Source: Nitrospirota bacterium
GTDB taxonomy: Bacteria; Nitrospirota; JACRHJ01
Length of the DNA stretch: 64,000 bases
NCBI GenBank assembly: GCA_963845245.1
Contig: CAWJRJ010000011.1
Location: 134,816 to 198,815, forward strand
Reading direction: 5' to 3'
A program made the position numbers and the translations under genes. Numbering within the stretch: the first letter of the stretch is position 1; each line of letters opens with the position of its first letter. The notes below the pieces were generated by a model that was given only the letters and a program-made list of their open reading frames with translations, did no database searches and was not told the origin of the DNA. Below, piece by piece: positions 1-64,000 of the stretch.

Positions 1-348
1 GACGAGGCCGTCGCAAAGGTAACCGAGGAGCTTAAGAAGGAAGGCTTCGGCATCCTGACCGACATCGACGTCAAGGCCACCCTTAAGAAGAAGCTGGACG
101 TCGAGTTCAGGAACTACCGCATACTAGGCGCATGCAACCCGCCGTTCGCCTATGAGGCACTCCAGAAGGAGGACAAGATAGGCACGATGCTCCCCTGCAA
201 CGTCATCGTGCAGGAGAAGAAGCCGGGCGTCTGCGAGGTGTCCGCAATCGACCCGGTAGCCTCGATGATGGCGGTGGGAAACTCCGCGCTGGGCAATGTT
301 GCGACACAGGTGCAGGCAAAGCTTAAAAAAGTGATTGAGAGCCTGTAG
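1..348 (+). CDS. DUF302 domain protein (5' truncated by window edge)
   Basis: Frame 1 reads EGFGILTDIDVKATLKKKL...YRILGACNP...IGTMLPCNVIV, typical DUF302 motifs; stop TAG 346-348. Confidence 0.85.
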   Translation, partial: DEAVAKVTEELKKEGFGILTDIDVKATLKKKLDVEFRNYRILGACNPPFAYEALQKEDKIGTMLPCNVIVQEKKPGVCEVSAIDPVASMMAVGNSALGNVATQVQAKLKKVIESL

Positions 349-351
349 CAG

Positions 352-726
352 ATGTTCATACGCGACCTGAAGGACTGCGACGAGTTCATAGCCGGGGACA
401 ACACCCGGCTCCGCGAGCTTTTCAACCCCATCAAAGACCCGCTTGAGCTTCGGTACAGCCTCGCGCACGCACGGCTTGCGCCGGGCCTCGAATCCACTCC
501 ACACAGGCTCAAGACCTCAGAGGTATACTTTATATTAGAGGGTGTAGGCGAGATGCGGATAGACGGCGAGGTGCGCAATGTCGGGCCAGGCCAGGCAATA
601 TACATCCCGCCGCACGCGGTGCAGAGCATAAAGAACATCGGCAATAACGAGCTGGTGTTTATCTGCATGGTGGACCCGGCCTGGAGGCCGGAAGACGAGG
701 AAGTGCTCTATAGCGGGGTAGTTATT
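352..726 (+). CDS. Cupin domain protein (ORF reads through into next small gene; true end probably near 710-715)
   Basis: PHRLKTSEVYFILEG...GQAIYIPPHAVQSI cupin motifs; domain ends near EDEEVL. Confidence 0.75.
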
Positions 727-918
727 ATGAAGATCTGGAAAAATACCGTATGGTCGCCCTGGGCTCTTGGCAGCCTGAAGTGGAGCGGTATGTTCTTCGG
801 CGTTATTGTCGGAGCGTTCTTCCCAGAATTTGTCAGGCAGCACCTCTGGGCATTCATTGCGGCGATGCTCCTGCTTGCCATCAAACCAGTCGTAACATTC
901 TTTCGGGGGGATAATTAA
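727..918 (+). CDS. Small two-TM membrane protein, in frame with the cupin ORF
   Basis: ATG 727; hydrophobic segments GMFFGVIVGAFF and LWAFIAAMLLLAI. Confidence 0.55.
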   Translation: MKIWKNTVWSPWALGSLKWSGMFFGVIVGAFFPEFVRQHLWAFIAAMLLLAIKPVVTFFRGDN

Positions 919-944
919 TCAAGGCCATACATACGGCTTTTTAA

Positions 945-1716
945 TTACATCCCGAGCGTTTTCTGCATTTCTTTGTGTATTTTCGAATTACTCGCCAGTA
1001 TCTCGCTCTGAATCCATGAAATGAAAAGGCCCGCCGCTAAGCGATGTAACCTTGCCCCCGGCCTCGGTAACGATGAGCGTGCCAGCAGCGGTGTCCCAGG
1101 GCTTCAGCCCGAACTCCCAGTAGCCGTCGAACCGTCCCGCCGCAATGTAGCACAGGTCGAGCGCGGCAGAACCGAGCCTGCGTATCCCCTGGCTTGCAAT
1201 CGTCATCTTGTCGAACAGCGGAAGTATCATGTCGGCGCGCTTGTCGAGGTCGTACGGGAAGCCGGTGACGATGAGTGAGTTGGCAAGCTTCGGTGTCTTT
1301 GAGACGGATATTGCCTTTCCGTTAAGGAACGCCCCATTGCCCTTAACCGCATAGAACATCTCGCGCCGAACCGGGTCGTGTACCACTCCCACCAGGACCT
1401 CGCCGTCCCGCTCGTACGCGATCGAGACGCAGAAACACGGGAAGCCGTGGGAGTAGTTCACTGTTCCGTCCAGCGGGTCCACGATCCAGCGTCCGCCGTC
1501 GCCCTTCCATGCGGTCTTCTCCTCTGCGAGGAAGCCGTGGGCGGGGAAGGCATCCTTTATTATCCCTGCGATCAGCGCCTCTGAGGCCTTGTCCGCCTCG
1601 CTCACAGGGTCGCGGCGTCCGGACTTGAACTGTATGTCCTTGAGGTTGCCGAAGTAGGAGAGCAGGAGCTTGCCCGCCTCGCGGGCGGCCTTCTTTGCAA
1701 TGGTGAGTTCTTTCAT
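945..1716 (-). CDS. suhB: Inositol monophosphatase (indel near 1010)
   Basis: WIVDPLDGTVNY and WDTAAG motifs; C-terminus ILASNSKIHKEM lies in another frame ending at 945. Confidence 0.9.
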
Positions 1717-1802
1717 GTCGCAATATTAGCACAACTATAGCGCGGTTCAACTCAAAAACTAACAAAGCTATCGTGGGATTTTAGATGCGATGTATCACCG
1801 GT

Positions 1803-2240
1803 TTAATCGGCCGGGGTTATCTCGGACCTCATTATGCACACACCGGACCTGCCGCCCATGTACTGCCACTCTATGGTGTAAGTACCGTTCCCGTCGATGT
1901 ATCTCGTGACGTCCTGCTCTATCACCGCGTTTATGGGCGGGTTCGACCAGTCGGCGATCCTCTGGTTCAGGGTGGTGCCTTTCTTCTTCAGGAATATCCT
2001 GCCCTGCGTACTCAACAGATTAGGGTCCCAGCTTAGTTCGCCGCGGAATACATATTTGACGCCGGGTTTCCAATCACCGATGTAATAGGAGTAGGTATTT
2101 TCCGTGGAGTTGGGGTCGGCCTTGCCTATGGAGAGCATGCTGCAGGAGGAAGCCTTCTGCCAATCGTCGGCGATAGCGACGCCTGCCGAAAGTATTAATG
2201 CCGTGCAGAATAAAGCAAAGAACTCTATCATACGACTCAT
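1803..2240 (-). CDS. Hypothetical secreted protein
   Basis: 145-aa ORF with N-terminal signal-peptide-like segment ending AIA. Confidence 0.65.
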   Translation of the reverse strand: MSRMIEFFALFCTALILSAGVAIADDWQKASSCSMLSIGKADPNSTENTYSYYIGDWKPGVKYVFRGELSWDPNLLSTQGRIFLKKKGTTLNQRIADWSNPPINAVIEQDVTRYIDGNGTYTIEWQYMGGRSGVCIMRSEITPAD

Positions 2241-2343
2241 ATCTAGCCTCTTGCTATAATTATAACAAAAAAACTGAACTATGAGGTTTGAGGTGCTTCT
2301 TGGGATGGCGGTCTGAAAGAAAGAGCTTCGAAAAGAAAAAGAC

Positions 2344-2387
2344 TTGACATGGGCAAAAAAACTATGCTAATATGCAGATGTGCATAT
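2344..2387 (+). promoter_or_regulatory. Sigma70 promoter with overlapping palindromic operator
   Basis: TTGACA 2344-2349, TGnTAATAT 2365-2373, ATATGCA-N4-TGCATAT 2370-2387. Confidence 0.65.
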
Positions 2388-2403
2388 CGAAAGGGTGATT
2401 TTT

Positions 2404-2721
2404 ATGAAAAAGAATATATCATTTGGTAGTGTCATTTCGGAAAAGCGTAAAAAGTTAAAAATTAGTCAAAAGGACCTTGCCGCAATGATTATGAAAGAAG
2501 ATGCTCAACCGATTTCGCCGCAATATCAAAATGATATTGAGTATGACAGAAGAACCCCATCTTCCTCTATACTTATTGATCAATTCTCCGAAATTTTGGA
2601 TATAGACCGTGATTATCTTTACTATTTAGCTGGCCGTATTCCCGAGGATATTTTTGAAAAAAAGCTTGATACTCAAAACTTCATTGAAGCTATGGTTGCA
2701 TTCCGAAAAAAAATAGATTGA
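2404..2721 (+). CDS. XRE-family HTH regulator (CapH/ImmR-like)
   Basis: FGSVISEKRKKLKISQKDLA...PQYQNDIEYDRR HTH; SD AAGGGTG before ATG 2404. Confidence 0.85.
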   Translation: MKKNISFGSVISEKRKKLKISQKDLAAMIMKEDAQPISPQYQNDIEYDRRTPSSSILIDQFSEILDIDRDYLYYLAGRIPEDIFEKKLDTQNFIEAMVAFRKKID

Positions 2722-2765
2722 CTCGCTATTTTTTTTGTTTACATAATATGCAAATCAGCGGATTA
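2718..2765 (+). promoter_or_regulatory. Candidate Ubl-operon promoter with second operator copy
   Basis: TTGACT-N18-CATAAT; TAATATGCAAATCAGCGGATTA resembles the 2368-2389 site. Confidence 0.5.
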
Positions 2766-2856
2766 GTTGAGCATTTAACCTATAGACAAGGAGGTGGAAC
2801 TGTTATTCGGTTTTTCAGGTGGTTTTTATTAACTTCATTTCTCAAAGGAGTAAAAA

Positions 2857-3120
2857 ATGAAAACAGAAAATTTTGACAAGAATAACGAGACTAAAGAGCA
2901 CGGTCCCAATGTTTCAATATTTATAGATAACGTTGAAAGGCTTATTCACCGTGGGCATCAGTCTGTTGTGGCAATAAAAGAAGCTGGTAAGGTTCCTATA
3001 GCCTACGATCTTGAACAAATTATTGAAGGAACTCTTACCCCCCTCCCCGATGACGGTGCAATAACAATTAAAGGAGAGGAAAAATTTGTCAGTCACCCCA
3101 AGGACAGCGGTTCGTCTTAA
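2857..3120 (+). CDS. Multiubiquitin-type ubiquitin-like protein (BilA/BubA-like)
   Basis: VSIFIDN...LPDDGAITIKGEEKFVSHPKDSGSS; single beta-grasp-like domain with Gly two residues before C-terminus; operon context. Confidence 0.8.
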   Translation: MKTENFDKNNETKEHGPNVSIFIDNVERLIHRGHQSVVAIKEAGKVPIAYDLEQIIEGTLTPLPDDGAITIKGEEKFVSHPKDSGSS

Positions 3121-3131
3121 AGGAGGACAAA

Positions 3132-3476
3132 ATGAATATTCTACCAGATCAGATTGAAGAGTTTAAGACTCTATTTAATGATGTTCAATTTTGCGAGGAA
3201 GGTGGCAATCCTTATTTTTTAATTCCAGGACTTGCCTTACCTATGGGATGCATCCCTAATAAAACCGATGCTTTGCTATGTCCAACTACACGTGATGGTT
3301 ATACTTCACGACTTTTTTTTGCAGAAAAAATTCAAACTAGGCATTCTCTTAATTGGAATGCATTAGGAGTAAGAATCCTAGAGCGCAACTGGCATGCTTT
3401 TTCTTGGAAGATTCCCCAAGAGAATCTACGGTTGGCTCAAATGGTTGGGGCACATCTCAGGGGGCTTAGATGCTAA
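3132..3476 (+). CDS. Prokaryotic E2/UBC-like protein
   Basis: LPMGC..DALLCP..RDGYTSRLFF...NWHAFSWK; lies between Ubl and JAB genes. Confidence 0.7.
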   Translation: MNILPDQIEEFKTLFNDVQFCEEGGNPYFLIPGLALPMGCIPNKTDALLCPTTRDGYTSRLFFAEKIQTRHSLNWNALGVRILERNWHAFSWKIPQENLRLAQMVGAHLRGLRC

Positions 3477-3979
3477 TCAATTTAAAAATTACTAGATCTC
3501 TATTTAACCAAATGTATTCTGATTTAATTAGGCCTCACCCTTTTGCCTATGAAAGGGTTGGGTTCCTTTACGTAAGGCCGGGTTATATTAACAGCAAAAC
3601 GCTTCTATTGCTTGCGACAAAATATATGCCTGTCCCAGACGAAAGGTACATTAAAGATGACAGCGTTGGAGCACGGATAAATTCTACTGCAATAAGAAGT
3701 ACCATGCAAATGATAATGGATTCCTGCGAGGGAGCTTTGCATGTACACATACATCTTCACAATGGGAAGCCCGTATTTAGTAGAACCGATAACCATGAAT
3801 TGAGTAAGCTGATACCGTCGTTAAAAACAGTAGGCGTTAATTTACCTCACGGCGCATTACTGTTAAGCAAGGATAATTTTAACGCAGTTCTTTCTATCCC
3901 GAAACAAAAGAAGCTGAAGGAAGTTAGAAAGTTATCAATCATTGGTAATCCCGTTGAATTTATGGAGGCGAACAAATGA
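3470..3979 (+). CDS. JAB/MPN metallo-isopeptidase (BilC-like)
   Basis: ERVGF Glu plus HVHIH...FSRTD JAMM-like motif. Confidence 0.8.
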   Translation: MLINLKITRSLFNQMYSDLIRPHPFAYERVGFLYVRPGYINSKTLLLLATKYMPVPDERYIKDDSVGARINSTAIRSTMQMIMDSCEGALHVHIHLHNGKPVFSRTDNHELSKLIPSLKTVGVNLPHGALLLSKDNFNAVLSIPKQKKLKEVRKLSIIGNPVEFMEANK

Positions 3980-4785
3980 ATGCACGATACAAGAGACAAT
4001 CTTTTTTGGGAAGACATTCCCAAGCAATATTTGAAAACTGTGTTGTCGGAATTGTTGGATTAGGTGGTGGTGGGTCTATTATAGTTCAGCAACTAGCGCA
4101 TATCGGCTTTCTAAATTATGTTCTTTATGACAATGACATAATTGAAGATACAAATTTGAATAGGCTAGTTGGCGCCACGACGCAAGATGTAAAACATAAA
4201 AGATCTAAAATGATAATTGCGAAAAGGACTATCCAGAGACTACAACCAACGGCACATATAAATGCAAATAATTCTCGATGGCAAGATAATCCTTATCCGC
4301 TGCGGAATTGTGATATTGTATTTGGTTGTGTTGATGGGTTTGCTGAACGCAGGGATTTAGAGGTGTGTACTCGTCGCTATTTAATCCCTTATATCGATAT
4401 TGGTATTGATGTAAATCACATAGAACCTGAACCGCCAGTGTTAGGCGGTCAAGTAATTTTATCCATGCCAGGAGAACTATGCCTTTCTTGTGTTGGATTC
4501 TTAACTGAAGAAAGGCTGGAAAAGGAAGCTGCTAAATACGGAGATGCTGGTGATAAACCTCAGGTTATTTGGGCTAATGGAATAGTAGCTTCAACTGCGA
4601 TAGGAATTGCTATAGAAATTTTGACTGGATGGACCAAAGTAAAAGAAAAAATTTATTATTTAAGTTATGATGCTGCTAAAGGTACAATGCAGCCGCACGT
4701 TAGATTAGCTTACTTAGGCCATAGAAAAGGGTGCATCCATTTTCCTTTAAATCAACTCGGCGACCCAATATTGAAGACTTTATAA
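3976..4785 (+). CDS. ThiF-family E1 adenylyltransferase (BilD-like)
   Basis: RYKRQ, GLGGGGS, DNDIIEDTNLNRL, CLSC and C-terminal CIH. Confidence 0.9.
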   Translation: MNARYKRQSFLGRHSQAIFENCVVGIVGLGGGGSIIVQQLAHIGFLNYVLYDNDIIEDTNLNRLVGATTQDVKHKRSKMIIAKRTIQRLQPTAHINANNSRWQDNPYPLRNCDIVFGCVDGFAERRDLEVCTRRYLIPYIDIGIDVNHIEPEPPVLGGQVILSMPGELCLSCVGFLTEERLEKEAAKYGDAGDKPQVIWANGIVASTAIGIAIEILTGWTKVKEKIYYLSYDAAKGTMQPHVRLAYLGHRKGCIHFPLNQLGDPILKTL

Positions 4786-5388
4786 TTTCAATCGTGAGAG
4801 GAATTCAATATCTTTATCTTGATCTGCTTTTGATATTTTAGGCCTTACATCCCCAAAATATTTTCTCGAACTATCTGTTTGATAAGGAGCTTCTTCATCT
4901 AATTTAAACAGTCTGACTTGACAAATTTTACTTCCAACTACAAGTTCTACCGCGTTATTACCATGATTAAATAATTCTAGAGGAGCACAGCCTCTAAAAC
5001 CGGGTTGAAGCATCGTATTAATATGAATACCAAGCCTTGTATAGCTGCTTCTGGACAGAATATCAGCGTAAACATTCGGAGGCAATGCAACATATTCTAA
5101 TGTAGTAGAAAGAACTACTTGTCCAGGGTAGAGTATGAATTTTTCACCAATTTCTCGTCTTGTTTCTTGAAAATAAGATGAAATACCACGGTTAAAATGG
5201 TCTTGTTCTTTAGTTAGTTCAATGAATGGTTTTCTTGTAAAAATAGAAACCAGGAAATCATAACCAAGACGTAGATCTATAGTAACCGATCCAATTTGTT
5301 TTTCATCAATTAGTGGATCTATAAATAAAGAATCGAAATCGTTGGAGGAAAGTAGTTTTAAAATGTTTTTTTTATTGAGTAGTTCCAT
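4780..5388 (-). CDS. dcd: dCTP deaminase, trimeric dUTPase-like fold (accessory copy)
   Basis: IDLRLG, TTLEYV, SRSSYTRLG, QPGFRG, LELFN, KICQ motifs. Confidence 0.85.
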   Translation of the reverse strand: MELLNKKNILKLLSSNDFDSLFIDPLIDEKQIGSVTIDLRLGYDFLVSIFTRKPFIELTKEQDHFNRGISSYFQETRREIGEKFILYPGQVVLSTTLEYVALPPNVYADILSRSSYTRLGIHINTMLQPGFRGCAPLELFNHGNNAVELVVGSKICQVRLFKLDEEAPYQTDSSRKYFGDVRPKISKADQDKDIEFLSRLKL

Positions 5389-6436
5389 TTTCCCATTTCT
5401 CTTTTATCATTTTATTTCTAATAGATTTTTCCATTAAATCATTAATCATTTTATCCATTTTAAATTCATCATAATCTTTCCAATAATCTTTTCCTACAGT
5501 TTTAATGAGTTCCAAATAATTCCATCCAGCTTCAAAAATACCATGCAATTCCTCGTCATCTTGTATTTCGTATGGCCTTATGTTATCAAAGAAGGCATCC
5601 ACCTTTAGTTCTTTGTATCTTATTTTTAGTTCAAGCAACGGGTATGTCTTTAAAACATTGTTTATCTGGGTTATAATTTCATTGGGTTTTTGTTCTAAAA
5701 AATCGTTTATATTATTCAATCTGTCTCTGGATGAGGGATGAGTGTCTGATTCGGCATCATCTCCACAGATGCTAGCTAAAGATTTAAAATACGCTTTCCC
5801 CGTATAGCTTGAGGCAAATAAATCGGCAAAAAATTCTTTACGATGATTTTTAATTATTGATAGTTTTGGATCGCTGAACAGTTTCGGATCAACCGCGCCT
5901 TGGAGCAATATAGATTTTTCGGTTATCTTATAGTATTGGTCTATAAAATGCCCTAACTCATGATATAAAGGGACAACGTGAAGTGGTTTATGTTGATAGA
6001 TGTTAGGAAACGCTATTTGTATCAGCTCGTCGTTGATTTGGATTGGTAAGAAAGGAGTTATTACTTTGCCCGGATTTATCGTAAAAAAATGAAAATCAGG
6101 AGCTTCTTCTGTCAAAGCTGTCGTCAATGCGCTAGATGAAATTTGCCAATCCCCTAGTGCTTTCTTTAACGCATAAACAATTTCATATGGTATTCTATTA
6201 TTAGAACTGCCACTAAAATATTTTCTTGAGTACCAAAGAATAGTTGTTATATTTTCTGAAATTTGAGACGGTGTCGCCTCATAATTTTTTAATAGATAAT
6301 CTGAGGCTTGTATAATTTGTTGTAAATATGAATAGATTTTCTTATCAAAAAAGGGGACTTGGGAGAGCCTAACTAGTTCCTCATTAATCAATTTTAAATC
6401 ATTTTTACTATGCAGAAACTTCCTCCATTTCCTCAA
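5372..6436 (-). CDS. HEXXH zinc metallopeptidase-like protein (M48-like motifs); start uncertain
   Basis: YHELGH, EFFADLFA, SDTHPSSRDR; no clear TM segments. Confidence 0.7.
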   Translation of the reverse strand: MRKWRKFLHSKNDLKLINEELVRLSQVPFFDKKIYSYLQQIIQASDYLLKNYEATPSQISENITTILWYSRKYFSGSSNNRIPYEIVYALKKALGDWQISSSALTTALTEEAPDFHFFTINPGKVITPFLPIQINDELIQIAFPNIYQHKPLHVVPLYHELGHFIDQYYKITEKSILLQGAVDPKLFSDPKLSIIKNHRKEFFADLFASSYTGKAYFKSLASICGDDAESDTHPSSRDRLNNINDFLEQKPNEIITQINNVLKTYPLLELKIRYKELKVDAFFDNIRPYEIQDDEELHGIFEAGWNYLELIKTVGKDYWKDYDEFKMDKMINDLMEKSIRNKMIKEKWENGTTQ

Positions 6437-6737
6437 GAATATGGCAAGCTATTTTAGGTGTCAAACTATTGTAATCTTTTAACTCAATAATATCATTGCG
6501 AAAACATGTTTTAATTTTAATTTTTAGAGCTAATTCAATTGCTTCTGGATAAATTTTTTCATCAGCATTTTGGGGTTCGGAAATTAATAACTTAACCTGT
6601 TCGAGAACTTTATCAAAATAGAAAATTAACGTCTGAGGAATAGGCTTCTTTTCTACAGTATTTAATAATAAAACTAATTTGAATAGGTTCATCTCAGCTG
6701 ATGTATTAACAGCTGCATTAATTTTTGCTGCTATCAT
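6408..6737 (-). CDS. Hypothetical protein, first gene of the peptidase-dcd operon
   Basis: Strong SD GGAGG before ATG; overlaps next ORF. Confidence 0.7.
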   Translation of the reverse strand: MIAAKINAAVNTSAEMNLFKLVLLLNTVEKKPIPQTLIFYFDKVLEQVKLLISEPQNADEKIYPEAIELALKIKIKTCFRNDIIELKDYNSLTPKIACHILEEMEEVSA

Positions 6738-6798
6738 AAAATTACCTCCCTCTTTTTAAATTAGTGTTATGCAGGAGGAAACTAAACACCTTCATTAT

Positions 6799-6828
6799 AT
6801 TATAGTTAAGAGATACATTTATTGTCAA
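6799..6828 (-). promoter_or_regulatory. Consensus sigma70 promoter of the peptidase-dcd operon
   Basis: TTGACA-N18-TATAAT on minus strand. Confidence 0.7.
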
Positions 6829-6949
6829 ATTTGTACCTCCGTATGCCAGAGAGTAAAAGAGGAGAGGAAAATCTGACCAATTTTATATGACTTTCATTCA
6901 AGAAGCAATATTTTTCTCTTGACAAGGTATTTTTAATAATCACTACAAT

Positions 6950-7636
6950 CTAAACCTCAAACATCCCCGACCAGCGCCTTAGCTCTTTCGGGTCCGATAT
7001 GATTATCTTCTTGCCTTCGGTGCGGATGATGCCGTCTGACTTGAATTCGGAAAGGATGCGGATGACAGTCTCCTGCGCGACGCCGACCATCTCGGATATC
7101 TCCTGGCGCGACAGCGTGAATTCCGGCCCCTGGTCCTCGCCCTTCGAGTTGAACAGGGTCATAAGGAGGCTGGCCACCTTCTCGCGCGCGTCCTTCAGGC
7201 CCAGGTCGCGTATCCTGTCCTGCGCCTTGTTAAGCTCGCGGTTCATTATCTGGATGAACTTCAGGCCGACCTCGGGGTTGTTCTTGAGGAGTTCGATGAG
7301 GTCTTTCTTCTTTATGCAGCAAAGCTCGGCGTCGGCGATGACCTCGGCGGTGCTCTGGTAATGCTCTTCATAGAGCGAGTCGAAGCCAAGCATGTCCCCG
7401 GCGGAGAGGACGTTTATTATCTGCTCGCGCCCGTCTGCGAGTGACTTATAGATTTTTATCGTGCCGGATTTGATGATGTAGACGACGTTGCTGGGGGTGT
7501 CCTCAAGGAATACGATCTTCTTTCGCTTGAAGGACTTCATGTAGATGAGTGCGCTGATCTTGTCAAGCTCCGCGAAGCCGAGCCCGGCGAGTATCGTGAT
7601 GTTCCTTACTACGCAGTTCTTGCAGTCGCAGCCCAT
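6950..7636 (-). CDS. Crp/Fnr-family regulator with N-terminal Cys cluster
   Basis: MGCDCKNC, cNMP-binding domain, SRQEISEMVGVAQETVIR HTH. Confidence 0.9.
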   Translation of the reverse strand: MGCDCKNCVVRNITILAGLGFAELDKISALIYMKSFKRKKIVFLEDTPSNVVYIIKSGTIKIYKSLADGREQIINVLSAGDMLGFDSLYEEHYQSTAEVIADAELCCIKKKDLIELLKNNPEVGLKFIQIMNRELNKAQDRIRDLGLKDAREKVASLLMTLFNSKGEDQGPEFTLSRQEISEMVGVAQETVIRILSEFKSDGIIRTEGKKIIISDPKELRRWSGMFEV

Positions 7637-7637
7637 G

Positions 7638-8116
7638 TTATTTCACTTTCTCTGTCGTGCAGGAGGACTCCAGCAGCCGCCTCGCCTTCTCCCGCAGGTC
7701 CTTATCCGAGATATTGGCCAGCGACTCTTCTATATCCTCATGCTCCTGCGGCCGGAGCTTCCTCTTCTTGGGTATGAACTTTTCCTTCTTTATCGGACTC
7801 GCGTCCGGGCGTACAAGCTTGCCTGAGCGGAACTTTATGTCCGTGACGGTGCCCGTCGCCCATGACCGAGTTTATCTTCTCGATCAGGCCGGGCGCCATC
7901 ATCGAAAGCTGGTGCATCCAGACCGGGCTGTCAACCGTGACGGTGAGTATGCCGCCCTTTATCGACTCGGGCAGCGCGTGTTTCGCTATACCAGCCCCGA
8001 CAGTCTTGTCCCAGGCTGCAAGGAGCTTTGCCATAATGCCGCCCCTGCCAAGCCCGTGCTCGCCCATCACCTTTGAGAGTATGTCACCAAGCGTCGATGG
8101 GGTCTGGCATTGCCAT
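7638..8116 (-). CDS. dciA: DUF721/DciA family protein (indels near 8100 and 7850)
   Basis: W...VG..IAKHA.P...GILTVTVDSPVWMHQL motif. Confidence 0.75.
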
Positions 8117-8119
8117 AAC

Positions 8120-9459
8120 CTACACCTTCGGCAGAAGTTCCGCCATTACAAGGCCGGTGAGGAGCTTGGGGTAGAAATAGGTGGACTTCTGCGGCATGAC
8201 CTCGCGCGCAAGGGCCACCTCCTTCACCTCGCGCACCTTCGTCGCGTTCAGCAGGAAGCAGATGTCGAACTCGCCGTTTGCCACCCGCTTTATCGCCAGG
8301 TCGCCGTCTTTTTCGAACTTCACCGGCTGGCTCTCGGCTATCATCTCTGTGTCTATGCCAAGCACCCGCATGATTATCAGCTCGTGGAGGATGGTGACGT
8401 CCAGGTTGCAGTAGACCTCGGAGTACTTGCAGCGCAGAGCCTCCATCACAGGGTCGAGCTCCTTGAGCTTCAGCAGGTAGTATGCCTGCTCGCCCGCGAA
8501 CGTGAAGCCGAAGCAGTGCGCCTTCTTGCCCTGCTTCACAAGGGATTCGAGGAACAGCTTCCTCTGCGAAGGCTCGTAGTCCATCGTGAACGGGAGCTTC
8601 TCTATCGCAAAATATTTCGATGCCCGCTCGAGTATCGTCTCGAGCGACAGGCCCGGCAGGTTCTTCACCAGCCTGTGGGTCGGCAGCACCGTAAGGCCGT
8701 CCTCCTCCATGTTGGCAAGGAACATCGGGACGTAGTTGAACGCCTCGGTGCCGTCCCAATCGCCCCTGCTCGCGGCAGTAGTTACGGAACGCGAGCGCGG
8801 TCTCGTACCTGTGGTGGCCGTCGGCTATGAATATCTTCTTGTCCGCCATCGCCTTGCGCACCGACCCTATGACATCCGGGTCCTTCACCGCCCAGATGCG
8901 GTGATGCGCACCGTCGTCGTCGGTGGCCTCGGCGTCCGCAGGTTTGCCGTGGACGGCTTCCTTCAGGGAGGCGGTGATCTTCTTCTTCGCTCTCGGAATA
9001 AAGCGAGAATATCTGGCTGGTGGATACGCCCGTGACCTTCATCAGCTCGAAGCGGTCCGCCTTTGGCCCCTTCAGCGTTGCCTCGTGCGGAAGGACGACT
9101 TCCTTGTCCCATTCCTCCAGCTTCAAAAGGCATATGAACCCGCACATCCGCTTCGCTTCGCCGGAAGGCGTCTGGTAGTCCACCTCGTAGAAATAGAGCG
9201 CCGGGGCGTCCTCGCGTATCAGCGTCCCCTCCTCCAGCCACTGCTTGATAAACTGTGCCGAACGGGTGTAGCGGTTGTTGCCCGCGGCGTCCCATATCTC
9301 TGCCCTGCCGAAATCCACCCGTACGATGTTCTTCTCGTCCCGCCCGTAGAGCTCGTCCTGGAGCTGGGGGGATATCACGTCATAAGGCGGGGCCACGAGC
9401 TCGTTTAAGTCCAGCCCATCCCCATATCTTATCCCCGAAAAAGCAGCTATCTCCGCCAA
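8120..9459 (-). CDS. DUF1015 family protein (split by indels)
   Basis: APPYDVIS, PHEATL, IADGHHRYETAL, MPQKSTYFYPK across three frames. Confidence 0.85.
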
Positions 9460-9474
9460 TGTCCGATTGCCTCC

Positions 9475-11265
<1,791 letters not shown>

Positions 11266-11287
<22 letters not shown>

Positions 11288-13005
11288 TCCAGGAACTCCT
11301 TTTGTAATTTATCTAAAAGCGCGTAGTCTTTAGTTTCCTCGGCCTGTTTTATCTGAACCTGTAGCTCGTTGAACCTTTTCTGGTGCCTTGCCTGTGAGAA
11401 CCTCTCAACCGCCCCCCTTGCAAAACCCTCCGCATCCTCTATGTCTTCCTTAAGCGCTAGCCGTCCGACAAGTTTCTGCTGTTCATCGTCGAGCGAACAG
11501 ATGAGTTTCGCCACATCTACCGTCCCACCTTCTTTCACTATCCCGAAGACCTTCCTAGCCACCTCTGCCAGTGCCGTGCTCGTGAAATCCTCAGGCACAA
11601 GCTCGCTCACGACCACCTGGGCCGCCTCGGGGTGCTTCAGTATCACCTGAAGGAGCCCTTCCTCTATCCTGTCGAGCGACTCGCCTTTTGGCTTCTCCGG
11701 GCCCTTGTAAAAGCCGGTCCTGCCGGTCTTCTTCCGAAGTTCCTCCGCAAGGGCCGATTCATCCACGGAGAGCTCGTCGGCGGCCATCTTCAGGTAATGG
11801 CTTCGTTCCACGCCGTTCTCGATCTTTGCGAGGATGCCGACTATCCGAAGAGACGCGGCCACCTTGTCTTCTATCGTCTCCGCGCCTTCCGCAGCCCTCT
11901 TTATTACAAAATCAAGCAGTTTGCCCGAAGCCTTAAGCCTCCTGGCCAGCCCCGCCGCGCCTTCCCGCCGCACCAGGCTGTCAGGGTCGTCCCCCTTGGG
12001 GAGGAGCGCCACCTTCGGGACCATGTCGGTGCCCAGGAATATGTCGAGCGTCCTCTCGGCCGCCTTTATTCCCGCCGGGTCTGAATCGAACACCAGAAGC
12101 ACGTTCTTGCTCTGGCGCTTGAGCGCCCGGAGGTGCTGCTGGGTCATCGCCGTGCCCATCGTGGCCACTGCGTTGTCCACGCCCGCCTTGTGGCAGGCGA
12201 TGGCGTCGAAGTAGCCCTCGACTATTACCGAGTAGCCCTTCTTCCTTATGGCCTCCGCGGCCGCGTCCATCGCGTAGAGCGTCTCGCCCTTGTGGAAGAG
12301 CGGGGTCTCCGGCGAGTTCAGGTACTTGGGCATATCGTCGCCCATCGTCCTGCCGCCAAACCCTACAACGCGCCCTCTTATATCCCTTATCGGGAATATC
12401 ACCCTGTCGCGGAAGCGGTCGTACCAGCCGCCGCCCGTCTTCTTTATCGCAAGCCCGGCCTTTTCGGCCATCTCTGGCTGTACGCCTTTCTTCTCAAGGT
12501 GCTTGAGCAGCCCGTCCCATTTAGGCAGGCTGTAGCCGATCGAGAACTTCCCGGCTATCTCGCCCGCCATGTCCCGGGACTCGAGGTATTCCCTCGCCCG
12601 CGCACCATCCTTTGATCCAAGCGCTTTTACGAAAAACTCCAAGGCATCCTGGTTTATCTTCGCCAACGCCTCGTATTCGTCCCTGTTCCTGCTCGCGGCC
12701 GGGTTCGTCTCCGGTATTATTATCCCGGCCCGGTCCGCCAGCCTCCTTACGGCCTCGGGGAAGGTCAGGTTCTCCTGCCTGGTCACAAACCTTACGGCGT
12801 CACCGCCGGCCCCGCAGCCGAAGCAATGGAATATCTGCTTGGACGGGCTGACCGTGAATGACGGCGTCTTTTCCTGGTGGAACGGGCAGAGGCCGAGGTA
12901 GTTTGCGCCAGCCTTCCTCAGGCTGACATACTCCGAAACCAGCTCTACAATATCCGTCCCGGACCGTACCCGGTCGATAATCTCGTCAGGTATAAGACCG
13001 TCCAA
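11266..13005 (-). CDS. dnaG: DNA primase
   Basis: CPFH..CFGC zinc finger, KYLNSPET, TOPRIM EGYFD/DSD. Confidence 0.97.
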
Positions 13006-13076
13006 ATGGGCACCCGACCTTTAATCCATCTAATTTAAGTATATCAAAAATAACAAAAAAACACTTTTATGGGCCG

Positions 13077-15458
13077 TTAGCCCCTGAACTCGACCACCGT
13101 CACGGCGTCCCCGCCATCTTCGAATGCGGGATGCCTGTAGGAGCTGATTGCAGGGTTCGCCTTCAAGCTCTCCCAGACGGCCTTCCTTAGCGCCCCGGTA
13201 CCCCTGCCGTGCACGATGCGGGCCTGGTTCATACCCGACAAAAGGCACTGGTCGAGGAACTTCTCGACCCGCTCCATCGCTTCATCAATGTGCTGGCCTA
13301 TGATGTTCAACTCGATGGCGCTTCCGGTGTAGTCGTCGCCGTCGTTCTCCCGGGTAAGCAGATACGCGCCTGTAGAAGCCGGCTTGGCCGCCTGTTTTAC
13401 GGCACTGGTATGTTCAAGCTCGTCTACCCCTATCGTCACCTTCATGGTGTCGAGCTGCACCACGACCAGGCCCTTTTCCTTCTTTATGCCAAGGACCTTG
13501 CCGGATTTCCTGTATTTAAGCACCTTTACGGTATCGCCCACCGAAAGGGACTCTATCTTGAGTCCGCTCTTTTCAGGAGCTGGCGTGGTCTCTTCAGTTT
13601 CGAGCTCGGCCTTCAAGGCCTGGACCTCGTCGGCCTTTTTCTTAACCTCGCCTCTGTCTGCCTGTTTTTTGCCCAGTTCGTCCAGTTCGCGGAGTTTTAC
13701 ACGTAACGACGAAAGGAGCGAGCTTGCCTTCTCCTTCGCCTTCCTTACCGCCTCGCGGCGCTCCTCCTCGGCCCTTTTTACGAGTTCCTGGAGTCTGGCC
13801 TTCTCTTCCCTGGCCTGTATGACCTCCTGCGCGGCCTTCCGTCTGTCCTCACGTGCCGCCTGCGCCTCTTTTTCCAGCCGCTCGATCAGGGTGTCCAGCT
13901 CGACCTGGTCTGCGTTTCGGGTCTTTGCGGCGGCGTCCACAACTGCCTTCGGCATCCCAAGCCGCTGTGCGATAAGCAGCGCGTTGCTCCTGCCCGGCCT
14001 GCCAACAAGAAGGCGGTAGGTCGGCTGGAGGCTTTCAGAGTCGAACTCGACCGACGCGTTCATCACGCCCGGCGTATTTGCCGCGAACACCTTAAGCGCG
14101 CCGTGGTGAGTGGTAACCACCACCTTCGCGCCGCGCCTGTGCAGCTCCTCGAGTATTGCAACGCCTAGGGCCGAGCCCTCGGCCGGGTCTGTGCCCGCGC
14201 CAAGCTCGTCAAGGAGCACCAGCGTGTTCCTGCCCGCCTTCGCCAGCAGCCGTACTATCTGGCTGATGTGCGAGGAGAAGGTGCTGAGGCTCTGCTCCAG
14301 GCTCTGCTCGTCCCCGATGTCGGAGAATATGTCCTCAAATACCGAGACGACGCTGTCCGGCGAGGCCGGTATCAGCATGCCCGCCTGCGCCATAAGGCAG
14401 AGCAGGCCTATAGTCTTTAATGCTACCGTCTTGCCGCCGGTGTTCGGGCCCGTCACCACGAGGGACGTGAACTCGCGCCCGAGTTTCATGTCGAGCGGCA
14501 CCGTGGAGGAAGCGCCTTTCGCCTTGATAAGGAGCGGGTGCTTCGCGCCCTTAAGCTCGATCACACCGTTTGCCGCAAGCGCCGGCATTGAAGCGCCTAT
14601 CGCGTTTGCGTACGCGGCCTTCGCATATATTACGTCAAGCTCGATGAGCCCGGCGAACGACGCCGAAAGGGCTTCGCCCACCTCTCTTACCGTAGCCGTC
14701 AACTGCCAGAGTATCCGTTCGACTTCCCGCTTCTCGTCCACTTTCATCTGGACAAGGCGGTTGTTCAGCTCCACCGTCTTCTCTGGCTCCACGAAGACCG
14801 TAGAGCCGGAGGTGGAGTGGTCATGCACTATCCCCTGGAGGTAGAGCTTGAAGTTCGGTTTGAGCGGCAGTACGTAGCGGTCGCCCCGCATCGTTATTAT
14901 CGGTTCCTGGACCGCCTTGCCATACGCGGGGCTCTGGATTATCTCTTCCAGTTCCTTGTTTATCCGGGAGCGGGTCTGTGCAAGGCTCCTGCGGATGCGC
15001 TTCAACTCAAAACTCGCAGAGTCGAGCACCTCGCCTTCGCTGCTTATGGCGTGGTTTATCTCAAACTCCAGCGGCTCGAACACACCTAGAGTGGCCGCCC
15101 TGGCTGAAAGCAGCGGGCATTCCTGTCTCGCCTTCGAGAGCGCGCCCTTTATAAGCCGCGACGTCCTGGCTACGGATAGTATATCAAGGAACTCTTCAGG
15201 CCTGAGCGCGGCGCCTTCCACTGCGGACTTCTTCAGCGGGACAGTTATGTCCTTAAGACCCGATATGGGGAAGTCGCGCCGGGCCTCTAAGTATCTCCGT
15301 AACTCTTCGGCCTCTTTAAGGGAACGCTCGACCTCTTTCGGGTCGGAAGACGGGATAATCGTCTCCGCCGCAGCCCGGCCCGGTTCCGATGATGCATGGC
15401 CGGCAAGCAGGTCGCGTACCTTATAAAATTCCAATACCCTTAGGGTATGTTCATCCAT
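13077..15458 (-). CDS. mutS2: MutS2 endonuclease/ATPase
   Basis: TGPNTGGKT, DELGAGTDP, C-terminal Smr HGRGTG. Confidence 0.95.
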   Translation of the reverse strand: MDEHTLRVLEFYKVRDLLAGHASSEPGRAAAETIIPSSDPKEVERSLKEAEELRRYLEARRDFPISGLKDITVPLKKSAVEGAALRPEEFLDILSVARTSRLIKGALSKARQECPLLSARAATLGVFEPLEFEINHAISSEGEVLDSASFELKRIRRSLAQTRSRINKELEEIIQSPAYGKAVQEPIITMRGDRYVLPLKPNFKLYLQGIVHDHSTSGSTVFVEPEKTVELNNRLVQMKVDEKREVERILWQLTATVREVGEALSASFAGLIELDVIYAKAAYANAIGASMPALAANGVIELKGAKHPLLIKAKGASSTVPLDMKLGREFTSLVVTGPNTGGKTVALKTIGLLCLMAQAGMLIPASPDSVVSVFEDIFSDIGDEQSLEQSLSTFSSHISQIVRLLAKAGRNTLVLLDELGAGTDPAEGSALGVAILEELHRRGAKVVVTTHHGALKVFAANTPGVMNASVEFDSESLQPTYRLLVGRPGRSNALLIAQRLGMPKAVVDAAAKTRNADQVELDTLIERLEKEAQAAREDRRKAAQEVIQAREEKARLQELVKRAEEERREAVRKAKEKASSLLSSLRVKLRELDELGKKQADRGEVKKKADEVQALKAELETEETTPAPEKSGLKIESLSVGDTVKVLKYRKSGKVLGIKKEKGLVVVQLDTMKVTIGVDELEHTSAVKQAAKPASTGAYLLTRENDGDDYTGSAIELNIIGQHIDEAMERVEKFLDQCLLSGMNQARIVHGRGTGALRKAVWESLKANPAISSYRHPAFEDGGDAVTVVEFRG

Positions 15459-15515
15459 TTTAAAAAATCATAAGGGGCGCCCCCTTCATGAGTGCCCCCC
15501 TTTCAAAAGCAGACC

Positions 15516-15607
15516 TTACTTTTCTTTCACGTGAAAGAAAAGTAACAAAAGAAAGCGAATTTAATAACGAAAGTTTTTGGCTCCACCTTTTTTCCCAAAA
15601 AGGCGGA
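15516..15607. repeat. A/T-rich hairpin+mirror-tail repeat, inverted pair
   Basis: 30-bp palindrome 15516-15545 plus tail CAAAAGAAAG; partner 15574-15607. Confidence 0.85.
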
Positions 15608-15614
15608 AAGACCC

Positions 15615-16058
15615 TCAACCTAATAATTCTTTTACCAGCTCGTTTACGAGCTTGCCGTCCGCCTTGCCCTTCACCTTCGGCATGAGCGCCTTCATAACCT
15701 TGCCCATGTCCTTCGCGCCCGCGGCCCCGGTCTCGGCTATAGCTTCCTTTATAAAGGCCGCGACCTCGTCTTTTGAGAGCTGCTGCGGCAGGTATTCTTG
15801 TATTATAACCAGCTCCGCCTTCTCCTTGTCCGCCAGGTCCTGGCGGCCACCCTTCTCGTACTGCTCGATCGAGTCGCGGCGCTGTTTGGCGGCGGTGTTA
15901 AGGACGGACAGTACACCCTCGTCGTCCAGCTCCTTGCGCTCGTCTATCTCCTTGTTCTTGATCGAGGAGGTAATAAGGCGAAGTGTTGACAGCTTCAACT
16001 CGGCACGCGCCTTCATGGCCGCTACGAGGTCGGCTCTGAGCTTCTCTTTTATTGACAC
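15615..16058 (-). CDS. yqeY: GatB/YqeY domain protein
   Basis: AMKA...KQRRDSIEQY...YLPQQLS...DMGKVM. Confidence 0.92.
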   Translation of the reverse strand: MSIKEKLRADLVAAMKARAELKLSTLRLITSSIKNKEIDERKELDDEGVLSVLNTAAKQRRDSIEQYEKGGRQDLADKEKAELVIIQEYLPQQLSKDEVAAFIKEAIAETGAAGAKDMGKVMKALMPKVKGKADGKLVNELVKELLG

Positions 16059-16134
16059 ATCACACCTTTATCTTGTTGAATTTTCTGGAAAAACACTGGT
16101 TCAGGATGTGCGCATACTCTAAGTTTAGGCAGGA

Positions 16135-16163
16135 AGTATACTCGGGGGGAACAGAGAAGTCAA
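16135..16163 (-). promoter_or_regulatory. Promoter of yqeY-mutS2-dnaG-rpoD
   Basis: TTGACT-N17-TATACT. Confidence 0.65.
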
Positions 16164-16188
16164 GCGCACGGGAAAGATAATTTTATTT

Positions 16189-16848
16189 TTATTTCTGTCT
16201 CGCCTTTAGTTCCTTATATACCTCGGATACCTCGACCCCCGACTCCGCAAGCATCACGAGGGTGTGATAGAGCAGGTCAGCCGTCTCTCCGACGATCTCC
16301 TTCTTCGAGCCGTTCTTCGCGGCGATTACCACCTCGGCAGACTCCTCGCCCACCTTCTTCAGGATCTTGTCCAGTCCTTCGTCAAAGAGCTTGTTGGTGT
16401 ACGAGCCTTCCTTCGGGCTGGTCTTCCTGCCCTTTATCGTCGTGAACAGCTTGTCCAGGACGTCGCTACCGGAATAAACGTCCGATACCTCGAACACCTT
16501 CTCCCCGGCCTCGCGTATCCCGTCCGCCTCGATCTTGGTATAGAAGCAGCTCCGGTTCCCGGTATGGCACGCGCCGCCCTTCTGGATAACCTTGAAAAGC
16601 AGGCAGTCGGCGTCGCAGTCGTAGGAGGCCTCCTTTACGGCCTGGGTGTGGCCTGAGGTCTCGCCTTTGAGCCAGAGCTTGCCGCGCGAACGGCTCCAGT
16701 AGGTGCAAAGCCCGGTCTCAAGCGTCTTTTCCAGCGATTCCCGGTTCATGAAGGCCATCATCAGGACCTCGCCGTTCTCGAAAGTCCTGCACGATTGCGG
16801 GGATGAGGCCGTTGCGTCGAATTTCAATGTATTTATGTCGAACATCAT
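16189..16848 (-). CDS. hisIE: Bifunctional PR-AMP cyclohydrolase/PR-ATP pyrophosphatase
   Basis: [25 protein letters not shown]; compensating indel pair near N-terminus. Confidence 0.93.
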
Positions 16849-16861
16849 TACCTCTTTATTA

Positions 16862-17018
16862 GCTTCTCGGGCTCGCTCCCGGCGATTCTCTCGGGTATTT
16901 CTAAGCTCGCTCACTGCGCCAGCAAAAACTCGCTTCGCTCAGACAGTTTGCTGTCGCAACGCTCACTTCACTAACAAATACCAACTCGGTCATCGCAAGT
17001 GCGCTCGCGCCAAGAGGC
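16862..17018. repeat. Long imperfect hairpin, related in inverted orientation to 36005-36182
   Basis: Shared core CTAAGCTCGC..TGCGCCAG.AAAAACTCGCTT.GCTCAGACAGTTT. Confidence 0.75.
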
Positions 17019-17024
17019 GTTGGC

Positions 17025-17507
17025 TTATAATTTATATCCTATCTTCCTCAGAAACTCTTTGCGCTCCTTAACATCGGCCGGCCCCTCGACGCCTTTCGGC
17101 GGGAAGCCGTCCACCACGCCCATTATGCCGCGACCCATCTCGGTCTGGGCGACTATCACCTCGACCGGGTTCGCCGTGGCGCAGAATATGTTCGCCACCT
17201 CCGGGCAGGCCTTAATCGCGTTCAGCACGTTTATCGGGAAGCAGTCCTTCATGACTATGCAGAAGGAATGCCCGCAGGCGATGCTCTTTATGTTCTCTAT
17301 CGCGGCGGCCTTCATGATCGCGTCGTTACCCTCGGCGCGTATCAGGCATGGCCCGGAGGCCTCAGAGAACGCGACACCGAATTTGCCCGCCGGTACACCC
17401 GACACCATTATTTCGTACAAGTCCTCTGCCGTCTTTATGAAATGGCTCTGCCCGAGGATTATGTTGCAGTTCTCAGGGATTGCAAGCTTGACTGCGTGAA
17501 AGTCCAT
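17025..17507 (-). CDS. Adenosine-specific kinase family (DUF355)
   Basis: NIILGQSHFIKT, FSEASG, CATANP, GRGIMGVVDG. Confidence 0.88.
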   Translation of the reverse strand: MDFHAVKLAIPENCNIILGQSHFIKTAEDLYEIMVSGVPAGKFGVAFSEASGPCLIRAEGNDAIMKAAAIENIKSIACGHSFCIVMKDCFPINVLNAIKACPEVANIFCATANPVEVIVAQTEMGRGIMGVVDGFPPKGVEGPADVKERKEFLRKIGYKL

Positions 17508-17525
17508 AAGATCCTCCCTTAGACC

Positions 17526-17612
17526 GTACTTTTCTTTCATTTGAAAGAAAAGTACCAAAAGAAAGCTATGCCAAGTTTTTTGGCGCACACCTTTTTTACA
17601 AAAAAGGTGGCG
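17526..17612. repeat. A/T-rich hairpin+mirror-tail repeat, inverted pair
   Basis: GTACTTTTCTTTCA-TT-TGAAAGAAAAGTAC-CAAAAGAAAG; partner 17576-17612. Confidence 0.85.
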
Positions 17613-17614
17613 GT

Positions 17615-18484
17615 TTAAAGTCTTACCGGAACGCCGCGACCTTGCAGGTATTCCTTCGCTTCCCTGATAGTATATTCCTTGTAATGGAATATCGAGGCCG
17701 CGAGCGCCGCGTCCGCGCGCCCCTTCTCGAAGCCGTCATATATGTGCTCAAGGTTGCCGACGCCGCCCGAGGCTATCACCGGGATACCGACCGCTTCCGA
17801 TACCGCGCGCGTAAGCTCAAGGTCGTACCCGTTCTTCTGGCCGTCCTGGTCCATCGAGGTCAGCAGTATCTCGCCCGCGCCGAACTCCTCCATCTTCACC
17901 GCCCAAGCCACCGCATCGATATATACCGGCTTGCGGCCGCCGTGCGTGAACAGCTCCCAGTGGATGCCGTTTCCGTCCATGCCCTGGAAGAAGAGGTTCC
18001 GAAGCTCGTCGTCGTGGCACCACGTCAGCTTATCCGCCACTTCCTCTATCTGCTTTGCGCGTACGCTGTCATCCACCGGCTCGGTGCGCTTCGCGTCGAT
18101 CGCCACCACGATGCACTGGCTCCCGAACCGCTCCGCCGCTGCCTTGATGAACCGCGGGTCGTAGACCGCAGATGTGTTGATGGACACCTTGTCGCAGCCT
18201 GCCAGCAGAAGCTCGCGGATGTCGTCGAGCGTCTTGATACCGCCGCCCACCGTGAGCGGCATGAACACCTGCTCCGATGTGCGCTTCACCACGTCGAGGA
18301 TGATGCCCCGCTTCTCGTGCGAGGCGGTGATGTCGAGGAACGTCAGCTCGTCCGCGCCCTGCTCGTCGTACGCCTTGGCCACCTCTACCGGGTCGCCCGC
18401 GTCGCGCAGGTTGACGAAGCTCACACCCTTTACAACGCGCCCGTCCTTGACATCAAGACAGGGGATAATTCTACGTGCCAGCAT
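17615..18484 (-). CDS. hisF: IGP synthase cyclase subunit with ~30-aa insertion
   Basis: [24 protein letters not shown]. Confidence 0.96.
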
Positions 18485-18501
18485 AAAAACCTCTATTAAA
18501 G

Positions 18502-18537
18502 TTCTTTGGCGCTACCTTTCTTTCAAGAAAGGTGGCG
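18502..18537. repeat. A/T-rich hairpin+mirror-tail repeat, single
   Basis: TTCTTTGG-CGCTACCTTTCTT-TC-AAGAAAGGTGGCG. Confidence 0.8.
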
Positions 18538-18540
18538 AAG

Positions 18541-19269
18541 TTATTTCTTTTTTGTTATCGCGATGGCCTCTTTCAGGTCCATCGTGCCCTCGTATATGGC
18601 CTTGCCGGTGATGACGCCCTCGATGCCCATGTGCTCGACCACCATCAGACCCTTTACATCGTCGATGTCCTTCACGCCGCCGGACGCGATAATGGGCACA
18701 TGCACGTGCTGCGCGAGCGCCATCGTCGCATCTATGTTATGCCCGGTCAGCATCCCGTCGCGGCTGATGTCGGTGTATATGATGGCCCGGACGCCCGCGT
18801 CCTCCATCTTCTTCGCGAGGTCGAACACCTTTACGGTGGATACGTCGCCCCAGCCGCGTACCGCGACCATGCCGTTTTTCGCGTCGATGCCGGCCACGAT
18901 CCTGCCCGGGTACTTCTTGCAGGCCAGGACCATCAGGCCCGGCACTTCGAGCGCGGCCGTACCGAGGATAACCCTCGACACACCAAGCCCTAGCAGCTTG
19001 TCTATGGTGACCAGATCACGTATGCCGCCGCCGACCTCTATGGGCACGCTTACCGCGGCGACGATGGACTTGATCGAGTCCAGGTTCTTGGGCTGGCCCG
19101 CAAAGGCGCCGTCAAGGTCGACAACATGGATAAGTTCCGCACCCTGGTCCTGGAACACCCTGGCTTGAGCTGCCGGGCTGTCGGAATAAACCGTGGCATC
19201 TTCCATCCTGCCCTGAAGCAGCCTTACACACTTGCCTTCCTTCAGGTCGATTGCAGGTATTATGATCAT
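18541..19269 (-). CDS. hisA: ProFAR isomerase
   Basis: [22 protein letters not shown]. Confidence 0.96.
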
Positions 19270-19892
19270 TTAAGTCCTCCGAACCTTTTTAGAATCCTTA
19301 GTCCTAGTTCCTGGCTCTTCTCCGGGTGAAACTGTGTGGCGAAGATATTGTCCTTCCATATGCTCGACACGAACTCTATGCCGTAGTTCGTCGTCGTGGC
19401 CGCTACGGACGGGTCCGTGGGAGACACATAGTATGAATGCACGAAATAGAAGTACCCGCCGTCCGGCACATCCTCCAGGTGGGGCGCTTTCCTCTTAATA
19501 TTGATCTTATTCCAGCCCATGTGGGGTATTTTATAGATGTCTTCGGTGTTATTTGCCACCTCGGAGGGGAAACGCACCACCCTGCCGGGAATAATCCCAA
19601 GGCCCTTGTGGATGCCGAACTCCTCGCCCTCTTCAAACAAGAGCTGCAAACCCAGGCAGATGCCCATGAACGGGCGGCCGGAATCTATCACCTTATGCAC
19701 GGTATCGACTAGCCCCATGTCGGTGAGGTTCTTCATGCAGTCGGCGAACGCGCCCACACCGGGCAGCACCACGTGGCTTGCGTCGAGTATCGTCTTGGGG
19801 TCGGATGTGACCACTGCATCGTGGCCCACCTTCTCCAGGCCCTTCTGGACGCTACGGAGGTTGCCCATGCCGTAATCTATTATCGCGATCAT
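19266..19892 (-). CDS. hisH: IGP synthase glutaminase subunit
   Basis: DYGMGN, GICLG, QFHPEKS. Confidence 0.96.
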
Positions 19893-19957
19893 ACTATCAT
19901 CTCCAGTAACGCCCCCTCAGTCCTCCTCTTATGTCTAAGAGGGTATAGGGGGATTTA

Positions 19958-20545
19958 TTATAGAAGGCCTTTTGTGGAAGGGATTTCCGTGCTCCTGCCG
20001 TCTATGCTTGTCGCGCTGTCCATCGCGCGCCCGAAGGCTTTGAACACAGCCTCTATTATGTGGTGCAGGTTGTCCCCGTACGGCACGTTTATGTGCAACG
20101 TAATACCTGCGTGGTTTGTGACGGCCTTGAAGAAGTCGTACGCAAGCTCCACGTCGAAGTCGCCCACCTTGCCCTTTGGCATCTTCACGTTATAGACAAG
20201 GCCGGGCCTGCCTGAGATATCCAGTACGGCCTCGGCAAGCGTCTCGTCCATCGGCACCTTGGACTCACCGAAGCGGCGTATGCCCGCCATGTCGCCGAGC
20301 GCCTGCTTGAAGGCCTGCCCCAGCACGATGCCGACATCCTCGACGGTGTGGTGGTAGTCTATCTCGATGTCGCCCTTCGCGTGTATGTGCAGGTCGAAGT
20401 GGCCGTGCTTCGCCATCAGCGAGAGCATGTGGTCGAGGAAGGGCACCGAGGTCTTGACCTCGTACTTGCCGGTACCGTCGATAACCAATGACAGGTTTAT
20501 GTCGGTCTCGTTCGTCTTCCTCTGTATCGTTGCGCTTCGAGTCAT
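19958..20545 (-). CDS. hisB: Imidazoleglycerol-phosphate dehydratase
   Basis: [20 protein letters not shown]. Confidence 0.96.
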
Positions 20546-20597
20546 TATGCCTCCTGAAAGACAAGAAAAAGGCTAGTACGGATGCAGGAATACCTGC

Positions 20598-20716
20598 TAA
20601 AGGGATATATAATTTTGTAAGCCATCGTAGTCATCCGCGTCAAGAACTTTTAACTATAATTGCAATGCGCATCACGCGGCTTCCGGACGATGTCTTAAAA
20701 ATTACATGTCCCTTTA
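20598..20716. repeat. Long imperfect inverted repeat between hisC and hisB
   Basis: TAAAGGGA/TCCCTTTA, TAATTTT/AAAATTA, CATCGT/ACGATG, CCGCGT/ACGCGG nested. Confidence 0.7.
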
Positions 20717-20736
20717 ACCGATATCAATTCAACAAT

Positions 20737-21796
20737 TCAGGCTGCCAGTTCTTTTAAAACTTTAAGGAACTCAGCGTTCTCGTCCGGCGTGCCGACCGTC
20801 ACACGCAGGCAGTCCGCAAGCGGGCCGGGCGAGTCCATGTTGCGTATCAGGATACCGCGCTCCTTGAGGCCCTCGAAGATCCTGCCCGCACCGGCCACCC
20901 TGAATAAAATAAAGTTCGTCTTCGACGGATATGCCGTGATACCCTCCATCCCGGACAACTCCGTGAAAAGTTTCTCACGTTCATCAATGAGCTTTGCGAC
21001 CTGCGAGTCTATCACGTCGCGGCGCCTTAGTATAACCTCGGCGGCCGCCTGTGACAGGCTGTTCAGGTTATAGGGCAACCGCACCTTGTTTACCTCTGTC
21101 GTAACGTCCCTGCCCGCGGCCATTATACCGACACGAAGGCCAGCCATGCCGATCTTGGAAAGCGTCCGAAGCACTATAAGGTTCGGGTACTCGTTTATGT
21201 CATTTATAAAGCTATCGCCAGAGAAGCTGTTGTATGCCTCGTCCACGACCACTATGCCCCATGTGCCCGCGATCAGCCTGCGCACCTTGTCGCGGTCGAA
21301 CAGGTTCCCGGTCGGGTTGTTCGGGATATGCGAGGAAAAGCACCTTCGGCTTTTTCTCCATGAGCATCTTCAGAGTACCGTCGAAGTCTATGTCGAACGA
21401 GTCCGTCAAGGGTATCTCCAGCGACCTCCTGGCCCAAGCCTTAGCGATGATGCCGTACATCGAGAACGTCGGGACGGGGTATGCGATAAGACCGGGCGAG
21501 CCGCCGAAGGCAGAGATTATCATCCCGATTATCTCGTCCGAGCCGTTCCCCAGCGTGAGCATATCAGCCGGGACGCCCAGGTATTCGCTGAGCATGGCCT
21601 TCAGACGCTTCGCCTCCGGGTCGGGGTAGCGGTTCACCGCCACATCCGCCATAGTCTCCGCAAGCTCGCGCCGCAGATCCTCCGGCAGCAGGTACGGGTT
21701 CTCCATCGCGTCAAGCTTCACACGCGCCTGCACGTCCTCTATGGCGTACGCCTTCAGCGCCGCGACTTCTTTTTTAACTAAGAGCTTGATGTCCAT
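20737..21796 (-). CDS. hisC: Histidinol-phosphate aminotransferase (indel near 21325)
   Basis: NRYPD, GNGSDE, VVDEAY, RTLSKIGMAGLRVG. Confidence 0.93.
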
Positions 21797-21807
21797 TTTA
21801 ATTTTGT

Positions 21808-21898
21808 CACTTTTCTTTTACAAAAAAGAAAGTGCCCCAAAGAAAATGTTAATTTAGAAATAAAATTTCTTGGGCCGCCTTCTTTACAAAGAAGGCGG
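21808..21898. repeat. A/T-rich hairpin+mirror-tail repeat, inverted pair
   Basis: Hairpin 21808-21834 plus tail; TTTCTTGGG-CCGCCTTCTTT-AC-AAAGAAGGCGG. Confidence 0.85.
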
Positions 21899-21907
21899 GA
21901 ACTTGCC

Positions 21908-22779
21908 CTACGGTATTACTTTGTTCAGCGGATACTCGACGATGCCCGGATGCGCCGTGTTTGCTTGAGCTTCGGTATCAGGTCGCGCACCTTCTTCTCG
22001 TCTATTATCACCTCGATGCTCACCCACTTCGGGTCCTTGTGCTGGCTGACCGTCGGCGAGTGCATCGCGGGGAGCACCTTCGTGACCTCATCCAGGTTCT
22101 TAAGCGGCAGGTTCATTTTGAGGCCTACCTTTTCCTCGGCCATCAGCGCGCCCTGGAGGAGCATGTTCAGGTTTGCCAGCTTCTCCTTTATCCACGGGTC
22201 CTTGTAGGACTCCTTGTTGGCGATCAGGCGGGTGGTGGACTCGAGCATCACCTCGACGATGCGGAGGTTGTTGGCCCGAAGCGAGCTGCCGGTCTCGGTA
22301 AGTTCGACGATGGCGTCCGCGAGCTTCGGCGGCTTCACCTCCGTCGCGCCCCAGGAGAACTCCACGTCGGCAGTCACGCCGCGCTTCTTCAGGAACCGCT
22401 TGGTGTAGCCCACAAGCTCGGTGGCGACCCTTTTGCCTTGCAGGTCCTCGACCTTCGTTATCGGCGAGTCCTCGGGGACGGCCACGACCCAGCGCACCGG
22501 ACGAAGGCCCTCTTTGGCGTAGTTCAGCTCCGCGACCGATTCCACCTTCGCGCCCTGCTCCATTATCCAGTCGTAGCCGGTGAGGCCCGCGTCGAGGATG
22601 CCGTCTTCGACGTAACGCGCCATCTCCTGCGCGCGTATCAGCATGCACTCTATCTCCGGGTCGTCGATGTTCGGGTAGTATGACCGGCTTCTGACGGTGA
22701 TGTTGAAGCCCGCCTTCTTGAAGATCTTGAGGGTTGACTCCTGGAGGCTGCCCTTGGGTATACCGAGACGAAGTATCAT
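21908..22779 (-). CDS. hisG: ATP phosphoribosyltransferase, long form (C-terminal indels)
   Basis: [21 protein letters not shown]; ends [11 protein letters not shown] in another frame. Confidence 0.93.
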
Positions 22780-22805
22780 CTAAAAAACTCCTTTGATAAA
22801 GACCC

Positions 22806-22900
22806 CACTTTCTTTTGGAAAAGAAAGTGAACAAAGAAAATCGCTACTTGATAATATTGGTTTTCTTTGGCTACTTTTCTTTTTTCCAAAAGAAAAGTAG
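22806..22900. repeat. A/T-rich hairpin+mirror-tail repeat, inverted pair
   Basis: CACTTTCTTTT-GG-AAAAGAAAGTG-AAC-AAAGAAAA; partner 22861-22900. Confidence 0.85.
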
Positions 22901-22903
22901 GAA

Positions 22904-24193
22904 TTAATCTTCCAGCCGTATCTCAACCATGCGGCCGTGCGCTTCGAGGCCTTCCATCTTCGTAAGGCGAAGCACTTCTGGGGCGACCTCCGCGAGCGCC
23001 TCTTTCGTATACGAAAGGATGCTGGACTTCTTCACGAAGTCGTCAAGGGAGAGCGGCGAGAAGAACCGCGCCGTGCCGCCCGTTGGGAGCACGTGGTTCG
23101 GGCCTGCGATATAATCGCCGACCGCCTCGGGTGTGTAGTGGCCCATGAATATCGCGCCCGCGTTCTTTATGAGCGGCAGCAGTTCGAACGGCCTGTCAAC
23201 GGCCAGCTCAAGGTGCTCGGGAGCGATCCGGTTTGCGATGTAGGCGGCCTCTTTCAGGTCCTTCACGATTATCACCGCGCCGAAATCGGCAAGCGACTTC
23301 TTCGCGATGTCGCGACGGGAAAGCTTCTCCACCTGTTTTTCGAGTTCTTTCACAACTTCTTTTGCAAGCGCCGCATCGTCAGTAACAAGCACCGCAGACG
23401 CCATCTCGTCGTGCTCGGCCTGGGACAGCATGTCAGCCGCAACGAATGCAGGGCGCGCCGTCCTGTCGGCGACAACGAGTATCTCGGACGGGCCAGCCAC
23501 CATGTCGATATCGACCGTGCCGAACACCAGCCTCTTGGCCGTGGCGACGTATATGTTGCCCGGGCCGACTATCTTGTCAACCTTAGGGATGGTCTTGGTG
23601 CCGTATGCCATGGCCGCGATCGCCTGTGCGCCGCCAACCTTGTATATCTCGTCCACGCCCGCAAGGTCGGCCGCGACGAGCACGCCGGGGTTGATCTTCC
23701 CGCCGGGCGCGGGCACGCACATCACTATGTTATTTACACCGGCAACCTTTGCCGGGACGGTGTTCATCAGCACCGATGACGGGTAGGAGGCCTTGCCACC
23801 GGGCACGTATACACCGACGCTCTCAAGCGGCAGGACGCGCTGGCCGAGCATTGCGCCGTTGTCTTCCTGGATGAACCACGACTCCTGCCTCTGCCTGTCG
23901 TGAAAGTCGGCAATACGTCGCGCCGCCAGGAGGAGCGCGTCAACGTCCTCGTCCGGCACCACCTTGTACGCCTTCATTATCTCCTCTTCGCTTACCCGCA
24001 TCTTCTTCGGGGTGAGCTTGACGGAGTCGAAGCGCTCGGTATACTCGATTACAGCCGCGTCGCCGTCCTTTTTGACTGCCGCTATAATCTGCTTTACCTG
24101 CTTCTCGATTGCGGCAGGCACCTCGCCCGCGCGGCCCTCGATCTTCTTAAAGAACGACTCGAAATCTTTTTGTCCCGATTTTATAATTCGCAT
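22904..24193 (-). CDS. hisD: Histidinol dehydrogenase
   Basis: YVPGG, GPGN, AGPSE, SQAEH, GPNHVLPT. Confidence 0.96.
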   Translation of the reverse strand: MRIIKSGQKDFESFFKKIEGRAGEVPAAIEKQVKQIIAAVKKDGDAAVIEYTERFDSVKLTPKKMRVSEEEIMKAYKVVPDEDVDALLLAARRIADFHDRQRQESWFIQEDNGAMLGQRVLPLESVGVYVPGGKASYPSSVLMNTVPAKVAGVNNIVMCVPAPGGKINPGVLVAADLAGVDEIYKVGGAQAIAAMAYGTKTIPKVDKIVGPGNIYVATAKRLVFGTVDIDMVAGPSEILVVADRTARPAFVAADMLSQAEHDEMASAVLVTDDAALAKEVVKELEKQVEKLSRRDIAKKSLADFGAVIIVKDLKEAAYIANRIAPEHLELAVDRPFELLPLIKNAGAIFMGHYTPEAVGDYIAGPNHVLPTGGTARFFSPLSLDDFVKKSSILSYTKEALAEVAPEVLRLTKMEGLEAHGRMVEIRLED

Positions 24194-24219
24194 TGTAAAA
24201 GCCCAAAGTAAAAAGCAAA

Positions 24220-24257
24220 CCGCCACCTTTTTTGTAAAAAAGGTGCGCGCCAAAAAA
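24220..24257. repeat. A/T-rich hairpin+mirror-tail repeat, single
   Basis: Near-exact reverse complement of 17576-17615. Confidence 0.8.
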
Positions 24258-24262
24258 TTAGG

Positions 24263-25513
24263 TTAGCCTACCCTTTTAATGCGGGCCCCAAGCGCCTGGA
24301 GTTTCTCTTCCATGTTCTCGTAGCCGCGGTCGAGGTGGTACACGCGCGATATCTCTGACGAGCCGCTCGCGGCAAGCGCTGCCACGACAAGCGATGCGCT
24401 TGCGCGCAGGTCTGTCGCCATGACGGGCGCACCCAGGAGCTGCTTGACGCCGGTGATTACAGCCGCATTGCCCTGTACCTTGATGTTTGCGCCCATCCTC
24501 TTCAGTTCCGCGATATGCATGAACCGGTTCTCGAACACCGTCTCGGTAATGACCGAGAGCCCTTCCGACATGCACATGAGCGCCATGAACTGCGCCTGCA
24601 TGTCCGTCGGGAAGCCCGGATAGGGAAGGGTCTTGACATCGACCGACTTCGGCCTCTTCAGGCACATGAGCTTGATCCAGTCCTTGCCGGTCTCAATCTC
24701 AAGCCCGGCCTCCTTCAGCTTCTGAAGGAGCGGGGTGGAATGCTCCGGCACGCAGTCGCGCACCATTATCTCGCCGCCCGTAATCGCGCCTGCGGTGAGG
24801 AATGTCCCGGTCTCTATCCTGTCCGGCATTACGGAATATTTCGCAGGCTTGAGGGTATCTACGCCCTCTATCCTTATGGTATCGGTGCCTGCGCCGCGCA
24901 CCCGCGCTCCCATCGCATTCAGGTAGTTTGCAAGGTCGGTGATCTCCGGTTCGCACGCGGCGTTCTCCAGAGTCGTCATACCGTCCGCAAGCGTGGCCGC
25001 CATCATGAGGTTCTCGGTGCCGGTGACCGTCGGCATATCGAGGTATATCTTCGCACCCTTCAGCCTCTTCGCAGATGCCACCACGTATCCGTGCTCTATC
25101 TCCACCTTCGCGCCCATCTTCTCAAGGCCCATCAGGTGCAGGTTTATCGGCCTCTCGCCGATTGCGCAGCCGCCTGGGAGCGATACCTTCGCACGGCCCA
25201 ACCGCGCGACGAGCGGCCCGAGCACAAGCACGGAGGCGCGCATCGTCTTGACCAGGTCGTAGGGCGCCTCGTCCTTGTTGACCTTCTTGGTATTTATGTG
25301 ATATGTGCCGTCAGCGTGCTCCACCTTCGCGCCGAGCCCTTCGAGGAGCTTGCCCATGGTGGATACGTCCTTCAGAACCGGGACGTTGGTGATAGTGTTC
25401 TCGCCTGGCGCGAGTATGGTTGCGCAAAGGATCGGCAGCGCGGCGTTCTTCGCCCCGCTTATCTTGACCTCGCCCTTGAGCCTCTTGCCGCCTTCGATTA
25501 CGATGGACTGCAT
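24263..25513 (-). CDS. murA: UDP-GlcNAc enolpyruvyl transferase
   Basis: [31 protein letters not shown]. Confidence 0.97.
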
Positions 25514-25532
25514 TTTACCCCGCCTCTGCCCG

Positions 25533-26390
25533 TTATGACTTGCGGGCGAATAGGACCCGCTCGATGCCAGCGAAGTCCGAAATATATTTTATGTATTCAA
25601 GGCCGGGCAGGGCTTCCACGATATCCCTCACCGCGCCCGCCTGCCCGAAACCCGTCTCAATCAATAGCCCCCCGCCGGGCTTGAGATACTCCGGCGCCTG
25701 TCTTATAATTTCACGTACTATGTCCAGGCCGTCCGGCCCGCCGTCCAGTGCCTGCAACGGTTCAAAACCAACTTCGGCCTGGAGTCCCGGTATATCCACC
25801 GAAGGTATATACGGCGGGTTTGAGACTATGAGGTCAAGCCCGCCCGCAAGGCCCGCTTGCGCAAGCGGCCCGAAGAGGTCGCCCCTTAGCAACCGGACCC
25901 GCCCTGCCACGCCGTTTAGCTCTGCGTTTTCGCCCGCTATCTTGAACGCCGCATCGGAACTGTCGATTGCGTATATTACAGCTTCCGGAAGGCCAGCCGC
26001 AAGGGAAATTGCTATGCAGCCGCTTCCCGTACCGATATCCGCAGCCGTCCTGCCGCCGCTCTCCTTGAGGAAGGCGATTCCCTCCTCGACGATTATCTCG
26101 GTCTCGGGGCGCGGCACCAGTACGCCGGGTGCAACATGAAAAGTGAGCCCGTAGAACTCCTGCCTGCCGGTTATGTATTGAAGCGGCTCGCGGCTCGCGC
26201 GCCGTGCTACAAATTTATGGAACCTGTCCGCAGCATCAGCATCCGGAGTATCCTTCAGCCTTGCAAGCACTCCGGCCCGGTTCATGCCGAGCGCCTCTGC
26301 CATCAGAAGTTCGGCCTCGAACAAGGACTCGCCCACGCCTGCCGCGCTAAGGGCGTCAGCCGCCTCGCGAAGCAGCGACGCGACGCTCAT
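25533..26390 (-). CDS. prmC: Release factor glutamine methyltransferase
   Basis: VPRPETE, DIGTGSG, NPPY. Confidence 0.95.
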
Positions 26391-27458
26391 CACAGCTCCT
26401 GCAGACGCTCCGCGTTGAAGCTGGTGACAAGCGCGTCTATCGTCTCGTCGAGGTCGCCTTCCATTATGGATTCAAGCTTGTAGAGCGTAAGCCCGACACG
26501 GTGGTCGGTCAGCCTGTTCTGCGGGAAGTTGTAGGTGCGTATCCGTTCGCTGCGGTCGCCCGTGCCCACCTGGCTCTTTCGTTCCTGGGAACGCTCGGCG
26601 TCCGCCTCGGCGGTCTTCAGTTCAAGCGAGCCTGGCCTGGAGCACCTTCATGCCCTTGGCCTTGTTCTTTAGCTGGGAACGCTCGTCCTGGCACGACACG
26701 ACAAGCCCCGTGGGAATGTGCGTTATCCTTATCGCGGAATAGGTGGTGTTGACGCACTGGCCGCCCGGCCCGGACGCGCAGAATATGTCTATGCGCAGGT
26801 CCTTCTGGTCGATCTTTACGTCGGCCTCGTCCGCCTCCGGCAGTATGGCGACCGTCGCGGCGGAGGTGTGTATCCTGCCGCTCGACTCGGTGGTCGGGAC
26901 CCTCTGCACGCGGTGCACGCCGCTCTCGTACTTCAGCCGGGAGTAGACCGCCTTGCCGGTGACCATCGCTATTATTTCCTTCAGGCCGCCGCCGCCGGTG
27001 AGGCTCTCGCTCATCACCTCGACCTTCCAGCGCCTCTTCTCGGCGTACTTCGTGTACATGCGGTAGAGGTCTGCCGCAAAGAGCGCCGCCTCGTCGCCGC
27101 CGGTCCCGGCCCGGATCTCCAGGAATATGTTCTTCTCGTCGTTGGGGTCCTTCGGCACCAGGAGGAGCTTTATCTCACGCTCTAACTCTTCCTTTTTCGC
27201 CTTGAAGTCCGCAAGCTCGACCTGCGCCAGCTCGCGGAAGTCCGCGTCCGACTTCTTGTCGTTTATTATCTCCTCGGCCTCGGCTATGCCCTTATCCACT
27301 TCCTGATACTCGCGGTACTTCTCCACGATCTCGGATATATCCGACTGCTCCTTGGAGTAGCGCATGAAATCCTGCTGGTTTGCGTGCACTACCGGGTCGG
27401 ACAAAAGCCTTGTCAGCTCTTCGTACTTCGCTACTACCGATTCTAACTTACCAAACAC
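26390..27458 (-). CDS. prfA: Peptide chain release factor 1 (indel near 26620)
   Basis: VQRVPTTE (PxT), [12 protein letters not shown]. Confidence 0.95.
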
Positions 27459-28414
27459 GATGAGACCTCTTGTTTCCCCTCGTTCTCCATTACCAGTGCC
27501 TCGCGAAGCGCGGCGAGCGCGACCTCCAACTGGTCGTCCGACGGCTCACTGGTGGTGACCCGCTGGAGCCACAGGCCCGGCTGGATGAGGGCGTTGATAA
27601 GGGCGTTGCCCTTTTTCTTTGCCGAAAAACGTATGAATTCATAGGAAAGCCCGGCCACGAGCGGTATAAGCACCAGCCGCGAGAGGGCCTTCACATAAAA
27701 CGCCGAATCCTTCGGGATGAAGGAGAAAACCAGTATGCTGAGCACCATGACGATGAGCAGGAAGCTCGTCCCGCAGCGCGGGTGGAGCGTCGGGTACTTG
27801 CGCGCGTTCTCCACGGTAAGCTCTTCGCCCGCCTCGTACGTGAATATCGACTTGTGCTCCGCGCCGTGGTACTCGAACACCCGCTTTATGTCCTTCATCA
27901 TCGAGATGCCGGATATGTAGAGCAGGAAGAGCCCTATCCTTATCACGCCGTCGACCAGGTTGAACACTATCGAGCTGGACTGCGTGAGCGGCAAAATGTT
28001 CTTCATAAGCTGCGTGAGGTAGAGCGGGAGGTAGAAGAACAGCAGCAGCCCCAGGCCGACCGAGAGGACCATCGTCCCGCCTATCGCCCAGTCGGACATC
28101 TTGTTCGTCTTCTCCTTGGCGATCTCGCAGACCTCGGAGGCCGGCATGTCCTTCTTCGTCTCCTCCTCAAGCGCACAGTTGGCCGAGAAGTTCAGGGCCT
28201 TCATCCCCAGCGCAAGCGCGGAGAAGAGCGTTATCGTGCCCCGGAGTATCGGCCACTTTACGAACTTGAACCTGTCGCTCAAAAGCGTCAGCGGGTCGCG
28301 CTTCATGACGATCTCCCCGCTCGGGGTGCGCACCGCCACCGTCATGCTCCTGGGCGCACGCATCATCACGCCCTCGATTACCGCCTGCCCGCCTACACTG
28401 ATACTTTCCGGCAT
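27443..28414 (-). CDS. DUF1385 membrane protein
   Basis: [26 protein letters not shown]. Confidence 0.9.
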
Positions 28415-28434
28415 TATTACCTCTACTTCAAAAC

Positions 28435-28470
28435 CGCTACCTTTCTTGTAAGAAAGGTAGCACCAAAGAA
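28435..28470. repeat. A/T-rich hairpin+mirror-tail repeat, single
   Basis: GCTACCTTTCTT-GT-AAGAAAGGTAGC-ACC-AAAGAA. Confidence 0.8.
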
Positions 28471-28541
28471 TTTAAATGACGTCGCCCTGCTTCTTTGAAG
28501 CGAGGTAACGTGAGATGAACCATTGACCCCTTAAAGCAACA

Positions 28542-28575
28542 ATAGGAAACCTGCCTTGCCGGGCGGGTTTCCTAT
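28542..28575 (-). terminator. Hairpin downstream of rpmE
   Basis: ATAGGAAACCTGCC/GGCGGGTTTCCTAT; weak U-tract. Confidence 0.5.
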
Positions 28576-28599
28576 CGTTAAAACAAACGGGATGTTTAG

Positions 28600-28810
28600 C
28601 TAAGCCTTTTTCTGCGCCCCGTACTTCTTCATGAAACGTTCCACGCGGCCTTCGGTGTCCATCAACTTCTGCTTGCCGGTGTAGAACGGGTGGCACTTGG
28701 AGCAGACTTCGACCGATATGGCTCTTCCTGGTGGAACGGGTTTCAATGACTTCCCCGCACGCACACTTTATCTGTACGTCTTCGTATTTCGGATGTATGC
28801 CTTCCTTCAC
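28600..28810 (-). CDS. rpmE: 50S ribosomal protein L31 (indel near 28720)
   Basis: [20 protein letters not shown]...GRVERF in second frame. Confidence 0.92.
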
Positions 28811-28945
28811 TTTCTAATCCTCCTCAAGTTAAATTGGCAGGTCTTTGTCTGCCGGGTTAAGCTATTAGAACCAAGTCCTAATAAACACATAAAAATATAT
28901 ATTATAGCAGTAATTTCCGGTTTTACAAGCGTTTTTTGCGCCTGG

Positions 28946-31446
<2,501 letters not shown>

Positions 31447-31472
31447 GTATGTATTTCCTGGTTATTTTGTAT

Positions 31473-32072
31473 TTAAACTAGTAATTTTTTTCTATCTGTT
31501 GAAATGAAATCTTCAAGTGCTAGGATAACTTTTGCAGATAGCTCATCCAAAATAATGATTGTTTTCTCCATTCTTCCGGGTTGAGTGTCTTCCCATTCAC
31601 TTGGAACTCCACGAAATCCATCTCGCAAATCAAATGTATTATATCTTATATATGTCAAGAGGTTCGTTTATGCAATCATATAAATTTTTTCTCTTTGTTT
31701 CAATTAATTCGTCCAGAAAAAAACATTCGGGTTGATTCCACTTATCATAAAATCTCCATAATTGGTCAAGAGTGTCATCCCGATATTCCCAAACACCCTT
31801 TTGATTGAGCAAACTATTGTATGCTTCCTGAGGAGGCGAGGATCTTCTAAAAATTTCTGATATAATAATTTATCTGCCTTTTATCTGCTCTCCCGCTGTC
31901 CCGTATATCCTGTTTTGAGATGGGCCTTATGGGCCATTAAGCTCTTTAGCATATTCGTGTTTAACAGATTCTTCAATCCTTGTTCCAATCCATTTTTATT
32001 CCTACGAAAGAAGCTGCTCCTATAAGTATTGCCGTATCCTCCGATGCTGCTTCCAAATGTTATCCAATCCAT
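31473..32072 (-). pseudogene. AT-rich ~200-aa hypothetical gene with N-terminal TM helix, broken by several indels, between gyrB and gyrA
   Basis: Stitched frames: MDWITFGSSIGG/TAILIGAASFVGIK/WIGTRIEESVKHEYAKEL...LWRFYDKWNQPE...DRKKLLV. Confidence 0.5.
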
Positions 32073-32088
32073 AGGACGCATCCACCAA

Positions 32089-32267
32089 TTATCGGTTTGC
32101 CGGAGCCGGCAAAGTGATCGACCATTTTCTTGGCATTCAGGAAAATGGTTTTATTATAAGGGCCGACACATGGGTACGGCCCCTACATGAAATAACAGAT
32201 TCTTCGCTTCGCTCAGAATGACAATCTGTTTTTTATCCGACCATATTGCCGACGTCGGCAATATGGT
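32089..32267. repeat. Cluster of palindromic REP-like elements
   Basis: Hairpins 32089-32118, 32121-32149, 32240-32267 (28-bp perfect); GTAG-type REP 32160-32187 (minus); GTCATTCTGAGCGAAGCGAAGAATCT 32198-32222 (minus). Confidence 0.75.
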
Positions 32268-32268
32268 T

Positions 32269-34847
<2,579 letters not shown>

Positions 34848-34851
34848 GGTG

Positions 34852-35958
34852 TCACGCTTTTATGTCAGCCCAGCCATCAGGGTCGGCCGTTACTTTGAAA
34901 GAATATCCTTTGTCTTTCAGTAATGTCTTATCCGTCGACGTAAACAACACTTGCCCCAGGCTGGACACGTACTCAAGAAGCGCCTCTTTGCGCCTGTCGT
35001 CCAGCTCGCTTACCGCGTCGTCCAGAAGCAGCACCGGCTGTTCGCCGGACTGCTCGTGGTAGAGCATCGCGTCCGCAAGCACGAGTGCAAGAAGCGCCAG
35101 CCTGCTCTGCCCGCGCGACGCCGTCGCCTTAAGCTCCCGGCCAGAGATCGTGAGCGCCAGGTCGTCCGTATGCGGACCTGCCAGGCAGTGGCCGCGCTTT
35201 AGACTGTCCTGCCGCTTCTTCTCGAGTATACGTCCGGTAGCAGGACCTCAAGCTCTGCCTTGTCACTGCCCTTGGCGTGGCTCTTATAGAGCAGGCCCAG
35301 ACTCCCGGCGCCCAGTACTTTATCGAACAGCTCGGCGGCGACCGGCATCAGCTCTTCCGCACGCACGCGCCGCCTTAAACCAACCTCGGCCGCAAGGGGC
35401 GCAAGCACTTCCTCATACGAGGCGACGACTTTAATATCCCTTGCCTTCAGAGCTGCGTTCAACTGCCGTACCGCCGCGCCGTACCGGGTCGCCATGTCGA
35501 GGTAGCCCGGCGTTGCATGGAATATCGAGCGGTCGAGGAACCGCCTGCGGCTTGAGGGGTACTCCTTCACCAGGAACAGGTCTTCCGGCGAGAAGCTTAT
35601 CACCCGAAGCGCCAGCAGGTAGCGGGCCGAACTCTCCGGCTTCTTGCCGTCAAGCCACGGCCGACGGCCTGCCTTCTCAAGGTCTACCTTGAGCTCATGT
35701 GCCTGGGTGTGGCCCTTTGCGCCTGCCCCGGTAACCATGCGGCCTGAGATGCGCGCCGACTTCTCTTCCCAGGATATGACGGACTGCGCCTTGACGCCCC
35801 TGAAGGAACGCAGGCTGCCCAGTATATGCACGGCCTCGAGCAGGTTCGTCTTGCCCTGCGCGTTGTCCCCGTGGAACAGATTCAAGCCCAGGGCCCAAAT
35901 CCAAATCAAGCGCCCGGTAATTTCTGACCGAACGCAGGGAAATCTTTTTTAAATACAC
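34852..35958 (-). CDS. recF: RecF (indels near 35890 and 35230)
   Basis: GDNAQGKTN, RRRFLD, LLLDDAVSELD. Confidence 0.92.
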
Positions 35959-35965
35959 AAAACCT

Positions 35966-35998
35966 CCACCTTTCTTATAAGAAAGGCGGCCCAAAGAA
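35966..35998. repeat. A/T-rich hairpin+mirror-tail repeat abutting a long hairpin
   Basis: CCACCTTTCTT-AT-AAGAAAGGCGG-CCC-AAAGAA. Confidence 0.8.
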
Positions 35999-36004
35999 TC
36001 TTAA

Positions 36005-36182
36005 GACAATTGGGCGGCCAAACGAACGGGCATTTGGCGAACAAGCTGGAATGACTTAGCGATGCGTAAGCGTACGCGCCGGAAACTGTCTGAGCAAAGC
36101 GAGTTTTTCTGGCGCAGCGTTGCGAGCTTAGTCATTGCCGAGCGAGCCAACCAGCCCGGAAGCTTGGGTGGCCAACTATCGT
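36005..36182. repeat. Long imperfect hairpin, related to 16862-17018
   Basis: CGGGC/GCCCG, TTGGC/GCCAA, AATGACT/AGTCATT, GCGCC/GGCGC nested. Confidence 0.75.
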
Positions 36183-37297
36183 CACACACGCATCGGCATC
36201 ACGACGCAGCGGTATCCGCCGTCGTCCGCCTGGCTTATTATGCAGGGCGAGAGCGAGTCCTTTAAAGAAGGACGACATTGTCGCTGTCCATCGCGGACAG
36301 CGCGTCCAGCAGGTACTTCGCGTTGAACCCGACCTCCATCTCGTCGCCCTTGTATGCGACGGCCAGGTCCTCGTGCGCCTCGCCCATCTCAGGGTTCTGC
36401 GACGAGAGCACGGCCTTTGAGTCGGCAAGCGAGAACTTGACGGCGTTCGTGCGCTCGCGGGAGAGGAGCGATACGCGCTTTAGCGCGGACGAGAGCAGCC
36501 CCTTGTCCACGTTGACAGTCTTGTCGTTGGAGGCCGGTATGACCTGCTCGTAGTTGGGGTAGTTGCCCTCGATCAGCCTGGTGACCATATATAGAGAGCC
36601 CGAGCCTGAACACTATGTGGTTTTTGGACATGGCCATCATCAGCTCGCCCTCGTCCTCGTCGAGGAGCTTCTTAAGCTCGGACGCGGACTTCTTCGGTAT
36701 TATGGCGGAGCCGCCCTGTGCAGAGATGTCGGCGTCGAGCTTCTTCTTGATGACCGCCAGCCTGTGGCCGTCCGTGCCGACCATCTGTATGGTGGCCCCG
36801 TCCGCCTCTTTTGCCAGGGACATGAATATCCCGTTCAGTACGTAGCGAGTATCGTTGTCGCCCGCGGCGAATATCGTCTTGCGGATAAGTTCGCGCATCA
36901 GGTGTGCGTCCACCGGCACGAACTCGGGACCTTCCATGTCCGGAAGCGCCGGGAAATCCTCCTTGGGGAGGCCCGTGAACTTGAAGACCGCGGAGCCGCT
37001 CTTGATCGTTGCCCAGTTGTTCTCGGCAGTCTCGAAGGAGACTTCCTCTGCAGGCAGCTCGCGGACGATCTCGAAGAGCTTCCGTGCCGATATGGCAACG
37101 CCGCCCGGCTCCTCCACCTGCGCCTCGTACACGCCGCGAAGCCCGATCTCAAGGTCGGTGGCCGTGACGGTTATCCCGCCCTCCCCGCTTTCGATCAGGA
37201 CGTTGGAGAGTATCGGCATGGTGTTGCGCCTGTCCGCGACCGACTGGACCCTGGAAAGCCCCTTGAGGAATTCTTCCTTCTTTATCGTGAATTTCAT
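36182..37297 (-). CDS. dnaN: DNA polymerase III beta clamp (indels)
   Basis: ATDLEI, GTDGHRL, YPNYEQVIP, FNAKYL, VVMPMRV. Confidence 0.95.
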
Positions 37298-37326
37298 TAG
37301 AGCAGCCCCTTTCTGAAGTTAGAAAC

Positions 37327-38688
37327 TTAACCCTTTATTGCCTTGGCGAGAGATTCCGCCTCGGCATCCAGCTTTATGTCCGCCGCCCTGCGTTCCTCTA
37401 TCTGCCTGCAGGCATGCATCACGGTGGTGTGGTCTTTTCCCCCGAAGGCCTTGCCTACCTCTGGCAGCGACGCCCCGGCAACGGTACGGCACAGATACAT
37501 CGCCATCTGCCTGGGGTGCACGAGGTTGCGCGTCCTCTTCTTCGACTTGATCTCGGAAACCTTTATCTGATAGTGCTCGGCCACGAGCTTTATGATCTCG
37601 TCCAGGCCCATCACCTTCTCTTTCTCGGTGATGATGTCACGGAGCACGCTCCTGGCAAGTTCCAGGTTGATATCCCTGCCGGTCAGGGAGGAATACGCGC
37701 CGAGCCTGATGAGCGAGCCCTCGAGCTCGCGCACGTTGGACTTTATGTTCGTGGCCAGGAAGATGGTCACGTCCTTGGGTATATTGATACCCTCCTGCAC
37801 CGCCTTCTTGGCGATGATGGCGGCCTTCGTCTCGAGGTCAGGCGGCTGGATGTCGGCTATCAGCCCCCACTCGAACCGCGAGCGGAGTCGCTCCTCCATC
37901 TCCGGCATCTCCTTGGGGAAACGGTCGGACGAGATGATTATCTGTTTCGAGTATTCGTGGAGCGTGTTGAAGGTGTGGAAAAACTCCTCCTGTGTGCGCT
38001 CTTTGCCAGCGATGAACTGTATGTCGTCTATCACCAGCAGGTCGGTGTTGCGGTATTTGTTGCGGAACTCCGCCATGCGGTTGTAATGGATCGAGGCTAT
38101 CAGGTCGTTCGTGAACTCCTCGGAGGTGAGGAAGGTCACCTTGGTCTTCGGGGAACGCTCCTTGACATAGCTGCATATCGCAGAGAGCAGGTGGGTCTTG
38201 CCGAGCCCCACGCCGCCATATACGAAGAGGGGGTTGTAGGCCTTCGCAGGGTTCTCGGCGACGGCAAGCGCCGCGGCGTGCGCGAACTGGTTTGAGGGGC
38301 CCACCACAAAATTGGAGAAATTATATTTAGGATTAATGTTGTGCAGCTTGGTCTTGTGCTTTGGCGGCTCGGCCGGAATCGGGGCAGAGGCTTCCAACTC
38401 GGCCAGACCGGGATGTTCCTGGTCGGGCTCCGTGCCTTTAGCTATCTTAAACAACAGGGACAGGTCCTCTTTTTCGAGGATATCCTTGAAGCTCCTGCTT
38501 AATAGGTCAAAATAGTGCTCGAGGAGCCATTCCTTGAAGAATTTGTTGGGGACATTGAGGATGACGCCGTCGTCCGTGATCGAGTTCAGACGCACCGGCT
38601 TTATCCAGGTGTCAAAGTTCTGCCGGCTGATTTCTCTGGCGACTTTTTTCTGGACCTCGGCCCAAAAGTCTCTTACTTCTTCCTGCAT
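37327..38688 (-). CDS. dnaA: Replication initiator DnaA
   Basis: NPLFVYGGVGLGKTHL, IDDIQF, FGGKDHTTV. Confidence 0.98.
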   Translation of the reverse strand: MQEEVRDFWAEVQKKVAREISRQNFDTWIKPVRLNSITDDGVILNVPNKFFKEWLLEHYFDLLSRSFKDILEKEDLSLLFKIAKGTEPDQEHPGLAELEASAPIPAEPPKHKTKLHNINPKYNFSNFVVGPSNQFAHAAALAVAENPAKAYNPLFVYGGVGLGKTHLLSAICSYVKERSPKTKVTFLTSEEFTNDLIASIHYNRMAEFRNKYRNTDLLVIDDIQFIAGKERTQEEFFHTFNTLHEYSKQIIISSDRFPKEMPEMEERLRSRFEWGLIADIQPPDLETKAAIIAKKAVQEGINIPKDVTIFLATNIKSNVRELEGSLIRLGAYSSLTGRDINLELARSVLRDIITEKEKVMGLDEIIKLVAEHYQIKVSEIKSKKRTRNLVHPRQMAMYLCRTVAGASLPEVGKAFGGKDHTTVMHACRQIEERRAADIKLDAEAESLAKAIKG

Positions 38689-38749
38689 AATAAAAATTCC
38701 TGATTGGCTAAAAGCCTTTTAAACATACAAGTTACAAGGATATTCGCAC

Positions 38750-39275
38750 GAAGAGTTACGCACATTCTTTTGCACAGCTGTTGATAACTTTAAAAACAAC
38801 TTAAAAACAACAAGTTAACTATCACTACGAGGCCTCAAAAACAGCCTTTTTCACATGCGTTAAATACGCGTTTTTTTGGAAGTTTGCCATTCCGTGTGGA
38901 TACAAAAAATCGAGGCCGGCATTCATTACCCTAAAGTATTAGCCAAATCTGCCGATAATTTTACTTTTCACTGTCTTTTGCCAGGAGGCTTTAAAAACCC
39001 CCAAAGATTGCATTGGCTGGAATGCATGAATATATCAAATTGGTGAATTTTTATCAACATTTTTTATTTTACAGGTTGGGGTGGGCAGTTTGCTGTGCAT
39101 ACTTTTGTTGATAAAAAAACTGACTTCATGGCTTCTGTATAATCCGGTCGGTTCCTGCTTCCGCCGTCAACAGTTTTCCTCTTGAAATGGCCCTTCGTTT
39201 AAAACGGGTTTGACGGTTTTATACATATCCACAGCGCTTACTCTTATTGTTATTAATTTTCAATTTTTAAATAAC
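38750..39275. other. oriC: DnaA boxes, DnaA-trios and AT-rich DUE
   Basis: Boxes/near-boxes at 38768, 38779, 38847, 38895, 39051, 39094, 39106, 39219, 39225; trios 39238-39255; gene strand switch. Confidence 0.85.
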
Positions 39276-39333
39276 TAAGAGATAAACAGGCAATCAGATA
39301 AACCATGGCTATCTTAAACCGCTCTGAAAGTAC

Positions 39334-39361
39334 TTGACTTTTTCCTGGTTTTGAATATAAT
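39334..39361 (+). promoter_or_regulatory. rpmH promoter
   Basis: TTGACT-N16-TATAAT. Confidence 0.6.
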
Positions 39362-39405
39362 TACTCCTTTCGTACAAGCAAAGCCCTAAAAGGAGATTAT
39401 TTAAG

Positions 39406-39541
39406 ATGAGCATTACATTTCAGCCAAGCAAGCTAAAGATGAAGAGGAAGCACGGTTTCAGGGTAAGGATGTCCACGGTCGGCGGCCGGCTTAGTGATAA
39501 AGAGAAGGCGCGCAAAGGGCAGGAAGAAGTTATCTTCTTAA
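39406..39541 (+). CDS. rpmH: 50S ribosomal protein L34 (extra base near 39490)
   Basis: TFQPS...[13 protein letters not shown] / [12 protein letters not shown]. Confidence 0.92.
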
Positions 39542-39552
39542 GAGTGGCATGA

Positions 39553-39895
39553 ATGCCGTTCCTGCTTAATAAGGACAGGAGGATCCGGAAGACCTCCCAG
39601 TACAAGACTATATATGAGAGCGGTGAGAAGCGTGTAGGCAAGCTCCTGCTCTTTTTTTATGGCAAGCCCGGTTGGCATGAATCCAGGGTAGGGATAACCG
39701 TCAGCGGCAAGGTCGGCAAGGCCTATCAGACGGAACTGGGCCAAGAGAAGGATCAAAGAGGCCCTTTCAGCGGAACTTGACCCTTCGTTTCCACCGTCAG
39801 ATATGGTTTTCGTTGCAAAGAAGCGCATCCTGGATGCATCTTTCGATGATATCCGCAAAGATATAAGGGCCCTTCTGTCAGGTGTACATAAGTGA
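39553..39895 (+). CDS. rnpA: RNase P protein component (indel near 39725)
   Basis: [13 protein letters not shown]; position after rpmH. Confidence 0.85.
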
Positions 39896-40104
39896 TGAAA
39901 AAAGCGGCCCTTTTCATGATTACTATTTACCGCAGGCTGATCTCACCGGCCTTACCTCCTTCTTGCAGGTTTTACCCTCCCTGTTCACAATATGCCTATG
40001 AGGCTTTTGATAAATACGGCTTTTTTAAGGGTTTGTACCTCACGTTAGGAAGGATTTTAAGGTGTCATCCGTTCAATCCCGGGGGATACGACCCGCTAAA
40101 ATAG
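39895..40104 (+). CDS. yidD: Membrane protein insertion efficiency factor
   Basis: [10 protein letters not shown]...RCHPF..GGYDP. Confidence 0.93.
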
Positions 40105-40120
40105 GAAAATTAGGGATACT

Positions 40121-40210
40121 CCCACCTTTTTTGTAAAAAGGGTGGCTAAAAAACTTTTTGATTTATATGTCACGTTTCTTTGTCCACTTTCTTTAACTAA
40201 AGAAAGTGGG
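40121..40210. repeat. A/T-rich hairpin+mirror-tail repeat, inverted pair
   Basis: 40121-40153 and TTTCTTT-GT-CCACTTTCTTT-AACT-AAAGAAAGTGG. Confidence 0.8.
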
Positions 40211-40231
40211 GTCCAGGGGTGATCCAATATT

Positions 40232-41791
40232 ATGGAAAAAAGAGTCATTATAGCGGTTGCGCTCTCTATAGCGGTCCTACTCGGTTTCAATTACCTGTTC
40301 CCACAGACTGCGCCGGTCAAAAACAAGGCAGCACAGGCCCCTGCGGGAAATACGGCCCCTGCAACACAGGCAACGCCAGCCCCAACCCCAGCCGCGGCAC
40401 AGACCGGTGCACCTGTTGCTGTCCCGGCCACGGCAAGCGAGCCGGAGAAGACCATAGTGGTGGATACGGACTTATATACCGGTGTAATCTCCACGCATGG
40501 CGGTGTAATAAAGAGCTGGAAGCTTAAAAAATACAAGGATACGTCCGGCAAGCCTATAGATATGGTGACTGTTTCTAATGGCATAGCGCCGCTTGTGGTC
40601 GTCCCGGAAGGCATGGAATGGAGAACTGCCCAGGACCTGGCGTACAAGGCAGACCGTGAGTCCATTGAGATGGCTGGAAATAGTGGCCAGGAGTCACTGA
40701 GCCTGACATGCGTCACACCAGACGGCAGGAGCATCGCCAAAACCCTGAATTTCAAGAATGGCGGCTATGATGTAGCCCTTGATGTTAAAACCTCTGGCAT
40801 GAAGTCCTATACCCTTTATATGGGTGAGGATTTTGGCAGCCTTAGCTCAAACGAGAAGAAAAAAATCGGCTACGTGGGTCCGCTCACGATGGTTGATGGC
40901 GAGAAGCATAAGGACGACCCTGCAAAGATCGAAGCTGTGAAATCATACTCCGGCACAAAAGGCTGGACTGGCGTGGGCGACAGGTTTTTCATGGCGGTGG
41001 TGATTCCCGATGGCGGGATAAGGGCCGTCGTCGGCAAGGGATCAAGCGGCATGGGGTACACCGGGGTTATGGTTACCCAGCCTGAAGAGAAGTTCCTGGT
41101 TTATGCCGGCCCCAAGGAGTATGACAGGCTAAAGGCACTGGACCAGAACCTGTCCCAGGCGGTGGATTTCGGCTGGTTCACTTTTATTGCGAAGCCGCTC
41201 TTCGTAGCGCTGAAGTATTTCCACAGCATCGTGAAAAACTGGGGATGGGCGATAATCATCCTCACGGTCATAGTAAAGCTCCTCTTCGCACCGCTTACCC
41301 ACAAGAGCCAGAAGTCGATGAAGAGGATGCAGAAGCTGCAGCCCATGTTTGCAGAGCTGAAGGAGAAGTACAAGGGTGACCCGGCGAGGATGAACCAGGA
41401 GATGATGGCGCTTTACAAGACCCACAAGGTAAACCCCATGGGCGGCTGCCTTCCCATGCTTATCCAGATACCTGTATTCGTTGCGCTCTATAACGTCCTC
41501 AACCTCTCTGTCGAACTAAGGCAGGCGCCGTTTGGCCTCTGGCTTACCGACCTCTCTGCAAAAGACCCCTATTACATCCTGCCCGTGCTTATGGGCCTCT
41601 CGATGCTCGTCATGCAGAGGATGACGCCCTCGTCCATGGATTCCATGCAGAACAAGATAATGATGTTCATGCCGGTCATGCTTACCTTTATGTTCATAAG
41701 TCTACCCTCCGGGCTGGTGCTGTACTTCACCGTCAGCAACCTCCTGTCCATGGCCCAGCAGTTCTATATCAATAAATACTCCACGGAATAG
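40232..41791 (+). CDS. yidC: Membrane protein insertase
   Basis: YAGPK, VDFGW, GCLPMLIQIP, GLVLYF. Confidence 0.95.
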   Translation: MEKRVIIAVALSIAVLLGFNYLFPQTAPVKNKAAQAPAGNTAPATQATPAPTPAAAQTGAPVAVPATASEPEKTIVVDTDLYTGVISTHGGVIKSWKLKKYKDTSGKPIDMVTVSNGIAPLVVVPEGMEWRTAQDLAYKADRESIEMAGNSGQESLSLTCVTPDGRSIAKTLNFKNGGYDVALDVKTSGMKSYTLYMGEDFGSLSSNEKKKIGYVGPLTMVDGEKHKDDPAKIEAVKSYSGTKGWTGVGDRFFMAVVIPDGGIRAVVGKGSSGMGYTGVMVTQPEEKFLVYAGPKEYDRLKALDQNLSQAVDFGWFTFIAKPLFVALKYFHSIVKNWGWAIIILTVIVKLLFAPLTHKSQKSMKRMQKLQPMFAELKEKYKGDPARMNQEMMALYKTHKVNPMGGCLPMLIQIPVFVALYNVLNLSVELRQAPFGLWLTDLSAKDPYYILPVLMGLSMLVMQRMTPSSMDSMQNKIMMFMPVMLTFMFISLPSGLVLYFTVSNLLSMAQQFYINKYSTE

Positions 41792-41813
41792 CCTCCCCAA
41801 AGAGGTAAGACGC

Positions 41814-43252
41814 ATGAGCAAGCCGGACAACGATACCATCTGTGCCATCTCTACCCCGCTCGGGGCAGGTGGCATCGGCATCGTCAGATTGTCCGGTAAA
41901 GGCTCGGTGGAGATTATTTCTCAAATATTTGCCGCAAATAAGCCTTTAGTGGGTGATTATTTTAAATCTCACCGGATATATTATGGGAAGGTGGTAAATA
42001 AGCCTACAAACGAGACGGTGGACGAGGCGCTCGTGACCGTTATGCGCGCCCCGAAGACCTACACACGCGAGGACGTGGTGGAGATCAACTGCCACGGCGG
42101 GCCCGCATCCGTCAGGAAGGTGCTTGAGCTTGCAGTCAAGGCGGGGGCGAGGCTTGCCGAGCCGGGCGAGTTCACCAAGCGGGCATTCCTTAACGGCAGG
42201 ATAGACCTCACCCAGGCCGAGGCTGTAATGGACGTGATCGGCGCGGACACGGAGCTCGCCCTGGCATCAGCCGTGAAGCAGCTGGGCGGCGGCCTGAAGG
42301 CCAAGATTGAAGATATACGCGAAGCTGTCGCATCCCTTCTCGCCCTGACCGAAATATCCATAGACTTTTCAGACGAAGACATAGACTACGTTCCCCTCGA
42401 TGAACTCAAGAGAAGGGGCGGGGAGGCGAGAGCTTCGATATCCCGTCTCCGCAATACCTATAACGACGGCAGGGTCCTGAGAGAAGGCCTGAGGCTCGCA
42501 ATAGTCGGGAGCCCCAATGTCGGCAAGTCAAGCTTGCTGAACCTCGTATCGCGTACGGACCGTGCCATCGTGACCGAGATACCGGGCACTACCCGCGATA
42601 CCGTGGAGGAGATGGTGAACCTGGGCGGGATTCCCGTCAGGCTGATCGACACGGCCGGGATAAGGCACAGTGAAGATATTGTGGAAAAAGAGGGGATACG
42701 CCGCTCCGAAGAGGCGATAAAACAGGCCGACCTCGTGCTGCTGGTCCTGGACGGCAGCCGTGAACTTCAACAACAAGACGTTGATATAATTGAGAAAGTT
42801 AAGAGCAAGGCCCAACTTTCTTTTGGGAAAAGAAAGTGGCCAAAGAAAATCGGGACTTTCTAGTTTTAATTAACAAAAATGATTTGCCCCAGAAAATAAA
42901 TAGTGAAGTTCTTTGGGGTTACCTTTCTTCCAAGAAAGGTAACGAAGTCCGTCTTTCCTCAAAGACCGGCGAGGGGCTTGACGTGCTGGTGGCCCGGGTG
43001 AAGGATGCCGTGTTTTCGGGGGGCATGGAGAGGGCGCCGGAGGCGGCAATCAACCTGCGGCACAAGGAAGCCCTTGAAAGGGCAGATGTGGCGCTTGTCA
43101 GGTTCCTGGCTGGCTGCGACGAGAACCTCTCTCCAGAGTTCCTGGCGTTCGAGCTTCGGGACAGCCTCAATGCCGTCGGCGAGATAGTCGGGGCTACTAC
43201 CCCGGACGATATCCTGAACAGGATATTCAATGATTTCTGTATAGGGAAGTAA
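41814..43252 (+). CDS. mnmE: tRNA modification GTPase (indel near 42810; contains two repeat copies)
   Basis: GSPNVGKS, GTTRD, DTAG, NKND, C-terminal FCIGK. Confidence 0.95.
42811..42943. repeat. Intragenic inverted pair of A/T-rich hairpin+mirror-tail repeats
   Basis: ACTTTCTTTT-GGG-AAAAGAAAGT-GGCC-AAAGAAAA and TTCTTT-GGG-GTTACCTTTCTT-CC-AAGAAAGGTAAC. Confidence 0.85.
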
Positions 43253-43254
43253 AT

Positions 43255-43270
43255 TGTTCCACGTGGAACA
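43255..43270. promoter_or_regulatory. parS: parS site
   Basis: TGTTCCACGTGGAACA within a 24-bp palindrome. Confidence 0.93.
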
Positions 43271-43303
43271 ATTTGTATATGTTGTTGTTTAAGTTGTTTA
43301 TTT

Positions 43304-43439
43304 GGCTATTATCGGGGCGCATCGTAAGCGCGGCGGCAGGTATGTAAGCACTCACCGGCCTGCTCGGGAAGTCCGGAAGTCCGGACGCGTCTAGTAAGCC
43401 GGTCGGGCCGCTTTTTTGACGATGACCCTGATAATAACC
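43304..43439. repeat. Long imperfect hairpin upstream of mnmG
   Basis: TATTATC/GATAATA, CATCGT/ACGATG, CCGGC/GCCGG, GTCCGG/CCGGAC. Confidence 0.7.
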
Positions 43440-43496
43440 GAATAAACCTGAAGGGATGTTAAACCCCTACTTCCTTAAAGCCATCAACTTAGTTAA

Positions 43497-43530
43497 TTTC
43501 TTTGGCCGCTTTCTTTGTGAAAGAAAGCGG
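43497..43530. repeat. A/T-rich hairpin+mirror-tail repeat, single
   Basis: TTTCTTT-GG-CCGCTTTCTTT-GTG-AAAGAAAGCGG. Confidence 0.8.
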
Positions 43531-43538
43531 GGTGTTTC

Positions 43539-45374
43539 ATGATCTTGTATCCAAAAGAATATGACGTTATCGTCGTAGGGGCGGGCCATGCGGGCTGTGA
43601 GGCGGCGCTTGCCTCGGCGCGTATGGGCTGCGCCACGCTTCTTATGACCATGAACCTCGACTCTGTCGCCCAGATGTCCTGCAACCCCGCGATAGGGGGG
43701 CTGGCCAAGGGGCATATCGTCCGCGAGATAGACGCGCTGGGCGGCGAGATGGCCAGGAACATCGACAAGACCGGCATCCAGTTCCGCAGGCTCAATACCC
43801 GCAAGGGCCCGGCCGTGCGGGCGACGCGCGCCCAGGCGGACAAGCAGTGGTACCGAAGGGCGATGAAAGAGACGATCGAGCGCCAGGATGGGCTTGACCT
43901 CAAGCAGGGGATGGCGGTGAGCCTGATTGTCGAGGATGACCATGTGGCGGGTATAACCGACCACTTCGGGGTGTCCTACCGGGCAAAGACGGTCGTGCTG
44001 ACCACCGGGACCTTCCTGAACGGCCTGATACATATCGGCGAGACGAACTTCCCGGCCGGGCGTGCGGGCGAGTTCCCGGCGACGGGGCTATCCGAGTCCC
44101 TTGCCGCGCTGGGCTTCCCGATCGGGCGGCTGAAGACCGGCACTCCGCCCAGGATAGACGCCAACTCCATTGATTTCTCTAAGTTAATCATACAGCCGGG
44201 CGACGACCCGCCACCCGCGTTCTCTTTTTCCACTGACAGGATTACCAACTCCCAGCTCCCGTGCTACCTGACGTACACCAACGCCGATACGCACAGGATA
44301 ATAACGGAAAGCCTGCACCGTTCGCCTCTTTACGGCGGGGCGATCAAGGGTATAGGCCCCAGGTACTGCCCGTCTATAGAGGATAAGGTTGTCAGGTTCG
44401 CGGACAAGGAGCGCCACCAGGTGTTTCTGGAGCCGGAGGGCTACGATACCACCGAATATTACGCCAACGGTATATCGACCAGCCTACCGGCAGACGTGCA
44501 GGTAAGGCTTCTGCATACCATTGCAGGTCTGGAGAAAGCCGAGATGATGAGGCCCGGCTACGCGATTGAGTACGACTTCGTGCCGCCGACCGAGCTTCTG
44601 CCCAACCTCGAGACCAAAAGGGTAGGGGGGCTGTTCCATGCGGGCCAGTTGAACGGGACGTCGGGCTATGAGGAGGCCGCCGGACAGGGGCTTATCGCGG
44701 GCATCAACGCTGCCCTGAAGGCTAAGGGGAACGACCCGCTTGTGCTTGGCCGCGATGAGGCCTATATAGGCGTAATGATTGACGATCTGGTGACAAAGGG
44801 GGCGGACGAGCCATACAGGATGTTCACCTCCCGCGCCGAGTACCGGCTGCTTTTGAGGGAGGACAACGCCGACCTGAGGCTGATGGACAAGGGTTATGCC
44901 GTCGGGCTGGTAGGTCAGGCCGTCTACGGGCGGATGCTAAAGAAGCGGGAGGGGCTTGAGAGCGAGCTGGCAAGGCTTTCCGCCGTACGCGTGAGCGCGG
45001 ACGGGGAGAGTCTTACACTCAAGGAACTCCTGAAGAGGCCGGAGAACACCTATTCGGACATTGAGGCCTTATCACCGCCGGATGTAGAGCTTTGCCCGGA
45101 GGCAAAGGAACAGGTGGAGCTGGAGGTAAAGTACGAGGGCTACATCAAGCGGCAGACGGGCGATATCGAACGTTCGCTTAAGTACGATGAGAAGCTGATC
45201 CCTTTGGACTTCGATTACGCCACCCTCGGCGGTATCACAAGGGAGGTACGCGAGAAGCTGAGCCGTGTACAGCCCAGAAGCGTGGGCCAGGCAGGCAGGA
45301 TACCTGGACTCACCCCGGCCGCCGTGGCTGTGTTGCTAGTAGCGCTGGAAAAACGCAGGAGAGCAACGGAGTAG
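43539..45374 (+). CDS. mnmG: tRNA U34 modification enzyme
   Basis: GAGHAGCEAA, SCNPAIGG, RYCPSIEDK, GTSGYEEA. Confidence 0.97.
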   Translation: MILYPKEYDVIVVGAGHAGCEAALASARMGCATLLMTMNLDSVAQMSCNPAIGGLAKGHIVREIDALGGEMARNIDKTGIQFRRLNTRKGPAVRATRAQADKQWYRRAMKETIERQDGLDLKQGMAVSLIVEDDHVAGITDHFGVSYRAKTVVLTTGTFLNGLIHIGETNFPAGRAGEFPATGLSESLAALGFPIGRLKTGTPPRIDANSIDFSKLIIQPGDDPPPAFSFSTDRITNSQLPCYLTYTNADTHRIITESLHRSPLYGGAIKGIGPRYCPSIEDKVVRFADKERHQVFLEPEGYDTTEYYANGISTSLPADVQVRLLHTIAGLEKAEMMRPGYAIEYDFVPPTELLPNLETKRVGGLFHAGQLNGTSGYEEAAGQGLIAGINAALKAKGNDPLVLGRDEAYIGVMIDDLVTKGADEPYRMFTSRAEYRLLLREDNADLRLMDKGYAVGLVGQAVYGRMLKKREGLESELARLSAVRVSADGESLTLKELLKRPENTYSDIEALSPPDVELCPEAKEQVELEVKYEGYIKRQTGDIERSLKYDEKLIPLDFDYATLGGITREVREKLSRVQPRSVGQAGRIPGLTPAAVAVLLVALEKRRRATE

Positions 45375-45393
45375 ACCTGTATTAGAACGATAA

Positions 45394-45537
45394 GTATGGC
45401 GGGCAATATTATTCTCAAGTCATCAAAAAGATTCGCCTTGGTTTGCGACTAAGCTTCGAGCAATCTGACGCCTGCTCTCAGCAACTCGCAAAGGCTCGCT
45501 CACATTGATAACTTTCGAATAACACTGCCCGCCATAC
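45394..45537. repeat. Long hairpin element copy 1 (upstream of rsmG)
   Basis: Terminal stem GTATGGCGGGCA/TGCCCGCCATAC; ends shared with 46254-46391. Confidence 0.8.
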
Positions 45538-45588
45538 CTGCTCTCTTTTATCATTTATGCATAGATATTTATACACGTTATTCCAAAT

Positions 45589-45604
45589 TGTTCCACGTGG
45601 AACA
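45589..45604. promoter_or_regulatory. parS: parS site
   Basis: TGTTCCACGTGGAACA within a 26-bp palindrome. Confidence 0.93.
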
Positions 45605-45625
45605 ATTTGCATAACTATAGGAAAA

Positions 45626-46249
45626 ATGGACATTAAGAGGCTTTTAACAGGCGGCGCGAGCGAACTGGGTGTGCCCCTCTCGGCAGGCCAGGCCGATGCA
45701 TTCATGCTCTACCTGTCCGAGCTACGCAAGTGGAACCAGAAGACGAACCTCACCGCCATCGAAGACCCGCGCGACATCATAATTAAGCACTTCCTGGATT
45801 CGCTGTCCCTCCTGAGGATACTCCCCCCTGAAGCAAAAAACGCCTCAGACATCGGAAGCGGGGCGGGTTTCCCCGGCATTCCCATAAAGGTCGCGGTGCC
45901 GGGCCTTTCCATTACCTCCGTGGAGCCCGCACACAAGAAGGCCGCGTTCCAACGACATATCATAAGGCTACTCGGTCTTGAAGGCATAAGGGTTGTAGAG
46001 GCCAAGGTGGAGGAGGTCACGGCTGGATCTGAGAGGTTCGATATCATATTCTCTCGCGCCTTTAAGGAGCCCGAAGGCCTGCTGCCACTGGCCGGGCCGC
46101 TCCTTGCGGAAGGGGGGCAGATTATACTTTCTTTAGGGCCTTCTGTGGGCGAGGAACCGCCAGCGGGCTGGGAGATTGTCCGCCGCGAGGAGGTAACCCT
46201 GCCATACTCGGACATCAGACGCACACTTGCAAGTTACAAGAAAAAATAA
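45626..46249 (+). CDS. rsmG: 16S rRNA m7G527 methyltransferase
   Basis: WN..TNLT, HFLDSL, DIGSGAGFPG, SRAF. Confidence 0.94.
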   Translation: MDIKRLLTGGASELGVPLSAGQADAFMLYLSELRKWNQKTNLTAIEDPRDIIIKHFLDSLSLLRILPPEAKNASDIGSGAGFPGIPIKVAVPGLSITSVEPAHKKAAFQRHIIRLLGLEGIRVVEAKVEEVTAGSERFDIIFSRAFKEPEGLLPLAGPLLAEGGQIILSLGPSVGEEPPAGWEIVRREEVTLPYSDIRRTLASYKKK

Positions 46250-46253
46250 TAAC

Positions 46254-46391
46254 AGGTGTGAAATATTATTCTCAAGCCATCAAAAAGATTCGCTTCGCTT
46301 TTCAAGTAAGCCTCAGGCGACTGCGTCAGACCTCGGCATAACTTGAAAATGCTTGCTCACATTGATAACTTTCGAATAACACTTCACACCT
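46254..46391. repeat. Long hairpin element copy 2 (downstream of rsmG)
   Basis: Terminal stem AGGTGTGAA/TTCACACCT. Confidence 0.8.
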
Positions 46392-46421
46392 ATTTTTTTC
46401 AATCTAATTGAAAATTTGAGG

Positions 46422-46461
46422 CTTTCTTTTGTCTACTTTTCTTTCACCTGAAAGAAAAGTA
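46422..46461. repeat. A/T-rich hairpin+mirror-tail repeat, single
   Basis: CTTTCTTTT-GTC-TACTTTTCTTTCA-CC-TGAAAGAAAAGTA. Confidence 0.85.
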
Positions 46462-46472
46462 AGGCTTTCGGC

Positions 46473-46501
46473 TTGACACCGGCCTTGCATACCGTTAGAA
46501 T
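46473..46501 (+). promoter_or_regulatory. parAB promoter
   Basis: TTGACA-N17-TAGAAT. Confidence 0.7.
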
Positions 46502-46594
46502 GGGCTTGTTTAGGCCTCAAATCCCGCTTCCAGCGCCCCTGCGCATAGCATATTATGTAGTCTTTTCAACTAGTTGTTAAAATATGAGGTGTTT

Positions 46595-47362
46595 ATGGGC
46601 AGGGCAAAGGTCATAGCGGTCGCCAACCAAAAGGGCGGGGTCGGGAAGACAACCACGGCGATAAACATGGCGGCCTCTCTGTCGGCGGCCGAGAAGGAAG
46701 TGCTGCTGGTAGACGTCGACCCGCAGGGCAACTCCACCAGCGGGGTGGGGGTCGACCGTGACGCACTTGAGGGCAGCATCTACCAGGTCTTCATGGGCGA
46801 GATGGACATTGCATCCCTTGTGATGGAGACCGCCATGCCAAGGCTTTTCCTCGTGCCTTCTTCTGTGGACCTCTTCGGCGCGGAGGTGGAGCTTGCCGGA
46901 CGTACGGGCAGGGAGACGATCCTTAAGGAAGCCCTAGTGCCTCTGCTTGATTCTTACGATTATATAATCCTCGATTGTCCGCCCGCCCTCGGGCTGCTTA
47001 CCCTGAACGCGCTGACGGCAGTCCAGTCGGTGCTGGTGCCGGTCCAGTGCGAATACTACGCATTGGAAGGGCTTACCCAGCTTTTAAAGACGCTCGACCT
47101 CGTCCGCAACCAGCTAAACCCGGAGCTTGAGGTGGAGGGTATACTCCTGACAATGCACGACAACCGGAACAACCTCTCCCGCCAGGTGGAGCAGGAGGTC
47201 CGGGGGCATTTCGGGAACAAGGTATATACAACGGTGATACCCAGAAACGTAAGCCTTTCCGAAGCCCCCAGCCACGGGAAGCCGATTATAACATACGACA
47301 TACGCTCAAGGGGCGCGCAGAGCTACCTGAGCCTTGCCAGCGAGGTGATAAACAATGTCTAA
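46595..47362 (+). CDS. parA: Chromosome partitioning ATPase ParA/Soj
   Basis: [25 protein letters not shown]. Confidence 0.96.
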
Positions 47363-48206
47363 ACAGGCGCTTGGAAAGGGCCTCGGCGCCCTCATCCCCC
47401 AAGGGCCGGATGCAGGCCAGAGGGGCGTTCTGGAGATCGAACTTTCAAGGATAATCCCCGACGGCCACCAGCCGCGGAAGACGTTCCACGACGAATCGCT
47501 TGCCGAGCTTGCCGATTCGATAAAGGCGAACGGGGTGATACAGCCGATTATCGTGAGGAAGGCCAACGGTGGCGGCTACGGGCTTATCGCGGGCGAGCGT
47601 CGCTACCGTGCGTCGATGATGGCCGGGCTCAAAAAGATTCCGGCGATAGTCAAGGACGTATCCCCCGCCGGCGCGTTCGAGATGGCGCTTGTGGAGAACA
47701 TCCAGCGCGAGGACCTAAACCCCATCGAGACCGCCGAGGCGTATGGCAGGCTCATGAATGAGTTCGACATGACGCAGGAGGCCGTGTCCGAGCGGGTGGG
47801 CAAGGAACGCTCCTCCGTAGCGAACTTCCTGAGGCTTCTCACGCTGCCCACGGACATAAAGAAGGACCTGGCCATCGGCTCGCTTTCGATGGGACACGCG
47901 AAGGCGATACTGTCGGTGGAGCCCGCCGTAAAACAGCTTGCACTGAGGCGCGAGATACTATCGCGCGGGCTGTCGGTGCGCGAGGCCGAGACCTGCGCGA
48001 AGCGCATGAGGGCGCCCGGGCGTATGATTACCGTGAAGAGAAAGGAGCCCACGCCCCAGATAGCCATGCTTGAGGACGAGCTGAAGCGCTCGCTCGGCAC
48101 GAAGGTGCGCATAAAGGCAAAGGCGAAGGGCAAGGGCGGGGCGATAGAGATAGAATACTATTCCGCGGACGAGTTCGAAAGGCTTCTTGACCTGCTCAGG
48201 AAGTGA
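47355..48206 (+). CDS. parB: Chromosome partitioning protein ParB
   Basis: [24 protein letters not shown]. Confidence 0.96.
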
Positions 48207-48227
48207 ACGGTTTGAAAGGGGGGCGTG

Positions 48228-48626
48228 ATGTTTAGAAAGGCGAAAGGCCATCCCGAGGTTGGGGAGACGGTCGCATTCCTGGGGAAGGGTACAGACTTCC
48301 GGGGCGTGCTCCATTTCGAGGGCACGATAAGGGTGGACGGGCGTCTTGAGGGCGAGGTGTTCACAAAGGACACGCTCATCGTGGGCGAGTCGGCAGATAT
48401 ATCGGGAAACATAAACGTCGGGACGATCATAACATCCGGCAAGATAACCGGTACCATAATCGCGGCAGGGACCGCACACTTTGTTGCGCCGGGCAGCTTC
48501 ACCGGCGACATAACCACCCCGGTCTTGAACGTGGACGAGGGCTTCTGCTTCAACGGCAGGTGCGACATGAAGAAGGACCAGAAGGTCGCGCACATTGAAC
48601 CAAAGAAAGAAGCCATCTCCGCCTGA
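48228..48626 (+). CDS. Bactofilin (polymer-forming cytoskeletal protein)
   Basis: FLGKGTDFRG.L.FEGTIRVDG..EG beta-helix repeats; after parB. Confidence 0.88.
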   Translation: MFRKAKGHPEVGETVAFLGKGTDFRGVLHFEGTIRVDGRLEGEVFTKDTLIVGESADISGNINVGTIITSGKITGTIIAAGTAHFVAPGSFTGDITTPVLNVDEGFCFNGRCDMKKDQKVAHIEPKKEAISA

Positions 48627-48653
48627 TTACCGGCCACCGGTCTTGTAATAATA

Positions 48654-49710
48654 ATGCATAAAAAGATTGCTGTTGCGATGAGCGGCGGGGTGGACAGCTC
48701 CCTTGCCGCGGCACTCCTGAAGGATGCGGGAAACGATGTCTTCGGCATCACCCTGCGCCTGTGGGGCGAGGAACGCGACAGCGAGCCCGCCATATCAAGC
48801 GCGAAGGCCGTCTGCAAGACTATAGGCATCGAGCACAAGGTCATCGACCTTCGCGAGAACTTCAAAAAAGAAATCATAGACAATTTCATCGGTCAATACG
48901 TCCTGGGGCTTACCCCGAACCCCTGCGTGCGCTGCAACGAACTCATCAAGTTCGGGATGCTGATGAAGCTGGTGGACCTGTTCCGCGCGGAGCGGCTTGC
49001 GACGGGACACTATGCCCGCGTCATGATAGACGGCAAAAGCGGTCGGTACAACCTCCTTACGGCGCTCGACTGCAACAAGGACCAGAGCTATTTCATGTAC
49101 CGTTTAAGCCAGAGGCAGCTATCCATGGCTGTGTTCCCGCTTGGCGAGATGACGAAGGAAGAGGTGCGTGACAGGGCGCGTATAATGGGCCTGCCATCGG
49201 CCGCAAACGAGGAGAGCCAGGAGGTCTGCTTCATCCCGGACAACGACTACCGCGGCTTCATAGAAAAGGAGCGCCCGGACGCCGTATGTGATGGCGAGTT
49301 CGTAGACACAAAAGGCAACGTGCTGGGCAGGCACCGGGGCATTGCATTTTATACAGTGGGCCAGCGCAAGGGCTTGGGAGTGTCCTCGCCGCTTGGACGC
49401 CGGTACGTGCTGGACAGGGACGCAGAGACAAACCGCGTCGTGCTCGGGGACGAGGAGGAACTGAAGAAACCGGACTGCCTCGTGGCCGACACGAACTGGA
49501 TAAGGATGGAGGCCCCTGCTGAGGCGTTCGAGGCCGACGTGAAGCTGCGGTATCGGTTCAAGCCCGTACACGCGACGCTGATACCGGAAGGGGGCTGGCG
49601 TCAGGATTAAATTTAAGACTCCAGAGCCAGGCGTCTCGCCCGGCCAGTCCGCCGTCTTCTATGACGGGGACGCGGTGATTGGCGGGGGGATAATACAGAA
49701 AGAGAAATAA
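48654..49710 (+). CDS. mnmA: tRNA 2-thiouridylase (indels near 49600)
   Basis: [35 protein letters not shown] in second frame. Confidence 0.93.
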
Positions 49711-49737
49711 AAAAGGCCGCCCAACCGGGCGGCCTTT
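49711..49737. terminator. Bidirectional terminator
   Basis: AAAGGCCGCCC/GGGCGGCCTTT between convergent genes. Confidence 0.75.
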
Positions 49738-49761
49738 AAAGTGCAAAGTCAAAGTGCAAAC

Positions 49762-50532
49762 CTACTTGCTTATCTTCGCGTCCTCTATCATTACCTCGTA
49801 TGCGTAGCCCGAGCCGAAGTCCTTGTCCTTCCGGAGCGCGCCCGTCACTGTGACGACATCGCCGACAGCGGCTTCGTCGGCTGTCGTGACCAGCATGTCA
49901 TGGGTGCCCTTTTCGGGGCTGCCCGTGCCGTCCTGGAGGTGGAGCCAGTTCTTGCCCATTATGCCGAGCGAGACCTTTGCCACACGGCCCTTCACGACGA
50001 CATCCTTGTCCTTGAGGGTGGCTGCCTTCGCGTAAAGTTCCGCAATGGTATATGCGTTCTCGCCCTTGGCCTTTTCCACGTTTATGTGCTCGGTTGGCGT
50101 GGCGATCGACTTGCTTCCGTGCATGGCACCTTCATTTTTGTCTGCCGGGGTGCCGGGCAGGTTCATGACGCCCGGGGAGAAGACGATCTTGTCGAAAGTG
50201 CGGTTCAGCGACTTGCTGTTGAAGTCTTCCATGATGTAGCCGGGTTTGAAGAACATGACCGAGTTCTTTACGACCTTGGTCTGGGGTATCGCTACCCAGA
50301 TCTTCTGTCCGGAGCTTTCGATGTTTACATAGGTGTAGCCACCCGCATCCATCGTCTCGACCACTTTGCCCGAAAGCGGCGCCGGAGCGGATTGATCGGC
50401 GGGGGCTGTCTGGCTGGCCGCCGCCGGGTGGGATGCGGGCTTGTTTTCCGTTAAAGTCTCGCTTGCTAATGCAGCCTGGGTAAACATTACGGCACATGCC
50501 GTGAAGGCCAGGCCTATCCTGAAGATCCTCAT
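49762..50532 (-). CDS. Exported double OB-fold protein (NrfJ-related)
   Basis: Signal peptide; GGYTYV...WVA, IMGKNWLHLQDGTG, KDFGSGY. Confidence 0.75.
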   Translation of the reverse strand: MRIFRIGLAFTACAVMFTQAALASETLTENKPASHPAAASQTAPADQSAPAPLSGKVVETMDAGGYTYVNIESSGQKIWVAIPQTKVVKNSVMFFKPGYIMEDFNSKSLNRTFDKIVFSPGVMNLPGTPADKNEGAMHGSKSIATPTEHINVEKAKGENAYTIAELYAKAATLKDKDVVVKGRVAKVSLGIMGKNWLHLQDGTGSPEKGTHDMLVTTADEAAVGDVVTVTGALRKDKDFGSGYAYEVMIEDAKISK

Positions 50533-50551
50533 ATCGATATCTCCTTTTTGG

Positions 50552-50869
50552 TCATCCGAACGAACAGATGTACTCGGTTATGCCGGCATGCACCTCGATC
50601 TCGAAAGACGAGTTGCCCGGCACGTTAAAAGAGCTGCCCTCTGCATACTCTTTCCAGGTGTCCTCGCCGGCAACCTTTGCACGGCAGGAACCGGATATTA
50701 TTTCCATTATCTCCGGCGCGCCGGTGTTGAAAAGGTAGGTGCCGGGGTAAATCAGCCCCAACGTTTTTTTGGTACCATCACCAAACTCTACCGTGTGGCT
50801 TATGACCTTTCCGTCGAAATAGACGTTGGCCTTGCAGACTACGCTCACTCCCTCAAAACGGGACTGCAT
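50552..50869 (-). CDS. ppnP: Pyrimidine/purine nucleoside phosphorylase (DUF1255)
   Basis: NVYFDGKV.S, TLGLI.PG.Y.F.T..E.M. Confidence 0.9.
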   Translation of the reverse strand: MQSRFEGVSVVCKANVYFDGKVISHTVEFGDGTKKTLGLIYPGTYLFNTGAPEIMEIISGSCRAKVAGEDTWKEYAEGSSFNVPGNSSFEIEVHAGITEYICSFG

Positions 50870-50987
50870 TCTTGACCCTCCTTGATTTTAACAGTATCTG
50901 AAAATAAAGGTTCTTTTTAAGGATAATCCCATATCAAAAAACAAGCAATATAAAAAAGAGTTTTGCCGGGAAAAACCAGGGCAGGCC

Positions 50988-52215
50988 TTATTGCTGGTCC
51001 GGCAGGTCCGGGAGTGAGAGCGGTGTCTCATCTTGCTCGCCGGCATCCTCGCCGGCATCCTCGCCCGTAAGCCGGAGTACGGAGCTGGAATATCTCCCCA
51101 GGTGGGTGTTGGCTGCGGAGTAGGCCTTCTGGGCGTTCTCAAGGCCTTTCCCCACCGCGTCGAACTTTTCATGGAAGTATCCGAAATGCTTCCGCGCCTT
51201 CTTTATGTTCTCGATGGTCTTCTCCACGCCCTTGGCCATCCTGTAATAATCGAAAGAAAGGGTGATGCCTTTAAGGGTAACCGCGAGGGTGTTGGGGGAG
51301 ACTGGATAGACCCGCAGCTTCTGGAGGAAGCCCCAGAGCTCGCCGTCCCTTACCACCTCGAAATAAAGCGTCTCGCTCGGGAGGAACATCAAGGCCATGT
51401 CGGTCGTGCCGTGTTCGGGCCGGATGTATTTTGCGGCGATATCCCTGGCCTGTTCCTTCACAACCCTTGATAGGGCCTTCCTTGCCTCGGCAAGTTCCGC
51501 AGTACCGCACTGCTCGAAAAGCGGCAGCACCTGCTCGCGCGGGAACTTGGAATCGACCGGGAGGTTTGCGCCCGGCAGTTTTATCAGGAGGTCGACCCTC
51601 TCGGCGGAGCCGGGGGCTATCTGCGCCTGCAGCTCATAGAGCGACGGGGGCAGGAACTCGGATATCAACACCTCAAGCGCGGCCTCGCCGAACCCGCCCC
51701 TCAGGTGCGGGAGCTTCAGAAGGCTGTTGAGTTCGTTTATGGACGTCCCAACCGCCGAGACGTTGATAAGCTGTGCCTCTGCCTTAAGCAGGTGTTCCTG
51801 AACCTTTTCAAAATGCGCGAAGCCTTCCTTTATGTTCTCGTCGAGCTTGGCCTGGACCTGCTGGCCTATAATGCCAAGCCGTTCATCGACCTTGCTGCGG
51901 ATAGCCTCAAGGGCCTTGCCCGTCTCTTCCCTGCCCTGGGCCAGCTGGAGGTCGAGCTTTTCGCGCATCTCCGAGAAACCATGTGTCAGGCGGTCGGACA
52001 CCTCCTGGCGCATGTCAGCCCCGGACCTGGTCACGAGCCCCGAGATGGAGACCGAGTTCTGCTGGAGCGAGTTCCCGAGCTCCTGCCGAAGCGCCGCCAG
52101 GGAGCCCTCCAGCCTGCAAAGTTTCCTCTGCACGCGAACCGGAATCTTTCCGGGCCAGGAGGATTATAACCAACAGAAGTGTGGCGATGGATATGATAAG
52201 GGATATTATTTCCAT
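50988..52215 (-). CDS. rmuC: RmuC family protein (indel near 52135)
   Basis: N-terminal TM, RGGFGE, VDSKFP, KYI.P..TTD.A.MFLPSE. Confidence 0.88.
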
Positions 52216-52487
52216 AAAACTTCATTATTCCTGAGATAGGATTCCATAGTTCTGCCTATTCTACATTAGGTACGTTGGAGTCGCAAGGCTTTTCCGGGGG
52301 GGCAACGGGGAGCGGATGGCCTTTTGACGTAAGCTGCCGGAATCACTCGCAAAAAATGCAGATAAGATCACCGTGATAATAAGCGTAACAGGCCTGTGCT
52401 GTGGTGGGAAAATTCCTGATTAAAATAAGTAAGTATAGGGTTCTGAATGATTATTTTACTTTTTTTTTAAAAAATACTCTAGTTCAC

Positions 52488-52515
52488 GTGACAAAATACG
52501 ATTAATTGCTATAAT
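52488..52515 (+). promoter_or_regulatory. Candidate promoter of the cytochrome-porin pair
   Basis: GTGACA-N16-TATAAT with TG extension. Confidence 0.55.
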
Positions 52516-52581
52516 ATATCAAACGACTTAATAATATCGGAGGATGTACAACGGGTTTTATAAGCGAAAGGAGGCAGTCGT

Positions 52582-53487
52582 ATGTTCTTTTTCAGGTTTA
52601 GAGGTTTCCTCTGCACAGTCTTGCTCTTGGCCGCGGTCGGCATCGGGATGCCGGTGTTGGCCACCGCCGCCGATGACAGTTACGCCGGGGCAGCCAAATG
52701 CGCCGGGTGCCATGCGGAAATCGCCGCGGCGTTCGCGAAAAACATCCACAGCCATGCGGACAAATGGGAGGCAGGCTTCCAGGGTTGCGAGGGCTGCCAC
52801 GGCCCCGGCGAGACGCACGCCTCGTCTAGCGACCCCAACCTTATCAGAAATTTCCGGAAGCTCGACGCCAAAAATGCAAACGCGACCTGCCTGGGTTGCC
52901 ACGAGAAGGGCAAGCTTGTACACTGGACCGGCAGCCAGCATGAATCGCGCGGCCTTGGGTGTGTGGACTGCCACTCCATACACGGGGGCAACCGCCATCT
53001 CCTAAGAGAGGTCGAGGAGAAAGACGTCTGCGCAAGGTGCCACCTGGACATAAAGGCACAGCTTCTGAGGAGCAGTCATCACCCGATCCGCGAGGGCAAG
53101 ATCACCTGCTCCGACTGCCACAACCCGCACGGCACGATAGCCCCCAAGCTTATCGACGCAAATACGATAAACGACAAATGCTTCGAATGCCACGCCGAGA
53201 AGCGCGGGCCGTTCCTGTTCGAGCACAAGCCGGTGGTGGATGACTGCATCAACTGTCACACCCCGCACGGATCGAACCACGAAAAACTCCTTGTCAGAAA
53301 GGTGCCCTGGCTCTGCCTGAACTGCCATACCGGACATGGCAACAGGGGAGAAGGATTTGCACTTACACCGAGCCAGACGAACCCTTACAAGAGCCTGCGT
53401 GTAACGGCTCTTTATAGGGCGTGTCTAAACTGCCACGGGAACATCCATGGCAGCAACCATCCATCTGGCCAACGCTTCACCCGGTAA
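52582..53487 (+). CDS. DmsE/MtrA/PioA-family decaheme cytochrome c
   Basis: Signal peptide; ten CxxCH motifs; EKRGPFLFEH; IHGSNHPSG. Confidence 0.93.
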   Translation: MFFFRFRGFLCTVLLLAAVGIGMPVLATAADDSYAGAAKCAGCHAEIAAAFAKNIHSHADKWEAGFQGCEGCHGPGETHASSSDPNLIRNFRKLDAKNANATCLGCHEKGKLVHWTGSQHESRGLGCVDCHSIHGGNRHLLREVEEKDVCARCHLDIKAQLLRSSHHPIREGKITCSDCHNPHGTIAPKLIDANTINDKCFECHAEKRGPFLFEHKPVVDDCINCHTPHGSNHEKLLVRKVPWLCLNCHTGHGNRGEGFALTPSQTNPYKSLRVTALYRACLNCHGNIHGSNHPSGQRFTR

Positions 53488-53513
53488 AGGGCATAGACAA
53501 AGGAGGAAAGGCA

Positions 53514-55595
53514 ATGATAAAGATAAAGTACATCCTGGCCGTCATGGCCATGCTAATACTCTCCGCTGTCCCCGCCCTTGCGGTCGAGGGCGTGGAGGGC
53601 TCTGTTACGGGAGGGTTCGAGTTTTTCAGCGGTGACTTCAACAACGCCAAGTTCAACGAGTACCGCGTAAGGAGGGAGTCCCCCTGGGGCGGGTTTGCGG
53701 AGGTCGAAGCCAACTATGCAAAGCCGGACGGCAACCATGAGTATAACCTCTGCCTGAAATACAGGAGCCTTGAGGACATCGATATGCATTTTGATACGAT
53801 GTCTTACGGCGAATACAAATTCTTCGTGAACTACCAGCGGATGGGCCACACGTTCGCAACTAACGTGCATACCGTATATTCCGGAGACGGCACAGGGAAT
53901 CTGACCATTCCTGCCTCGACCTTGGCCACCGTAAATCCCAGTGATACTTTTACGTTACCTGGCTCGGCTTTGGCCCTCAAGGACGCAGTCGCTGATGCGC
54001 ATACCATAGACCTCTTCCTCATCAGGGACAGGGTCAAGACCGGACTTGACTGGATGTCGTTCAAGCCGCTTACGCTATACGCCCTGTTCGACTATGAACA
54101 CAGGGAGGGCGACAGGCCCTACGGCGCAACATTCGGTACCGACAATGGCATCGAGATACCGGAGCCGATAGACTACGACACATACAATGCCAAGGCCGGA
54201 GTGGAGTATGCCGGGCAGATGTATGCCAACGCCAGCTACAACCACTCTACGTTCAACAACAATATCCAGTCGGTTACCTATGACAATATAAAGGAGGGCA
54301 TCGGCGTCCCGACGAGGGGCAGGAGTTCTCTGGCACCTTCGAACGAGTTCGACAGCGTCTCGGTCGTGCTGGCGAAGAACCTCCCGCTCGCCACAAGGCT
54401 GATCTTTAATTTCAACTACGGCTGGCTCAGGCAGGACGAGGGCCTCCTTCCCCCGACCATAAATTCCGGTCTCGCTCCGTATAATACCACGGCCGTCCTT
54501 CCGAGGGACACCGCGGACGCAAGTGTGAACACCACGACCTATGACGTCAAGCTGACGTCGAGCCCCATAGACAAACTGGAACTGAAGGCCGGCTACCGTT
54601 ACTATCAACATGACAACAGGACTGCGGCAGCCCTCTTCCCCACCTCATTCACGGATACAGCTGATGATACATTAGAAGCAGACCCTTCCGAGTACGTAAG
54701 TTGGGTATCCCGCACGGTCAATGCGGAGGCCTCGTACGAGTTGGTCAGGCGTACGCATATAGGCTTCGCATGGGAGAACATGAATACATTGTACAGGAAC
54801 GGGATTCAGAACGAGGAGAGCGAGAATTCCTACAAGCTGTATGCGGACAGCAGGTTTCTCGATTATCTTACCGCAAGGCTGACCCTCGAATACAAGAACA
54901 GGGACGCGCTCTATAAATTAGAGTCCACCACCACACCGCGGGCGTTCTATGCCGCGGATAGAGACAGGTACATCGCCAACGCCCTCGTGACAGTCATGCC
55001 GATGGACAGCCTGACCGTTTCCGTGGACTACAGCTATGAAGACACAAGATATGCAAATACGGACTACGGCCTAAACAACGTGAGGGGCCACGTCGCCGGT
55101 CTGGACGCGGAATATCAGCCTGCATGGTGGCTTGGCATGAACCTCTATTATACCTACGAGAACCAGCGTGATCGTCAGAAAAATCCCAGGTCGGGCGCCA
55201 ACTGGGGGATTAAGACCACGGACGAGACCAACACCGTCGGCGGCGGGGTGGACGTCGGGATAATAAAGGACAAGCTCAATCTCAAAGTCGATGGATCCTA
55301 CGCCAAGGTCGACGGAGACGCGGCCTTTACGAGAAACACACCGCTATTGCCTTTTGACCACGTGGACGAGACCATGCTTACCAAGCTCGGGGCCACATTC
55401 AAGTACCAGGCAATGAAGGCGCTCGAACTGTCGCTTGGCTATGGCTACGAGAAATGGGACATAAAGGATTACCAGTATGACGGTGTGACCACCGTAGTAG
55501 TGGATCCAGGCTCCAGGACCCTGCTTGATATGAATACGCTCTACAAGCCGTACGAGGTACACTCTGTAATAGCGAGTGCAACGTACAAGTTCTAA
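53514..55595 (+). CDS. MtrB/PioB-family outer-membrane beta-barrel
   Basis: Signal peptide, AKFNEYR, PEPIDY, C-terminal ATYKF; follows decaheme gene. Confidence 0.9.
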   Translation: MIKIKYILAVMAMLILSAVPALAVEGVEGSVTGGFEFFSGDFNNAKFNEYRVRRESPWGGFAEVEANYAKPDGNHEYNLCLKYRSLEDIDMHFDTMSYGEYKFFVNYQRMGHTFATNVHTVYSGDGTGNLTIPASTLATVNPSDTFTLPGSALALKDAVADAHTIDLFLIRDRVKTGLDWMSFKPLTLYALFDYEHREGDRPYGATFGTDNGIEIPEPIDYDTYNAKAGVEYAGQMYANASYNHSTFNNNIQSVTYDNIKEGIGVPTRGRSSLAPSNEFDSVSVVLAKNLPLATRLIFNFNYGWLRQDEGLLPPTINSGLAPYNTTAVLPRDTADASVNTTTYDVKLTSSPIDKLELKAGYRYYQHDNRTAAALFPTSFTDTADDTLEADPSEYVSWVSRTVNAEASYELVRRTHIGFAWENMNTLYRNGIQNEESENSYKLYADSRFLDYLTARLTLEYKNRDALYKLESTTTPRAFYAADRDRYIANALVTVMPMDSLTVSVDYSYEDTRYANTDYGLNNVRGHVAGLDAEYQPAWWLGMNLYYTYENQRDRQKNPRSGANWGIKTTDETNTVGGGVDVGIIKDKLNLKVDGSYAKVDGDAAFTRNTPLLPFDHVDETMLTKLGATFKYQAMKALELSLGYGYEKWDIKDYQYDGVTTVVVDPGSRTLLDMNTLYKPYEVHSVIASATYKF

Positions 55596-55602
55596 CATCC
55601 CG

Positions 55603-55685
55603 GCTTTCTTTTGGTTCTTTTCTTTCACCTGAAAGAAAAGAACGATATTAGACGCAGCTTTCTTTTTTATAAAAGAAAGCTGCGT
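55603..55685. repeat. A/T-rich hairpin+mirror-tail repeat plus a related tail-less hairpin (possible terminator)
   Basis: CTTTCTTTT-G-GTTCTTTTCTTTCA-CC-TGAAAGAAAAGAAC; ACGCAGCTTTCTTTT/AAAAGAAAGCTGCGT followed by T-run. Confidence 0.8.
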
Positions 55686-55705
55686 TTTTTTGTTATCATA
55701 GGATT

Positions 55706-56786
55706 ATGAGTGATTTCCGAATACTTGTCATAAACCCAGGCTCCACATCGACAAAGCTGTCATACTTCGTCGGAAACGTTGAAGCGGAGCGCGGGCGCAT
55801 CGAGCACCCCATGGATGAGCTTGGGCGCTTCCCGGACATCCCGTCCCAGGTCGGTTACAGGCTCGGGCTGGTCGAGGAGTTTATCGGGGCTGACGGCATC
55901 ATAAGCAAAGGCCTCGACGCCATCGCCGCGCGCGGCGGGCTCATGAAGCCGGTTAAGAAGCGGCACATACCGCATTAACCAGGCTATGGTGGACGACCTT
56001 GTCCGCTCGAAGGAGCGCTGGGGCCGCGAACATGCGTCGAACCTCGGGGCGATGCTCGCCCTGAGGCTGTCGGAGAAGTACGCTGTCCCGGCCTTCACGT
56101 CCGACCCGGTAACGGTGGACGAGATGTCGGACGTTGCGCGGATATCAGGCATCCCGGAGATAAAGAGGAAGAGCCACCTGCACGCCCTGAATATAAAGGC
56201 GGTATTAAGGCGCGCATGCGCCGACCTTGGCCTGGACGTGGCCGCCTCCGGGTTCGTAATCGCGCATATTGGCGGCGGCGTCTCCATCGCGGCGGTAAAG
56301 GGCGGGGAGATACTGGACGTGAACAACGCGCTTCTCGGCATGGGGCCGTTCGGCCCGTCGCGCGCGGGCGCGCTCCCGATCGGCGACCTGGTCGGGCTTG
56401 CATTCACCGGCGGCTATGACAGGGCAGGGCTTGAGAGAAAGCTCGTATACGAAAGCGGCCTGACGGGCTACCTCGGCACGCCGGACGTGAGGGAGGTGGA
56501 GCGCAGGGTGTTGTCCGGTGACGCGCTCGCCGATACCGTATACAGGGCGATGGCATACCAGACGGCAAAGGAGATAGGCGCGATGGCGGCGACTCTTTCG
56601 GGCAGGGTGGATGCGGTGCTGCTTACCGGAGGTGTCGCAAACTCCGGGATGTTCACAGGCATGGTTTCGGCTATGACCGACTTTTATAGCGCCTGTCCGG
56701 GTATACCCGGGCGAGTTCGAGATGGAGGCGCTTGCCGGACATGCCCGGGCAGTGCTGGCAGGGGAGGAAGAGGTCATGAATTATGA
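55706..56786 (+). CDS. buk: Butyrate kinase (indels near 55965 and 56690)
   Basis: INPGSTSTK, RGGL, HASNLG, HALN.KA, AHIGGG. Confidence 0.9.
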
Positions 56787-57734
56787 ATAGGGCGTCAAAC
56801 TTCGAACAGCTCGCGGAGATGGCGCGCGCGTTTATGTCAGGCAGGAAGCCGCCTCGCATAGCGGTATGCGCAGCCGAGGACAAAAGCTCGATCGTCGCGA
56901 TGGCCGAGGCGGAAAGGGCGGGCCTGGCCTCGCCGATACTGATAGGAGACAAGAAGGAGATCGTAAGGCTTGCCGCGGAGAACCACATATACGCCTCCTC
57001 ATTCGAGATAATCGACGTTACGGGGAATGCGGAGAAGGCCCAGGCCGGGGTCGCGCTGATAAGGGCGGGAAAGGCGGACATCCTGATGAAGGGGATGATA
57101 CCCACGTCCACGTTCCTGCACCCGATATTCAGGCACGAGGACGGCCTGCTCACCGGGAACTTCATAAGCCACGTCGGTGTGCTTGAGGTCGCCGAGCTGG
57201 GCCGGTTCATCCTGCAGACTGACGGAGGGCTGAACATCAGCCCCACGTTGGAGATGAAGAAGGGGATAATAAAGAACGCCGTCTTCGTGGCGCACCTCCT
57301 TGGCATCGAGAGGCCGAAGGTGGCGCTTCTGTCCGCCACCGAGAAGGTACACTCAAAGATAAAGTCCACTGTGGAGGCGAGGGACCTGGCCGTCTGGGCG
57401 AAGGAAGAGGTGGCCGACGCGGACGTGGACGGGCCGATGGCGCTCGACATCGCGCTGTCAAAGGAATGCCGCCGCAAGGAAAGGGGCATCGGGTGCGGTC
57501 GCGGGGAACGCAGACATACTGGTCGCCCCGGACATAGAATCGGGGAACATCCTGTACAAGGCGATAAGGATATTCGGCCACGCCCACGGGGCGGGTATCG
57601 TGGTGGGTGCGGCCTGCCCGGTCATGCTCACGTCACGCTCCGATTCGCCAAGCGAAAAGCTCAACTCGCTTGCGCTCGCGGCACTGTATGCTGGCAGGAT
57701 CTCGGAAGCCGGCTACAGGGTGAATAAACCATGA
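56783..57734 (+). CDS. ptb: Phosphate butyryl/acetyltransferase (indel near 57480)
   Basis: ILMKG, DGPMALD, ILVAPDIESGN, LTSRSD. Confidence 0.87.
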
Positions 57735-58249
57735 GGATAATAACCGTATCGGGAGCAGGGAGCGGGGTGGGGAAGACGGCCCTCACCGTCTTTCTCCTCT
57801 CCTGCCTGAAGGGTTATGCGGCCATAAAGGTCTCGGCCTCCGGGTTCTTCACGCGTGTCACGGACAGCCCTGAAGTTATAGAGGAAGAGGGCAAGGACAC
57901 CGCGCTCATGAAGAAGGCCGGTGCGTCGCACGTGGTCTTTGTGCAGGGCCCGCCCGCCGACATCAGCGAGACGCTTTCGATGGCCATGAGCCTTGCAGGC
58001 GACGTGCCCGGAGTGGTCATAGAGGGAAACAGCCCGCTCAAAGCGCTTAAGCCCGACACCGCATATTTCGTGATAGGCGAAGACGGCGAGATGAAGCCGG
58101 GCGCGGACGAGGCGCTCTCCCTGGCGGACGTCGTGGTGGTTAACGCGGATATCATTGACGACAGGCTGGTCGAAAAGATACGCGGGTTTAACAAGAAGGC
58201 CGGGATTATAACATTTGACGCCTTGAGATTCTCCGGGCCGCTGCCATAA
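57731..58249 (+). CDS. MobB-like P-loop NTPase
   Basis: SGAGSGVGKT, GKDT, VIEGNS. Confidence 0.65.
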   Translation: MRIITVSGAGSGVGKTALTVFLLSCLKGYAAIKVSASGFFTRVTDSPEVIEEEGKDTALMKKAGASHVVFVQGPPADISETLSMAMSLAGDVPGVVIEGNSPLKALKPDTAYFVIGEDGEMKPGADEALSLADVVVVNADIIDDRLVEKIRGFNKKAGIITFDALRFSGPLP

Positions 58250-58352
58250 ACCGTGCGCCCCACCCCCGCCCAAATCCTTGACTATGATACCTGAAGCATG
58301 CTATTTTAAAAAGGTTTCCGTCCTTTTGGCAACCCCTTGGCGTTAGAAAAAA

Positions 58353-60536
58353 ATGGCAGAGAACTCAAACGAGAAGCCCGGTATGAGCAGGAACCTGAAA
58401 AACCTGCTTATTGTGTGCGGGTTCCTGCTGATTATTGCCGCCGCGACAGCGGTGGAGATAACCTACAAATCGCACCAGCGTCCGCTCCTGGGCAACGTCG
58501 TCGCGATAGCCATCCTGAACGTCAACATCCTCCTCATCGCAGTCCTGCTCATGCTTTTGGGCCGCCAGCTCGCCAAGTTCTATTTCGAGAGGAAGGCGAG
58601 CCCGTTCGGGGCAGGCTTTCGGAGCAAGCTCGTAATATCGTTCATAGGCCTCTCGATCGTGCCTGCGGGCCTGTTGTTCATCGTGGCGGGCGGCATGCTC
58701 TCGGGAAGCGTGAAGTACTGGTTCAGCCCCAGGGTCGAGAACACGATGCGCGACTCGATAGCCCTGGCAAAGAGCTACAGGGAGGACCGCAAGAACATGG
58801 CCATCCACTATGCGGACGCCATGGCGGGCGAGCTGAAGGAGATGCCAATAAACATCGCGTCCGTAAAGAAGTATACGGATGCGGAGATAACCGAGTACAG
58901 CCTCGACCTCATAGAGGTGTATGCCCTTGACGGCACGCTGCTCATCACCTCGGGAAACAAGGACATGGTATGGGCCCGCCCCGGTAAAGGTTTCATCGAT
59001 GGGGCCATAAAGGCGGGCAGGCTGTTCTCCGTGACGTCGGACAACCAGGGGGAAGTGGTGCGCGGAGCCCATGTTATCTTCGACAAGGCCCGCAGGCCCC
59101 GGGGCGTTATCGTCGCCACGTATGTGATACCTGCCTCGATATCGAACAACATCGCGGACATCACCCGGTTCTACGATGAGTACTGGGACCTGCGCACCTT
59201 CAAGAACCCGCTCAAGGAGAGCTACATGCTCTCGTTCGTGCTGCTGGCGCTGGTCATACTCTTTGCCGCGGTGTGGTTCGGGCTGTACATATCGAAGGGT
59301 ATAACCGTCCCCATCACCTCGCTTGCCGAGGCGACGCACAGGATATCGAGGGGTGAATACGACTTCCAGATAGACATTGACGCGCACGACGAGATAGGCG
59401 TGCTGGTGGATTCGTTCAAGAGGATGACCCACGACCTGAAGGCGTCGCAGGAGAAGCTTAACGAGGCCAACCTGTCGCTCAGCCATACGAACGACCTGCT
59501 GGAGCAGAGGCGGCAGTTCATCGAGACGGTGCTTGAGAATGTCAACACGGGCGTCATAACAATCGACCGCGCCGGACGCATCAGCACGCTCAACCGCGCG
59601 GGCGAGCGCATCATGGGAATCGACAGGCGGAGCATCCTGAGCAAGAACTACCGCGAGGTGTTCGAGTCCCACCAGCTTAACGAGATACGCGAGCAGGTGC
59701 GCTCGATGTCCGACTCGGGAGTATCCAGTGTCGAACGCAACATCCAGATGACGATAAACCGCAGGAGCCTGACGCTAAGGCTTTTCGTGTCCGCCCTGCA
59801 CGATGTTGCCGGTAGTTACCTGGGCATCCTCGTCGTCTTCGAGGACCTGACTGAACTTATTAAAGCACAGCGCGCGGCCGCCTGGAAAGAGGTCGCAAGG
59901 CGCATCGCGCATGAGGTGAAGAACCCGCTCACGCCCATACAGCTCTCGGCGCAGAGGCTCCGGAAGCGGTTCCTTGAGGGCACGGGCGACTACGGAAAGA
60001 TAATAGACGAGTGCACCGAGACTATCATCACGCAGGTGGAGGGGATGAAGAAGCTCGTGGACGAGTTTTCCAAGTTCGCCAGGATGCCGGAAGTTGCGCC
60101 CCACCCGAACAACCTGCACGCGCTCATCGACGAGGTGGCCACGCTATACCTGGGGGCGCACAAGGACATCGAGATAATGAAGGACTACGACCCCGGCATC
60201 ACGGTGGTGAACGTGGACGGCGAGCAGATGAAACGCGCGTTCATGAACCTGTTCGACAACGCCGTTACCTCGATGGACGGCAAAGGGGTAGTCTCTATAA
60301 AGACCAAGCTGGAGCCGGGGGTCGTCAGGATCGAGGTGGCGGACGAGGGGACGGGCATTGCGCCGGAGGATAGCGAACGTTTGTTCCAGCCCTACTTCTC
60401 GAAGAAGAAGTCCGGCACCGGCCTGGGGCTCGCCATCGTCAGCCGCATAATCTCGGACCACGGCGGGTACATCAAGGTGGAAAGCAACGAGCCGAAAGGC
60501 GCGAGGTTTGTAATAGAGCTGCCTGTGAAGGCGTAG
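58353..60536 (+). CDS. ntrY: NtrY-like PAS/HAMP histidine kinase
   Basis: TM segments, DEIG, AWKEVARRIAHEVKNPLTPIQL, GTGLGL. Confidence 0.9.
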   Translation: MAENSNEKPGMSRNLKNLLIVCGFLLIIAAATAVEITYKSHQRPLLGNVVAIAILNVNILLIAVLLMLLGRQLAKFYFERKASPFGAGFRSKLVISFIGLSIVPAGLLFIVAGGMLSGSVKYWFSPRVENTMRDSIALAKSYREDRKNMAIHYADAMAGELKEMPINIASVKKYTDAEITEYSLDLIEVYALDGTLLITSGNKDMVWARPGKGFIDGAIKAGRLFSVTSDNQGEVVRGAHVIFDKARRPRGVIVATYVIPASISNNIADITRFYDEYWDLRTFKNPLKESYMLSFVLLALVILFAAVWFGLYISKGITVPITSLAEATHRISRGEYDFQIDIDAHDEIGVLVDSFKRMTHDLKASQEKLNEANLSLSHTNDLLEQRRQFIETVLENVNTGVITIDRAGRISTLNRAGERIMGIDRRSILSKNYREVFESHQLNEIREQVRSMSDSGVSSVERNIQMTINRRSLTLRLFVSALHDVAGSYLGILVVFEDLTELIKAQRAAAWKEVARRIAHEVKNPLTPIQLSAQRLRKRFLEGTGDYGKIIDECTETIITQVEGMKKLVDEFSKFARMPEVAPHPNNLHALIDEVATLYLGAHKDIEIMKDYDPGITVVNVDGEQMKRAFMNLFDNAVTSMDGKGVVSIKTKLEPGVVRIEVADEGTGIAPEDSERLFQPYFSKKKSGTGLGLAIVSRIISDHGGYIKVESNEPKGARFVIELPVKA

Positions 60537-60680
60537 ATTAAGGCTTTATGCCGGCAAGCAGAATTGCCTTGCCTTTGACGGCTGACATTGCTAAATTGTA
60601 TAAGAATAATGTCAATAAGGGAGTCCCGCGCTGTTTATAAACAACTATTTAGAGGATTTAAAGATGCACTGGGCAAATAG

Positions 60681-61421
60681 TTGAGGAACAGAGATAAACT
60701 CATCATAGCCGGTCTTTTCTTGTCAAAGTTTGATGTTGCTGGGCTTAAAGAGTTGGGGTTTGATGGTTTCTCTGAAGCATTCAATGCGATTGCATTGAGC
60801 CTTAAATTAAGTCCAGCCTCGCTTAAGAATTATCGTGATGAATTTGATCCATTCTTTCCAAACCCGAGGAAGGGATGGCATAAAAGGCCGATACGCCAAT
60901 ACTGCAAGCAATTCATGGACGAATATGCAAGTTTAAGCCTTGAAGACTTTTCTAAGTTTATAAAAGCTGAGATATCAAATATAGGCGAGATAGAAATTAT
61001 AGAAGAACAGTTGGATACTTCTGAATCGAATACTTTCGCAAAACGCCTTATAACAGGTCAGGCAGCGGAAAGTTACTTTGAGCGTATTTATCCTACTGTG
61101 CCCGTATTTCAAGATTGCGATCTTGTAAACACGACCCGGTTGGGTTGTGGCTTCGATTATAAAATGGCAAGAGCGGAGAGCCCATATCTGGCAGTTGAGG
61201 TCAAGGGTATGGCAACTGCAACCGGGGCAATACAGTTGACTAGCAAAGAGTACAAGGTAGCCCAGGTGCTCAAAAATCGGTTTTTTCTTTTTGTTGTCCA
61301 AAATTTCATGGAAAAACCGTTTCACACAATCTATCAAAACCCGCTGAATTCAAACTTGGTATTCGATAGGCGCGAGCAAGTAACAACACAAATATCGTGG
61401 TCTACATCCATAGGGAGCTAA
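60681..61421 (+). CDS. DUF3883-type PD-(D/E)xK nuclease with N-terminal RDEFDP domain
   Basis: GQAAE, GCGFDY, VEVKG, LTSKE; AT-rich. Confidence 0.75.
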   Translation: MRNRDKLIIAGLFLSKFDVAGLKELGFDGFSEAFNAIALSLKLSPASLKNYRDEFDPFFPNPRKGWHKRPIRQYCKQFMDEYASLSLEDFSKFIKAEISNIGEIEIIEEQLDTSESNTFAKRLITGQAAESYFERIYPTVPVFQDCDLVNTTRLGCGFDYKMARAESPYLAVEVKGMATATGAIQLTSKEYKVAQVLKNRFFLFVVQNFMEKPFHTIYQNPLNSNLVFDRREQVTTQISWSTSIGS

Positions 61422-61425
61422 GAGC

Positions 61426-61632
61426 ATGAAAACAGGGAAGCAGGAATACGGCACGTTGCCAGATGAGATATTGTCTGCTTTAAGCATGCTCGATGAAAAA
61501 GGCACAAATGACAGTGTGACCATGTCCATGTCAATAGTTTATGAGGCTTTTAAACGACACGCCTCCAAAGGAAATATTGCCGCGAGTGAACTGCTTAGGT
61601 CAGCTAAACTGTACATGACAGCAGAAATCTGA
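61426..61632 (+). CDS. Small hypothetical protein
   Basis: SD GGGAG before ATG; directly after the nuclease gene. Confidence 0.45.
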   Translation: MKTGKQEYGTLPDEILSALSMLDEKGTNDSVTMSMSIVYEAFKRHASKGNIAASELLRSAKLYMTAEI

Positions 61633-61718
61633 TGCGCGTGTTGATACAGTTTGTTTAGGGCATAACACCCCAAAATATTTTTAATGCCTTTTATGGCAAA
61701 TCGGATTAACACTACCAT

Positions 61719-63101
61719 ATGTCCCACATCCTAATTGTTGACGACGAAAAACCGATCCTTACTTCCGTACGCGATGTCCTGAAGGACGAGGGCTACGACG
61801 CATCCACGGCCGAGAATGGCCTGGACGGGCTTGCGAAGATAAAAGAGGAAATCCCGGACCTGGTGCTGCTGGACGTATGGATGCCGGGCATGGACGGGCT
61901 TGAGACCCTGACGAAGATAAAGGAAGAGCACCCCGACCTGCCGGTTATCGTGATGTCCGGACACGGCAACATCGACACGGCGGTAAAGGCTGTGCGCCTC
62001 GGCGCGTACGACTTCATCGAGAAGCCGCTGTCTCTGGACAAGCTCTCCCTTACCGTAAAGAACGCCCTTGCAAAGAGCAGGCTGGAGGAAGAGAACCGCG
62101 AGCTGAAGGCGAAGGTGGAGGGCGGCTACGAGATTATCGGCGAGTCCGCGGCGATGCTTGCGCTGAAGGAGGAGATAGAGCGCGCAGGCCCGACAAACGG
62201 CAGGGTGCTCATCTCGGGGGAGAACGGCACCGGCAAGGAGCTTGTCGCGCGCGCGATACACAGGATGTCCCTGAGGGCGGACGGCCCGTTCGTCACAGTG
62301 AACTGCGCGGCGATACCGGAGGAGCTTATAGAGTCCGAGCTGTTCGGCCACGAGAAGGGCTCGTTCACCGGGGCGATGGCGCAGAGAAAGGGCAAGTTCG
62401 AGCAGGCCGACGGCGGAACGATATTCCTGGACGAGATTGCGGACATGAGCCTCTTTACCCAGGCCAAGGTGCTGCGCGTGCTGCAGGAGCAGGAGCTGCA
62501 GAGGGTGGGCGGCAGCCGGAACATAAAGGTGGACGTGCGGGTGATCGCGGCATCGAACAAGGTGCTGGAGGAGGAGATAAAGGCCGGACGCTTCCGCGAA
62601 GACCTGTATTACCGCCTGAACGTCATCCCGTTCAACGTGCCGCCGATCAGGGAGCGGCAGGGCGACATACCGCTCCTGGTGGACGCCTTCATAAAGGAAT
62701 ACTCGCACGAATACAACAACCGCGAGAAGAGGGTGAGCCCCGAGGCGATGCGGCTGTTCACCGCGTACACGTGGCCCGGCAACGTTCGCGAGATGAAGAA
62801 CATCATAGAGCGGCTGGTGATAATGACGCCCGGCGAGACCATAACCGAGGAGCAGGTGCCTCCGCCCATCAGGCAGGCAGCGCCATCACAGCAGAGCGGC
62901 AAGTGCTATGCGGACCTGCCGTCTTTCAGGGAGGCCAAGGCGGCCTTCGAGAAGGACTACATAACGGCGAAGCTCAAGGAGAACGGCTGGAACGTCTCGC
63001 GCACGGCGGAGCTGCTCAAGATCGAGCGCAGCAACCTGCACAGGAAGATCACTGCGCTGGGGATAGAGATGGACGGCCGGGATATTTCACTTGACAAATA
63101 A
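61719..63101 (+). CDS. ntrX: NtrX-like sigma54-type response regulator
   Basis: Receiver DD/D/K, GENGTGKE, GSFTGA, Fis-type HTH. Confidence 0.9.
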   Translation: MSHILIVDDEKPILTSVRDVLKDEGYDASTAENGLDGLAKIKEEIPDLVLLDVWMPGMDGLETLTKIKEEHPDLPVIVMSGHGNIDTAVKAVRLGAYDFIEKPLSLDKLSLTVKNALAKSRLEEENRELKAKVEGGYEIIGESAAMLALKEEIERAGPTNGRVLISGENGTGKELVARAIHRMSLRADGPFVTVNCAAIPEELIESELFGHEKGSFTGAMAQRKGKFEQADGGTIFLDEIADMSLFTQAKVLRVLQEQELQRVGGSRNIKVDVRVIAASNKVLEEEIKAGRFREDLYYRLNVIPFNVPPIRERQGDIPLLVDAFIKEYSHEYNNREKRVSPEAMRLFTAYTWPGNVREMKNIIERLVIMTPGETITEEQVPPPIRQAAPSQQSGKCYADLPSFREAKAAFEKDYITAKLKENGWNVSRTAELLKIERSNLHRKITALGIEMDGRDISLDK

Positions 63102-63128
63102 TCGTATAATGTGTTATTAATCATCAAA

Positions 63129-63195
63129 TTGCGTATTCGGGGGTGGTGATTCCCCCGAAGGTGCAAAGGCCGAAGGGGAGGTCTGTTTCTTTTTT
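63129..63195 (+). promoter_or_regulatory. Structured rpsU leader (second copy 63580-63646)
   Basis: Two hairpins plus U-tract; compensatory C-G/T-A pair between copies. Confidence 0.55.
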
Positions 63196-63253
63196 GTTAC
63201 TGACCCATCTGTCTGAAATCATAAATAAAAATCCAGGAAGGGCGTGATACTGT

Positions 63254-63430
63254 TTGGAAGTTAAGGTCCATGATGGTCAGGTTGAGAAAGCCTTAAAAAT
63301 TCTCAAAAGGCAGATGGCTAAGGAAGGGCTCCTGAAGGAACTGAAGAAGAGGAAGTTCTATGAGAAGCCTAGCGTCAAGAAAAAGAGGAAGCAGCAGGAA
63401 GCCCGCAAGAAGAGGGCCGGCAAGAAGTAG
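63254..63430 (+). CDS. rpsU: 30S ribosomal protein S21, copy 1
   Basis: TTG start; EKALKILKRQ...FYEKPSVKKKRK. Confidence 0.93.
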   Translation: MEVKVHDGQVEKALKILKRQMAKEGLLKELKKRKFYEKPSVKKKRKQQEARKKRAGKK

Positions 63431-63704
63431 CCTGCGCGCTTGAAAATACGCGCACGGCGGAGCTGCTCAAGATCGAACGCAGCAACCTCCACAGGAAGAT
63501 AACAGCGCTCGGGATAGAGATGGACGGCCGGGAGATTTCTCTTGACAAATAACCGAGTTTTATGATTATATTTAACGAATTGCGTATTTGGGGGTGGTGA
63601 TTCCCCCAAAGGTGCAAAGGCCGAAGGGGAGGTCTGTTTCTTTTTTGTTACTGACCCATCTGTCTGAAATCATAAATAAAAATCCAGGAAGGGCGTGATA
63701 CTGT

Positions 63705-63880
63705 TTGGAAGTCAAGGTCCACGATGGTCAGGTTGAGAAAGCCTTAAAAATTCTCAAAAGACAGATGGCGAAGGAAGGGCTGCTGAAGGAACTGAAGAAG
63801 AGGAAGTTCTATGAGAAGCCCAGCGTCAAGAAAAGAGGAAGCAGCAGGAAGCCCGCAAGAAGAGGGCCGGCAAGAAGTAG
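63705..63880 (+). CDS. rpsU: 30S ribosomal protein S21, copy 2 (one A missing near 63832)
   Basis: Same protein apart from the indel; six synonymous changes. Confidence 0.85.
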
Positions 63881-63905
63881 CCTGCGCGCTTGAAAATACA
63901 TATAT

Positions 63906-63935
63906 AGGCGTCCCCGACAAGGGACGCCTTTTTTT
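63906..63935 (+). terminator. Rho-independent terminator after rpsU copy 2
   Basis: AGGCGTCCC/GGGACGCCT plus T-run. Confidence 0.85.
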
Positions 63936-64000
63936 ATAATATTTATTGCCCATAAAACCATTCAGGTGCTATTATTTCTATTTATGAACTCAGCCATCCT

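Follow-up and report, generated by a model that had tools for sequence, protein, structure and literature searches.

We found that a 64,000-nucleotide stretch of a contig from a Nitrospirota bacterium (the window, meaning the whole stretch analysed) probably encodes a regulator followed by four genes for ubiquitin-like conjugation, a cassette belonging to the Bub (6E) lineage in which each module has a gene of its own and no DUF6527 protease BubE is present. We further propose, tentatively, that this cassette stands for a third Bub lineage, as yet uncatalogued, that lacks BubE and has a JAB peptidase, either stand-alone or fused to the E1, as its sole protease; in this lineage the tag would be activated and conjugated via a C-terminal serine, relayed from an E1 tyrosine to an E2 serine without a catalytic cysteine, and placed under an XRE-type repressor switch. 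The features of the locus, numbered from the first letter of the window, are as follows:

2072..6950, no strand: low-GC island (about 35% versus 58% G+C) holding the cassette and a second, convergent operon
2344..2387, forward strand: promoter-like site TTGACA-18-TAATAT, its -10 overlapped by the palindrome ATATGCA-GATG-TGCATAT
2404..2721, forward strand: XRE-family HTH regulator, 105 aa, ATG start; a GTG at 2380 is likewise open
2718..2755, forward strand: second promoter-like site TTGACT-18-CATAAT, located upstream of the Ubl gene; the 12-nt motif TAATATGCA[G/A]AT is repeated here
2857..3120, forward strand: Ubl, 87 aa, beta-grasp, intact ORF
3132..3476, forward strand: E2-like protein, 114 aa, intact ORF
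3470..3979, forward strand: JAB/JAMM metallopeptidase, 169 aa, intact ORF
3976..4785, forward strand: E1 with a single ThiF-type adenylation domain, 269 aa, intact ORF

An earlier, sequence-only reading of this DNA had described a complete conjugation cassette of five intact, tightly coupled genes. The cassette is indeed complete, with Ubl, E2, JAB and E1 all present and an HTH regulator upstream, and all five genes are intact on the forward strand. Tight coupling holds for the last four: the Ubl and E2 genes are spaced by 11 nt that include an AGGAGG, the E2 and JAB genes overlap by 7 nt, and the JAB and E1 genes overlap as ATGA. The XRE gene, in contrast, is not tightly coupled: 135 nt separate it from the Ubl gene downstream, and this gap carries its own promoter-like site.

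The E1 consists of one ThiF domain over residues 10–239 (Pfam ThiF, 2.3e-28), with the nucleotide-binding loop that had already been noted (GLGGGGS, residues 28–34). Its best PDB match was Citrobacter BubCD (1.4e-16 with the single protein and 1.8e-21 with the profile, compared with 1.4e-8 and 5.3e-16 for ThiF), and it matched a DUF6527-linked, BubCD-like E1 from Mesorhizobium at E 2e-38, with 36% identity over 244 aa, whereas the thiamine ThiF of the host genome was matched only at E 4e-12 over 122 aa. In the E1 tree, the window family forms a clade (support 98/99, 31 rows) that groups with Bub-type E1s and lies far from the host ThiF. These results bear on the possibility that the locus is a sulfur-carrier or peptide-adenylating module, either ThiS/MoaD-ThiF/MoeB-like or MccB-like, whose small protein would be thiocarboxylated or nucleotidylated and not conjugated. 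Such modules have the E1 adenylation fold, the metal-site cysteines (CxxC...CxH, as in MoeB/ThiF) and a beta-grasp partner in common with the window; the E1 is a ThiF-family protein with weak ThiF, MoeB and MccB matches, and MccB substrates have a non-glycine C-terminus. We nevertheless hold this explanation to be very improbable: NCBIfam scores lie far under the family cut-offs (54 bits versus 275 for TIGR02356, 42–50 versus 266–376 for MoeB, and 42–54 versus 159–376 for ThiF/MoeB overall), the window Ubl has no GG tail, the cassette contains a UBC-fold partner and a JAB and has no biosynthetic neighbours, and the host genome has a separate ThiF of its own, beside a radical-SAM gene read from its sequence as a putative ThiH. 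Grouping of the E1 with ThiF/MoeB sulfur-carrier enzymes, a possibility raised in the sequence-only reading, was thus not observed.

The cysteines credited to the E1 in that reading are present, but do not appear to be catalytic. C169, C172 and C253, together with H255, do not vary among the relatives (29/29), and their CxxC...CxH layout, which resembles a structural metal site and lies outside the crossover loop, probably forms a Zn site. The crossover loop itself (residues ~173–200) contains no cysteine; its invariant residue is Tyr188 (29/29), which aligned to the crossover-loop tyrosine (...DPYVQG...) of the Mesorhizobium BubCD-like E1. According to the Bub preprint (Ye et al. 2024, bioRxiv 10.1101/2024.11.21.623953), chemistry relying on an E1 tyrosine and an E2 serine was shown biochemically for Citrobacter Bub. 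In the proposed mechanism, the homodimer-type E1 would adenylate the C-terminus of the Ubl and take it onto Tyr188.

The same observations speak to whether the locus might be an anti-phage system of the Bil (bacterial ISG15-like) kind whose Ubl is minimal, with a JAB that would expose a glycine and a cysteine-based E1 and E2 that would tag phage tail proteins. Bil (Type I/II BilABCD) has the same four component classes, which the Bub preprint lists in this order as BilA–D, a defence-island context has been proposed for both, and the window Ubl holds ...SG-SS at its end. The earlier statement that the gene order matches Bil and Bub is therefore right as to component types and order, but not as to Bil itself, which is the best match of no window protein, each best structural or sequence match being a Bub component. 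Indeed, Bil E1s are multidomain (IAD-AAD-CYS; bioRxiv 10.1101/2024.11.21.623953), with a mobile Cys domain and thioester-based chemistry, whereas the window E1 is one 269-aa domain, which already contradicts a Bil reading, and its crossover loop lacks a cysteine. Moreover, the PDB sequence matches of the E1 have Bub on top and include no Bil structure, the E2 and Ubl models are closest to BubB and BubA, and the C-terminal glycine of Bil Ubls (where these are not ISG15-like) has no conserved counterpart in the tail of the window Ubl. We consider it extremely improbable that the locus is a Bil system. Type II CBASS Cap2/Cap3 was rejected as a candidate, there being no CD-NTase or E2-E1 fusion in the island and Cap2 models covering only residues ~4–137 of the E1. 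The PADLOC check put forward with the sequence-only reading likewise gave no system-level match, with partial Cap2 'E1-E2' matches on the Rossmann region of the E1 (best 1.3e-8) and none for Ubl, E2 or JAB, in a release that may not hold Bil models. Direct scans of these last three proteins in Pfam, NCBIfam, PADLOC and PHROGs returned nothing usable, E2 and JAB remaining below the Pfam and NCBIfam thresholds, and no relative turned up in the PDB when its sequences were searched with each small protein by itself or with profiles of the Ubl and the E2.

The AF2 model of the E2-like protein (pLDDT 93.2) has a minimal UBC fold that matched BubB, chain C of 9eae (Foldseek E 1.8e-3, TMq 0.67; VIA Z 12.3, rmsd 3.1, 112 aligned residues), the next E2/UEV chains following at Z ~7. 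At the level of profiles, the link that hhalign made between the E2 family and the E2/UBC protein of Mesorhizobium, a canonical BubB-like protein, was confined to the N-terminal 50 columns (90.7%), while Prok-E2_E appeared only as a lead (one weak Pfam match, 0.012, among 18 E2 relatives; protein atlas clusters at rank 14 with a score of 0.92). Among 185 distinct relatives, Ser91 (185/185), Tyr57, Arg60, Trp75 and Trp87 are invariant, Cys50 is found in 182 (the exceptions being two serines and one valine, the latter in a Methylovirgula plasmid member) and Cys40 in 166. The family does not have the Ser-x-His plus Asp set found in Type I BubB, since position 93 is variable (Lys/Arg/Gln) and Arg60 occupies the place where MAFFT puts the Bub Asp; the register of this comparison is ambiguous, with AFSWK in the window against WFSWH in Bub and with the Bub serine aligned by MAFFT to Asn86 among family E2s and five Bub-type E2s. 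Ser91 is a candidate counterpart of BubB Ser333.

The near-invariant cysteine raises the alternative that the architecture is just as Bub-like, but that the E2 forms a thioester in the conventional way, on Cys50 and perhaps together with Cys40, while Ser91 has a structural or substrate-positioning role. The high conservation of both cysteines would fit, and two of the three Cys50 exceptions are serines, as a swap of nucleophile would give. However, Ser91 is retained in every relative while Cys50 is replaced by valine in the Methylovirgula member, MAFFT places Cys50 in a beta3 'xP..YP' stretch away from the canonical E2 active-site position, and the partner E1 offers no crossover-loop cysteine from which to trans-thioesterify. 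A model of the E2 with the E1 dimer and the Ubl points in the same direction: the modelled interface comprises E1 residues 178–189 (with Tyr188) and E2 residues 53–57, 74, 76, 79–86 and 91, so that Ser91 faces the crossover loop and Cys50 is unlisted, that is, uncertain. We judge a Cys50 thioester to be quite unlikely. The ipSAE of E2 against the E1 dimer plus Ubl was 0.72 (best control, 0.40; of solved complexes, 116 of 157 come up to the mark, and of mismatched pairs, 2 of 215), and the runs agreed in at least 91% of contacts, with a partner pLDDT of at least 88. The model supports the predicted binding of E2 to E1, as a likeness and not as proof, because a like complex, BubCD-BubB, has already been solved. 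According to the serine-based mechanism that we favour, the E2 would dock on the E1 crossover loop and take the Ubl onto Ser91, the intermediates being, by analogy with the Citrobacter Bub biochemistry, oxyesters rather than thioesters, and would then hand it to lysines of target proteins without an E3.

By its AF2 model (pLDDT 82.6), the Ubl has one beta-grasp domain, which is of BubA/multi-ubiquitin type and begins at residue 18 after a disordered N-terminal tail (residues 1–12 with pLDDT <50), in agreement with the minimal single-domain Ubl of the sequence-only reading. The best PDB matches of this model were multi-ubiquitin proteins from Citrobacter, E. coli and Methylobacterium (E 6e-4 to 1e-3, TMq 0.65–0.69, rmsd 1.7–2.2), and hhalign of the Ubl profile with the Mesorhizobium multiubiquitin protein gave no signal (0.3%). 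The expectation that maturation would expose a glycine was not supported by the tail. The window Ubl ends in ...SHPKDSGSS, and among 68 anchored relatives the last position is serine in 66 and alanine in two; the chain stops exactly there in 61 of them and runs 2–4 residues beyond it in the other seven, and 17 of the 68 have no glycine in their last five residues. The family thus has the fold of the Bub Ubls, though not their conserved C-terminal glycine. In two natural Ubl-E2 fusions (P0267 and P0259), ...GGSS or ...GSSA runs straight into the N-terminus of the E2, as in BubAB. Judging from this conservation, Ser87, the Ubl's own C-terminus, would serve as the reactive end; the JAB would trim the Ubl to serine in relatives with 2–4 extra residues or a fused E2, and would mainly recycle or deconjugate in the window cassette. 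For a C-terminal serine as the substrate of an E1, we can cite no tested precedent, which counts against our main reading.

The JAB carries the glutamate and the HxH...SxxD motif that had been reported for it (E28, H91-x-H93, S104-x-x-D107), and these residues are invariant in 29 of 29 aligned relatives. The best PDB match of the family profile was BubCD's N-terminal domain over 75–165, which is weak (E 0.009), but colinear and with its motifs aligned; from its residues (E, HxH, D), the protein is predicted to be a JAB of the BubC type. Prok-JAB was matched by one of the 29 family members (4.3e-4), and JGI calls three JAB relatives 'proteasome lid subunit RPN8/RPN11'. A sub-threshold Pch2_N match (25.3 bits against a cut-off of 27, in one of 29 relatives) was treated as chance.

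Taken by component, the cassette most resembles Type I Bub (formerly 6E.1), as known from Citrobacter sp. BubAB, BubCD and BubE (PDB 9ea4, 9ea5 and 9eae). The two have in common the module order Ubl, E2, JAB, E1, an E1 with one adenylation domain whose crossover loop has an invariant tyrosine and no cysteine, a JAB in which E28, H91 and H93 carry identical residue numbers in BubCD, a minimal UBC fold with an invariant serine, and a Ubl of the multi-ubiquitin beta-grasp type. Unlike Type I Bub, the window has its modules in four separate genes, a Ubl ending in serine instead of glycine, an E2 that lacks the Ser-x-His plus Asp set but keeps a near-invariant Cys50, and no BubE. PF20137, the DUF6527 profile, matched 0 of 10 proteins in and beside the island and none in the 90%-complete genome, while a control Caulobacter genome was positive. 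The Bub preprint states that 'all Bub operons encode BubE', which is a serine protease of the DUF6527 family (PF20137), and describes Type II Bub as having an E2-E1 fusion, typically without JAB, together with BubE (bioRxiv 10.1101/2024.11.21.623953). Type II Bub (6E.2; BubA, BubBD and BubE) differs from the window in each of these respects, and shares with it a cysteine-free chemistry, as predicted for the window, and the Ubl fold, the E. coli ZDHYS365 multi-ubiquitin protein (9cd2) being among the best window matches. DUF6527-linked Bub plasmid operons of Mesorhizobium (L083), Bradyrhizobium (L086), Deinococcus (L087) and Rhizobium (L088) have an unfused Ubl and E2, as in the window, and the Deinococcus operon also has an XRE-type regulator upstream. 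In contrast to the window, these four contain DUF6527 alongside a 'phosphotransferase' gene, a JAB fused to the E1 (Rhizobium excepted, where the annotated ThiF gene is short), Ubls ending in ...FG with 0–4 extra residues, and E2s with WFSWH; RefSeq names their parts (multiubiquitin, E2/UBC), whereas E2 and JAB of the window family are 'hypothetical'. The published Bub catalogue was built from DUF6527-containing operons, and a widespread BubE-less branch would therefore have escaped it. Neither a 'Type III' Bub, or one lacking BubE, nor a bacterial Ubl with a terminal Ser came up in full-text literature searches, although the older comparative-genomics papers behind '6E' and Table S1 of the preprints may list such operons.

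The arrangement recurs beyond what chance would give. Relatives of the E2 were present at 331 of 586 candidate metagenome stretches, and the E2 family comprises 334 representative clusters at E <= 1e-3. All four modules lay on one strand at 50 of 81 loci examined, 30 loci were cut by contig ends, and one (L018) had no detectable Ubl. A search of genome contigs with the single E1 returned one locus only (L001), and the phage collection held no relative of the E1. Family members also occur on plasmids of Methylovirgula, Methylocystis, Rhizobium, Bradyrhizobium and Sphingobium. The architecture varies: JAB-E1 fusions, found at 12 loci, are nested inside the family E1 clade, and Ubl-E2 fusions and Ubls with one to three beta-grasp domains were also seen. 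An XRE gene lies upstream at 28 of 40 loci and an M78 peptidase at 20 of 40; no downstream gene was conserved among 80 related loci. No ubiquitin-like systems other than Bub pathways have been reported to dispense with catalytic cysteines, and the branch described here offers a minimal four-protein system (87, 114, 169 and 269 aa) in which to address C-terminal serine activation by the E1, the tag-carrying residue of the E2 and the function of the tag. Should the serine end prove real, this BubE-less lineage breaks the rule of a C-terminal glycine for Ubls; a donor end other than glycine and an E2 active site built from a different set (Arg60/Tyr57 in place of Asp/His) would then widen the known chemistry of Ubl conjugation.

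Judged by its context, the role of the cassette is most likely anti-phage or stress defence, because it sits on an acquired island of 4.9 kb and the neighbours of its relatives include XRE and M78 regulators, restriction-modification genes (HsdM, Dcm/Vsr) and integrases. The island is read as horizontally acquired. Its span 2072–6950 was matched in 0 of 20 relatives, and in three of these (G001, G006 and G008) the flanks (window positions 966–1716 and ~7005–7646) are only 190–880 bp apart. Neither a tRNA nor a flanking att-like direct repeat was found at the island borders. The sequence-only reading had gone further and inferred a functional phage-defence system, whereas the Bub authors report no phage protection so far for any Bub operon (bioRxiv 10.1101/2024.11.21.623953). 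This report, together with the absence of BubE and of any integrase-family match or obvious mobility gene among the ORFs scanned in and beside the island, would fit a genuine conjugation cassette with a role other than anti-phage, be it in stress signalling or in the competition of mobile elements with one another, or else a remnant in decay after the loss of BubE. We consider such a role rather unlikely, as other loci have neighbours of the kind usual in defence or mobile regions. A remnant is further opposed by the intact state of all window genes and the breadth of the E2 family; because the E1s make a supported clade, the BubE-less form is not a one-off loss.

A neighbouring 354-aa protein carries HExxH and had no relative in the phage collection or in viral contigs. 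Since neither this protein nor the window XRE is related in sequence to the XRE/M78 genes at other loci, we rejected a CapH/CapP label for the pair. The XRE protein itself matched Pfam HTH_3 (6.7e-6), PADLOC HTH_VI (1e-7) and PHROG repressor families (~2e-7). The region has no excess of promoter-like sites (20 versus 18.3 expected), and position alone therefore counts as evidence for the two sites listed above. The palindrome over the -10 of the first site is a putative XRE operator. Copies of the 12-nt motif at 2368–2379 and 2744–2755 are 92% identical, and through this common TAATATGCA motif the XRE protein would repress both its own promoter and that of the cassette.

A sequence-only reading of the window had described five intact, tightly coupled genes at 2404-4785, and all five ORFs were found intact on the + strand:

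2404-2721, + strand: XRE-type HTH protein (Pfam HTH_3, 6.7e-6)
2857-3120, + strand: ubiquitin-like protein (Ubl), 87 aa, intact ORF
3132-3476, + strand: E2-like protein, 114 aa, intact ORF
3470-3979, + strand: JAB peptidase, 169 aa, intact ORF
3976-4785, + strand: ThiF-family E1, 269 aa (Pfam ThiF, 2.3e-28)

The coupling held for the Ubl-E2-JAB-E1 cassette, whose genes are translationally coupled (11 nt with AGGAGG between Ubl and E2, 7 nt shared by E2 and JAB, and an ATGA overlap from JAB to E1), but not for the XRE gene, which is separated from the downstream Ubl gene by 135 nt. The motifs that had been named were likewise present: the Ubl C-terminus reads ...KDSGSS, the JAB carries E28, H91-x-H93 and S104-x-x-D107 (invariant in 29/29 aligned relatives), and the E1 has its nucleotide-binding loop (GLGGGGS, residues 28-34) and the invariant residues C169, C172, C253 and H255. 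PADLOC, suggested earlier as a check, matched the XRE protein and the E1 and left the other three unmatched. Indeed, only these two proteins were recognised by Pfam, NCBIfam, PADLOC or PHROGs, and the Ubl, E2 and JAB were identified through relatives and structure models.

The best solved relative of the E1 was Citrobacter BubCD, the JAB-E1 protein of the cysteine-free Bub (6E) pathway (1.4e-16 when searched with the E1 alone and 1.8e-21 with a profile built from 16 sequences), while ThiF scored below it in both PDB searches (1.4e-8 and 5.3e-16, respectively). The E1 shares 36% identity over 244 residues (2e-38) with a BubCD-like protein that is linked to DUF6527 on a Mesorhizobium plasmid, compared to only 4e-12 over 122 residues with the host's own ThiF, whose adjoining radical-SAM gene we read as ThiH. 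In a 37-row tree, rooted only at the midpoint and sparse in outgroups, 31 family E1s formed one clade (98/99 support) that excluded the four DUF6527-linked Bub E1s and lay at a great distance from the host ThiF; the grouping with ThiF that had been named as a sign against a conjugation system was therefore absent. No cysteine was found in the E1 crossover loop (approximately residues 173-200). Its invariant residues (29/29 relatives) include Tyr188, which aligned to the tyrosine in the crossover loop of its Mesorhizobium counterpart (...DPYVQG...). In the Bub preprint, tyrosine Y370 of Citrobacter BubCD and serine S333 of BubB are the oxyester carriers (bioRxiv 10.1101/2024.11.21.623953).

The JAB led to the same system, as the best PDB match of a profile of 29 relatives was the N-terminal peptidase domain of BubCD (E 0.009); the alignment is colinear over residues 75-165 and brings the HxH and SxxD motifs together. 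The peptidase residues given for BubCD in the Bub preprint are E28, H91, H93 and D104 (bioRxiv 10.1101/2024.11.21.623953); the window JAB has E28, H91, H93 and D107. A sub-threshold Pfam match to Pch2_N in JAB residues 66-131 (2.5e-5, 25.3 bits against a cut-off of 27) is probably due to chance, since it was seen in only 1/29 relatives.

For the E2-like protein, the AlphaFold model (pLDDT 93.2) matched BubB (9eae chain C) with a Foldseek E of 1.8e-3 and a TMq of 0.67, and by VIA with Z 12.3 and an rmsd of 3.1 over 112/114 residues, compared to a Z of about 7 for all the remaining E2/UEV chains. Ser91, Tyr57, Arg60, Trp75 and Trp87 were invariant among 185 distinct relatives, and Cys50 was kept in 182 of them (Ser in two, Val in one). 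The motif AFSWK resembles WFSWH of Bub E2s, even though MAFFT favoured a different register, with Asn86 instead of the AFSWK serine opposite the Bub serine. In the model, which predicts a hairpin with strands 75-82 and 85-90, Ser91 would lie beside Asn76 of an NWN motif at the place of HPN in E2s. When the E2 was modelled in complex with an E1 dimer and the Ubl, the ipSAE was 0.72 (best control 0.40), with contact agreement of at least 91% and partner pLDDT of at least 88 across runs; the ipSAE mark was reached by 116/157 solved complexes and 2/215 mismatched pairs, and the score speaks for likeness rather than binding because a like complex (BubCD-BubB) has already been solved. The modelled interface comprised E1 residues 178-189 and E2 residues 53-57, 74, 76, 79-86 and 91, and did not include residue 50.

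The Ubl model (pLDDT 82.6, beta-grasp starting at residue 18) was matched best (E 6e-4 to 1e-3, rmsd 1.7-2.2) by BubA proteins of the 'multi-ubiquitin' type from Citrobacter, E. coli ZDHYS365 and Methylobacterium. It had been proposed that maturation would expose a glycine, which the relatives' tails did not support. In 68 of 69 distinct relatives, the tail could be anchored on the motif F-x-S-H-P-[KR]; the fifth residue after this anchor was Ser in 66/68 and Ala in 2/68, and 61/68 Ubls ended there, while 7/68 extended by 2-4 residues. Among these five residues, Gly was found at the third position in 42, at the second in 35 and not at all in 17 (n=68). Several family Ubls are multi-domain (240-318 aa), and Ubl-E2 fusions like BubAB are known in the family (proteins P0259 and P0267); in these two natural fusions, ...GGSS or ...GSSA is joined straight to the E2 N-terminus. 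The simplest reading of these sequences is that the mature reactive end would be a serine, not a glycine, with the JAB trimming extensions or fusions back to the terminal serine. In contrast, canonical DUF6527-linked Ubls end in ...FG with 0-4 extra residues.

Given that E1, JAB, E2 and Ubl each point there, we place the lineage with Bub (6E) and not with Bil, the bacterial ISG15-like system named earlier beside the Bub operons: the best matches were BubCD for the E1 and JAB, BubB for the E2 and BubA for the Ubl. The observations of the sequence-only reading are thereby confirmed and its interpretation finds partial support, which does not extend to Bil or to its account of maturation. Bil E1s are described as multidomain with a mobile cysteine domain (bioRxiv 10.1101/2024.11.21.623953). 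By analogy, the cassette shares its descent with Type I Bub and would work in the same way. It differs from published Bub operons in that it lacks BubE, the DUF6527 protease, its Ubl lacks their C-terminal Gly, and its E2 active-site set is different. PF20137 had no match in the window's genome (90% complete), and the related loci had neither a conserved downstream gene nor DUF6527 alongside the cassette. The published Bub catalogue was drawn from DUF6527-containing operons, and a full-text literature search, excluding the preprints' Table S1 and the older papers coining '6E', yielded no account of a BubE-less branch. The value of the cassette lies in offering a minimal system in which to study ubiquitin-like conjugation that is cysteine-free and possibly serine-ended.

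By contrast, the canonical plasmid operons comprise genes for multiubiquitin, E2/UBC, a ThiF-family JAB-E1, a 'phosphotransferase' and DUF6527. The 'phosphotransferase' gene (480-535 aa), placed between the JAB-E1 gene and DUF6527, is absent from the consulted description of Type I/II Bub and was located as follows:

L083 (Mesorhizobium), 4815-6299
L086 (Bradyrhizobium), 4297-5901
L087 (Deinococcus), 4349-5797
L088 (Rhizobium), 4234-5757

Another locus, on a Mesorhizobium huakuii plasmid (L089, 1877-7795), combines a multiubiquitin protein whose tail reads ...HHEDS with a divergent E2-like 'hypothetical' and a ThiF gene of JAB-E1 size; it has no DUF6527 and is flanked by a helicase on one side and an SbcCD-like exonuclease/ATPase pair on the other. 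In the tree, its E1 fell into neither of the two clades and had a long branch.

The family is widespread, with 284 word-indexed relatives of the E2, 334 representative E2 clusters at E <= 1e-3 (229 at <= 1e-10) and metagenome relatives at 331/586 candidate stretches. Among 81 loci examined, 50 had the four modules on one strand, 30 were cut by a contig end and one (L018) was without a detectable Ubl. In 12 loci, JAB and E1 are fused in a single ORF (441-506 aa), which is also the arrangement of BubCD. Named hosts include Methylovirgula and Methylocystis plasmids, where the RefSeq names are 'multiubiquitin domain-containing protein', 'hypothetical', 'hypothetical' and 'ThiF family adenylyltransferase'.

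The XRE and Ubl genes are each preceded by a promoter-like site:

2344-2373, + strand: promoter-like site before the XRE gene
2718-2747, + strand: promoter-like site before the Ubl gene

The sequence TAATATGCA[G/A]AT overlaps the -10 element of both, and the copy before the XRE gene belongs to the palindrome ATATGCA-N4-TGCATAT. As the number of promoter-like sites in the region (20) showed no enrichment over expectation (18.3), we can only infer an operator role at these sites. Across 40 loci that extend 1.5 kb or more upstream, some of them near-duplicates, an XRE-type gene lay within 2.5 kb in 28 (26 divergent and 2, including the window, co-directional), a Peptidase_M78 gene in 20 and both in 11. 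These neighbours resemble the CapH+CapP pairs that stand beside 31% of Bub operons according to the Bub preprint (bioRxiv 10.1101/2024.11.21.623953); no sequence kinship was found between the window's XRE and the XRE genes beside other loci. Further neighbours were HsdM, Dcm/Vsr and integrases. Judged from its gene neighbourhood, the cassette may have a role in defence; phage protection was not found by the Bub authors (bioRxiv 10.1101/2024.11.21.623953). In an Omnitrophota MAG (L001, 1689-4563), the genes next to the cassette encode a methyltransferase (Dcm-like), an endonuclease (Vsr-like) and a divergent pair of XRE and M78 peptidase; the ORF immediately upstream of the Ubl is 70 aa long and belongs to no known family.

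The stretch holding the cassette has a G+C content of approximately 35%, compared to 58%. Because its flanks (966-1716 and about 7005-7646) lie only 190-880 bp apart in the family-level relatives G001, G006 and G008, and 2072-6950 had no match in any of 20 relatives searched, it represents a 4.9-kb insertion. Neither a tRNA nor a flanking direct repeat was found at its borders, and no scanned ORF matched integrase families. The same island carries a second operon, convergent with the cassette:

4780-6828, - strand: second operon, three genes
6828-6799, - strand: sigma-70 consensus (12/12) ahead of the operon
6408-6737, - strand: 109-aa ORF
5372-6436, - strand: HExxH protein, 354 aa (phrog_24479, 1.1e-60; Pfam M48 only 0.087)
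4780-5388, - strand: Dcd-type dCTP deaminase (TIGR02274, 5.2e-36, above cut-off)

The dcd and E1 genes share 6 nt at their 3' ends. This operon had no PADLOC match and may be a nucleotide-depleting defence or phage-derived module.

Contig C36 of the same genome (9321-13195) carries inverted duplicates of window 1-710 and 955-2072 (82-91% identity) that end at the island's left border, which probably reflects a mixture of strains or a palindromic artefact of the assembly; contamination of this genome is 5.2%. A 145-aa ORF (1803-2240, - strand) without a match in the family scan straddles that border (at about 2072), with a signal-peptide-like N-terminus and its 5' part within island DNA.

Follow-up and report, generated by a model that had tools for sequence, protein, structure and literature searches.

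Depletion of nucleotides is established as a form of immunity from bacteria to humans, and to our knowledge every described defense that uses a dCTP deaminase relies on the zinc CDA fold. In Type II CBASS, an effector pathway is placed under the Cap2 and Cap3 regulators, which are E1-E2 and JAB proteins, respectively. The known defensive dCTP deaminase is described as a 576-aa protein in which a zinc cytosine-deaminase domain is combined with an N-terminal kinase domain (10.1101/2021.04.26.441389), and Fig. 6F of the DefensePredictor paper places "a dUTPase" among predicted, unvalidated defense domains. For the ubiquitin-like Bub operons, the discoverers give the targets and function as unknown and phage protection as not shown (10.1101/2024.11.21.623953, PMC13373217).

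The window analyzed here, the whole stretch of 64,000 nucleotides from a Nitrospirota bacterium, carries at positions 4780 to 6828 a minus-strand operon of three overlapping genes that encode, in order, a small helical protein, a soluble zinc peptidase, and a dCTP deaminase (Table 1). We regard this unit as a widespread, undescribed, mobile module and a good candidate for a new immune system that acts through nucleotide depletion. The output that we propose is identical to that of DCD (Tal et al.)/AvcD, in that dCTP would be deaminated and phage replication left short of it, and both adjoin other defense systems; unlike that enzyme, the deaminase of the module has the metal-free Dcd/dUTPase fold and comes with two partner genes. 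The contrast with AvcD-type CDA-fold enzymes, already drawn in the original prediction, holds against the enzyme as described, since the module Dcd matches only DCD/dUTPase Pfam domains and no PADLOC model and thus lacks the CDA-kinase architecture. The same prediction knew of no named system with this makeup, and our searches agree: PADLOC v2.0.0 (2023 library) has no family for any of the three proteins at an E value of ≤0.01, a literature search found no paper describing the module, and the accessions of the Escherichia coli copies were not mentioned in the literature searched, including 10 supplementary files of the DefensePredictor paper.

The operon is a foreign, AT-rich three-gene unit. 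Its GC content is 0.318, against 0.558 in window positions 1 to 2240 and 0.578 in 7640 to 20000 (32% for the module versus 57% for the genome), and the genes overlap by 29 nt (small gene and peptidase) and 17 nt (peptidase and dcd). The peptidase begins with a TTG codon, consistent with the N termini of its homologues. Promoter-like sites across the region number 20, versus 16.4 ± 3.9 in shuffled sequences; given that there is no regional excess, only the perfect TTGACA-18-TATAAT site counts. Together with the ribosome-binding site, these features bear out the AT-rich operon with overlapping genes, a consensus promoter, and a strong Shine-Dalgarno sequence that had been read from the letters at the outset. 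A search for island-end marks (tRNA genes and flanking direct repeats) gave nothing convincing.

Table 1. Features of the three-gene module and of the adjoining ubiquitin-like cassette (window coordinates)
Feature	Position	Strand	Basis
HTH regulator upstream of ubiquitin-like cassette	2380..2721	+	HTH_3 8e-6; PADLOC HTH_VI 1.3e-7
Candidate ubiquitin-like protein, 87 aa	2857..3120	+	Position directly 5' of E2-like gene
BubB-like E2, 114 aa	3132..3476	+	Fold match
JAB/JAMM-like peptidase, 169 aa	3470..3979	+	E28, H91-x-H93-x-H95, S104-x-x-D107 read from translation
E1-like adenylating enzyme (ThiF family), 269 aa	3976..4785	+	ThiF 2.3e-28
Dcd-family (dUTPase-like fold) dCTP deaminase, 202 aa, catalytic residues intact	4780..5388	-	TIGR02274, PF22769
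Soluble zinc metallopeptidase, 354 aa, M48-like motifs, new family	5372..6436	-	Motifs, AF2 model, profile searches
Small helical protein, 109 aa, no known family, predicted peptidase partner	6408..6737	-	Profile searches, complex prediction
Ribosome-binding site GGGAGG, 7 nt 5' of small-gene ATG (6737)	6745..6750	-	Read from sequence
Sigma-70-type promoter TTGACA-18 nt-TATAAT of the three-gene operon	6799..6828	-	12/12 consensus matches

The deaminase belongs to the same curated family as the housekeeping Dcd enzymes and has the same catalytic residues. It scores 124 bits against TIGR02274 (curated cut-off, 92.8) and 101.3 bits against PF22769 (cut-off, 27; 7e-29), and monofunctional and bifunctional Dcds of the PDB score alike against it (2.3e-16 versus 6.5e-16). 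In an alignment with 1xs1 (E. coli) and with 2qxx and 4a6a (Mycobacterium tuberculosis, bifunctional Dcd:dUTPase), R113-S114-S115...R118 and E138 fall on the RSS..R and LE motifs of the solved enzymes, with SRSSYTRLG and PLELFN of the window protein opposite GRSSLARLG and VLEFYN of 1xs1; we take the catalytic residues of E. coli Dcd to be S111, R115, and E138. The two motifs were part of the original reading, and 69 module-linked Dcds show no variation at R113, S114, S115, or E138, while R118 is present in at least 90% of them. Based on these intact residues, we predict that the module Dcd is a catalytically competent dCTP deaminase. Unlike the housekeeping enzymes, module Dcds are accessory, mobile, and coupled to a peptidase; they form a branch apart from 10 housekeeping Dcds (SH-aLRT 99) and share a conserved C-terminal extension of about 12 aa (D.DL..L).

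The peptidase consists of an N-terminal three-helix bundle, a core with HExxH, ExxxD, and HPxxxxR motifs, and C-terminal helices with a conserved NDLxEKSIRN (AF2 model, pLDDT 94.2). M48 peptidases are defined by HExxH, a third-ligand Glu, and a C-terminal HPxxxxR, and the window protein has all three: H159-E160-L-G-H163, E201-x-F-x-D205, and H233-P234...R239 do not vary across the 98 aligned members of the family. The highest Kyte-Doolittle value over any 19 consecutive residues is 1.07, which is too low for a membrane helix and fits the soluble protein with HELGH and downstream motifs that had been claimed. The further label "M48-like" stands for the motifs and fails at the family threshold, as the window protein scores 13.1 bits against Peptidase_M48 (PF01435; gathering score, 20.3; E = 0.087), and 41 of the 98 members give matches at an E value of ≤1, all below threshold (best E, 8.8e-4). 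Neither sequence nor structure gave a significant match to any characterized family: Foldseek of the model against the PDB returned nothing at an E value of ≤0.001 (best, 0.23), and the 98-sequence profile against PDB sequences returned one chance match (E = 0.35). In a wide VIA-align search dominated by three-helix-bundle rows, BepA (6sar; Z 6.9, 159 aligned, rmsd 5.0) and ZMPSTE24 (6bh8; Z 6.8, 167 aligned, rmsd 6.8) appeared amid many helical-bundle rows of equal Z. The likeness to the M48 (HtpX/Ste24/BepA) and M56 (BlaR1) gluzincins consists of the HExxH motif, the Glu of ExxxD, and HPxxxxR, and the weak fold matches are to BepA, ZMPSTE24, and BlaR1; unlike these, the module peptidase has no membrane segments and has its own N-terminal bundle and C-terminal NDLxEKSIRN domain. 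Judged from its sequence, it is a new family of 821 clusters (E value of ≤1e-3) that has M48-type motifs but reaches no family threshold.

The small protein has no match in Pfam, NCBIfam, or PADLOC, in keeping with the 109-aa protein of no known family first reported, and an Atlas search with it gave no usable match. Among the best 80 of 117 loci, profile searches find a homologue at the equivalent position in 44, and an open reading frame of 70 to 160 aa occupies that position in 31 of the remaining 36; a profile-profile comparison gave a P value of 9.5e-4 over 97 collinear columns, with an HH probability of only 22%. When the small protein was the partner, complex prediction gave a score of 0.57, against 0.01 for the best of three controls, a result classed as weak support; replacing only the peptidase while keeping Dcd brought the score down to 0.00. 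Of 157 solved complexes, 116 reach the pass mark, as do 2 of 215 mismatched pairs, but scores of 0.60 or less belong to only 18 of the 157 solved complexes and to both mismatches that passed. The runs had at least 50% contact agreement and a partner pLDDT of at least 69, no interface was derived, and custom alignments and three chains were used, unlike in the calibration set. An exhaustive profile search found one natural 631-aa peptidase-Dcd fusion among the 150 representatives listed, which could be a sequencing frameshift across the overlapping genes; a word-indexed search for longer fused forms found none.

The module is conserved as a unit. A search of gene neighborhoods for a conserved peptidase-dcd pair had been suggested. 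Among the best 80 of 117 loci, 77 have dcd after the peptidase gene in the same orientation, and at least 75 have a gene of about 100 aa upstream of the peptidase. Two of the three exceptions end at a contig edge, and one locus, L033, truly lacks Dcd. The loci come from Pseudomonadota, Bacteroidota, Thermodesulfobacteriota, and Spirochaetota; the sample includes many close kin (e.g., 11 alphaproteobacterial loci that share a single arrangement), and gene calling relied on a crude custom ORF script.

In total, we lean toward a reading in which the three genes form one mobile module whose output is a competent trimeric-fold Dcd, restrained by and released through the dedicated zinc peptidase with its small protein. 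We infer deaminase activity in vivo, gating by proteolysis, an infection-linked trigger, and phage protection as follows. The overlapping genes would be coproduced, and their products would assemble in a latent state in which the small protein sits on the peptidase. Activation of the peptidase would follow a signal of infection or DNA damage, which in many genomes may be relayed via an adjacent Bub-type operon and/or CapH/CapP derepression. The peptidase could then strip an inhibitory element, for which the candidates are the small protein and the conserved tail at the Dcd C terminus. The freed Dcd would convert dCTP to dUTP, starving phage DNA synthesis of dCTP and flooding the nucleotide pool with dUTP/dUMP, as with the unrelated CDA-fold defensive dCTP deaminases. 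If this were the case, immunity by dCTP depletion would have a second route with no structural relation to the first, and such a convergent Dcd-fold solution under proteolytic control would show a core metabolic enzyme turned into a weapon.

Could the roles be reversed, with the peptidase as the effector, cutting an essential host or phage protein in the manner of Lit, and the Dcd-like protein as a sensor of abnormal nucleotide such as modified dCTP or excess dUTP? Defense systems often employ proteases as effectors, and the Lit protease cleaves an essential protein in abortive infection. The peptidase is also the largest and most conserved component, with N- and C-terminal domains of its own, and L033 retains the small protein and peptidase in the absence of Dcd. 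Still, we consider this reading unlikely: a full deaminase catalytic set that is (near-)invariant in the 69 Dcds is expected of an enzyme working at rate rather than of a ligand sensor, and the peptidase has no detectable sequence relationship to Lit (peptidase U49, prophage e14), whose likeness is one of concept only, a zinc protease switched on by infection. Kinship with Lit was rejected when hhalign of the 98-sequence profile against Lit of E. coli K-12 gave a probability of 4% (P = 0.0097) over 42 misregistered columns off the HExxH motif. In an Atlas feature search, clusters bearing U49 or M48 were nearest among the named ones (0.80 to 0.81), which is a lead only; U49 is absent from the 25 listed of the 49 Pfam families for the 98 family members.

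How might a module with Dcd as its output be connected to infection? Among the best 80 of 117 loci, a Bub-type JAB-E1 gene lies within 6 kb in 26, and neighbors include CapP-like (22 loci), CapH-like (14), Ubl-E2 (21), and DUF6527 (14) genes; of the 56 loci flanked by 5 kb or more in each direction, 24 have a Bub neighbor and 32 have none nearby. These recurrent neighbors are the Type I genes of the Bub (6E/DUF6527) operons, namely, Multi_ubiq plus Prok-E2_E, Prok-JAB plus ThiF, and DUF6527, with CapH/CapP. The module itself lies outside the described Bub gene set, and the words "deaminase" and "dCTP" are absent from the two Bub preprints, two supplementary files of one of them, and the 2026 CapK/CapS paper. 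On the Dcd tree, module-Bub adjacency requires at least 13 changes and so is not one inherited block. We speculate, more tentatively than for the module itself, that it is a portable effector cassette for varied immune sensors, wired to Bub in about 40% of well-flanked loci, where conjugation or removal of the ubiquitin-like protein would control the M48-like peptidase and unleash Dcd. By analogy only, this would resemble Type II CBASS, in which an autonomous effector may or may not be accompanied by accessory machinery for ubiquitin-like conjugation; unlike CBASS, the module has no cyclase and no nucleotide second messenger. The recurrent linkage offers a concrete hypothesis for the Bub pathway and, if true, its first effector and a measurable phenotype.

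The window holds a cassette of this general kind (2380 to 4785), which adjoins the module as its most telling neighbor and was not taken in by the original prediction; the 3' end of its E1-like gene converges on that of dcd with a 6-nt overlap. Its HTH protein is homologous to the one adjoining the module in L004, the closest relative (3.5e-5). In 60 of 73 cassette loci, the 87-aa protein is conserved immediately upstream of the E2-like gene, and its family has a conserved C-terminal ...SHP(K/R)D..SS. For the modeled E2-like protein (AF2 pLDDT, 92.4), the best PDB match is Citrobacter BubB (9eae_C; Foldseek probability 1.00, TM 0.66, E = 2.1e-3), followed by eukaryotic E2/UEV rows, and its profile matches the E2 region of BubAB weakly (P = 0.004). 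It has no Pfam Prok-E2_E match, and pairwise BLAST of the 87- and 114-aa proteins against canonical BubAB returned nothing, so that the assignment as a BubB-type E2 rests on the fold match. In JAB-E1 fusions, the N-terminal half is homologous to the JAB protein (L078, 6e-26), and the E1 is homologous to the E1 half of the BubCD-like proteins that adjoin the module in the 26 loci. The E1 (ThiF-type) plus JAB pair that marks Type I Bub is present here as two unfused genes, along with a BubB-like E2 fold; unlike in described Bub operons, the genes of the cassette are split, Pfam detects neither a Ubl nor an E2, and DUF6527 is missing, as the DUF6527 protease BubE (PF20137) has no match in the whole assembly (90% complete). 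From the cassette side the link is rare, with the module adjacent in 1 of 73 loci of this cassette type.

A second alternative is a stress or addiction module, either a modifier of dNTP pools induced by DNA damage or a toxin-antitoxin-like stabilizer of plasmids and islands, with Dcd as the toxin, the small protein as the antidote, and the peptidase as its turnover enzyme. The Bub reports describe CapH/CapP-type regulators, the kind found beside the module, as responding to DNA damage and leave "stress response" open (10.1101/2024.11.21.623953, PMC13373217), and on ~90-kb E. coli and Salmonella plasmids the module lies near HigA/RelE genes. Against this, known defense systems directly adjoin the module in 13 of 49 loci without Bub (within 3.5 kb; the other 36 have none that are clear), a frequency that bears on the suggested check for defense-gene neighborhoods. 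The systems are BREX, AbiE, type I and III restriction-modification, PrrC, SoFic, a retron, a CBASS-like cyclase with TIR, IetAS with Lamassu, and a fragment of a CDA-type dCTP deaminase. We judge the stress or addiction reading improbable, and it overlaps with the immune one, since many abortive-infection systems are toxin-antitoxin-like.

Returning to the module as an immune unit, its distribution is accessory and mobile, not housekeeping: it occurs on 16 plasmid records and in 3 viral contigs, and some of the plasmids are annotated with phage-like genes. Dcd is often carried by phages and AT-rich elements. Might it simply supply dUTP/dTTP to such an element or phage-plasmid, with the other two genes as passengers or maturation factors? 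Such a metabolic set might also suit a genome that has no other Dcd over the cut-off (assembly 90% complete), in which some metabolic contribution of the enzyme may therefore persist. We find this very unlikely as an account of the module, given that the peptidase has no match among 50,697 phage records, the three genes are inseparable in the 77 loci, the conserved neighbors include no recurrent thymidylate synthase or other nucleotide gene, and the relatives of this genome do without a Dcd, which is missing over the cut-off in 10 of 11 members of the same family. As to a separate housekeeping dcd, whose presence was to be looked for, there is thus none here or in the relatives, and the companion concern that the module dcd is vertically inherited falls with its separate branch and with the absence of the linked peptidase from all 30 relatives searched.

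An ordinary housekeeping dcd with chance neighbors, for which its standing as the sole Dcd over the cut-off in this assembly might speak, is contradicted by the separate clade, the absence from relatives, the foreign GC content, and the three-gene architecture across phyla, and we dismiss it. Among five other module carriers, four have a second, better-scoring Dcd. The module is also found in 8 of 5,426 complete E. coli genomes, in every case on a plasmid, and these copies make it directly testable in standard laboratory strains.

The three genes at 4780-6828 form a conserved, mobile and accessory module whose Dcd is no housekeeping copy. The features of this stretch described in the original prediction, an AT-rich operon of overlapping genes behind a consensus promoter and a strong ribosome site, were all found in place (see table), and none of the three proteins contains a hydrophobic stretch of membrane-helix grade. 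The operon (GC 0.318) is the right half of an AT-rich insert of ~4.7 kb (GC 0.35) set among housekeeping genes with a GC content of 0.56-0.58. There are two more GC dips in the window, which suggest further foreign inserts.

Features of the module, its neighbouring cassette and base composition in the window
Feature	Position	Strand	Remarks
AT-rich insert	roughly 2260-6940
Promoter TTGACA-18-TATAAT	6828..6799	-	perfect match
Ribosome site GGGAGG	7 nt before first ATG of module	-
Three module ORFs, 109 + 354 + 202 aa	within 4780-6828	-	overlaps of 29 and 17 nt
3' ends of dcd and E1 genes	4780-4785		6 nt shared, genes convergent
HTH gene	upstream of cassette, within 2380-4785
87-aa candidate Ubl	2857-3120
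GC dip	38001-40000		GC 0.463
GC dip	60001-62000		GC 0.483

A one-genome-per-species scan returned 117 peptidase relatives, and the best 80 of these 117 loci were analysed with our own crude ORF caller over flanks of at most 6 kb, related loci being counted as independent. Within this set of 80, the pairing of peptidase and dcd on which the original prediction depended is conserved, with a Dcd homologue downstream of the peptidase on the same strand, and usually overlapping it, at 77 loci (74 intact, 3 split into two ORFs). Two of the three remaining loci stop at a contig edge; at the third, L033, genes for the small protein and peptidase (5706-7107) are in place and no Dcd lies within 6 kb downstream. 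Directly upstream of the peptidase, the small-protein profile matches at 44 of the same 80 loci, and 31 of the other 36, mostly from Bacteroidota, carry an ORF of 70-160 aa in that position. The two small-protein sets align end to end, weakly (P=9.5e-4, 97 columns, HH probability 22%). Given that a Dcd downstream and a small ORF upstream recur at peptidase loci, the conserved unit is a three-gene module, and it occurs in Pseudomonadota, Bacteroidota, Thermodesulfobacteriota and one Spirochaetota MAG.

The module Dcd is a bona fide member of its family (124 bits against NCBIfam TIGR02274, cut-off 92.8; 7e-29 against Pfam DCD). Its catalytic-type motifs, noted in the original prediction, are intact: in alignments to the solved E. 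coli and M. tuberculosis enzymes, SRSSYTRLG falls on the catalytic Ser/Arg segment and PLELFN on the catalytic Glu segment, and 69 module-linked Dcds show no variation at R113, S114, S115 or E138, with R118 kept in at least 90% of them. A C-terminal extension of ~12 residues with the pattern D.DL..L is common to the module-linked Dcds and lacking in housekeeping ones. The small protein is helical, and no known family was found for it.

The peptidase had no match in Pfam, NCBIfam (E<=0.01) or PADLOC at the thresholds used. A word-indexed search yielded 174 proteins of its family, and when 1.84 billion representatives were searched exhaustively with a profile, the family numbered 821 clusters at E<=1e-3, of which 340 passed 1e-10 and 238 passed 1e-30. 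Among 98 aligned members, H159, E160, H163, E201, D205, H233, P234 and R239 are invariant, the motif trio of M48-type gluzincins, and a C-terminal NDLxEKSIRN motif is partly invariant. Sub-threshold Pfam M48 matches fall exactly over the ExxxD...HPxxxxR stretch in 41 of the 98, and the AlphaFold model (pLDDT 94.2) has only weak peptidase-fold matches (BepA, Z 6.9; ZMPSTE24, Z 6.8; best Foldseek E 0.23). Based on the fit of the motifs, the sub-threshold matches and the weakness of the structural ones, we class the protein as M48-like by its motifs rather than as an M48 member.

Several observations bear on how the parts may be coupled. Among the matches listed, the 631-aa protein P0302 joins the peptidase (11-397) to a DCD domain (425-586); it is either a natural Rosetta-stone fusion or a frameshift artefact across the overlapping genes. 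When the three chains were predicted as a complex and the small protein was scored as partner, the score reached 0.57, and the best of three controls reached 0.01; the verdict is "weak support." In the calibration, 116 of 157 solved complexes passed the mark, as did 2 of 215 mismatched pairs, but just 18 of those 157, together with both of the mismatches that passed, scored 0.60 or below. The runs agreed on at least 50% of contacts, with a partner pLDDT of at least 69, using our own alignments and three chains, unlike the calibration. Since the score fell to 0.00 once the peptidase alone was swapped out, the small protein, if the predicted complex is real, would sit on the peptidase and not on Dcd. 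Based on the gene overlap, the constant co-occurrence, the fusion protein and the complex prediction, we posit that the peptidase/small-protein pair would be latent and, once triggered, would free or activate Dcd, with the conserved Dcd tail as a candidate gated element. Defence by protease-gated dCTP deamination is the best-supported reading of the module, one toward which we lean by a modest degree.

The distribution of the module is that of a mobile gene set. In a maximum-likelihood tree, 75 module-linked Dcds split from 10 housekeeping Dcds on a branch with SH-aLRT 99, and branching within the module clade crosses taxonomy, placing a Leptospirales copy beside Desulfopila and Pantoea beside Dechloromonas. 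A second, better-scoring Dcd is present in four of five other carrier genomes (157-228 bits versus 109-117 bits) and was not found in the fifth, from Geobacter. The original prediction had proposed looking for a separate housekeeping dcd in the window's own genome, and here the outcome was negative: in this assembly (2.88 Mb, 90% complete) the module Dcd alone scores over the cut-off, the other match being a dUTPase. A Dcd over the cut-off is missing from 10 of 11 genomes of the same family, so the want of a second copy is usual for the lineage; no copy of the peptidase turned up in the 30 relatives searched, 11 from this family and 19 from this phylum. On contig C20 of this genome, the dUTPase shares a single open frame (L002, 1417-3048; 543 aa) with an M16-type peptidase encoded upstream of it, the two being joined by a Gly/Arg-rich linker; this ORF is a real fusion, lacks a stop codon that should be there, or was misassembled.

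Sixteen plasmid records carry the module, 11 of them E. coli or Salmonella plasmids of ~90-95 kb (e.g., E. coli plasmid NZ_CP122828.1, module at 21078-23070). These ~90-kb plasmids are non-mobilizable, and there the module neighbours a Ref nuclease, an Icd-like gene, ash and a HigA/RelE pair; judging from the annotation of the first three, they look like P1-type phage-plasmids. Only 8 of 5,426 complete E. coli genomes have the module, and it is plasmid-borne every time. Three contigs of a viral collection contain it, and none of 50,697 phage records does.

The module is unrecorded in the literature and libraries searched. Full-text searches found no publication on it, and PADLOC v2.0.0 (2023) yielded no model for any of its three proteins, in keeping with the original statement that no named system of this makeup was known to its author. 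The words "deaminase" and "dCTP" are absent from two preprints on Bub (bacterial ubiquitin-like conjugation operons) and two supplementary files of one of these, from the 2026 CapK/CapS paper (PMC13373217), and likewise from Iyer et al. 2006 and the CapH/CapP preprint. The contrast originally drawn with zinc CDA-fold defensive enzymes also holds. The defensive dCTP deaminase is described as one 576-aa protein with zinc cytosine-deaminase and kinase domains (10.1101/2021.04.26.441389), whereas the window's Dcd has neither domain. The DefensePredictor paper names "a dUTPase" among its predicted, unvalidated defence domains, and an overlap with the module is possible; accession numbers of the E. 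coli module copies were not found in the DefensePredictor supplements examined.

The most interesting lead is a recurrent partnership between the module and Bub operons. We clustered the ORFs that flank the best 80 of 117 loci, 774 in all, and identified the neighbours with Pfam and PADLOC. Within 6 kb, in these 80 loci, there recur a JAB-E1 fusion (Prok-JAB plus ThiF; 26 loci), a Peptidase_M78 protein (PADLOC capP, 8e-16; 22), a Ubl-E2 fusion (Multi_ubiq plus Prok-E2_E; 21), an HTH protein (PADLOC capH, down to 5e-29; 14) and DUF6527 (PF20137; 14). These are the genes by which 10.1101/2024.11.21.623953 defines Type I Bub operons, once called 6E, along with their CapH/CapP regulators. Among the 56 of these loci having at least 5 kb on both flanks, JAB-E1 is present in 24. 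Gene order and direction differ between loci: in 11 alphaproteobacterial loci, bubAB-bubCD-bubE-small-peptidase-dcd all point the same way; elsewhere the module is followed by capP/capH and then Bub (e.g., Polaromonas and Nonlabens), Bub diverges from capH-capP-small-peptidase-dcd (Sphingobacteriaceae), or Bub and module converge, as they do at two loci and in the window. Mapped onto the Dcd tree, the Bub neighbour appears or disappears at least 13 times (present in 26, absent in 30, and left unscored in 19 with short flanks), and the linkage is therefore no single inherited block. According to the 2026 CapK/CapS paper, phage protection by Bub operons has not been demonstrated to date; the same paper counts 57 cases of YegP homologues downstream of capK-capS. 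A Crocinitomicaceae locus (L078, 2962-3543) encodes, in the Ubl position, a protein with two DUF1508 (YegP-like) domains. At nine alphaproteobacterial loci (L015, 2020-2898, and 8 others), the stretch between capH and bubAB holds inserted genes: one is GNAT-like and encodes 203 aa (9 loci), the other encodes an 88-aa ribbon-helix-helix protein (5 loci). The two resemble a toxin-antitoxin pair embedded in the Bub-module locus.

The original prediction had proposed a check for defence genes around the module. At 49 Bub-less loci, ORFs of 120 aa or more lying no further than 3.5 kb away were scanned in two batches, the first with 140 proteins from 25 loci at E<=1e-10 and the second with 120 proteins from 24 loci at E<=1e-15; 13 of the 49 have a clear known defence system, and the other 36 have none within that distance at those thresholds. 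The first batch yielded BREX with PD-Lambda-4, AbiE, type III R-M, type I R-M with PrrC, SoFic and a retron RT, with TniQ genes (Tn7-like elements) beside two more loci and a CapP-like gene beside one more. The second yielded type I R-M (four loci), a cyclase+TIR pair, IetAS with Lamassu LmuA, and a CDA-type dCTP deaminase fragment (L059, 4410-4871; a 153-aa ORF, PADLOC dCTPase 1e-30) ~1.5 kb downstream of the module.

The window follows the same pattern: its own ubiquitin-like cassette, convergent with the module and with no terminator-like site found between the dcd and E1 genes, is a split-gene relative of Bub operons that lacks DUF6527. Its 114-aa protein (model pLDDT 92.4) best matches Citrobacter BubB (9eae_C; probability 1.00, TM 0.66, E 2.1e-3) and, after that, eukaryotic E2s; its JAB-like gene has E28, HxHxH and S104xxD107; and its ThiF-type E1 has homologues at 26 loci (best 80 of 117), where they form the E1 half of Bub-type proteins. 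Neither its candidate Ubl nor its E2 gave a Pfam match. Many phyla share the gene order (73 loci, with JAB in 72, E1 in 70 and the 87-aa protein in 60), and the module adjoins this four-gene cassette in 1 of the 73, which, together with the absence of DUF6527 from the window's genome, argues against a specific link of the module to this cassette subtype. The module's closest relative among the best 80 of 117 loci, in a Geobacter MAG (Dcd 71% identical), is adjoined by an HTH gene and a Bub-type set of another subtype and in another orientation. Ubiquitin-like modifiers usually end in Gly; the 87-aa family (the window's protein and its homologues at L108-L178) has a conserved natural C-terminus, ...SHP(K/R)D..(S/A)S, with no Gly ending. 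In a Nitrospiraceae MAG (L178, 11034-11889), a Dcd-fold gene (192 aa, with KSSLARCG and TLELMN) preceded by an 89-aa ORF is convergent on the same cassette type and lacks the peptidase, a second and different Dcd pairing beside a ubiquitin-like cassette.

Follow-up and report, generated by a model that had tools for sequence, protein, structure and literature searches.

The window analysed here is a 64,000-nt stretch from the genome of an uncultured Nitrospirota bacterium (a metagenome-assembled genome, G000). Its genes include mutS2, hisF, hisA, hisG, hisD, gyrB, recF, yidC, mnmE, mnmG, parA and an MtrB/PioB-like gene, and among them lie short A/T-rich repeat units. In each unit a loop separates a T-rich from an A-rich arm, an outer stem of 4–7 bp extends the hairpin, and a tail mirrors the adjacent arm. 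A first-pass annotation had claimed about 20 such units at 14 loci; our census counts 21 tailed units at these 14 loci, the first starting at 15516 and the last ending at 55643, and 80 in the whole source genome. The examples it named are present: 15516 and 17526 (arm GAAAGAAAA, tail AAAAGAAAG), 22806 and 42815 (arm/tail pair AAAAGAAA, AAAGAAAA), 18502 (tail TTCTTT, arm AAGAAA), 21866 (TTTCTT, AAAGAA) and 17576 (T6, A6), as are the covarying outer stems GTAC, TTAC/GTAA, CCAC/GTGG, CCGC/GCGG and GTTC/GAAC. The units of the window are as follows.

15516–15555, minus strand: unit; hairpin 15516–15545 (TTAC/GTAA outer stem, T4CT3C arm), purine tail 15547–15555 on the plus strand; upstream of mutS2
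15574–15603, plus strand: unit; tail T5 15574–15578, hairpin 15586–15603 (CCACC/GGCGG, one A.C mismatch); 11 nt from the upstream gene's stop; tail-to-tail pair with unit 15516
17526–17565, minus strand: unit; hairpin 17526–17555 (GTAC stem), tail 17557–17565
17576–17609, plus strand: unit; tail T6 17576–17581, hairpin 17588–17609; 5 nt from the hisF stop; partner 17526
18502–18533, plus strand: solo unit; tail TTCTTT, hairpin arm TTTCTT; 7 nt from the hisA stop
21812–21846, minus strand: unit; imperfect hairpin (stem shifted by one base), tail AAAGAAAA 21839–21846
21866–21898, plus strand: unit; tail TTTCTT, hairpin CCGCC-TTCTTT; asymmetry opposite to 18502; partner 21812
22806–22840, minus strand: unit; hairpin CAC-T3CT4, tail AAAGAAAA; 26 nt before the hisG start
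22861–22900, plus strand: unit; tail TTTTCTTT, hairpin CTAC-T4CT4; 3 nt from the hisD stop; partner 22806
24224–24257, minus strand: solo unit; hairpin CACC-T6, tail A6; 30 nt before the hisD start
28436–28470, minus strand: solo unit; hairpin GCTACC-TTTCTT, tail AAAGAA
34746–34785, minus strand: unit; hairpin GTAC-T4CT4, tail AAAAGAAAA; 30 nt before the gyrB start
34807–34847, plus strand: unit; tail CTTTTCTTT, hairpin CTAC-T3CT4C; partner 34746
35969–35998, minus strand: solo unit; hairpin arm TTTCTT, tail AAAGAA; upstream of recF
40125–40152, minus strand: unit; hairpin CC-T6/A5-GG, tail A5; oriC-proximal spacer
40175–40209, plus strand: unit; tail TTTCTTT, hairpin CCAC-T3CT3; 22 nt before the yidC start; partner 40125
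42815–42849, minus strand: unit in the mnmE coding sequence; hairpin and tail AAAGAAAA; in-frame translation in relatives
42909–42943, plus strand: unit in the mnmE coding sequence; tail TTCTTT, hairpin GTTACC-TTTCTT; with orthologous counterparts in G001, G004, G006 and G007
43497–43530, plus strand: solo unit; tail TTTCTTT, hairpin CCGC-T3CT3; 8 nt before the mnmG start
46422–46461, plus strand: solo unit; tail CTTTCTTTT, hairpin TAC-T4CT3C; 133 nt before parA
55604–55643, plus strand: solo unit; tail CTTTCTTTT, hairpin GTTC-T4CT3C; after the stop of the MtrB/PioB-like gene

A canonical terminator-like hairpin with the same A/T core, without a tail, lies 3′ of the last unit, at 55653–55692.

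In the window, the pattern of the core hairpin turns up 13 times (0.02 expected), a number reached in none of 100 shuffles. Genome-wide, perfect hairpins in the order pyrimidine-loop-purine number 93, compared with 10 in the reverse order, among 831 perfect palindromes. Across the 80 units, arm and tail blocks measure 5–9 nt and loop 1 measures 0–8 nt; the tail lies 5–9 nt from the arm in 67/80, a span mostly taken up by the base-paired outer stem, and its register is exact in 73/80. Six examples folded computationally as DNA gave hairpins of -9.1 to -11.7 kcal/mol (z -3.0 to -6.5), with the tail free in all six minimum-energy structures (unit 15516: -10.2 kcal/mol, z -4.7, tail unpaired). Stem mismatches carry no RNA signature, G.T and A.C being found 8 and 7 times in unit orientation and 4 and 6 times in sense orientation (small numbers), and units facing starts (39) and stops (35) are nearly equal in number.

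Covariation of tail and arm

The proposed three-way covariation of tail, pyrimidine arm and purine arm is real and extends over 12 family genomes, the relation being a mirror, neither direct nor inverted. An exact full mirror of the hairpin's own arm is found within the 22-nt flank of 70/81 tailed hairpins, which thus display the pyrimidine block, antiparallel purine block and mirroring third block of ITxF-type elements; in 2000 shuffles of arms among units, the average was 31.6 and the highest count 41, with none reaching 70. When the genome-wide motif search was restricted to the 63 units with asymmetric (informative) arms, 53 tails were exact mirrors and two exact direct copies, and in a longest-match comparison the mirror exceeded the direct match in 58, tied in four and fell short in one. 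Tails hence track their arms, and the independent variation that would have spoken against the first-pass annotation was not seen. The relation holds both ways, with T3CT4 accompanying T4CT3 and the reverse, and likewise T2CT3 and T3CT2. Mirrors were also present in 14/14 informative units from 380 kb of the relative G006. In the 12 family genomes, the commonest tail and hairpin classes a and c, which have outer stems and loops in common, combine as a/a 211 times and as c/c 125 times, whereas a c tail accompanies an a hairpin once and an a tail a c hairpin twice (336 concordant vs 3 discordant).

As copies of a repeat family are not independent observations, the evidential weight lies on the at least eight distinct concordant tail/arm classes of the source genome, among them reciprocal pairs and a TTTCTCTTT variant. 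The source assembly has split housekeeping genes and some T-run lengths are possibly wrong, though errors of this kind would obscure the mirror rule rather than produce it. The pattern supports a putative Hoogsteen third strand, which predicts mirror covariation; neither a fixed protein site nor an alternative Watson-Crick partner predicts it. Mirror tails thereby offer clean evolutionary evidence that a triplex-type fold may matter.

Composites and position relative to genes

Placement at stops and starts, pairing into composites, mobility and clustering at the origin are additions to the first-pass annotation. The source genome holds 25 tail-to-tail pairs and no head-to-head pair. Such a composite joins two palindromic units of different type around an A/T-rich linker of 20–45 nt, with an overall length of ~105–125 bp; two unit types in alternating orientation and a specific linker, the hallmarks of BIMEs, are all found, the linker CTTTTAAAC.. 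being recurrent in G006 composites.

Units are intergenic in 75/80 cases and lie mostly within operons, e.g. his, atpG-atpD, hom-thrC, dapF-dapA, nifS-nifU and rph-rdgB. The hairpin begins 2–5 nt past the stop codon in 20 of the 35 stop-facing units and 8–37 nt ahead of the start codon in 23 of the 39 start-facing ones. Solo units carry a pyrimidine tail on the sense strand in 19 cases and a purine tail in 10, and all ten of the latter sit 2–15 nt past a stop, even with a spacer of 29–482 nt beyond; this placement hints at a transcript-level role. Inside mnmE, two units lie in frame within the coding sequence in three genera, where perfect stems are retained though the encoded peptide has changed, which counts against a purely selfish, decaying insertion.

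Mobility and distribution

In genus g2, four orthologous sites are empty in G001 and occupied, by composites or a solo, in G006 and G008, with flanks ~90–94% identical. Occupancy of orthologous sites by composites thus varies within a genus, and so they appear to be mobile; precise loss in G001 instead of gain may also account for the four sites. Presence/absence polymorphism and discrete ends, as expected of MITEs, are seen at these filled/empty sites, and the homology of 14 G006 composites ends at ..AACC and GGTTTT... Target-site duplications were not visible at the four sites, where the junctions have diverged. Upstream of mutS2, units occur at 3/8 relatives' loci, in an arrangement unlike that of the window, and at 5/8 there are none.

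Copy number ranges from 2 to 166 across family genomes, with 74–166 hairpins in G001, G006 and G008. The distribution in the phylum is patchy, with units in 11/11 other family genomes compared with 5/239 genomes of other families; of these five, G183 alone has clean copies among the matches listed. The repeat is limited to one Nitrospirota family and at least one genome of another family.

A factor that spreads or reads the units had been expected outside the window, and indeed none lies in the window, nor was one found in the source genome. No gene of the source genome is enclosed by a pair of unit ends. The suggested search for an HUH transposase flanked by the best copies led to three Y1_Tnp matches in the source genome, including a RAYT-like Y1 gene, with no unit within 6 kb, and the RAYT-like protein was not found in G001, G006 or G008, the g2 genomes with most copies. 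A cognate RAYT flanking or co-occurring with the units, as in REP/BIME systems, is thus not seen. DUF559 proteins occur in 7/12 family genomes and were not found in G000, G006 and G008.

Clustering around the replication origin

Of the 80 units, 21 lie within 41 kb around dnaA, where 1.14 are expected (~20-fold enrichment). The dnaA contig of G006 holds 37/68 class-a units, a count that, like those of the other relatives, rests on partly known contig sizes, and units also lie within kilobases of dnaA in G001, G008, G007 and G004. Identity with the ParB site parS was considered and rejected, since the hairpin at 15523 fits the 16-bp palindromic parS consensus only with two mismatches and most loops differ. 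Two exact parS sites are located at 43255 and 45589.

Discussion

Intrastrand triplex repeats known as BoxC, PIT or TMECO occur in E. coli, other Proteobacteria and Cyanobacteria (PMC4666352; Hoyne et al. 2000, as cited therein), and a DNA triplex of BoxC/TMECO has been demonstrated in vitro (Holder et al. 2015, PMC4666352). Drawing on the mirror covariation, composite anatomy, gain or loss at orthologous sites, placement and distribution described above, we give an even chance to the reading that the family is a mobile, BIME/MITE-like variant of these repeats. Paired units would form the two ends of a small mobile DNA element, and solo units one half of it. Once single-stranded, on the lagging-strand template, in a transcription bubble or in an extruded cruciform, a unit may fold as an intrastrand triple helix: T-rich arm, A-rich arm and outer stem would make the hairpin, and the tail would cross the major groove over the 4–7 bp outer stem and then lie on the purine arm, a geometry suggested by loop 1 of H-type pseudoknots. 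The pyrimidine-tail strand would form T.A-T triplets and one C+.G-C (ITxF class IV), the complementary strand the purine-motif version (class II). Selection would act on the fold, not on a fixed sequence, presumably at the DNA level, and whatever copies or overwrites units would probably recognise them in this folded form. The only places where the host tolerates them would be permissive loops of proteins and the junctions of operons.

The placement data also bear on an RNA element, a possible but doubtful alternative. Here, a pyrimidine tail and hairpin just upstream of a Shine-Dalgarno site would fold as a U.A-U/C+.G-C triple helix and a post-stop hairpin would cap the upstream cistron; the two would flank an AU-rich linker at which the operon transcript is cleaved, and would stabilise both products. 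The mostly intra-operonic location, the tight spacing to stops and starts, the stop-adjoining solos that hold position despite long spacers, the excess of pyrimidine sense tails and the structure retained in the mnmE message across genera fit this proposal, and pyrimidine-motif intrastrand triplexes can form in RNA according to the introduction of PMC4666352. The same introduction states that purine-motif ones do not, yet the sense RNA of the 35 stop-facing units has a purine tail that follows the mirror rule equally well; the stems moreover lack an excess of G.U over A.C, and no Rfam family matches the units. We consider it unlikely that the units are instead chromosomal landmarks that, as an extruded cruciform, a triplex or an H-DNA mirror repeat, bind a protein of the host (such as gyrase, a condensin loader or a nucleoid protein) and mark the origin-proximal domain. 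The enrichment around dnaA in the source genome and its relatives and the mnmE units conserved next to oriC agree with such a role, as does the order of purine arm, 5–9 bp spacer and purine tail, a textbook H-DNA mirror repeat; BoxC/TMECO likewise lies near the origin in E. coli K-12 (PMC4666352). However, mirror-repeat halves of only 5–9 bp are short for H-DNA, and the enrichment could equally arise from local hopping, gene dosage or compact-operon density.

Two further readings are already disfavoured. It seems very improbable that the tail competes for Watson-Crick pairing with the purine arm (as in a switch or attenuator), or that the three tracts are sites of one sequence-specific protein. 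With the near-symmetric tracts of the commonest class, 7/9 tail bases could pair antiparallel with the purine arm, but the T2CT3/T3CT2 classes leave only four Watson-Crick pairs, the direct copies of the pyrimidine arm expected from such pairing are far outnumbered by mirrors, and the tail was unpaired in every folded example; a protein site would have one fixed sequence, not at least eight covarying classes in one genome. It is hardly credible that the units are ordinary intrinsic terminators, or that A/T-rich intergenic DNA produced them by chance. Units do stand at gene ends, and the hairpin at 55653–55692, with its GC stem and T7 run, looks like a true terminator. Yet tailed units never have a T-run 3′ of the hairpin: on either strand a T-tract precedes or an A-tract follows, rather than a G/C-rich hairpin leading directly into a U-tract, and units lie inside operons and even in mnmE. 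Chance is ruled out by the shuffles and reversed-pattern controls.

A host function for the fold, with a structure-specific factor reading the units as origin-proximal landmarks or the pyrimidine-tail form capping the 5′ ends of processed cistrons as a bacterial RNA triple helix, is rather improbable. If true, it would account for the crowding around oriC in every family genome examined and for the perfect folds that three genera retain in mnmE at the expense of the protein sequence.

Returning to the reading as a mobile triplex repeat, the units resemble the REP/BIME elements of Enterobacteria in being short palindromes of two types that alternate in orientation and are joined by a specific linker, in their position at operon junctions and 3′ ends, and in a copy number that differs between relatives. 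BIMEs bind gyrase and IHF. Unlike REPs, which are G/C-rich, the units have A/T-rich stems, no GTAG tag, no RAYT link, and a mirror tail without counterpart in REPs. Bacterial MITEs, such as Correia/NEMIS and the palindromic elements of Rickettsia, share the size of ~110 bp, inverted ends, presence/absence polymorphism, insertion between cistrons and in-frame copies within protein-coding genes. However, no target-site duplication was visible at the diverged junctions and no parent insertion sequence was found for the composites, whose ends are self-folding hairpins with mirror tails, of two different types, instead of plain terminal inverted repeats. Major-groove RNA triple helices (telomerase RNA pseudoknot, SAM-II and preQ1-II riboswitches, ENE/MALAT1) likewise place a pyrimidine strand in the major groove of a U-A-rich helix, with a very short linker spanning several bp, but these are single conserved RNAs with other partners, whereas the motif described here is a dispersed DNA repeat in both orientations to transcription.

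The first-pass comparison with BoxC/PIT was apt, and the units are a new relative of these poorly understood E. coli "triplex" repeats. As PMC4666352 describes it, BoxC/TMECO has the same three-block layout on one strand, with a pyrimidine arm, a purine arm and a mirror of the latter (ITxF class II, the other strand class III/IV), forms inverted pairs of two types, and is always intergenic, beside genes of no particular functional class; in E. coli K-12 it clusters near the origin, and its carrier loci are rearranged between strains. TMECO itself is ruled out, since its consensus of a C-rich 9-mer, a loop and two G-rich 9-mers is not matched by the A/T-rich units, which have at most one or two G.C triplets; with so few, the pyrimidine-motif strand would remain stable at neutral pH. 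Third strand and triplex core are separated by a covarying 4–7 bp Watson-Crick outer stem where TMECO has a 3-nt loop, many sequence classes stand against one nearly invariant 37-mer, and the tight placement at stops and starts contrasts with the lack of a preferred distance in TMECO; the host phylum differs as well. The ITxF rule given there (stem blocks of 6–15 nt, both loops 1–6 nt) leaves many copies outside its search window, given the block and loop 1 sizes found here and the 5–9 nt span that makes up the second "loop". A separate G/C-rich, TMECO-like family coexists in the source genome.

Anatomy and census of the repeat units

Every repeat example quoted in the first-pass annotation was found in the window sequence, and its estimate of about 20 units at 14 loci agrees with our census, in which 14 loci from 15516 to 55643 hold 21 tailed units. 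For the core hairpin pattern, 0.02 occurrences are expected in the window and 13 were counted. Read with the pyrimidine tail first, a unit comprises the tail, 1–3 linker bases (mostly G), a 4–7 bp outer stem strand, a T-rich arm with 0, 1 or 2 C, a loop of 0–8 nt, the complementary A-rich arm and the second outer stem strand, usually followed by GGT. On the opposite strand the order is ..A(A/G)ACC, hairpin, C(C) and purine tail. Tails are strictly T/C, or A/G on the other strand. Hairpins of type 1 have arms of 7–9 nt and stems such as GTAC, TTAC, CTAC or GTTC, those of type 2 arms of 5–6 nt and stems such as CCACC, CCGCC or GTTACC. As DNA, the unit hairpins fold at -9.1 to -11.7 kcal/mol, leaving the tail free.

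The source genome holds 831 perfect palindromes (stem at least 8 bp, loop 0–8 nt), with a homopyrimidine inner left arm in 93, a count including nine overlapping readings of one T8/A-run, versus a homopurine one in 10. At a stem of at least 7 bp, 129 T-rich hairpins were found; with eight of shorter arms left out, the tail census covers 121 hairpins with a trimmed arm of at least 5 nt, 81 of them tailed on one side and 40 tailless. A canonical-looking terminator (GC stem plus T7) at window 55653-55692 is built on the same TTTCTTTT/AAAAGAAA core and is tailless.

Tail and arms change together as mirror images

Among the 63 tailed hairpins of the source genome with asymmetric arms (the other 18 of the 81 have symmetric arms and are uninformative on mirror versus direct), the mirror gives the longer match in 58, mirror and direct tie in 4, and the direct match wins in 1, which is a second reading of the same hairpin. 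An exact full mirror of the arm lies in the flank of 70 of the 81 tailed hairpins; when arms were shuffled among units 2000 times, the number of exact mirrors averaged 31.6, peaked at 41 and in no case reached 70. Exact direct copies were present in 2 of the 63 informative units. Tail and arm are in exact register in 73 of 80 units; in 67 of 80, 5–9 nt separate the end of the tail from the arm. Concordant tail/arm classes include T3CT2|T2CT3 (17 units, plus 5 of the reverse), T3CT4|T4CT3 (10 units, plus the reverse), T4CT3C|CT3CT4 (8 plus 3), T3CT4C|CT4CT3 (6 plus 2), T5, T6 and the TTTCTCTTT form.

That the tail changes with the stem, as claimed from the window, holds in the genome-wide census and across 12 genomes of the family, with 336 concordant and 3 discordant cases.

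Tail and hairpin classes in 12 family genomes
Hairpin T4CT3C (class a): tail CTTTCTTTT 211, tail CTTTTCTTT 1
Hairpin T3CT4C (class c): tail CTTTCTTTT 2, tail CTTTTCTTT 125

Of the three discordant cases, two have a T4CT4 form and are ambiguous. Each class was found in 10 genomes of 4 genera, and outer stems and loops are common to both. In the relative G006, mirrors were present in 14 of 14 informative units over 380 kb. Tail and arms all fit within 40 nt and would stay together through copying alone. What argues for selection is therefore how many concordant classes there are and how rare one-step intermediates are, at ~1% among copies with freely diverged loops and outer stems.

A unit pair within mnmE

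Covariation of tail and arm is also seen at an orthologous site within a protein-coding gene.

Window 42815-42943: unit pair in mnmE

In the relatives G001, G004 and G007, mnmE is one frame through both units, in G006 it stays in frame through both with a frame change further on, and mnmE of G002 is without either unit. In the source genome the loop of unit 1 differs in length by one base, which puts the two halves of mnmE in different frames; assembly indels are the likely cause, since six other window genes are split too. Unit 1 is translated as ..LSFAEKK.SKEN.. and unit 2 as ..EVFG.TFFQKG.EV... The outer stems vary across the five genomes: C(A)AC/GTG, CCC/GGG, CTTC/GAAG or CCAC/GTGG in unit 1, and GTTACC, GCTACC or GCAGCC with its complement in unit 2. 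Unit 2 combines arms T5-6/A5 with tail T5 in G001, G004 and G006, and arms TTTCTT/AAGAAA with tail TTCTTT in the source genome; G007 has the latter arms and the tail TTATTT, one departure from the mirror. The 11–12 bp stems thus stay perfect while the encoded peptide is radically different, which shows that the nucleic-acid fold and not the protein is what is kept in mnmE. G004 and G007 are congeneric, yet differ by many coordinated changes in these units, so that overwriting (conversion) by another family member is at least as likely as stepwise compensation.

An intrastrand triplex best fits the mirror tail

Other sources of a tail that follows its arm fit less well. A sequence-specific protein site would fix one sequence, whereas at least eight classes coexist; an alternative Watson-Crick partner would directly copy the pyrimidine arm, which the tail does not do; replication slippage or template switching yields direct or inverted repeats, not mirror repeats. 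In a triplex, as set out in the ITxF survey of intrastrand triplex repeats (PMC4666352), the third strand is the mirror, pyrimidine strands lying parallel to the purine arm (T.A-T, C+.G-C) and purine strands antiparallel (A.A-T, G.G-C). An intrastrand triplex is accordingly the best-fitting candidate for the mirror tail and is supported by the sequence comparisons.

Outside the window, the source genome carries a second, G/C-rich family of hairpins with mirror tails (CCCTCCCC, a 7–8-nt loop, GGGGAGGG, then GGGTGGGG), which looks like the E. coli TMECO design.

Examples of the G/C-rich mirror-tail family in the source genome (contig:position)
C12:39687
C14:70975
C18:139864
C18:184744
C19:3444
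C21:28350
C21:139389
C21:142691
C22:26428
C25:32090

Its G-rich tail has T where the arm has A, placing T opposite A-T. Set against the strict T/C tail of the A/T family, this hints that in the latter the pyrimidine-tail strand may be the one that folds (class IV, the pyrimidine motif). A class IV fold of an A/T unit would need a single protonated C and, given its T.A-T-rich composition, should form at neutral pH. The outer stem would not be an obstacle, as a linker of 1–3 nt could reach the 5' end of a 4–7 bp stem. Viewed from a third strand's 3' end, the strand on the far side of the major groove lies several bp further along a helix, and loop 1 of H-type pseudoknots spans a stem likewise; by this analogy, we infer that short linkers could bridge the outer stem of the unit.

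Placement, gain and loss of composites

Tail-to-tail pairs (composites) number 25 in the source genome and comprise 50 of its 80 units, with 26–81 nt between hairpins; no head-to-head pair was found among these 80. The pairs of G006 are copies of one discrete element of ~105–125 bp, ordered ..AACC, type-2 hairpin, CC, A5, a linker beginning CTTTTAAAC, pyrimidine tail, G, type-1 hairpin and GGTTTT.., and homology among 14 copies stops at ..AACC and GGTTTT... Either end of a composite can hold either hairpin type. Such an architecture matches a BIME; it also matches a MITE with hairpins as its terminal inverted repeats.

By our own ORF-based gene calls, 75 of the 80 units are intergenic, always with the hairpin toward the nearer gene and the tail away. 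The hairpin of the 35 stop-facing units begins 2–5 nt past the stop in 20 and within 15 nt in 27; the 39 start-facing units lie 8–37 nt from the start in 23 cases, the Shine-Dalgarno sequence directly following the hairpin. Lack of room as an account of stop-codon proximity was rejected for those single units (solos) that have long spacers. Stop codons (16 TAA, 6 TGA, 5 TAG) overlap or abut the conserved end motif A(A/G)ACC, with a register that is not fixed. The motif is already there at one empty site, and may be either brought or targeted by the element. Neighboring genes belong to ordinary biosynthetic and housekeeping operons without a functional theme.

Upstream of mutS2, the genes abut in three relatives, two have only a G/C hairpin that is also present in the window, and three further ones have two units each in an arrangement unlike that of the window. 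In the genus g2 (G001, G006, G008), with flanks ~90–94% identical, four sites that are empty in G001 are occupied in G006 and G008, three by composites and one by a solo. Genes on either side of an empty site abut or leave ~15 nt, with a Shine-Dalgarno sequence, between them. No target-site duplication was visible at these filled and empty sites, and junction bases differ between alleles. Gain and loss at orthologous sites indicate that the composite moves as a unit, or did so until recently, and that solos can arise alone. At a fifth site, orthologous to G006:C2:55140, a G/C-rich element of ~55–90 nt (GGGGTCCCCACCGC ... GCGCGGGGC) lies inside the units of G001 and G008, exactly between the A/T hairpin and its tail, as it also does at the relatives' locus L006.

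Candidate mobilizers

A HUH transposase gene flanked by units, which the first-pass annotation had proposed to look for, did not emerge: no A/T unit lies near the three RAYT-like Y1 transposase genes of the source genome (one intact, one truncated, one broken).

RAYT-like Y1 genes in the source genome
C20:196272-197313
C1:18683-19129
C30:15855-16366

A RAYT-like Y1 protein was also not found in the g2 genomes richest in copies, and on both grounds RAYT was rejected as mobilizer. The intact Y1 gene adjoins a GTAG-tagged G/C hairpin (GGGGCCGAC..GTCGGCCCC) within a stretch translating to IVGADLCVGP, a peptide that resembles the gene's own IVGANLCVGP motif. Genes for DUF559 have G/C-rich pyrimidine-loop-purine mirror-tail hairpins within ~100 bp at 8 of the 9 relatives' loci examined (L152–L161; G001, G002, G004, G007, G009, G010). 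DUF559 was set aside as a lead; it was not found in G000 (the source genome), G006 or G008, and none of the hairpins listed beside its genes is an A/T-rich unit. An autonomous element, with two ends whose tails face a gene, was not found in the source genome.

Distribution across Nitrospirota and around the origin

Each of the 11 other family genomes carries the hairpin motif, at 2–166 per strand, whereas 19 genomes of other families have 0–3. A reversed control pattern occurs 0–3 times. A degenerate three-block pattern searched in 251 Nitrospirota genomes matched in 12 of 12 genomes of the family and in 5 of 239 others. Of these 5, G183, from another family, has 31 clean copies among the matches listed, G214 has 38 matches counted by pattern next to 6 control matches, and in G130 control matches outnumber real ones.

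Left of ~38.7 kb, the window carries minus-strand genes (dnaA, dnaN, recF, gyrB, gyrA, prfA, prmC, murA, the his operon, mutS2) and to the right plus-strand genes (rnpA, yidC, mnmE, mnmG, rsmG, parA, parB). GC skew changes sign at this switch and the intervening DNA is A/T-rich, so the window spans the replication origin. In the source genome, 21 of 80 units lie within 41 kb around dnaA, compared with 1.14 expected. Contig C6 of G006, which harbors dnaA, holds 37 of 68 class-a units, and C3 (at least 712 kb) holds 3; units are also found within a few kb of dnaA in G001, G008, G007 and G004. With contig extents partly known, origin enrichment in relatives is a consistent tendency, not a measured gradient.

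Action as DNA or RNA

Action at the DNA level, together with mobility, is the account we rank first, and we would put its chances at about even. A role as RNA seems rather improbable. In favor of DNA, both orientations to transcription are about equally common, the mirror rule is as strict in purine-tail copies as in others, and stems show no excess of G.U over A.C, although numbers are small. In favor of RNA, or of some process linked with transcription or translation, solos stay at stop codons despite long spacers, their sense strand more often carries the pyrimidine tail (19 to 10), and the fold is retained within the mnmE message. Least probable of the three, and quite unlikely in our view, is that the units serve as a chromosomal landmark; these accounts are not mutually exclusive.

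Rfam yielded no match in the whole window at gathering thresholds, nor at E <= 0.1 in window 15300-47000. Inspected by eye, the linker offered nothing consistent as a promoter (-10/-35), and the tail plus outer stem did not fit sigma-54 spacing. A reading of the ACGT-loop hairpins as parS was ruled out.

Relation to known triplex repeats

The closest described system is BoxC/PIT/TMECO of E. coli, which the ITxF survey presents as known since the 1990s without an assigned function and with neighbors likewise without a functional class (PMC4666352). Like the A/T family, it is built of three blocks, lies between genes, occurs in two types as inverted pairs and is biased to the origin (PMC4666352). 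The A/T family differs in its A/T-richness, its many classes, a paired stem bridging the third strand, tight placement at stops and starts and its Nitrospirota host. BoxC/PIT/TMECO repeats are nearly invariant, so they have no covariation to show. A/T-rich motifs are counted in the survey and treated there as close to chance (PMC4666352); with loops capped at 6 nt, it would pass over many A/T units. The A/T family illustrates that published triplex searches, limited to loops of at most 6 nt, would overlook designs whose third strand is bridged by a Watson-Crick stem. Literature searches on intrastrand triplex repeats, Nitrospirota REP/MITE elements and bacterial RNA triple helices yielded no description of the A/T family, although the ITxF tables and database may include A/T-rich motifs from other taxa.

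For the long-standing question of whether living bacteria form intrastrand triplexes and make use of them, the A/T family is an unusually informative example of the hairpin-plus-mirror-tail design. Its many classes, in which tail, pyrimidine arm and purine arm change together, form a natural mutate-and-rescue series, so that a few oligonucleotides would suffice to test the triplex hypothesis directly.

Further features of the window

The source genome comprises 2.88 Mb in 37 contigs, with the window at G000:C11:134816-198815. Its gene content is bacterial, and the nearest relatives of MutS2 (61–68% identity) are Nitrospirota/Nitrospirae MAG records. Seven genes are split between two frames, which suggests assembly indel errors rather than seven pseudogenes.

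Two-frame splits in the window
20737-21796: hisC
26390-27458: prfA
28946-31446: gyrA
32269-34715: gyrB
34852-35885: recF
36132-37297: dnaN
41814-43252: mnmE

Two exact copies of a parS-type palindrome (TGTTCCACGTGGAACA) adjoin parA/parB, at window 43255-43270, just after mnmE, and 45589-45604, just before rsmG. The latter gene (45626-46249) lies between two direct repeats of ~150 nt, ~82% alike (45398-45560 and 46255-46400), for which Rfam gave no match. Window 2001-8000, with 35–44% G+C compared with 54–59% in the genome, may be foreign DNA. Near the window end, 62998-63899 contains a 300-nt tandem duplication of 92% identity and an identical 69-nt repeat with copies 450 nt apart.

Follow-up and report, generated by a model that had tools for sequence, protein, structure and literature searches.

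A translated pair of A/T-rich triplex-type repeats flanks the NKxD motif of MnmE and is kept in frame across several genera of Nitrospirota

How repeats of the BoxC and intrastrand-triplex type spread, and what maintains their three-way symmetry, is hard to learn from intergenic copies, which cannot tell drift, re-insertion and selection apart. A repeat pair that is locked in a conserved gene can. Such a pair lies in mnmE in the replication-origin region (dnaA, rnpA, yidC, mnmE, mnmG, parAB) of a Nitrospirota genome (G000), within the stretch of 64,000 nucleotides analysed here, referred to as the window. The pair is informative because the reading frame forbids stepwise insertions and deletions, the synonymous sites act as a clock and the subtypes can be compared with the free copies. 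Moreover, repeat DNA here replaces a secondary-structure element of a conserved GTPase, going beyond the addition of a loop, and it has been kept over genus-level distances.

The gene encodes a MnmE protein with the full domain set including the G1–G5 motifs, and mnmG is adjacent. The first-pass annotation had proposed that two repeat units are translated within this gene on either side of the LINKND codons, and this was borne out: the NCBIfam model TIGR00450 matches both pieces of the gene and the units are inverted, tail-to-tail, straddling the NKxD strand (Table 1). Comparison with relatives also confirmed that the spacer is host coding sequence, and therefore the pair did not arise as one simple insertion. 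The spacer measures 57 nt, compared with 1–20 nt in the other 23 doublets of the genome by the same yardstick. Of the two peptides read by the annotation, VLWGYLSSKKGNE is right, while the first (PTFFWEKK) is off-frame in its PTFFW part, the relatives reading [KT]QLSFGKKKVDKEN or PLSFAEKKGSKEN at this position. The unit-less relatives L002, L009, L204, P0015, P0017, P0018 and P0020 lack the peptides, as expected if these derive from the repeats. The AT-rich patch around the pair is real (GC3 4/10 and 5/15 vs. ~0.7 elsewhere), but the spacer of the unit-less L002 is similar in this respect (6/15).

Table 1. Positions of mnmE, of its two repeat units and of neighbouring copies in the window.
Feature	Position	Strand	Remarks
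mnmE, tRNA U34 modification GTPase	41814..43252	+	two frames in G000; NCBIfam TIGR00450 on both pieces; PDB MnmE match
Repeat unit 1, A subtype, with flanks	42806..42853	-	coding strand: hairpin, then A-rich tail
Unit 1 hairpin core	42816..42836		Y arm 42816-42824, loop 42825-42827, R arm 42828-42836; 9-bp pyrimidine/purine stem
Unit 1 mirror tail	42841..42849		read in two frames among mnmE DNA sequences
Host spacer between units	42850..42908	+	encodes strand and G4 motif; NKND at 42872-42883
Repeat unit 2, B subtype, C-containing variant	42905..42948	+	tail 42909-42914
Unit 2 stems	outer 42918-42921/42940-42943; core arms 42922-42929/42932-42939	+	
G5 motif codons SSKTG	42956..42970	+	intact, directly after unit 2
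Intergenic doublet, same family, yidD-yidC	40121..40210		typical; kept in L034 with altered stems
Single unit	43495..43531	+	just upstream of mnmG; also in L034

The two units are members of a dispersed family, of which G000 has 85 units at 60 loci; per genome, copy numbers in this family range from 3 to about 200. In each unit a pyrimidine tail is joined by a short linker to a hairpin, whose pyrimidine arm is followed by a loop and by the complementary purine arm. Tail and pyrimidine arm are mirror images of each other, which points to an A/T-rich intrastrand-triplex architecture of the BoxC/TM kind. The presumptive Hoogsteen strand mirrors the Y arm, the stem has at least 6 bp, and there are several core variants. 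In 61/69 units the C stands at corresponding places of tail and arm, compared with a mean of 30.5 and a maximum of 42 in 10,000 shuffles; the units were defined without using the C position of the tail, and the figure is descriptive only as it is inflated by subfamily kinship. The reversed pattern gave 0 matches vs. 45 and 20 forward, showing that the dispersed family is not due to chance. The family is multicopy and mainly intergenic: 81/85 units lie between genes, 78 of those between co-directional genes (background 989/1269 gaps), as counted with a simple gene caller made for this analysis. At 24 loci the units form inverted doublets with tails inward, often of unlike subtypes and with AT-rich spacers, and the first hairpin often begins 2–6 nt past the stop codon. 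The units are concentrated in the origin window (21/85 vs. 1.9 expected). Clearly internal units are restricted to mnmE, both in G000 (2/85) and in the relatives' loci (8/96, scanned with a filter ignoring gene ends). Two other candidates for internal in-frame copies in G000 were rejected: the one in a sensor-kinase gene on contig C19 scores weakly with the HMM and falls in a membrane segment, and the one on C21 overlaps a 3′ end. The pattern was found in 11/11 family genomes, and a related A/T-rich hairpin-plus-tail pattern matches 31 stretches from several phyla. Rfam gave 0 matches in the window at the gathering threshold and ViennaRNA predicted only the hairpins (z -3.0 to -4.7). As regards a MITE-like layout, with terminal inverted repeats on a fixed body and a target-site duplication, the doublets have spacers of 1–57 nt and mixed subtypes, and no pair of filled and empty sites was close enough to look for a duplication.

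The class IV and class II layouts of intrastrand triplexes were defined by Holder et al. (2015; PMC4666352), where Hoyne et al. (2000) is cited. As far as the accessible part of this article describes them, BoxC, PIT and TM(ECO) share the three-block design, and the mnmE units show the class IV layout on one strand and class II on the other. Like TM(ECO) in the same account, the family is dispersed and multicopy, forms inverted pairs of unlike subtypes, clusters towards the origin and has no transposase beside its copies. Unlike TM(ECO), which has a G/C-rich consensus, as does BoxC, it is A/T-rich with putative T.A-T triads and one C.G-C triad, and nearly all of its copies sit between co-directional genes, the first hairpin following the stop codon after a few nucleotides. 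G/C-rich units of the TM type do exist in relatives, separately and around DUF559 genes. Judged by its layout, the A/T-rich family seems to work like TM without belonging to the TM(ECO) sequence family. Here one pair is translated and fixed across genera, and the accessible part of PMC4666352 describes no such case for TM.

For repeats in coding sequence, the RPE phenomenon named in the first-pass annotation does stand as the nearest precedent. RPEs are ~150 bp long and nearly half of them lie in genes (Ogata et al., 2000, 2002, as summarized in the part of the review PMC10969869 that was accessible); like the mnmE units they are palindromic repeats in frame inside housekeeping genes. In contrast to elements of ~100–150 bp with a large in-frame genic share, the units described here are ~45 bp long, clearly internal positions are limited to 2/85, and a host motif that is conserved lies between the two. 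The likeness is partial also in the protein, as unit 1 fits an in-frame surface peptide with intact host motifs while unit 2 replaces a helix. A further precedent are the GTAG/CGTC REPs, whose intragenic dimers are presented as inserts by Di Nocera et al. (2013; PMC3733652, in part). These share the hairpin of 20–40 bp with an unpaired tail, the heterodimers arranged tail-to-tail with variable spacers and the location of some copies inside ORFs, sometimes two per gene. They differ in that our family has no terminal GTAG/CGTC tag, its tail being a T-rich arm mirror ending in G, no RAYT (Y1 transposase) flanked by units, and a pair that surrounds host sequence kept across genera. A literature search, which covered subscription papers and supplements thinly, listed no paper that treats such a pair within mnmE or the A/T-rich family itself; pertinent entries might exist among the ITxF tables in Holder et al. 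(2015) or the intragenic REPs tabulated by Di Nocera et al. (2013). The multicopy families of Geobacter, as far as PMC2700814 presents them, are other families. In-frame repeats (RPE) and intragenic REP dimers were thus already known, and an ancient straddling pair and its turnover are new.

The pair is fixed in open frame across three or more genera. Both units are in frame in 8/11 family genomes (3/3 in g2, 5/5 in g5) and both are absent from the other three (g3, g4, g6). The pair was found in 14/120 homologous MnmE proteins and in one of 80 loci (L034). Taken together there are 19 distinct repeat-bearing relatives, all with both units in open frame, and no MnmE with a single unit was found among the 120 proteins, 30 + 80 loci and 145 parsed of 150 representatives. 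The mnmE of G006 has a separate shift downstream of G5. In a FastTree phylogeny of 35 sequences with the insert region removed, from which distant metagenome loci were left out and in which internal supports are low, the bearers form one clade with three deep branches and a local support of only 0.72. Four-fold degenerate sites are 0.34–0.45 identical between this genus and g2/g5 and thus near saturation, while the proteins are 65–68% identical, showing that the arrangement is old and the gene under purifying selection. In run X3, contigs covering 42735-42918 display related strains with a 12-nt deletion before unit 1, and some X3 contigs stop matching directly behind the tail of unit 2, as if its hairpin had been altered or lost in some lineage.

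The two units affect the protein differently. The distance from the G3-side Asp to NKxD is 26 aa in most MnmE proteins, 41 aa in this genus, 33–45 aa in g2 and 29–30 aa in most of g5, and by alignment unit 1 represents a clean 15-codon insertion in this genus. From NKxD to the Ser of G5 (SAK) there are 23–25 aa with unit 2 and 21–22 aa in near relatives without it; on this comparison unit 2 has taken the place of ~11 host codons in the G4–G5 helix instead of adding length. In an AlphaFold model of P0011 (mean pLDDT 72.6, pTM 0.46, top structural matches MnmE) unit 1 is predicted as a loop (333-346, pLDDT <50) between the helix 320-331 following G3 and the strand 348-354 leading to G4, while the first half of unit 2 is predicted as a helix (364-371) at the position of the host helix; G4 and G5 are intact. 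Judging from the intact motifs and the purifying selection, MnmE is very likely still an active enzyme. The second site is tolerant more widely: L014 carries a G/C-rich hairpin repeat there at the DNA level, and P0019, P0046 and P0142 contain peptides resembling translated G/C-rich triplex units, as far as protein sequences alone can tell. A different insertion of 20–30 residues after the G domain in the MnmE proteins of G005 (L204:380-500), P0019 and P0046 marks a third tolerant site. The replacement of the helix by unit 2, the occurrence of the arrangement in several genera and the turnover of units in place had been overlooked by the first-pass annotation.

In the mnmE units it is the DNA rather than the peptide that is conserved. 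The core stem of unit 2 is fully complementary in 10/10 mnmE DNA sequences, and in its outer stem 39/40 cells pair, with one G-T and with four pair types at one position. The tail of unit 2 mirrors the arm in 9/10 sequences, the exception being L007 with a mismatch, and the tail of unit 1 is identical in 10/10. Two reading frames are in use for the arm and for the tail of unit 1, and likewise for the arm of unit 2, as in LSFAEKKGSKEN vs. SFFSGEKKEAKK and in VFGATFFQKG vs. VLWGYLSSKKG. Moreover, codons that are rare in these genes are retained in the units; by host codon usage alone this would be expected at roughly 3e-4 and 1e-5 to 1e-6 per lineage. In L003 a duplicated half-unit has decayed, and the complete unit beside it is perfect.

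How can repeat DNA be kept while its reading frame changes? Two subtypes of unit 2, C and T, are told apart by a single base at each of three places, the tail and the two arms. As +1 changes in the tail and both arms are needed, any series of single steps would shift the reading frame on the way. Besides this genus, the C subtype is carried by L007, nested in g5, and by P0009, nested in g2; these tree positions suggest two to three C/T switches, with low internal tree supports. In G000, 13/19 free copies are of the C type, matching its mnmE, whereas in G001 31/32 copies are of the T type, again matching mnmE, counted in ~245 kb of stretches chosen around known matches. Similarly, the mnmE unit 1 of L004, L005 and L008 in g5 has the CCGGC flank and the 6-nt loop of g5 free copies. 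The mnmE units thus mostly match the current free subtype of their own genome, which likely reflects overwriting in place. The correspondence is limited in the five g5 genomes, which have only 1–2 B-pattern matches each, one of them mnmE, so that present-day donors are scarce there, and the C type of L007 is without donor.

From these observations we infer the overwriting as well as an order of events, and the resulting account has in our view a slightly better than even chance of being correct: an ancestral separate entry of the two units, followed by repeated in-place overwriting by current variants and arm-to-arm copying, filtered by the reading frame. In the common ancestor, the units would have arrived one by one at two sites next to the G4 strand where insertions are tolerated; the variable spacers and mixed subtypes of the doublets suggest that doublets in general might be assembled in place. 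Later deletions and duplications would have trimmed site 1. Subtype switches might occur in single steps by gene conversion or enzyme-driven replacement, aided by copying from arm to arm within the stem, and selection on MnmE would keep only those outcomes with an open frame and intact G motifs. The clade support of 0.72, the absence of single-unit intermediates, the scarcity of donors in g5 and the failure to find a mobiliser beside A/T-rich units (see below) count against this account, and a horizontal exchange of the gene segment may have taken place.

The rival that survives best, although we consider it unlikely, is a domestication of the units, in which purifying selection keeps a hairpin or triplex in the mnmE mRNA, or in the DNA near oriC and parS, on account of a role in pausing, in mRNA decay or in the organisation of the chromosome. 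It would explain why the stems have stayed perfect in g5, where genomes are nearly devoid of free B-type copies, and why in L003 the complete unit stayed perfect next to the decayed half-unit, it agrees with the concentration of units in the origin window, and arm-to-arm copying alone cannot keep a mirror tail. Domestication fits poorly with the switching of subtypes and frames, the tail mismatch of L007 and the lack of both units in 3/11 family genomes; furthermore, the accessible part of Holder et al. (2015; PMC4666352) reports no role in gene expression for TM repeats of E. coli.

A bolder extension of the preferred account, which we regard as rather doubtful, proposes that some host or mobile enzyme recognises the three-stranded structure and rewrites triplex-type repeats in place, copying the current variant onto each strand and starting with the tail. 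Caught around an indispensable GTP-binding motif for as long as several genera have existed, the mnmE pair would then be a frame-filtered record of this process, and a helix of a universal G domain would have been permanently substituted by repeat-encoded sequence. In a search for DUF559, Y1_Tnp and small GIY-YIG genes and with Pfam on neighbouring genes, no mobiliser adjoining any A/T-rich unit was found. G000 has no DUF559 gene, and the two genomes with the highest copy numbers have no match to DUF559 or Y1 transposase. Three weak Y1_Tnp matches in G000 and two in G002 have no units within ~1.5 kb, and the small GIY-YIG genes have no A/T-rich units nearby. Pfam detected no nuclease or transposase among 39 genes beside G000 units, nor among 56/120 listed ORFs beside 31 matches in other genomes. 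In 7/11 relatives DUF559 genes are bracketed by inverted G/C-rich hairpin-plus-mirror-tail units with tails outward (L114-L123). This shows that triplex architecture can accompany a nuclease, but does not show it for the A/T-rich family.

Alternatively, each lineage might have acquired the units independently at two hotspots, the likeness resulting from the shared family and the tolerant sites, not from descent. This is improbable. The unrelated G/C-rich-repeat-like peptides at site 2 of L014, P0019, P0046 and P0142, the site-1 breakpoints that differ between genera (29–45 aa) and the clade support of 0.72 speak for it. Against it, all 19 of 19 bearers have both units and never one, and at site 2 they share the net length (23–25 aa) and the loss of the same helix, which P0019 and P0046 kept. 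Moreover, the site-1 differences fit microhomology deletions and a duplication. A-ending Lys, Glu and Gln codons depend on the tRNA modification by MnmE itself, and an autoregulation via such codons in the inserts was considered and set aside as it leaves the mirror tail unexplained.

A separate question is raised by the break of mnmE in G000. Here translation runs in frame 1 as far as LSFG and is taken up again in frame 3 with KKVAKEN, so that the actual unit 1 peptide is LSFG-x-KKVAKEN. The annotation had placed a missing base near 42810, where the contig matches listed show no inserted base; the site is the hairpin loop at 42825-42828. The unit 1 loop has 3 nt in G000 and 4 or 6 nt in 9/9 relatives with DNA, and P0010-P0013 (88–90% identical) read through without a shift, giving peptides similar to [KT]QLSFGKKKVDKEN. 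At 42825-42827 an extra base is present in L034 and in contigs of related strains (2 in X3, 2 in X4 and 1 in X10 among the matches listed), these contigs being relatives at 80–90% identity and not reads of the G000 strain. Among public sequencing runs none with RNA was listed, and the best DNA run shared 0.12 of words. In addition, the G000 assembly splits or truncates gyrA, recF, dnaN and rnpA within 15 kb and many genes elsewhere. This assembly is thus indel-rich and frameshift findings in it need caution. The break is very likely an assembly indel, in line with the suspicion of an error in the annotation. Broken genes in the window are located at 28949-31446, 32272-34715, 34855-35885, 36392-37297 and 39553-39890, and apparently the 3′ part of gyrB is affected too; a ~450-bp tandem duplication at the contig end (62998-63899, copies 92–100% identical) is possibly an assembly artefact as well.

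Programmed ribosomal frameshifting can involve an A run next to a hairpin. A biological origin of the break, either by such a mechanism or as a recent pseudogene due to slippage in the repeat, is nevertheless highly improbable. The G3-A4 run in the hairpin loop resembles a shift site, but the out-of-frame state occurs in no relative: both units are read without a break by every relative that carries them (19 of 19), five of them at 88–90% identity, and the related contigs carry the missing base, while gyrA, dnaN, recF, rnpA and other genes are likewise broken in this assembly. The -1 shift at T TTT/AAAA runs, which the annotation had kept in play, is therefore unsupported. Least credible of all is a conservation of the peptides for protein function with the DNA symmetry as a by-product, for although Lys-rich, Phe-containing segments recur and unit 2 is predicted partly helical, the reading of one DNA in two frames into different peptides and the frame switches largely refute it, and coupled amino-acid changes follow base pairing while codons rare in the host are retained.

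Some further elements of the window were noted. The loops of A-subtype units often read CACGTG or CACCTG (15515-15556, 34807-34848, 46422-46463, 55603-55644), and the centre of this hairpin resembles the middle 12 bp of the parS consensus; given the clustering near the origin as well, this may or may not be coincidence. Two perfect 16-bp palindromes (43255-43270 and 45589-45604) flank mnmG and match the parS consensus. There are nine of these parS-like palindromes in the genome, several on unit-bearing contigs, and the copy at 43255-43270 is kept in L034. A second, MITE-like repeat family is present at 45394-45537 and 46255-46400, ~140 nt long with 33-nt inverted ends and a shared 60-nt start; a similar start is present on contig C14. 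A gene for a MtrB/PioB-family decaheme-associated outer-membrane protein lies near the origin region (53514-55592). Finally, the window has two copies (16924-16966, 36066-36108) of a 43-nt element built around the core CTCGCTTCGCTCAGACA, and the same core also follows A/T-rich units in Lonepinella loci (L124, L129, L130, L136).
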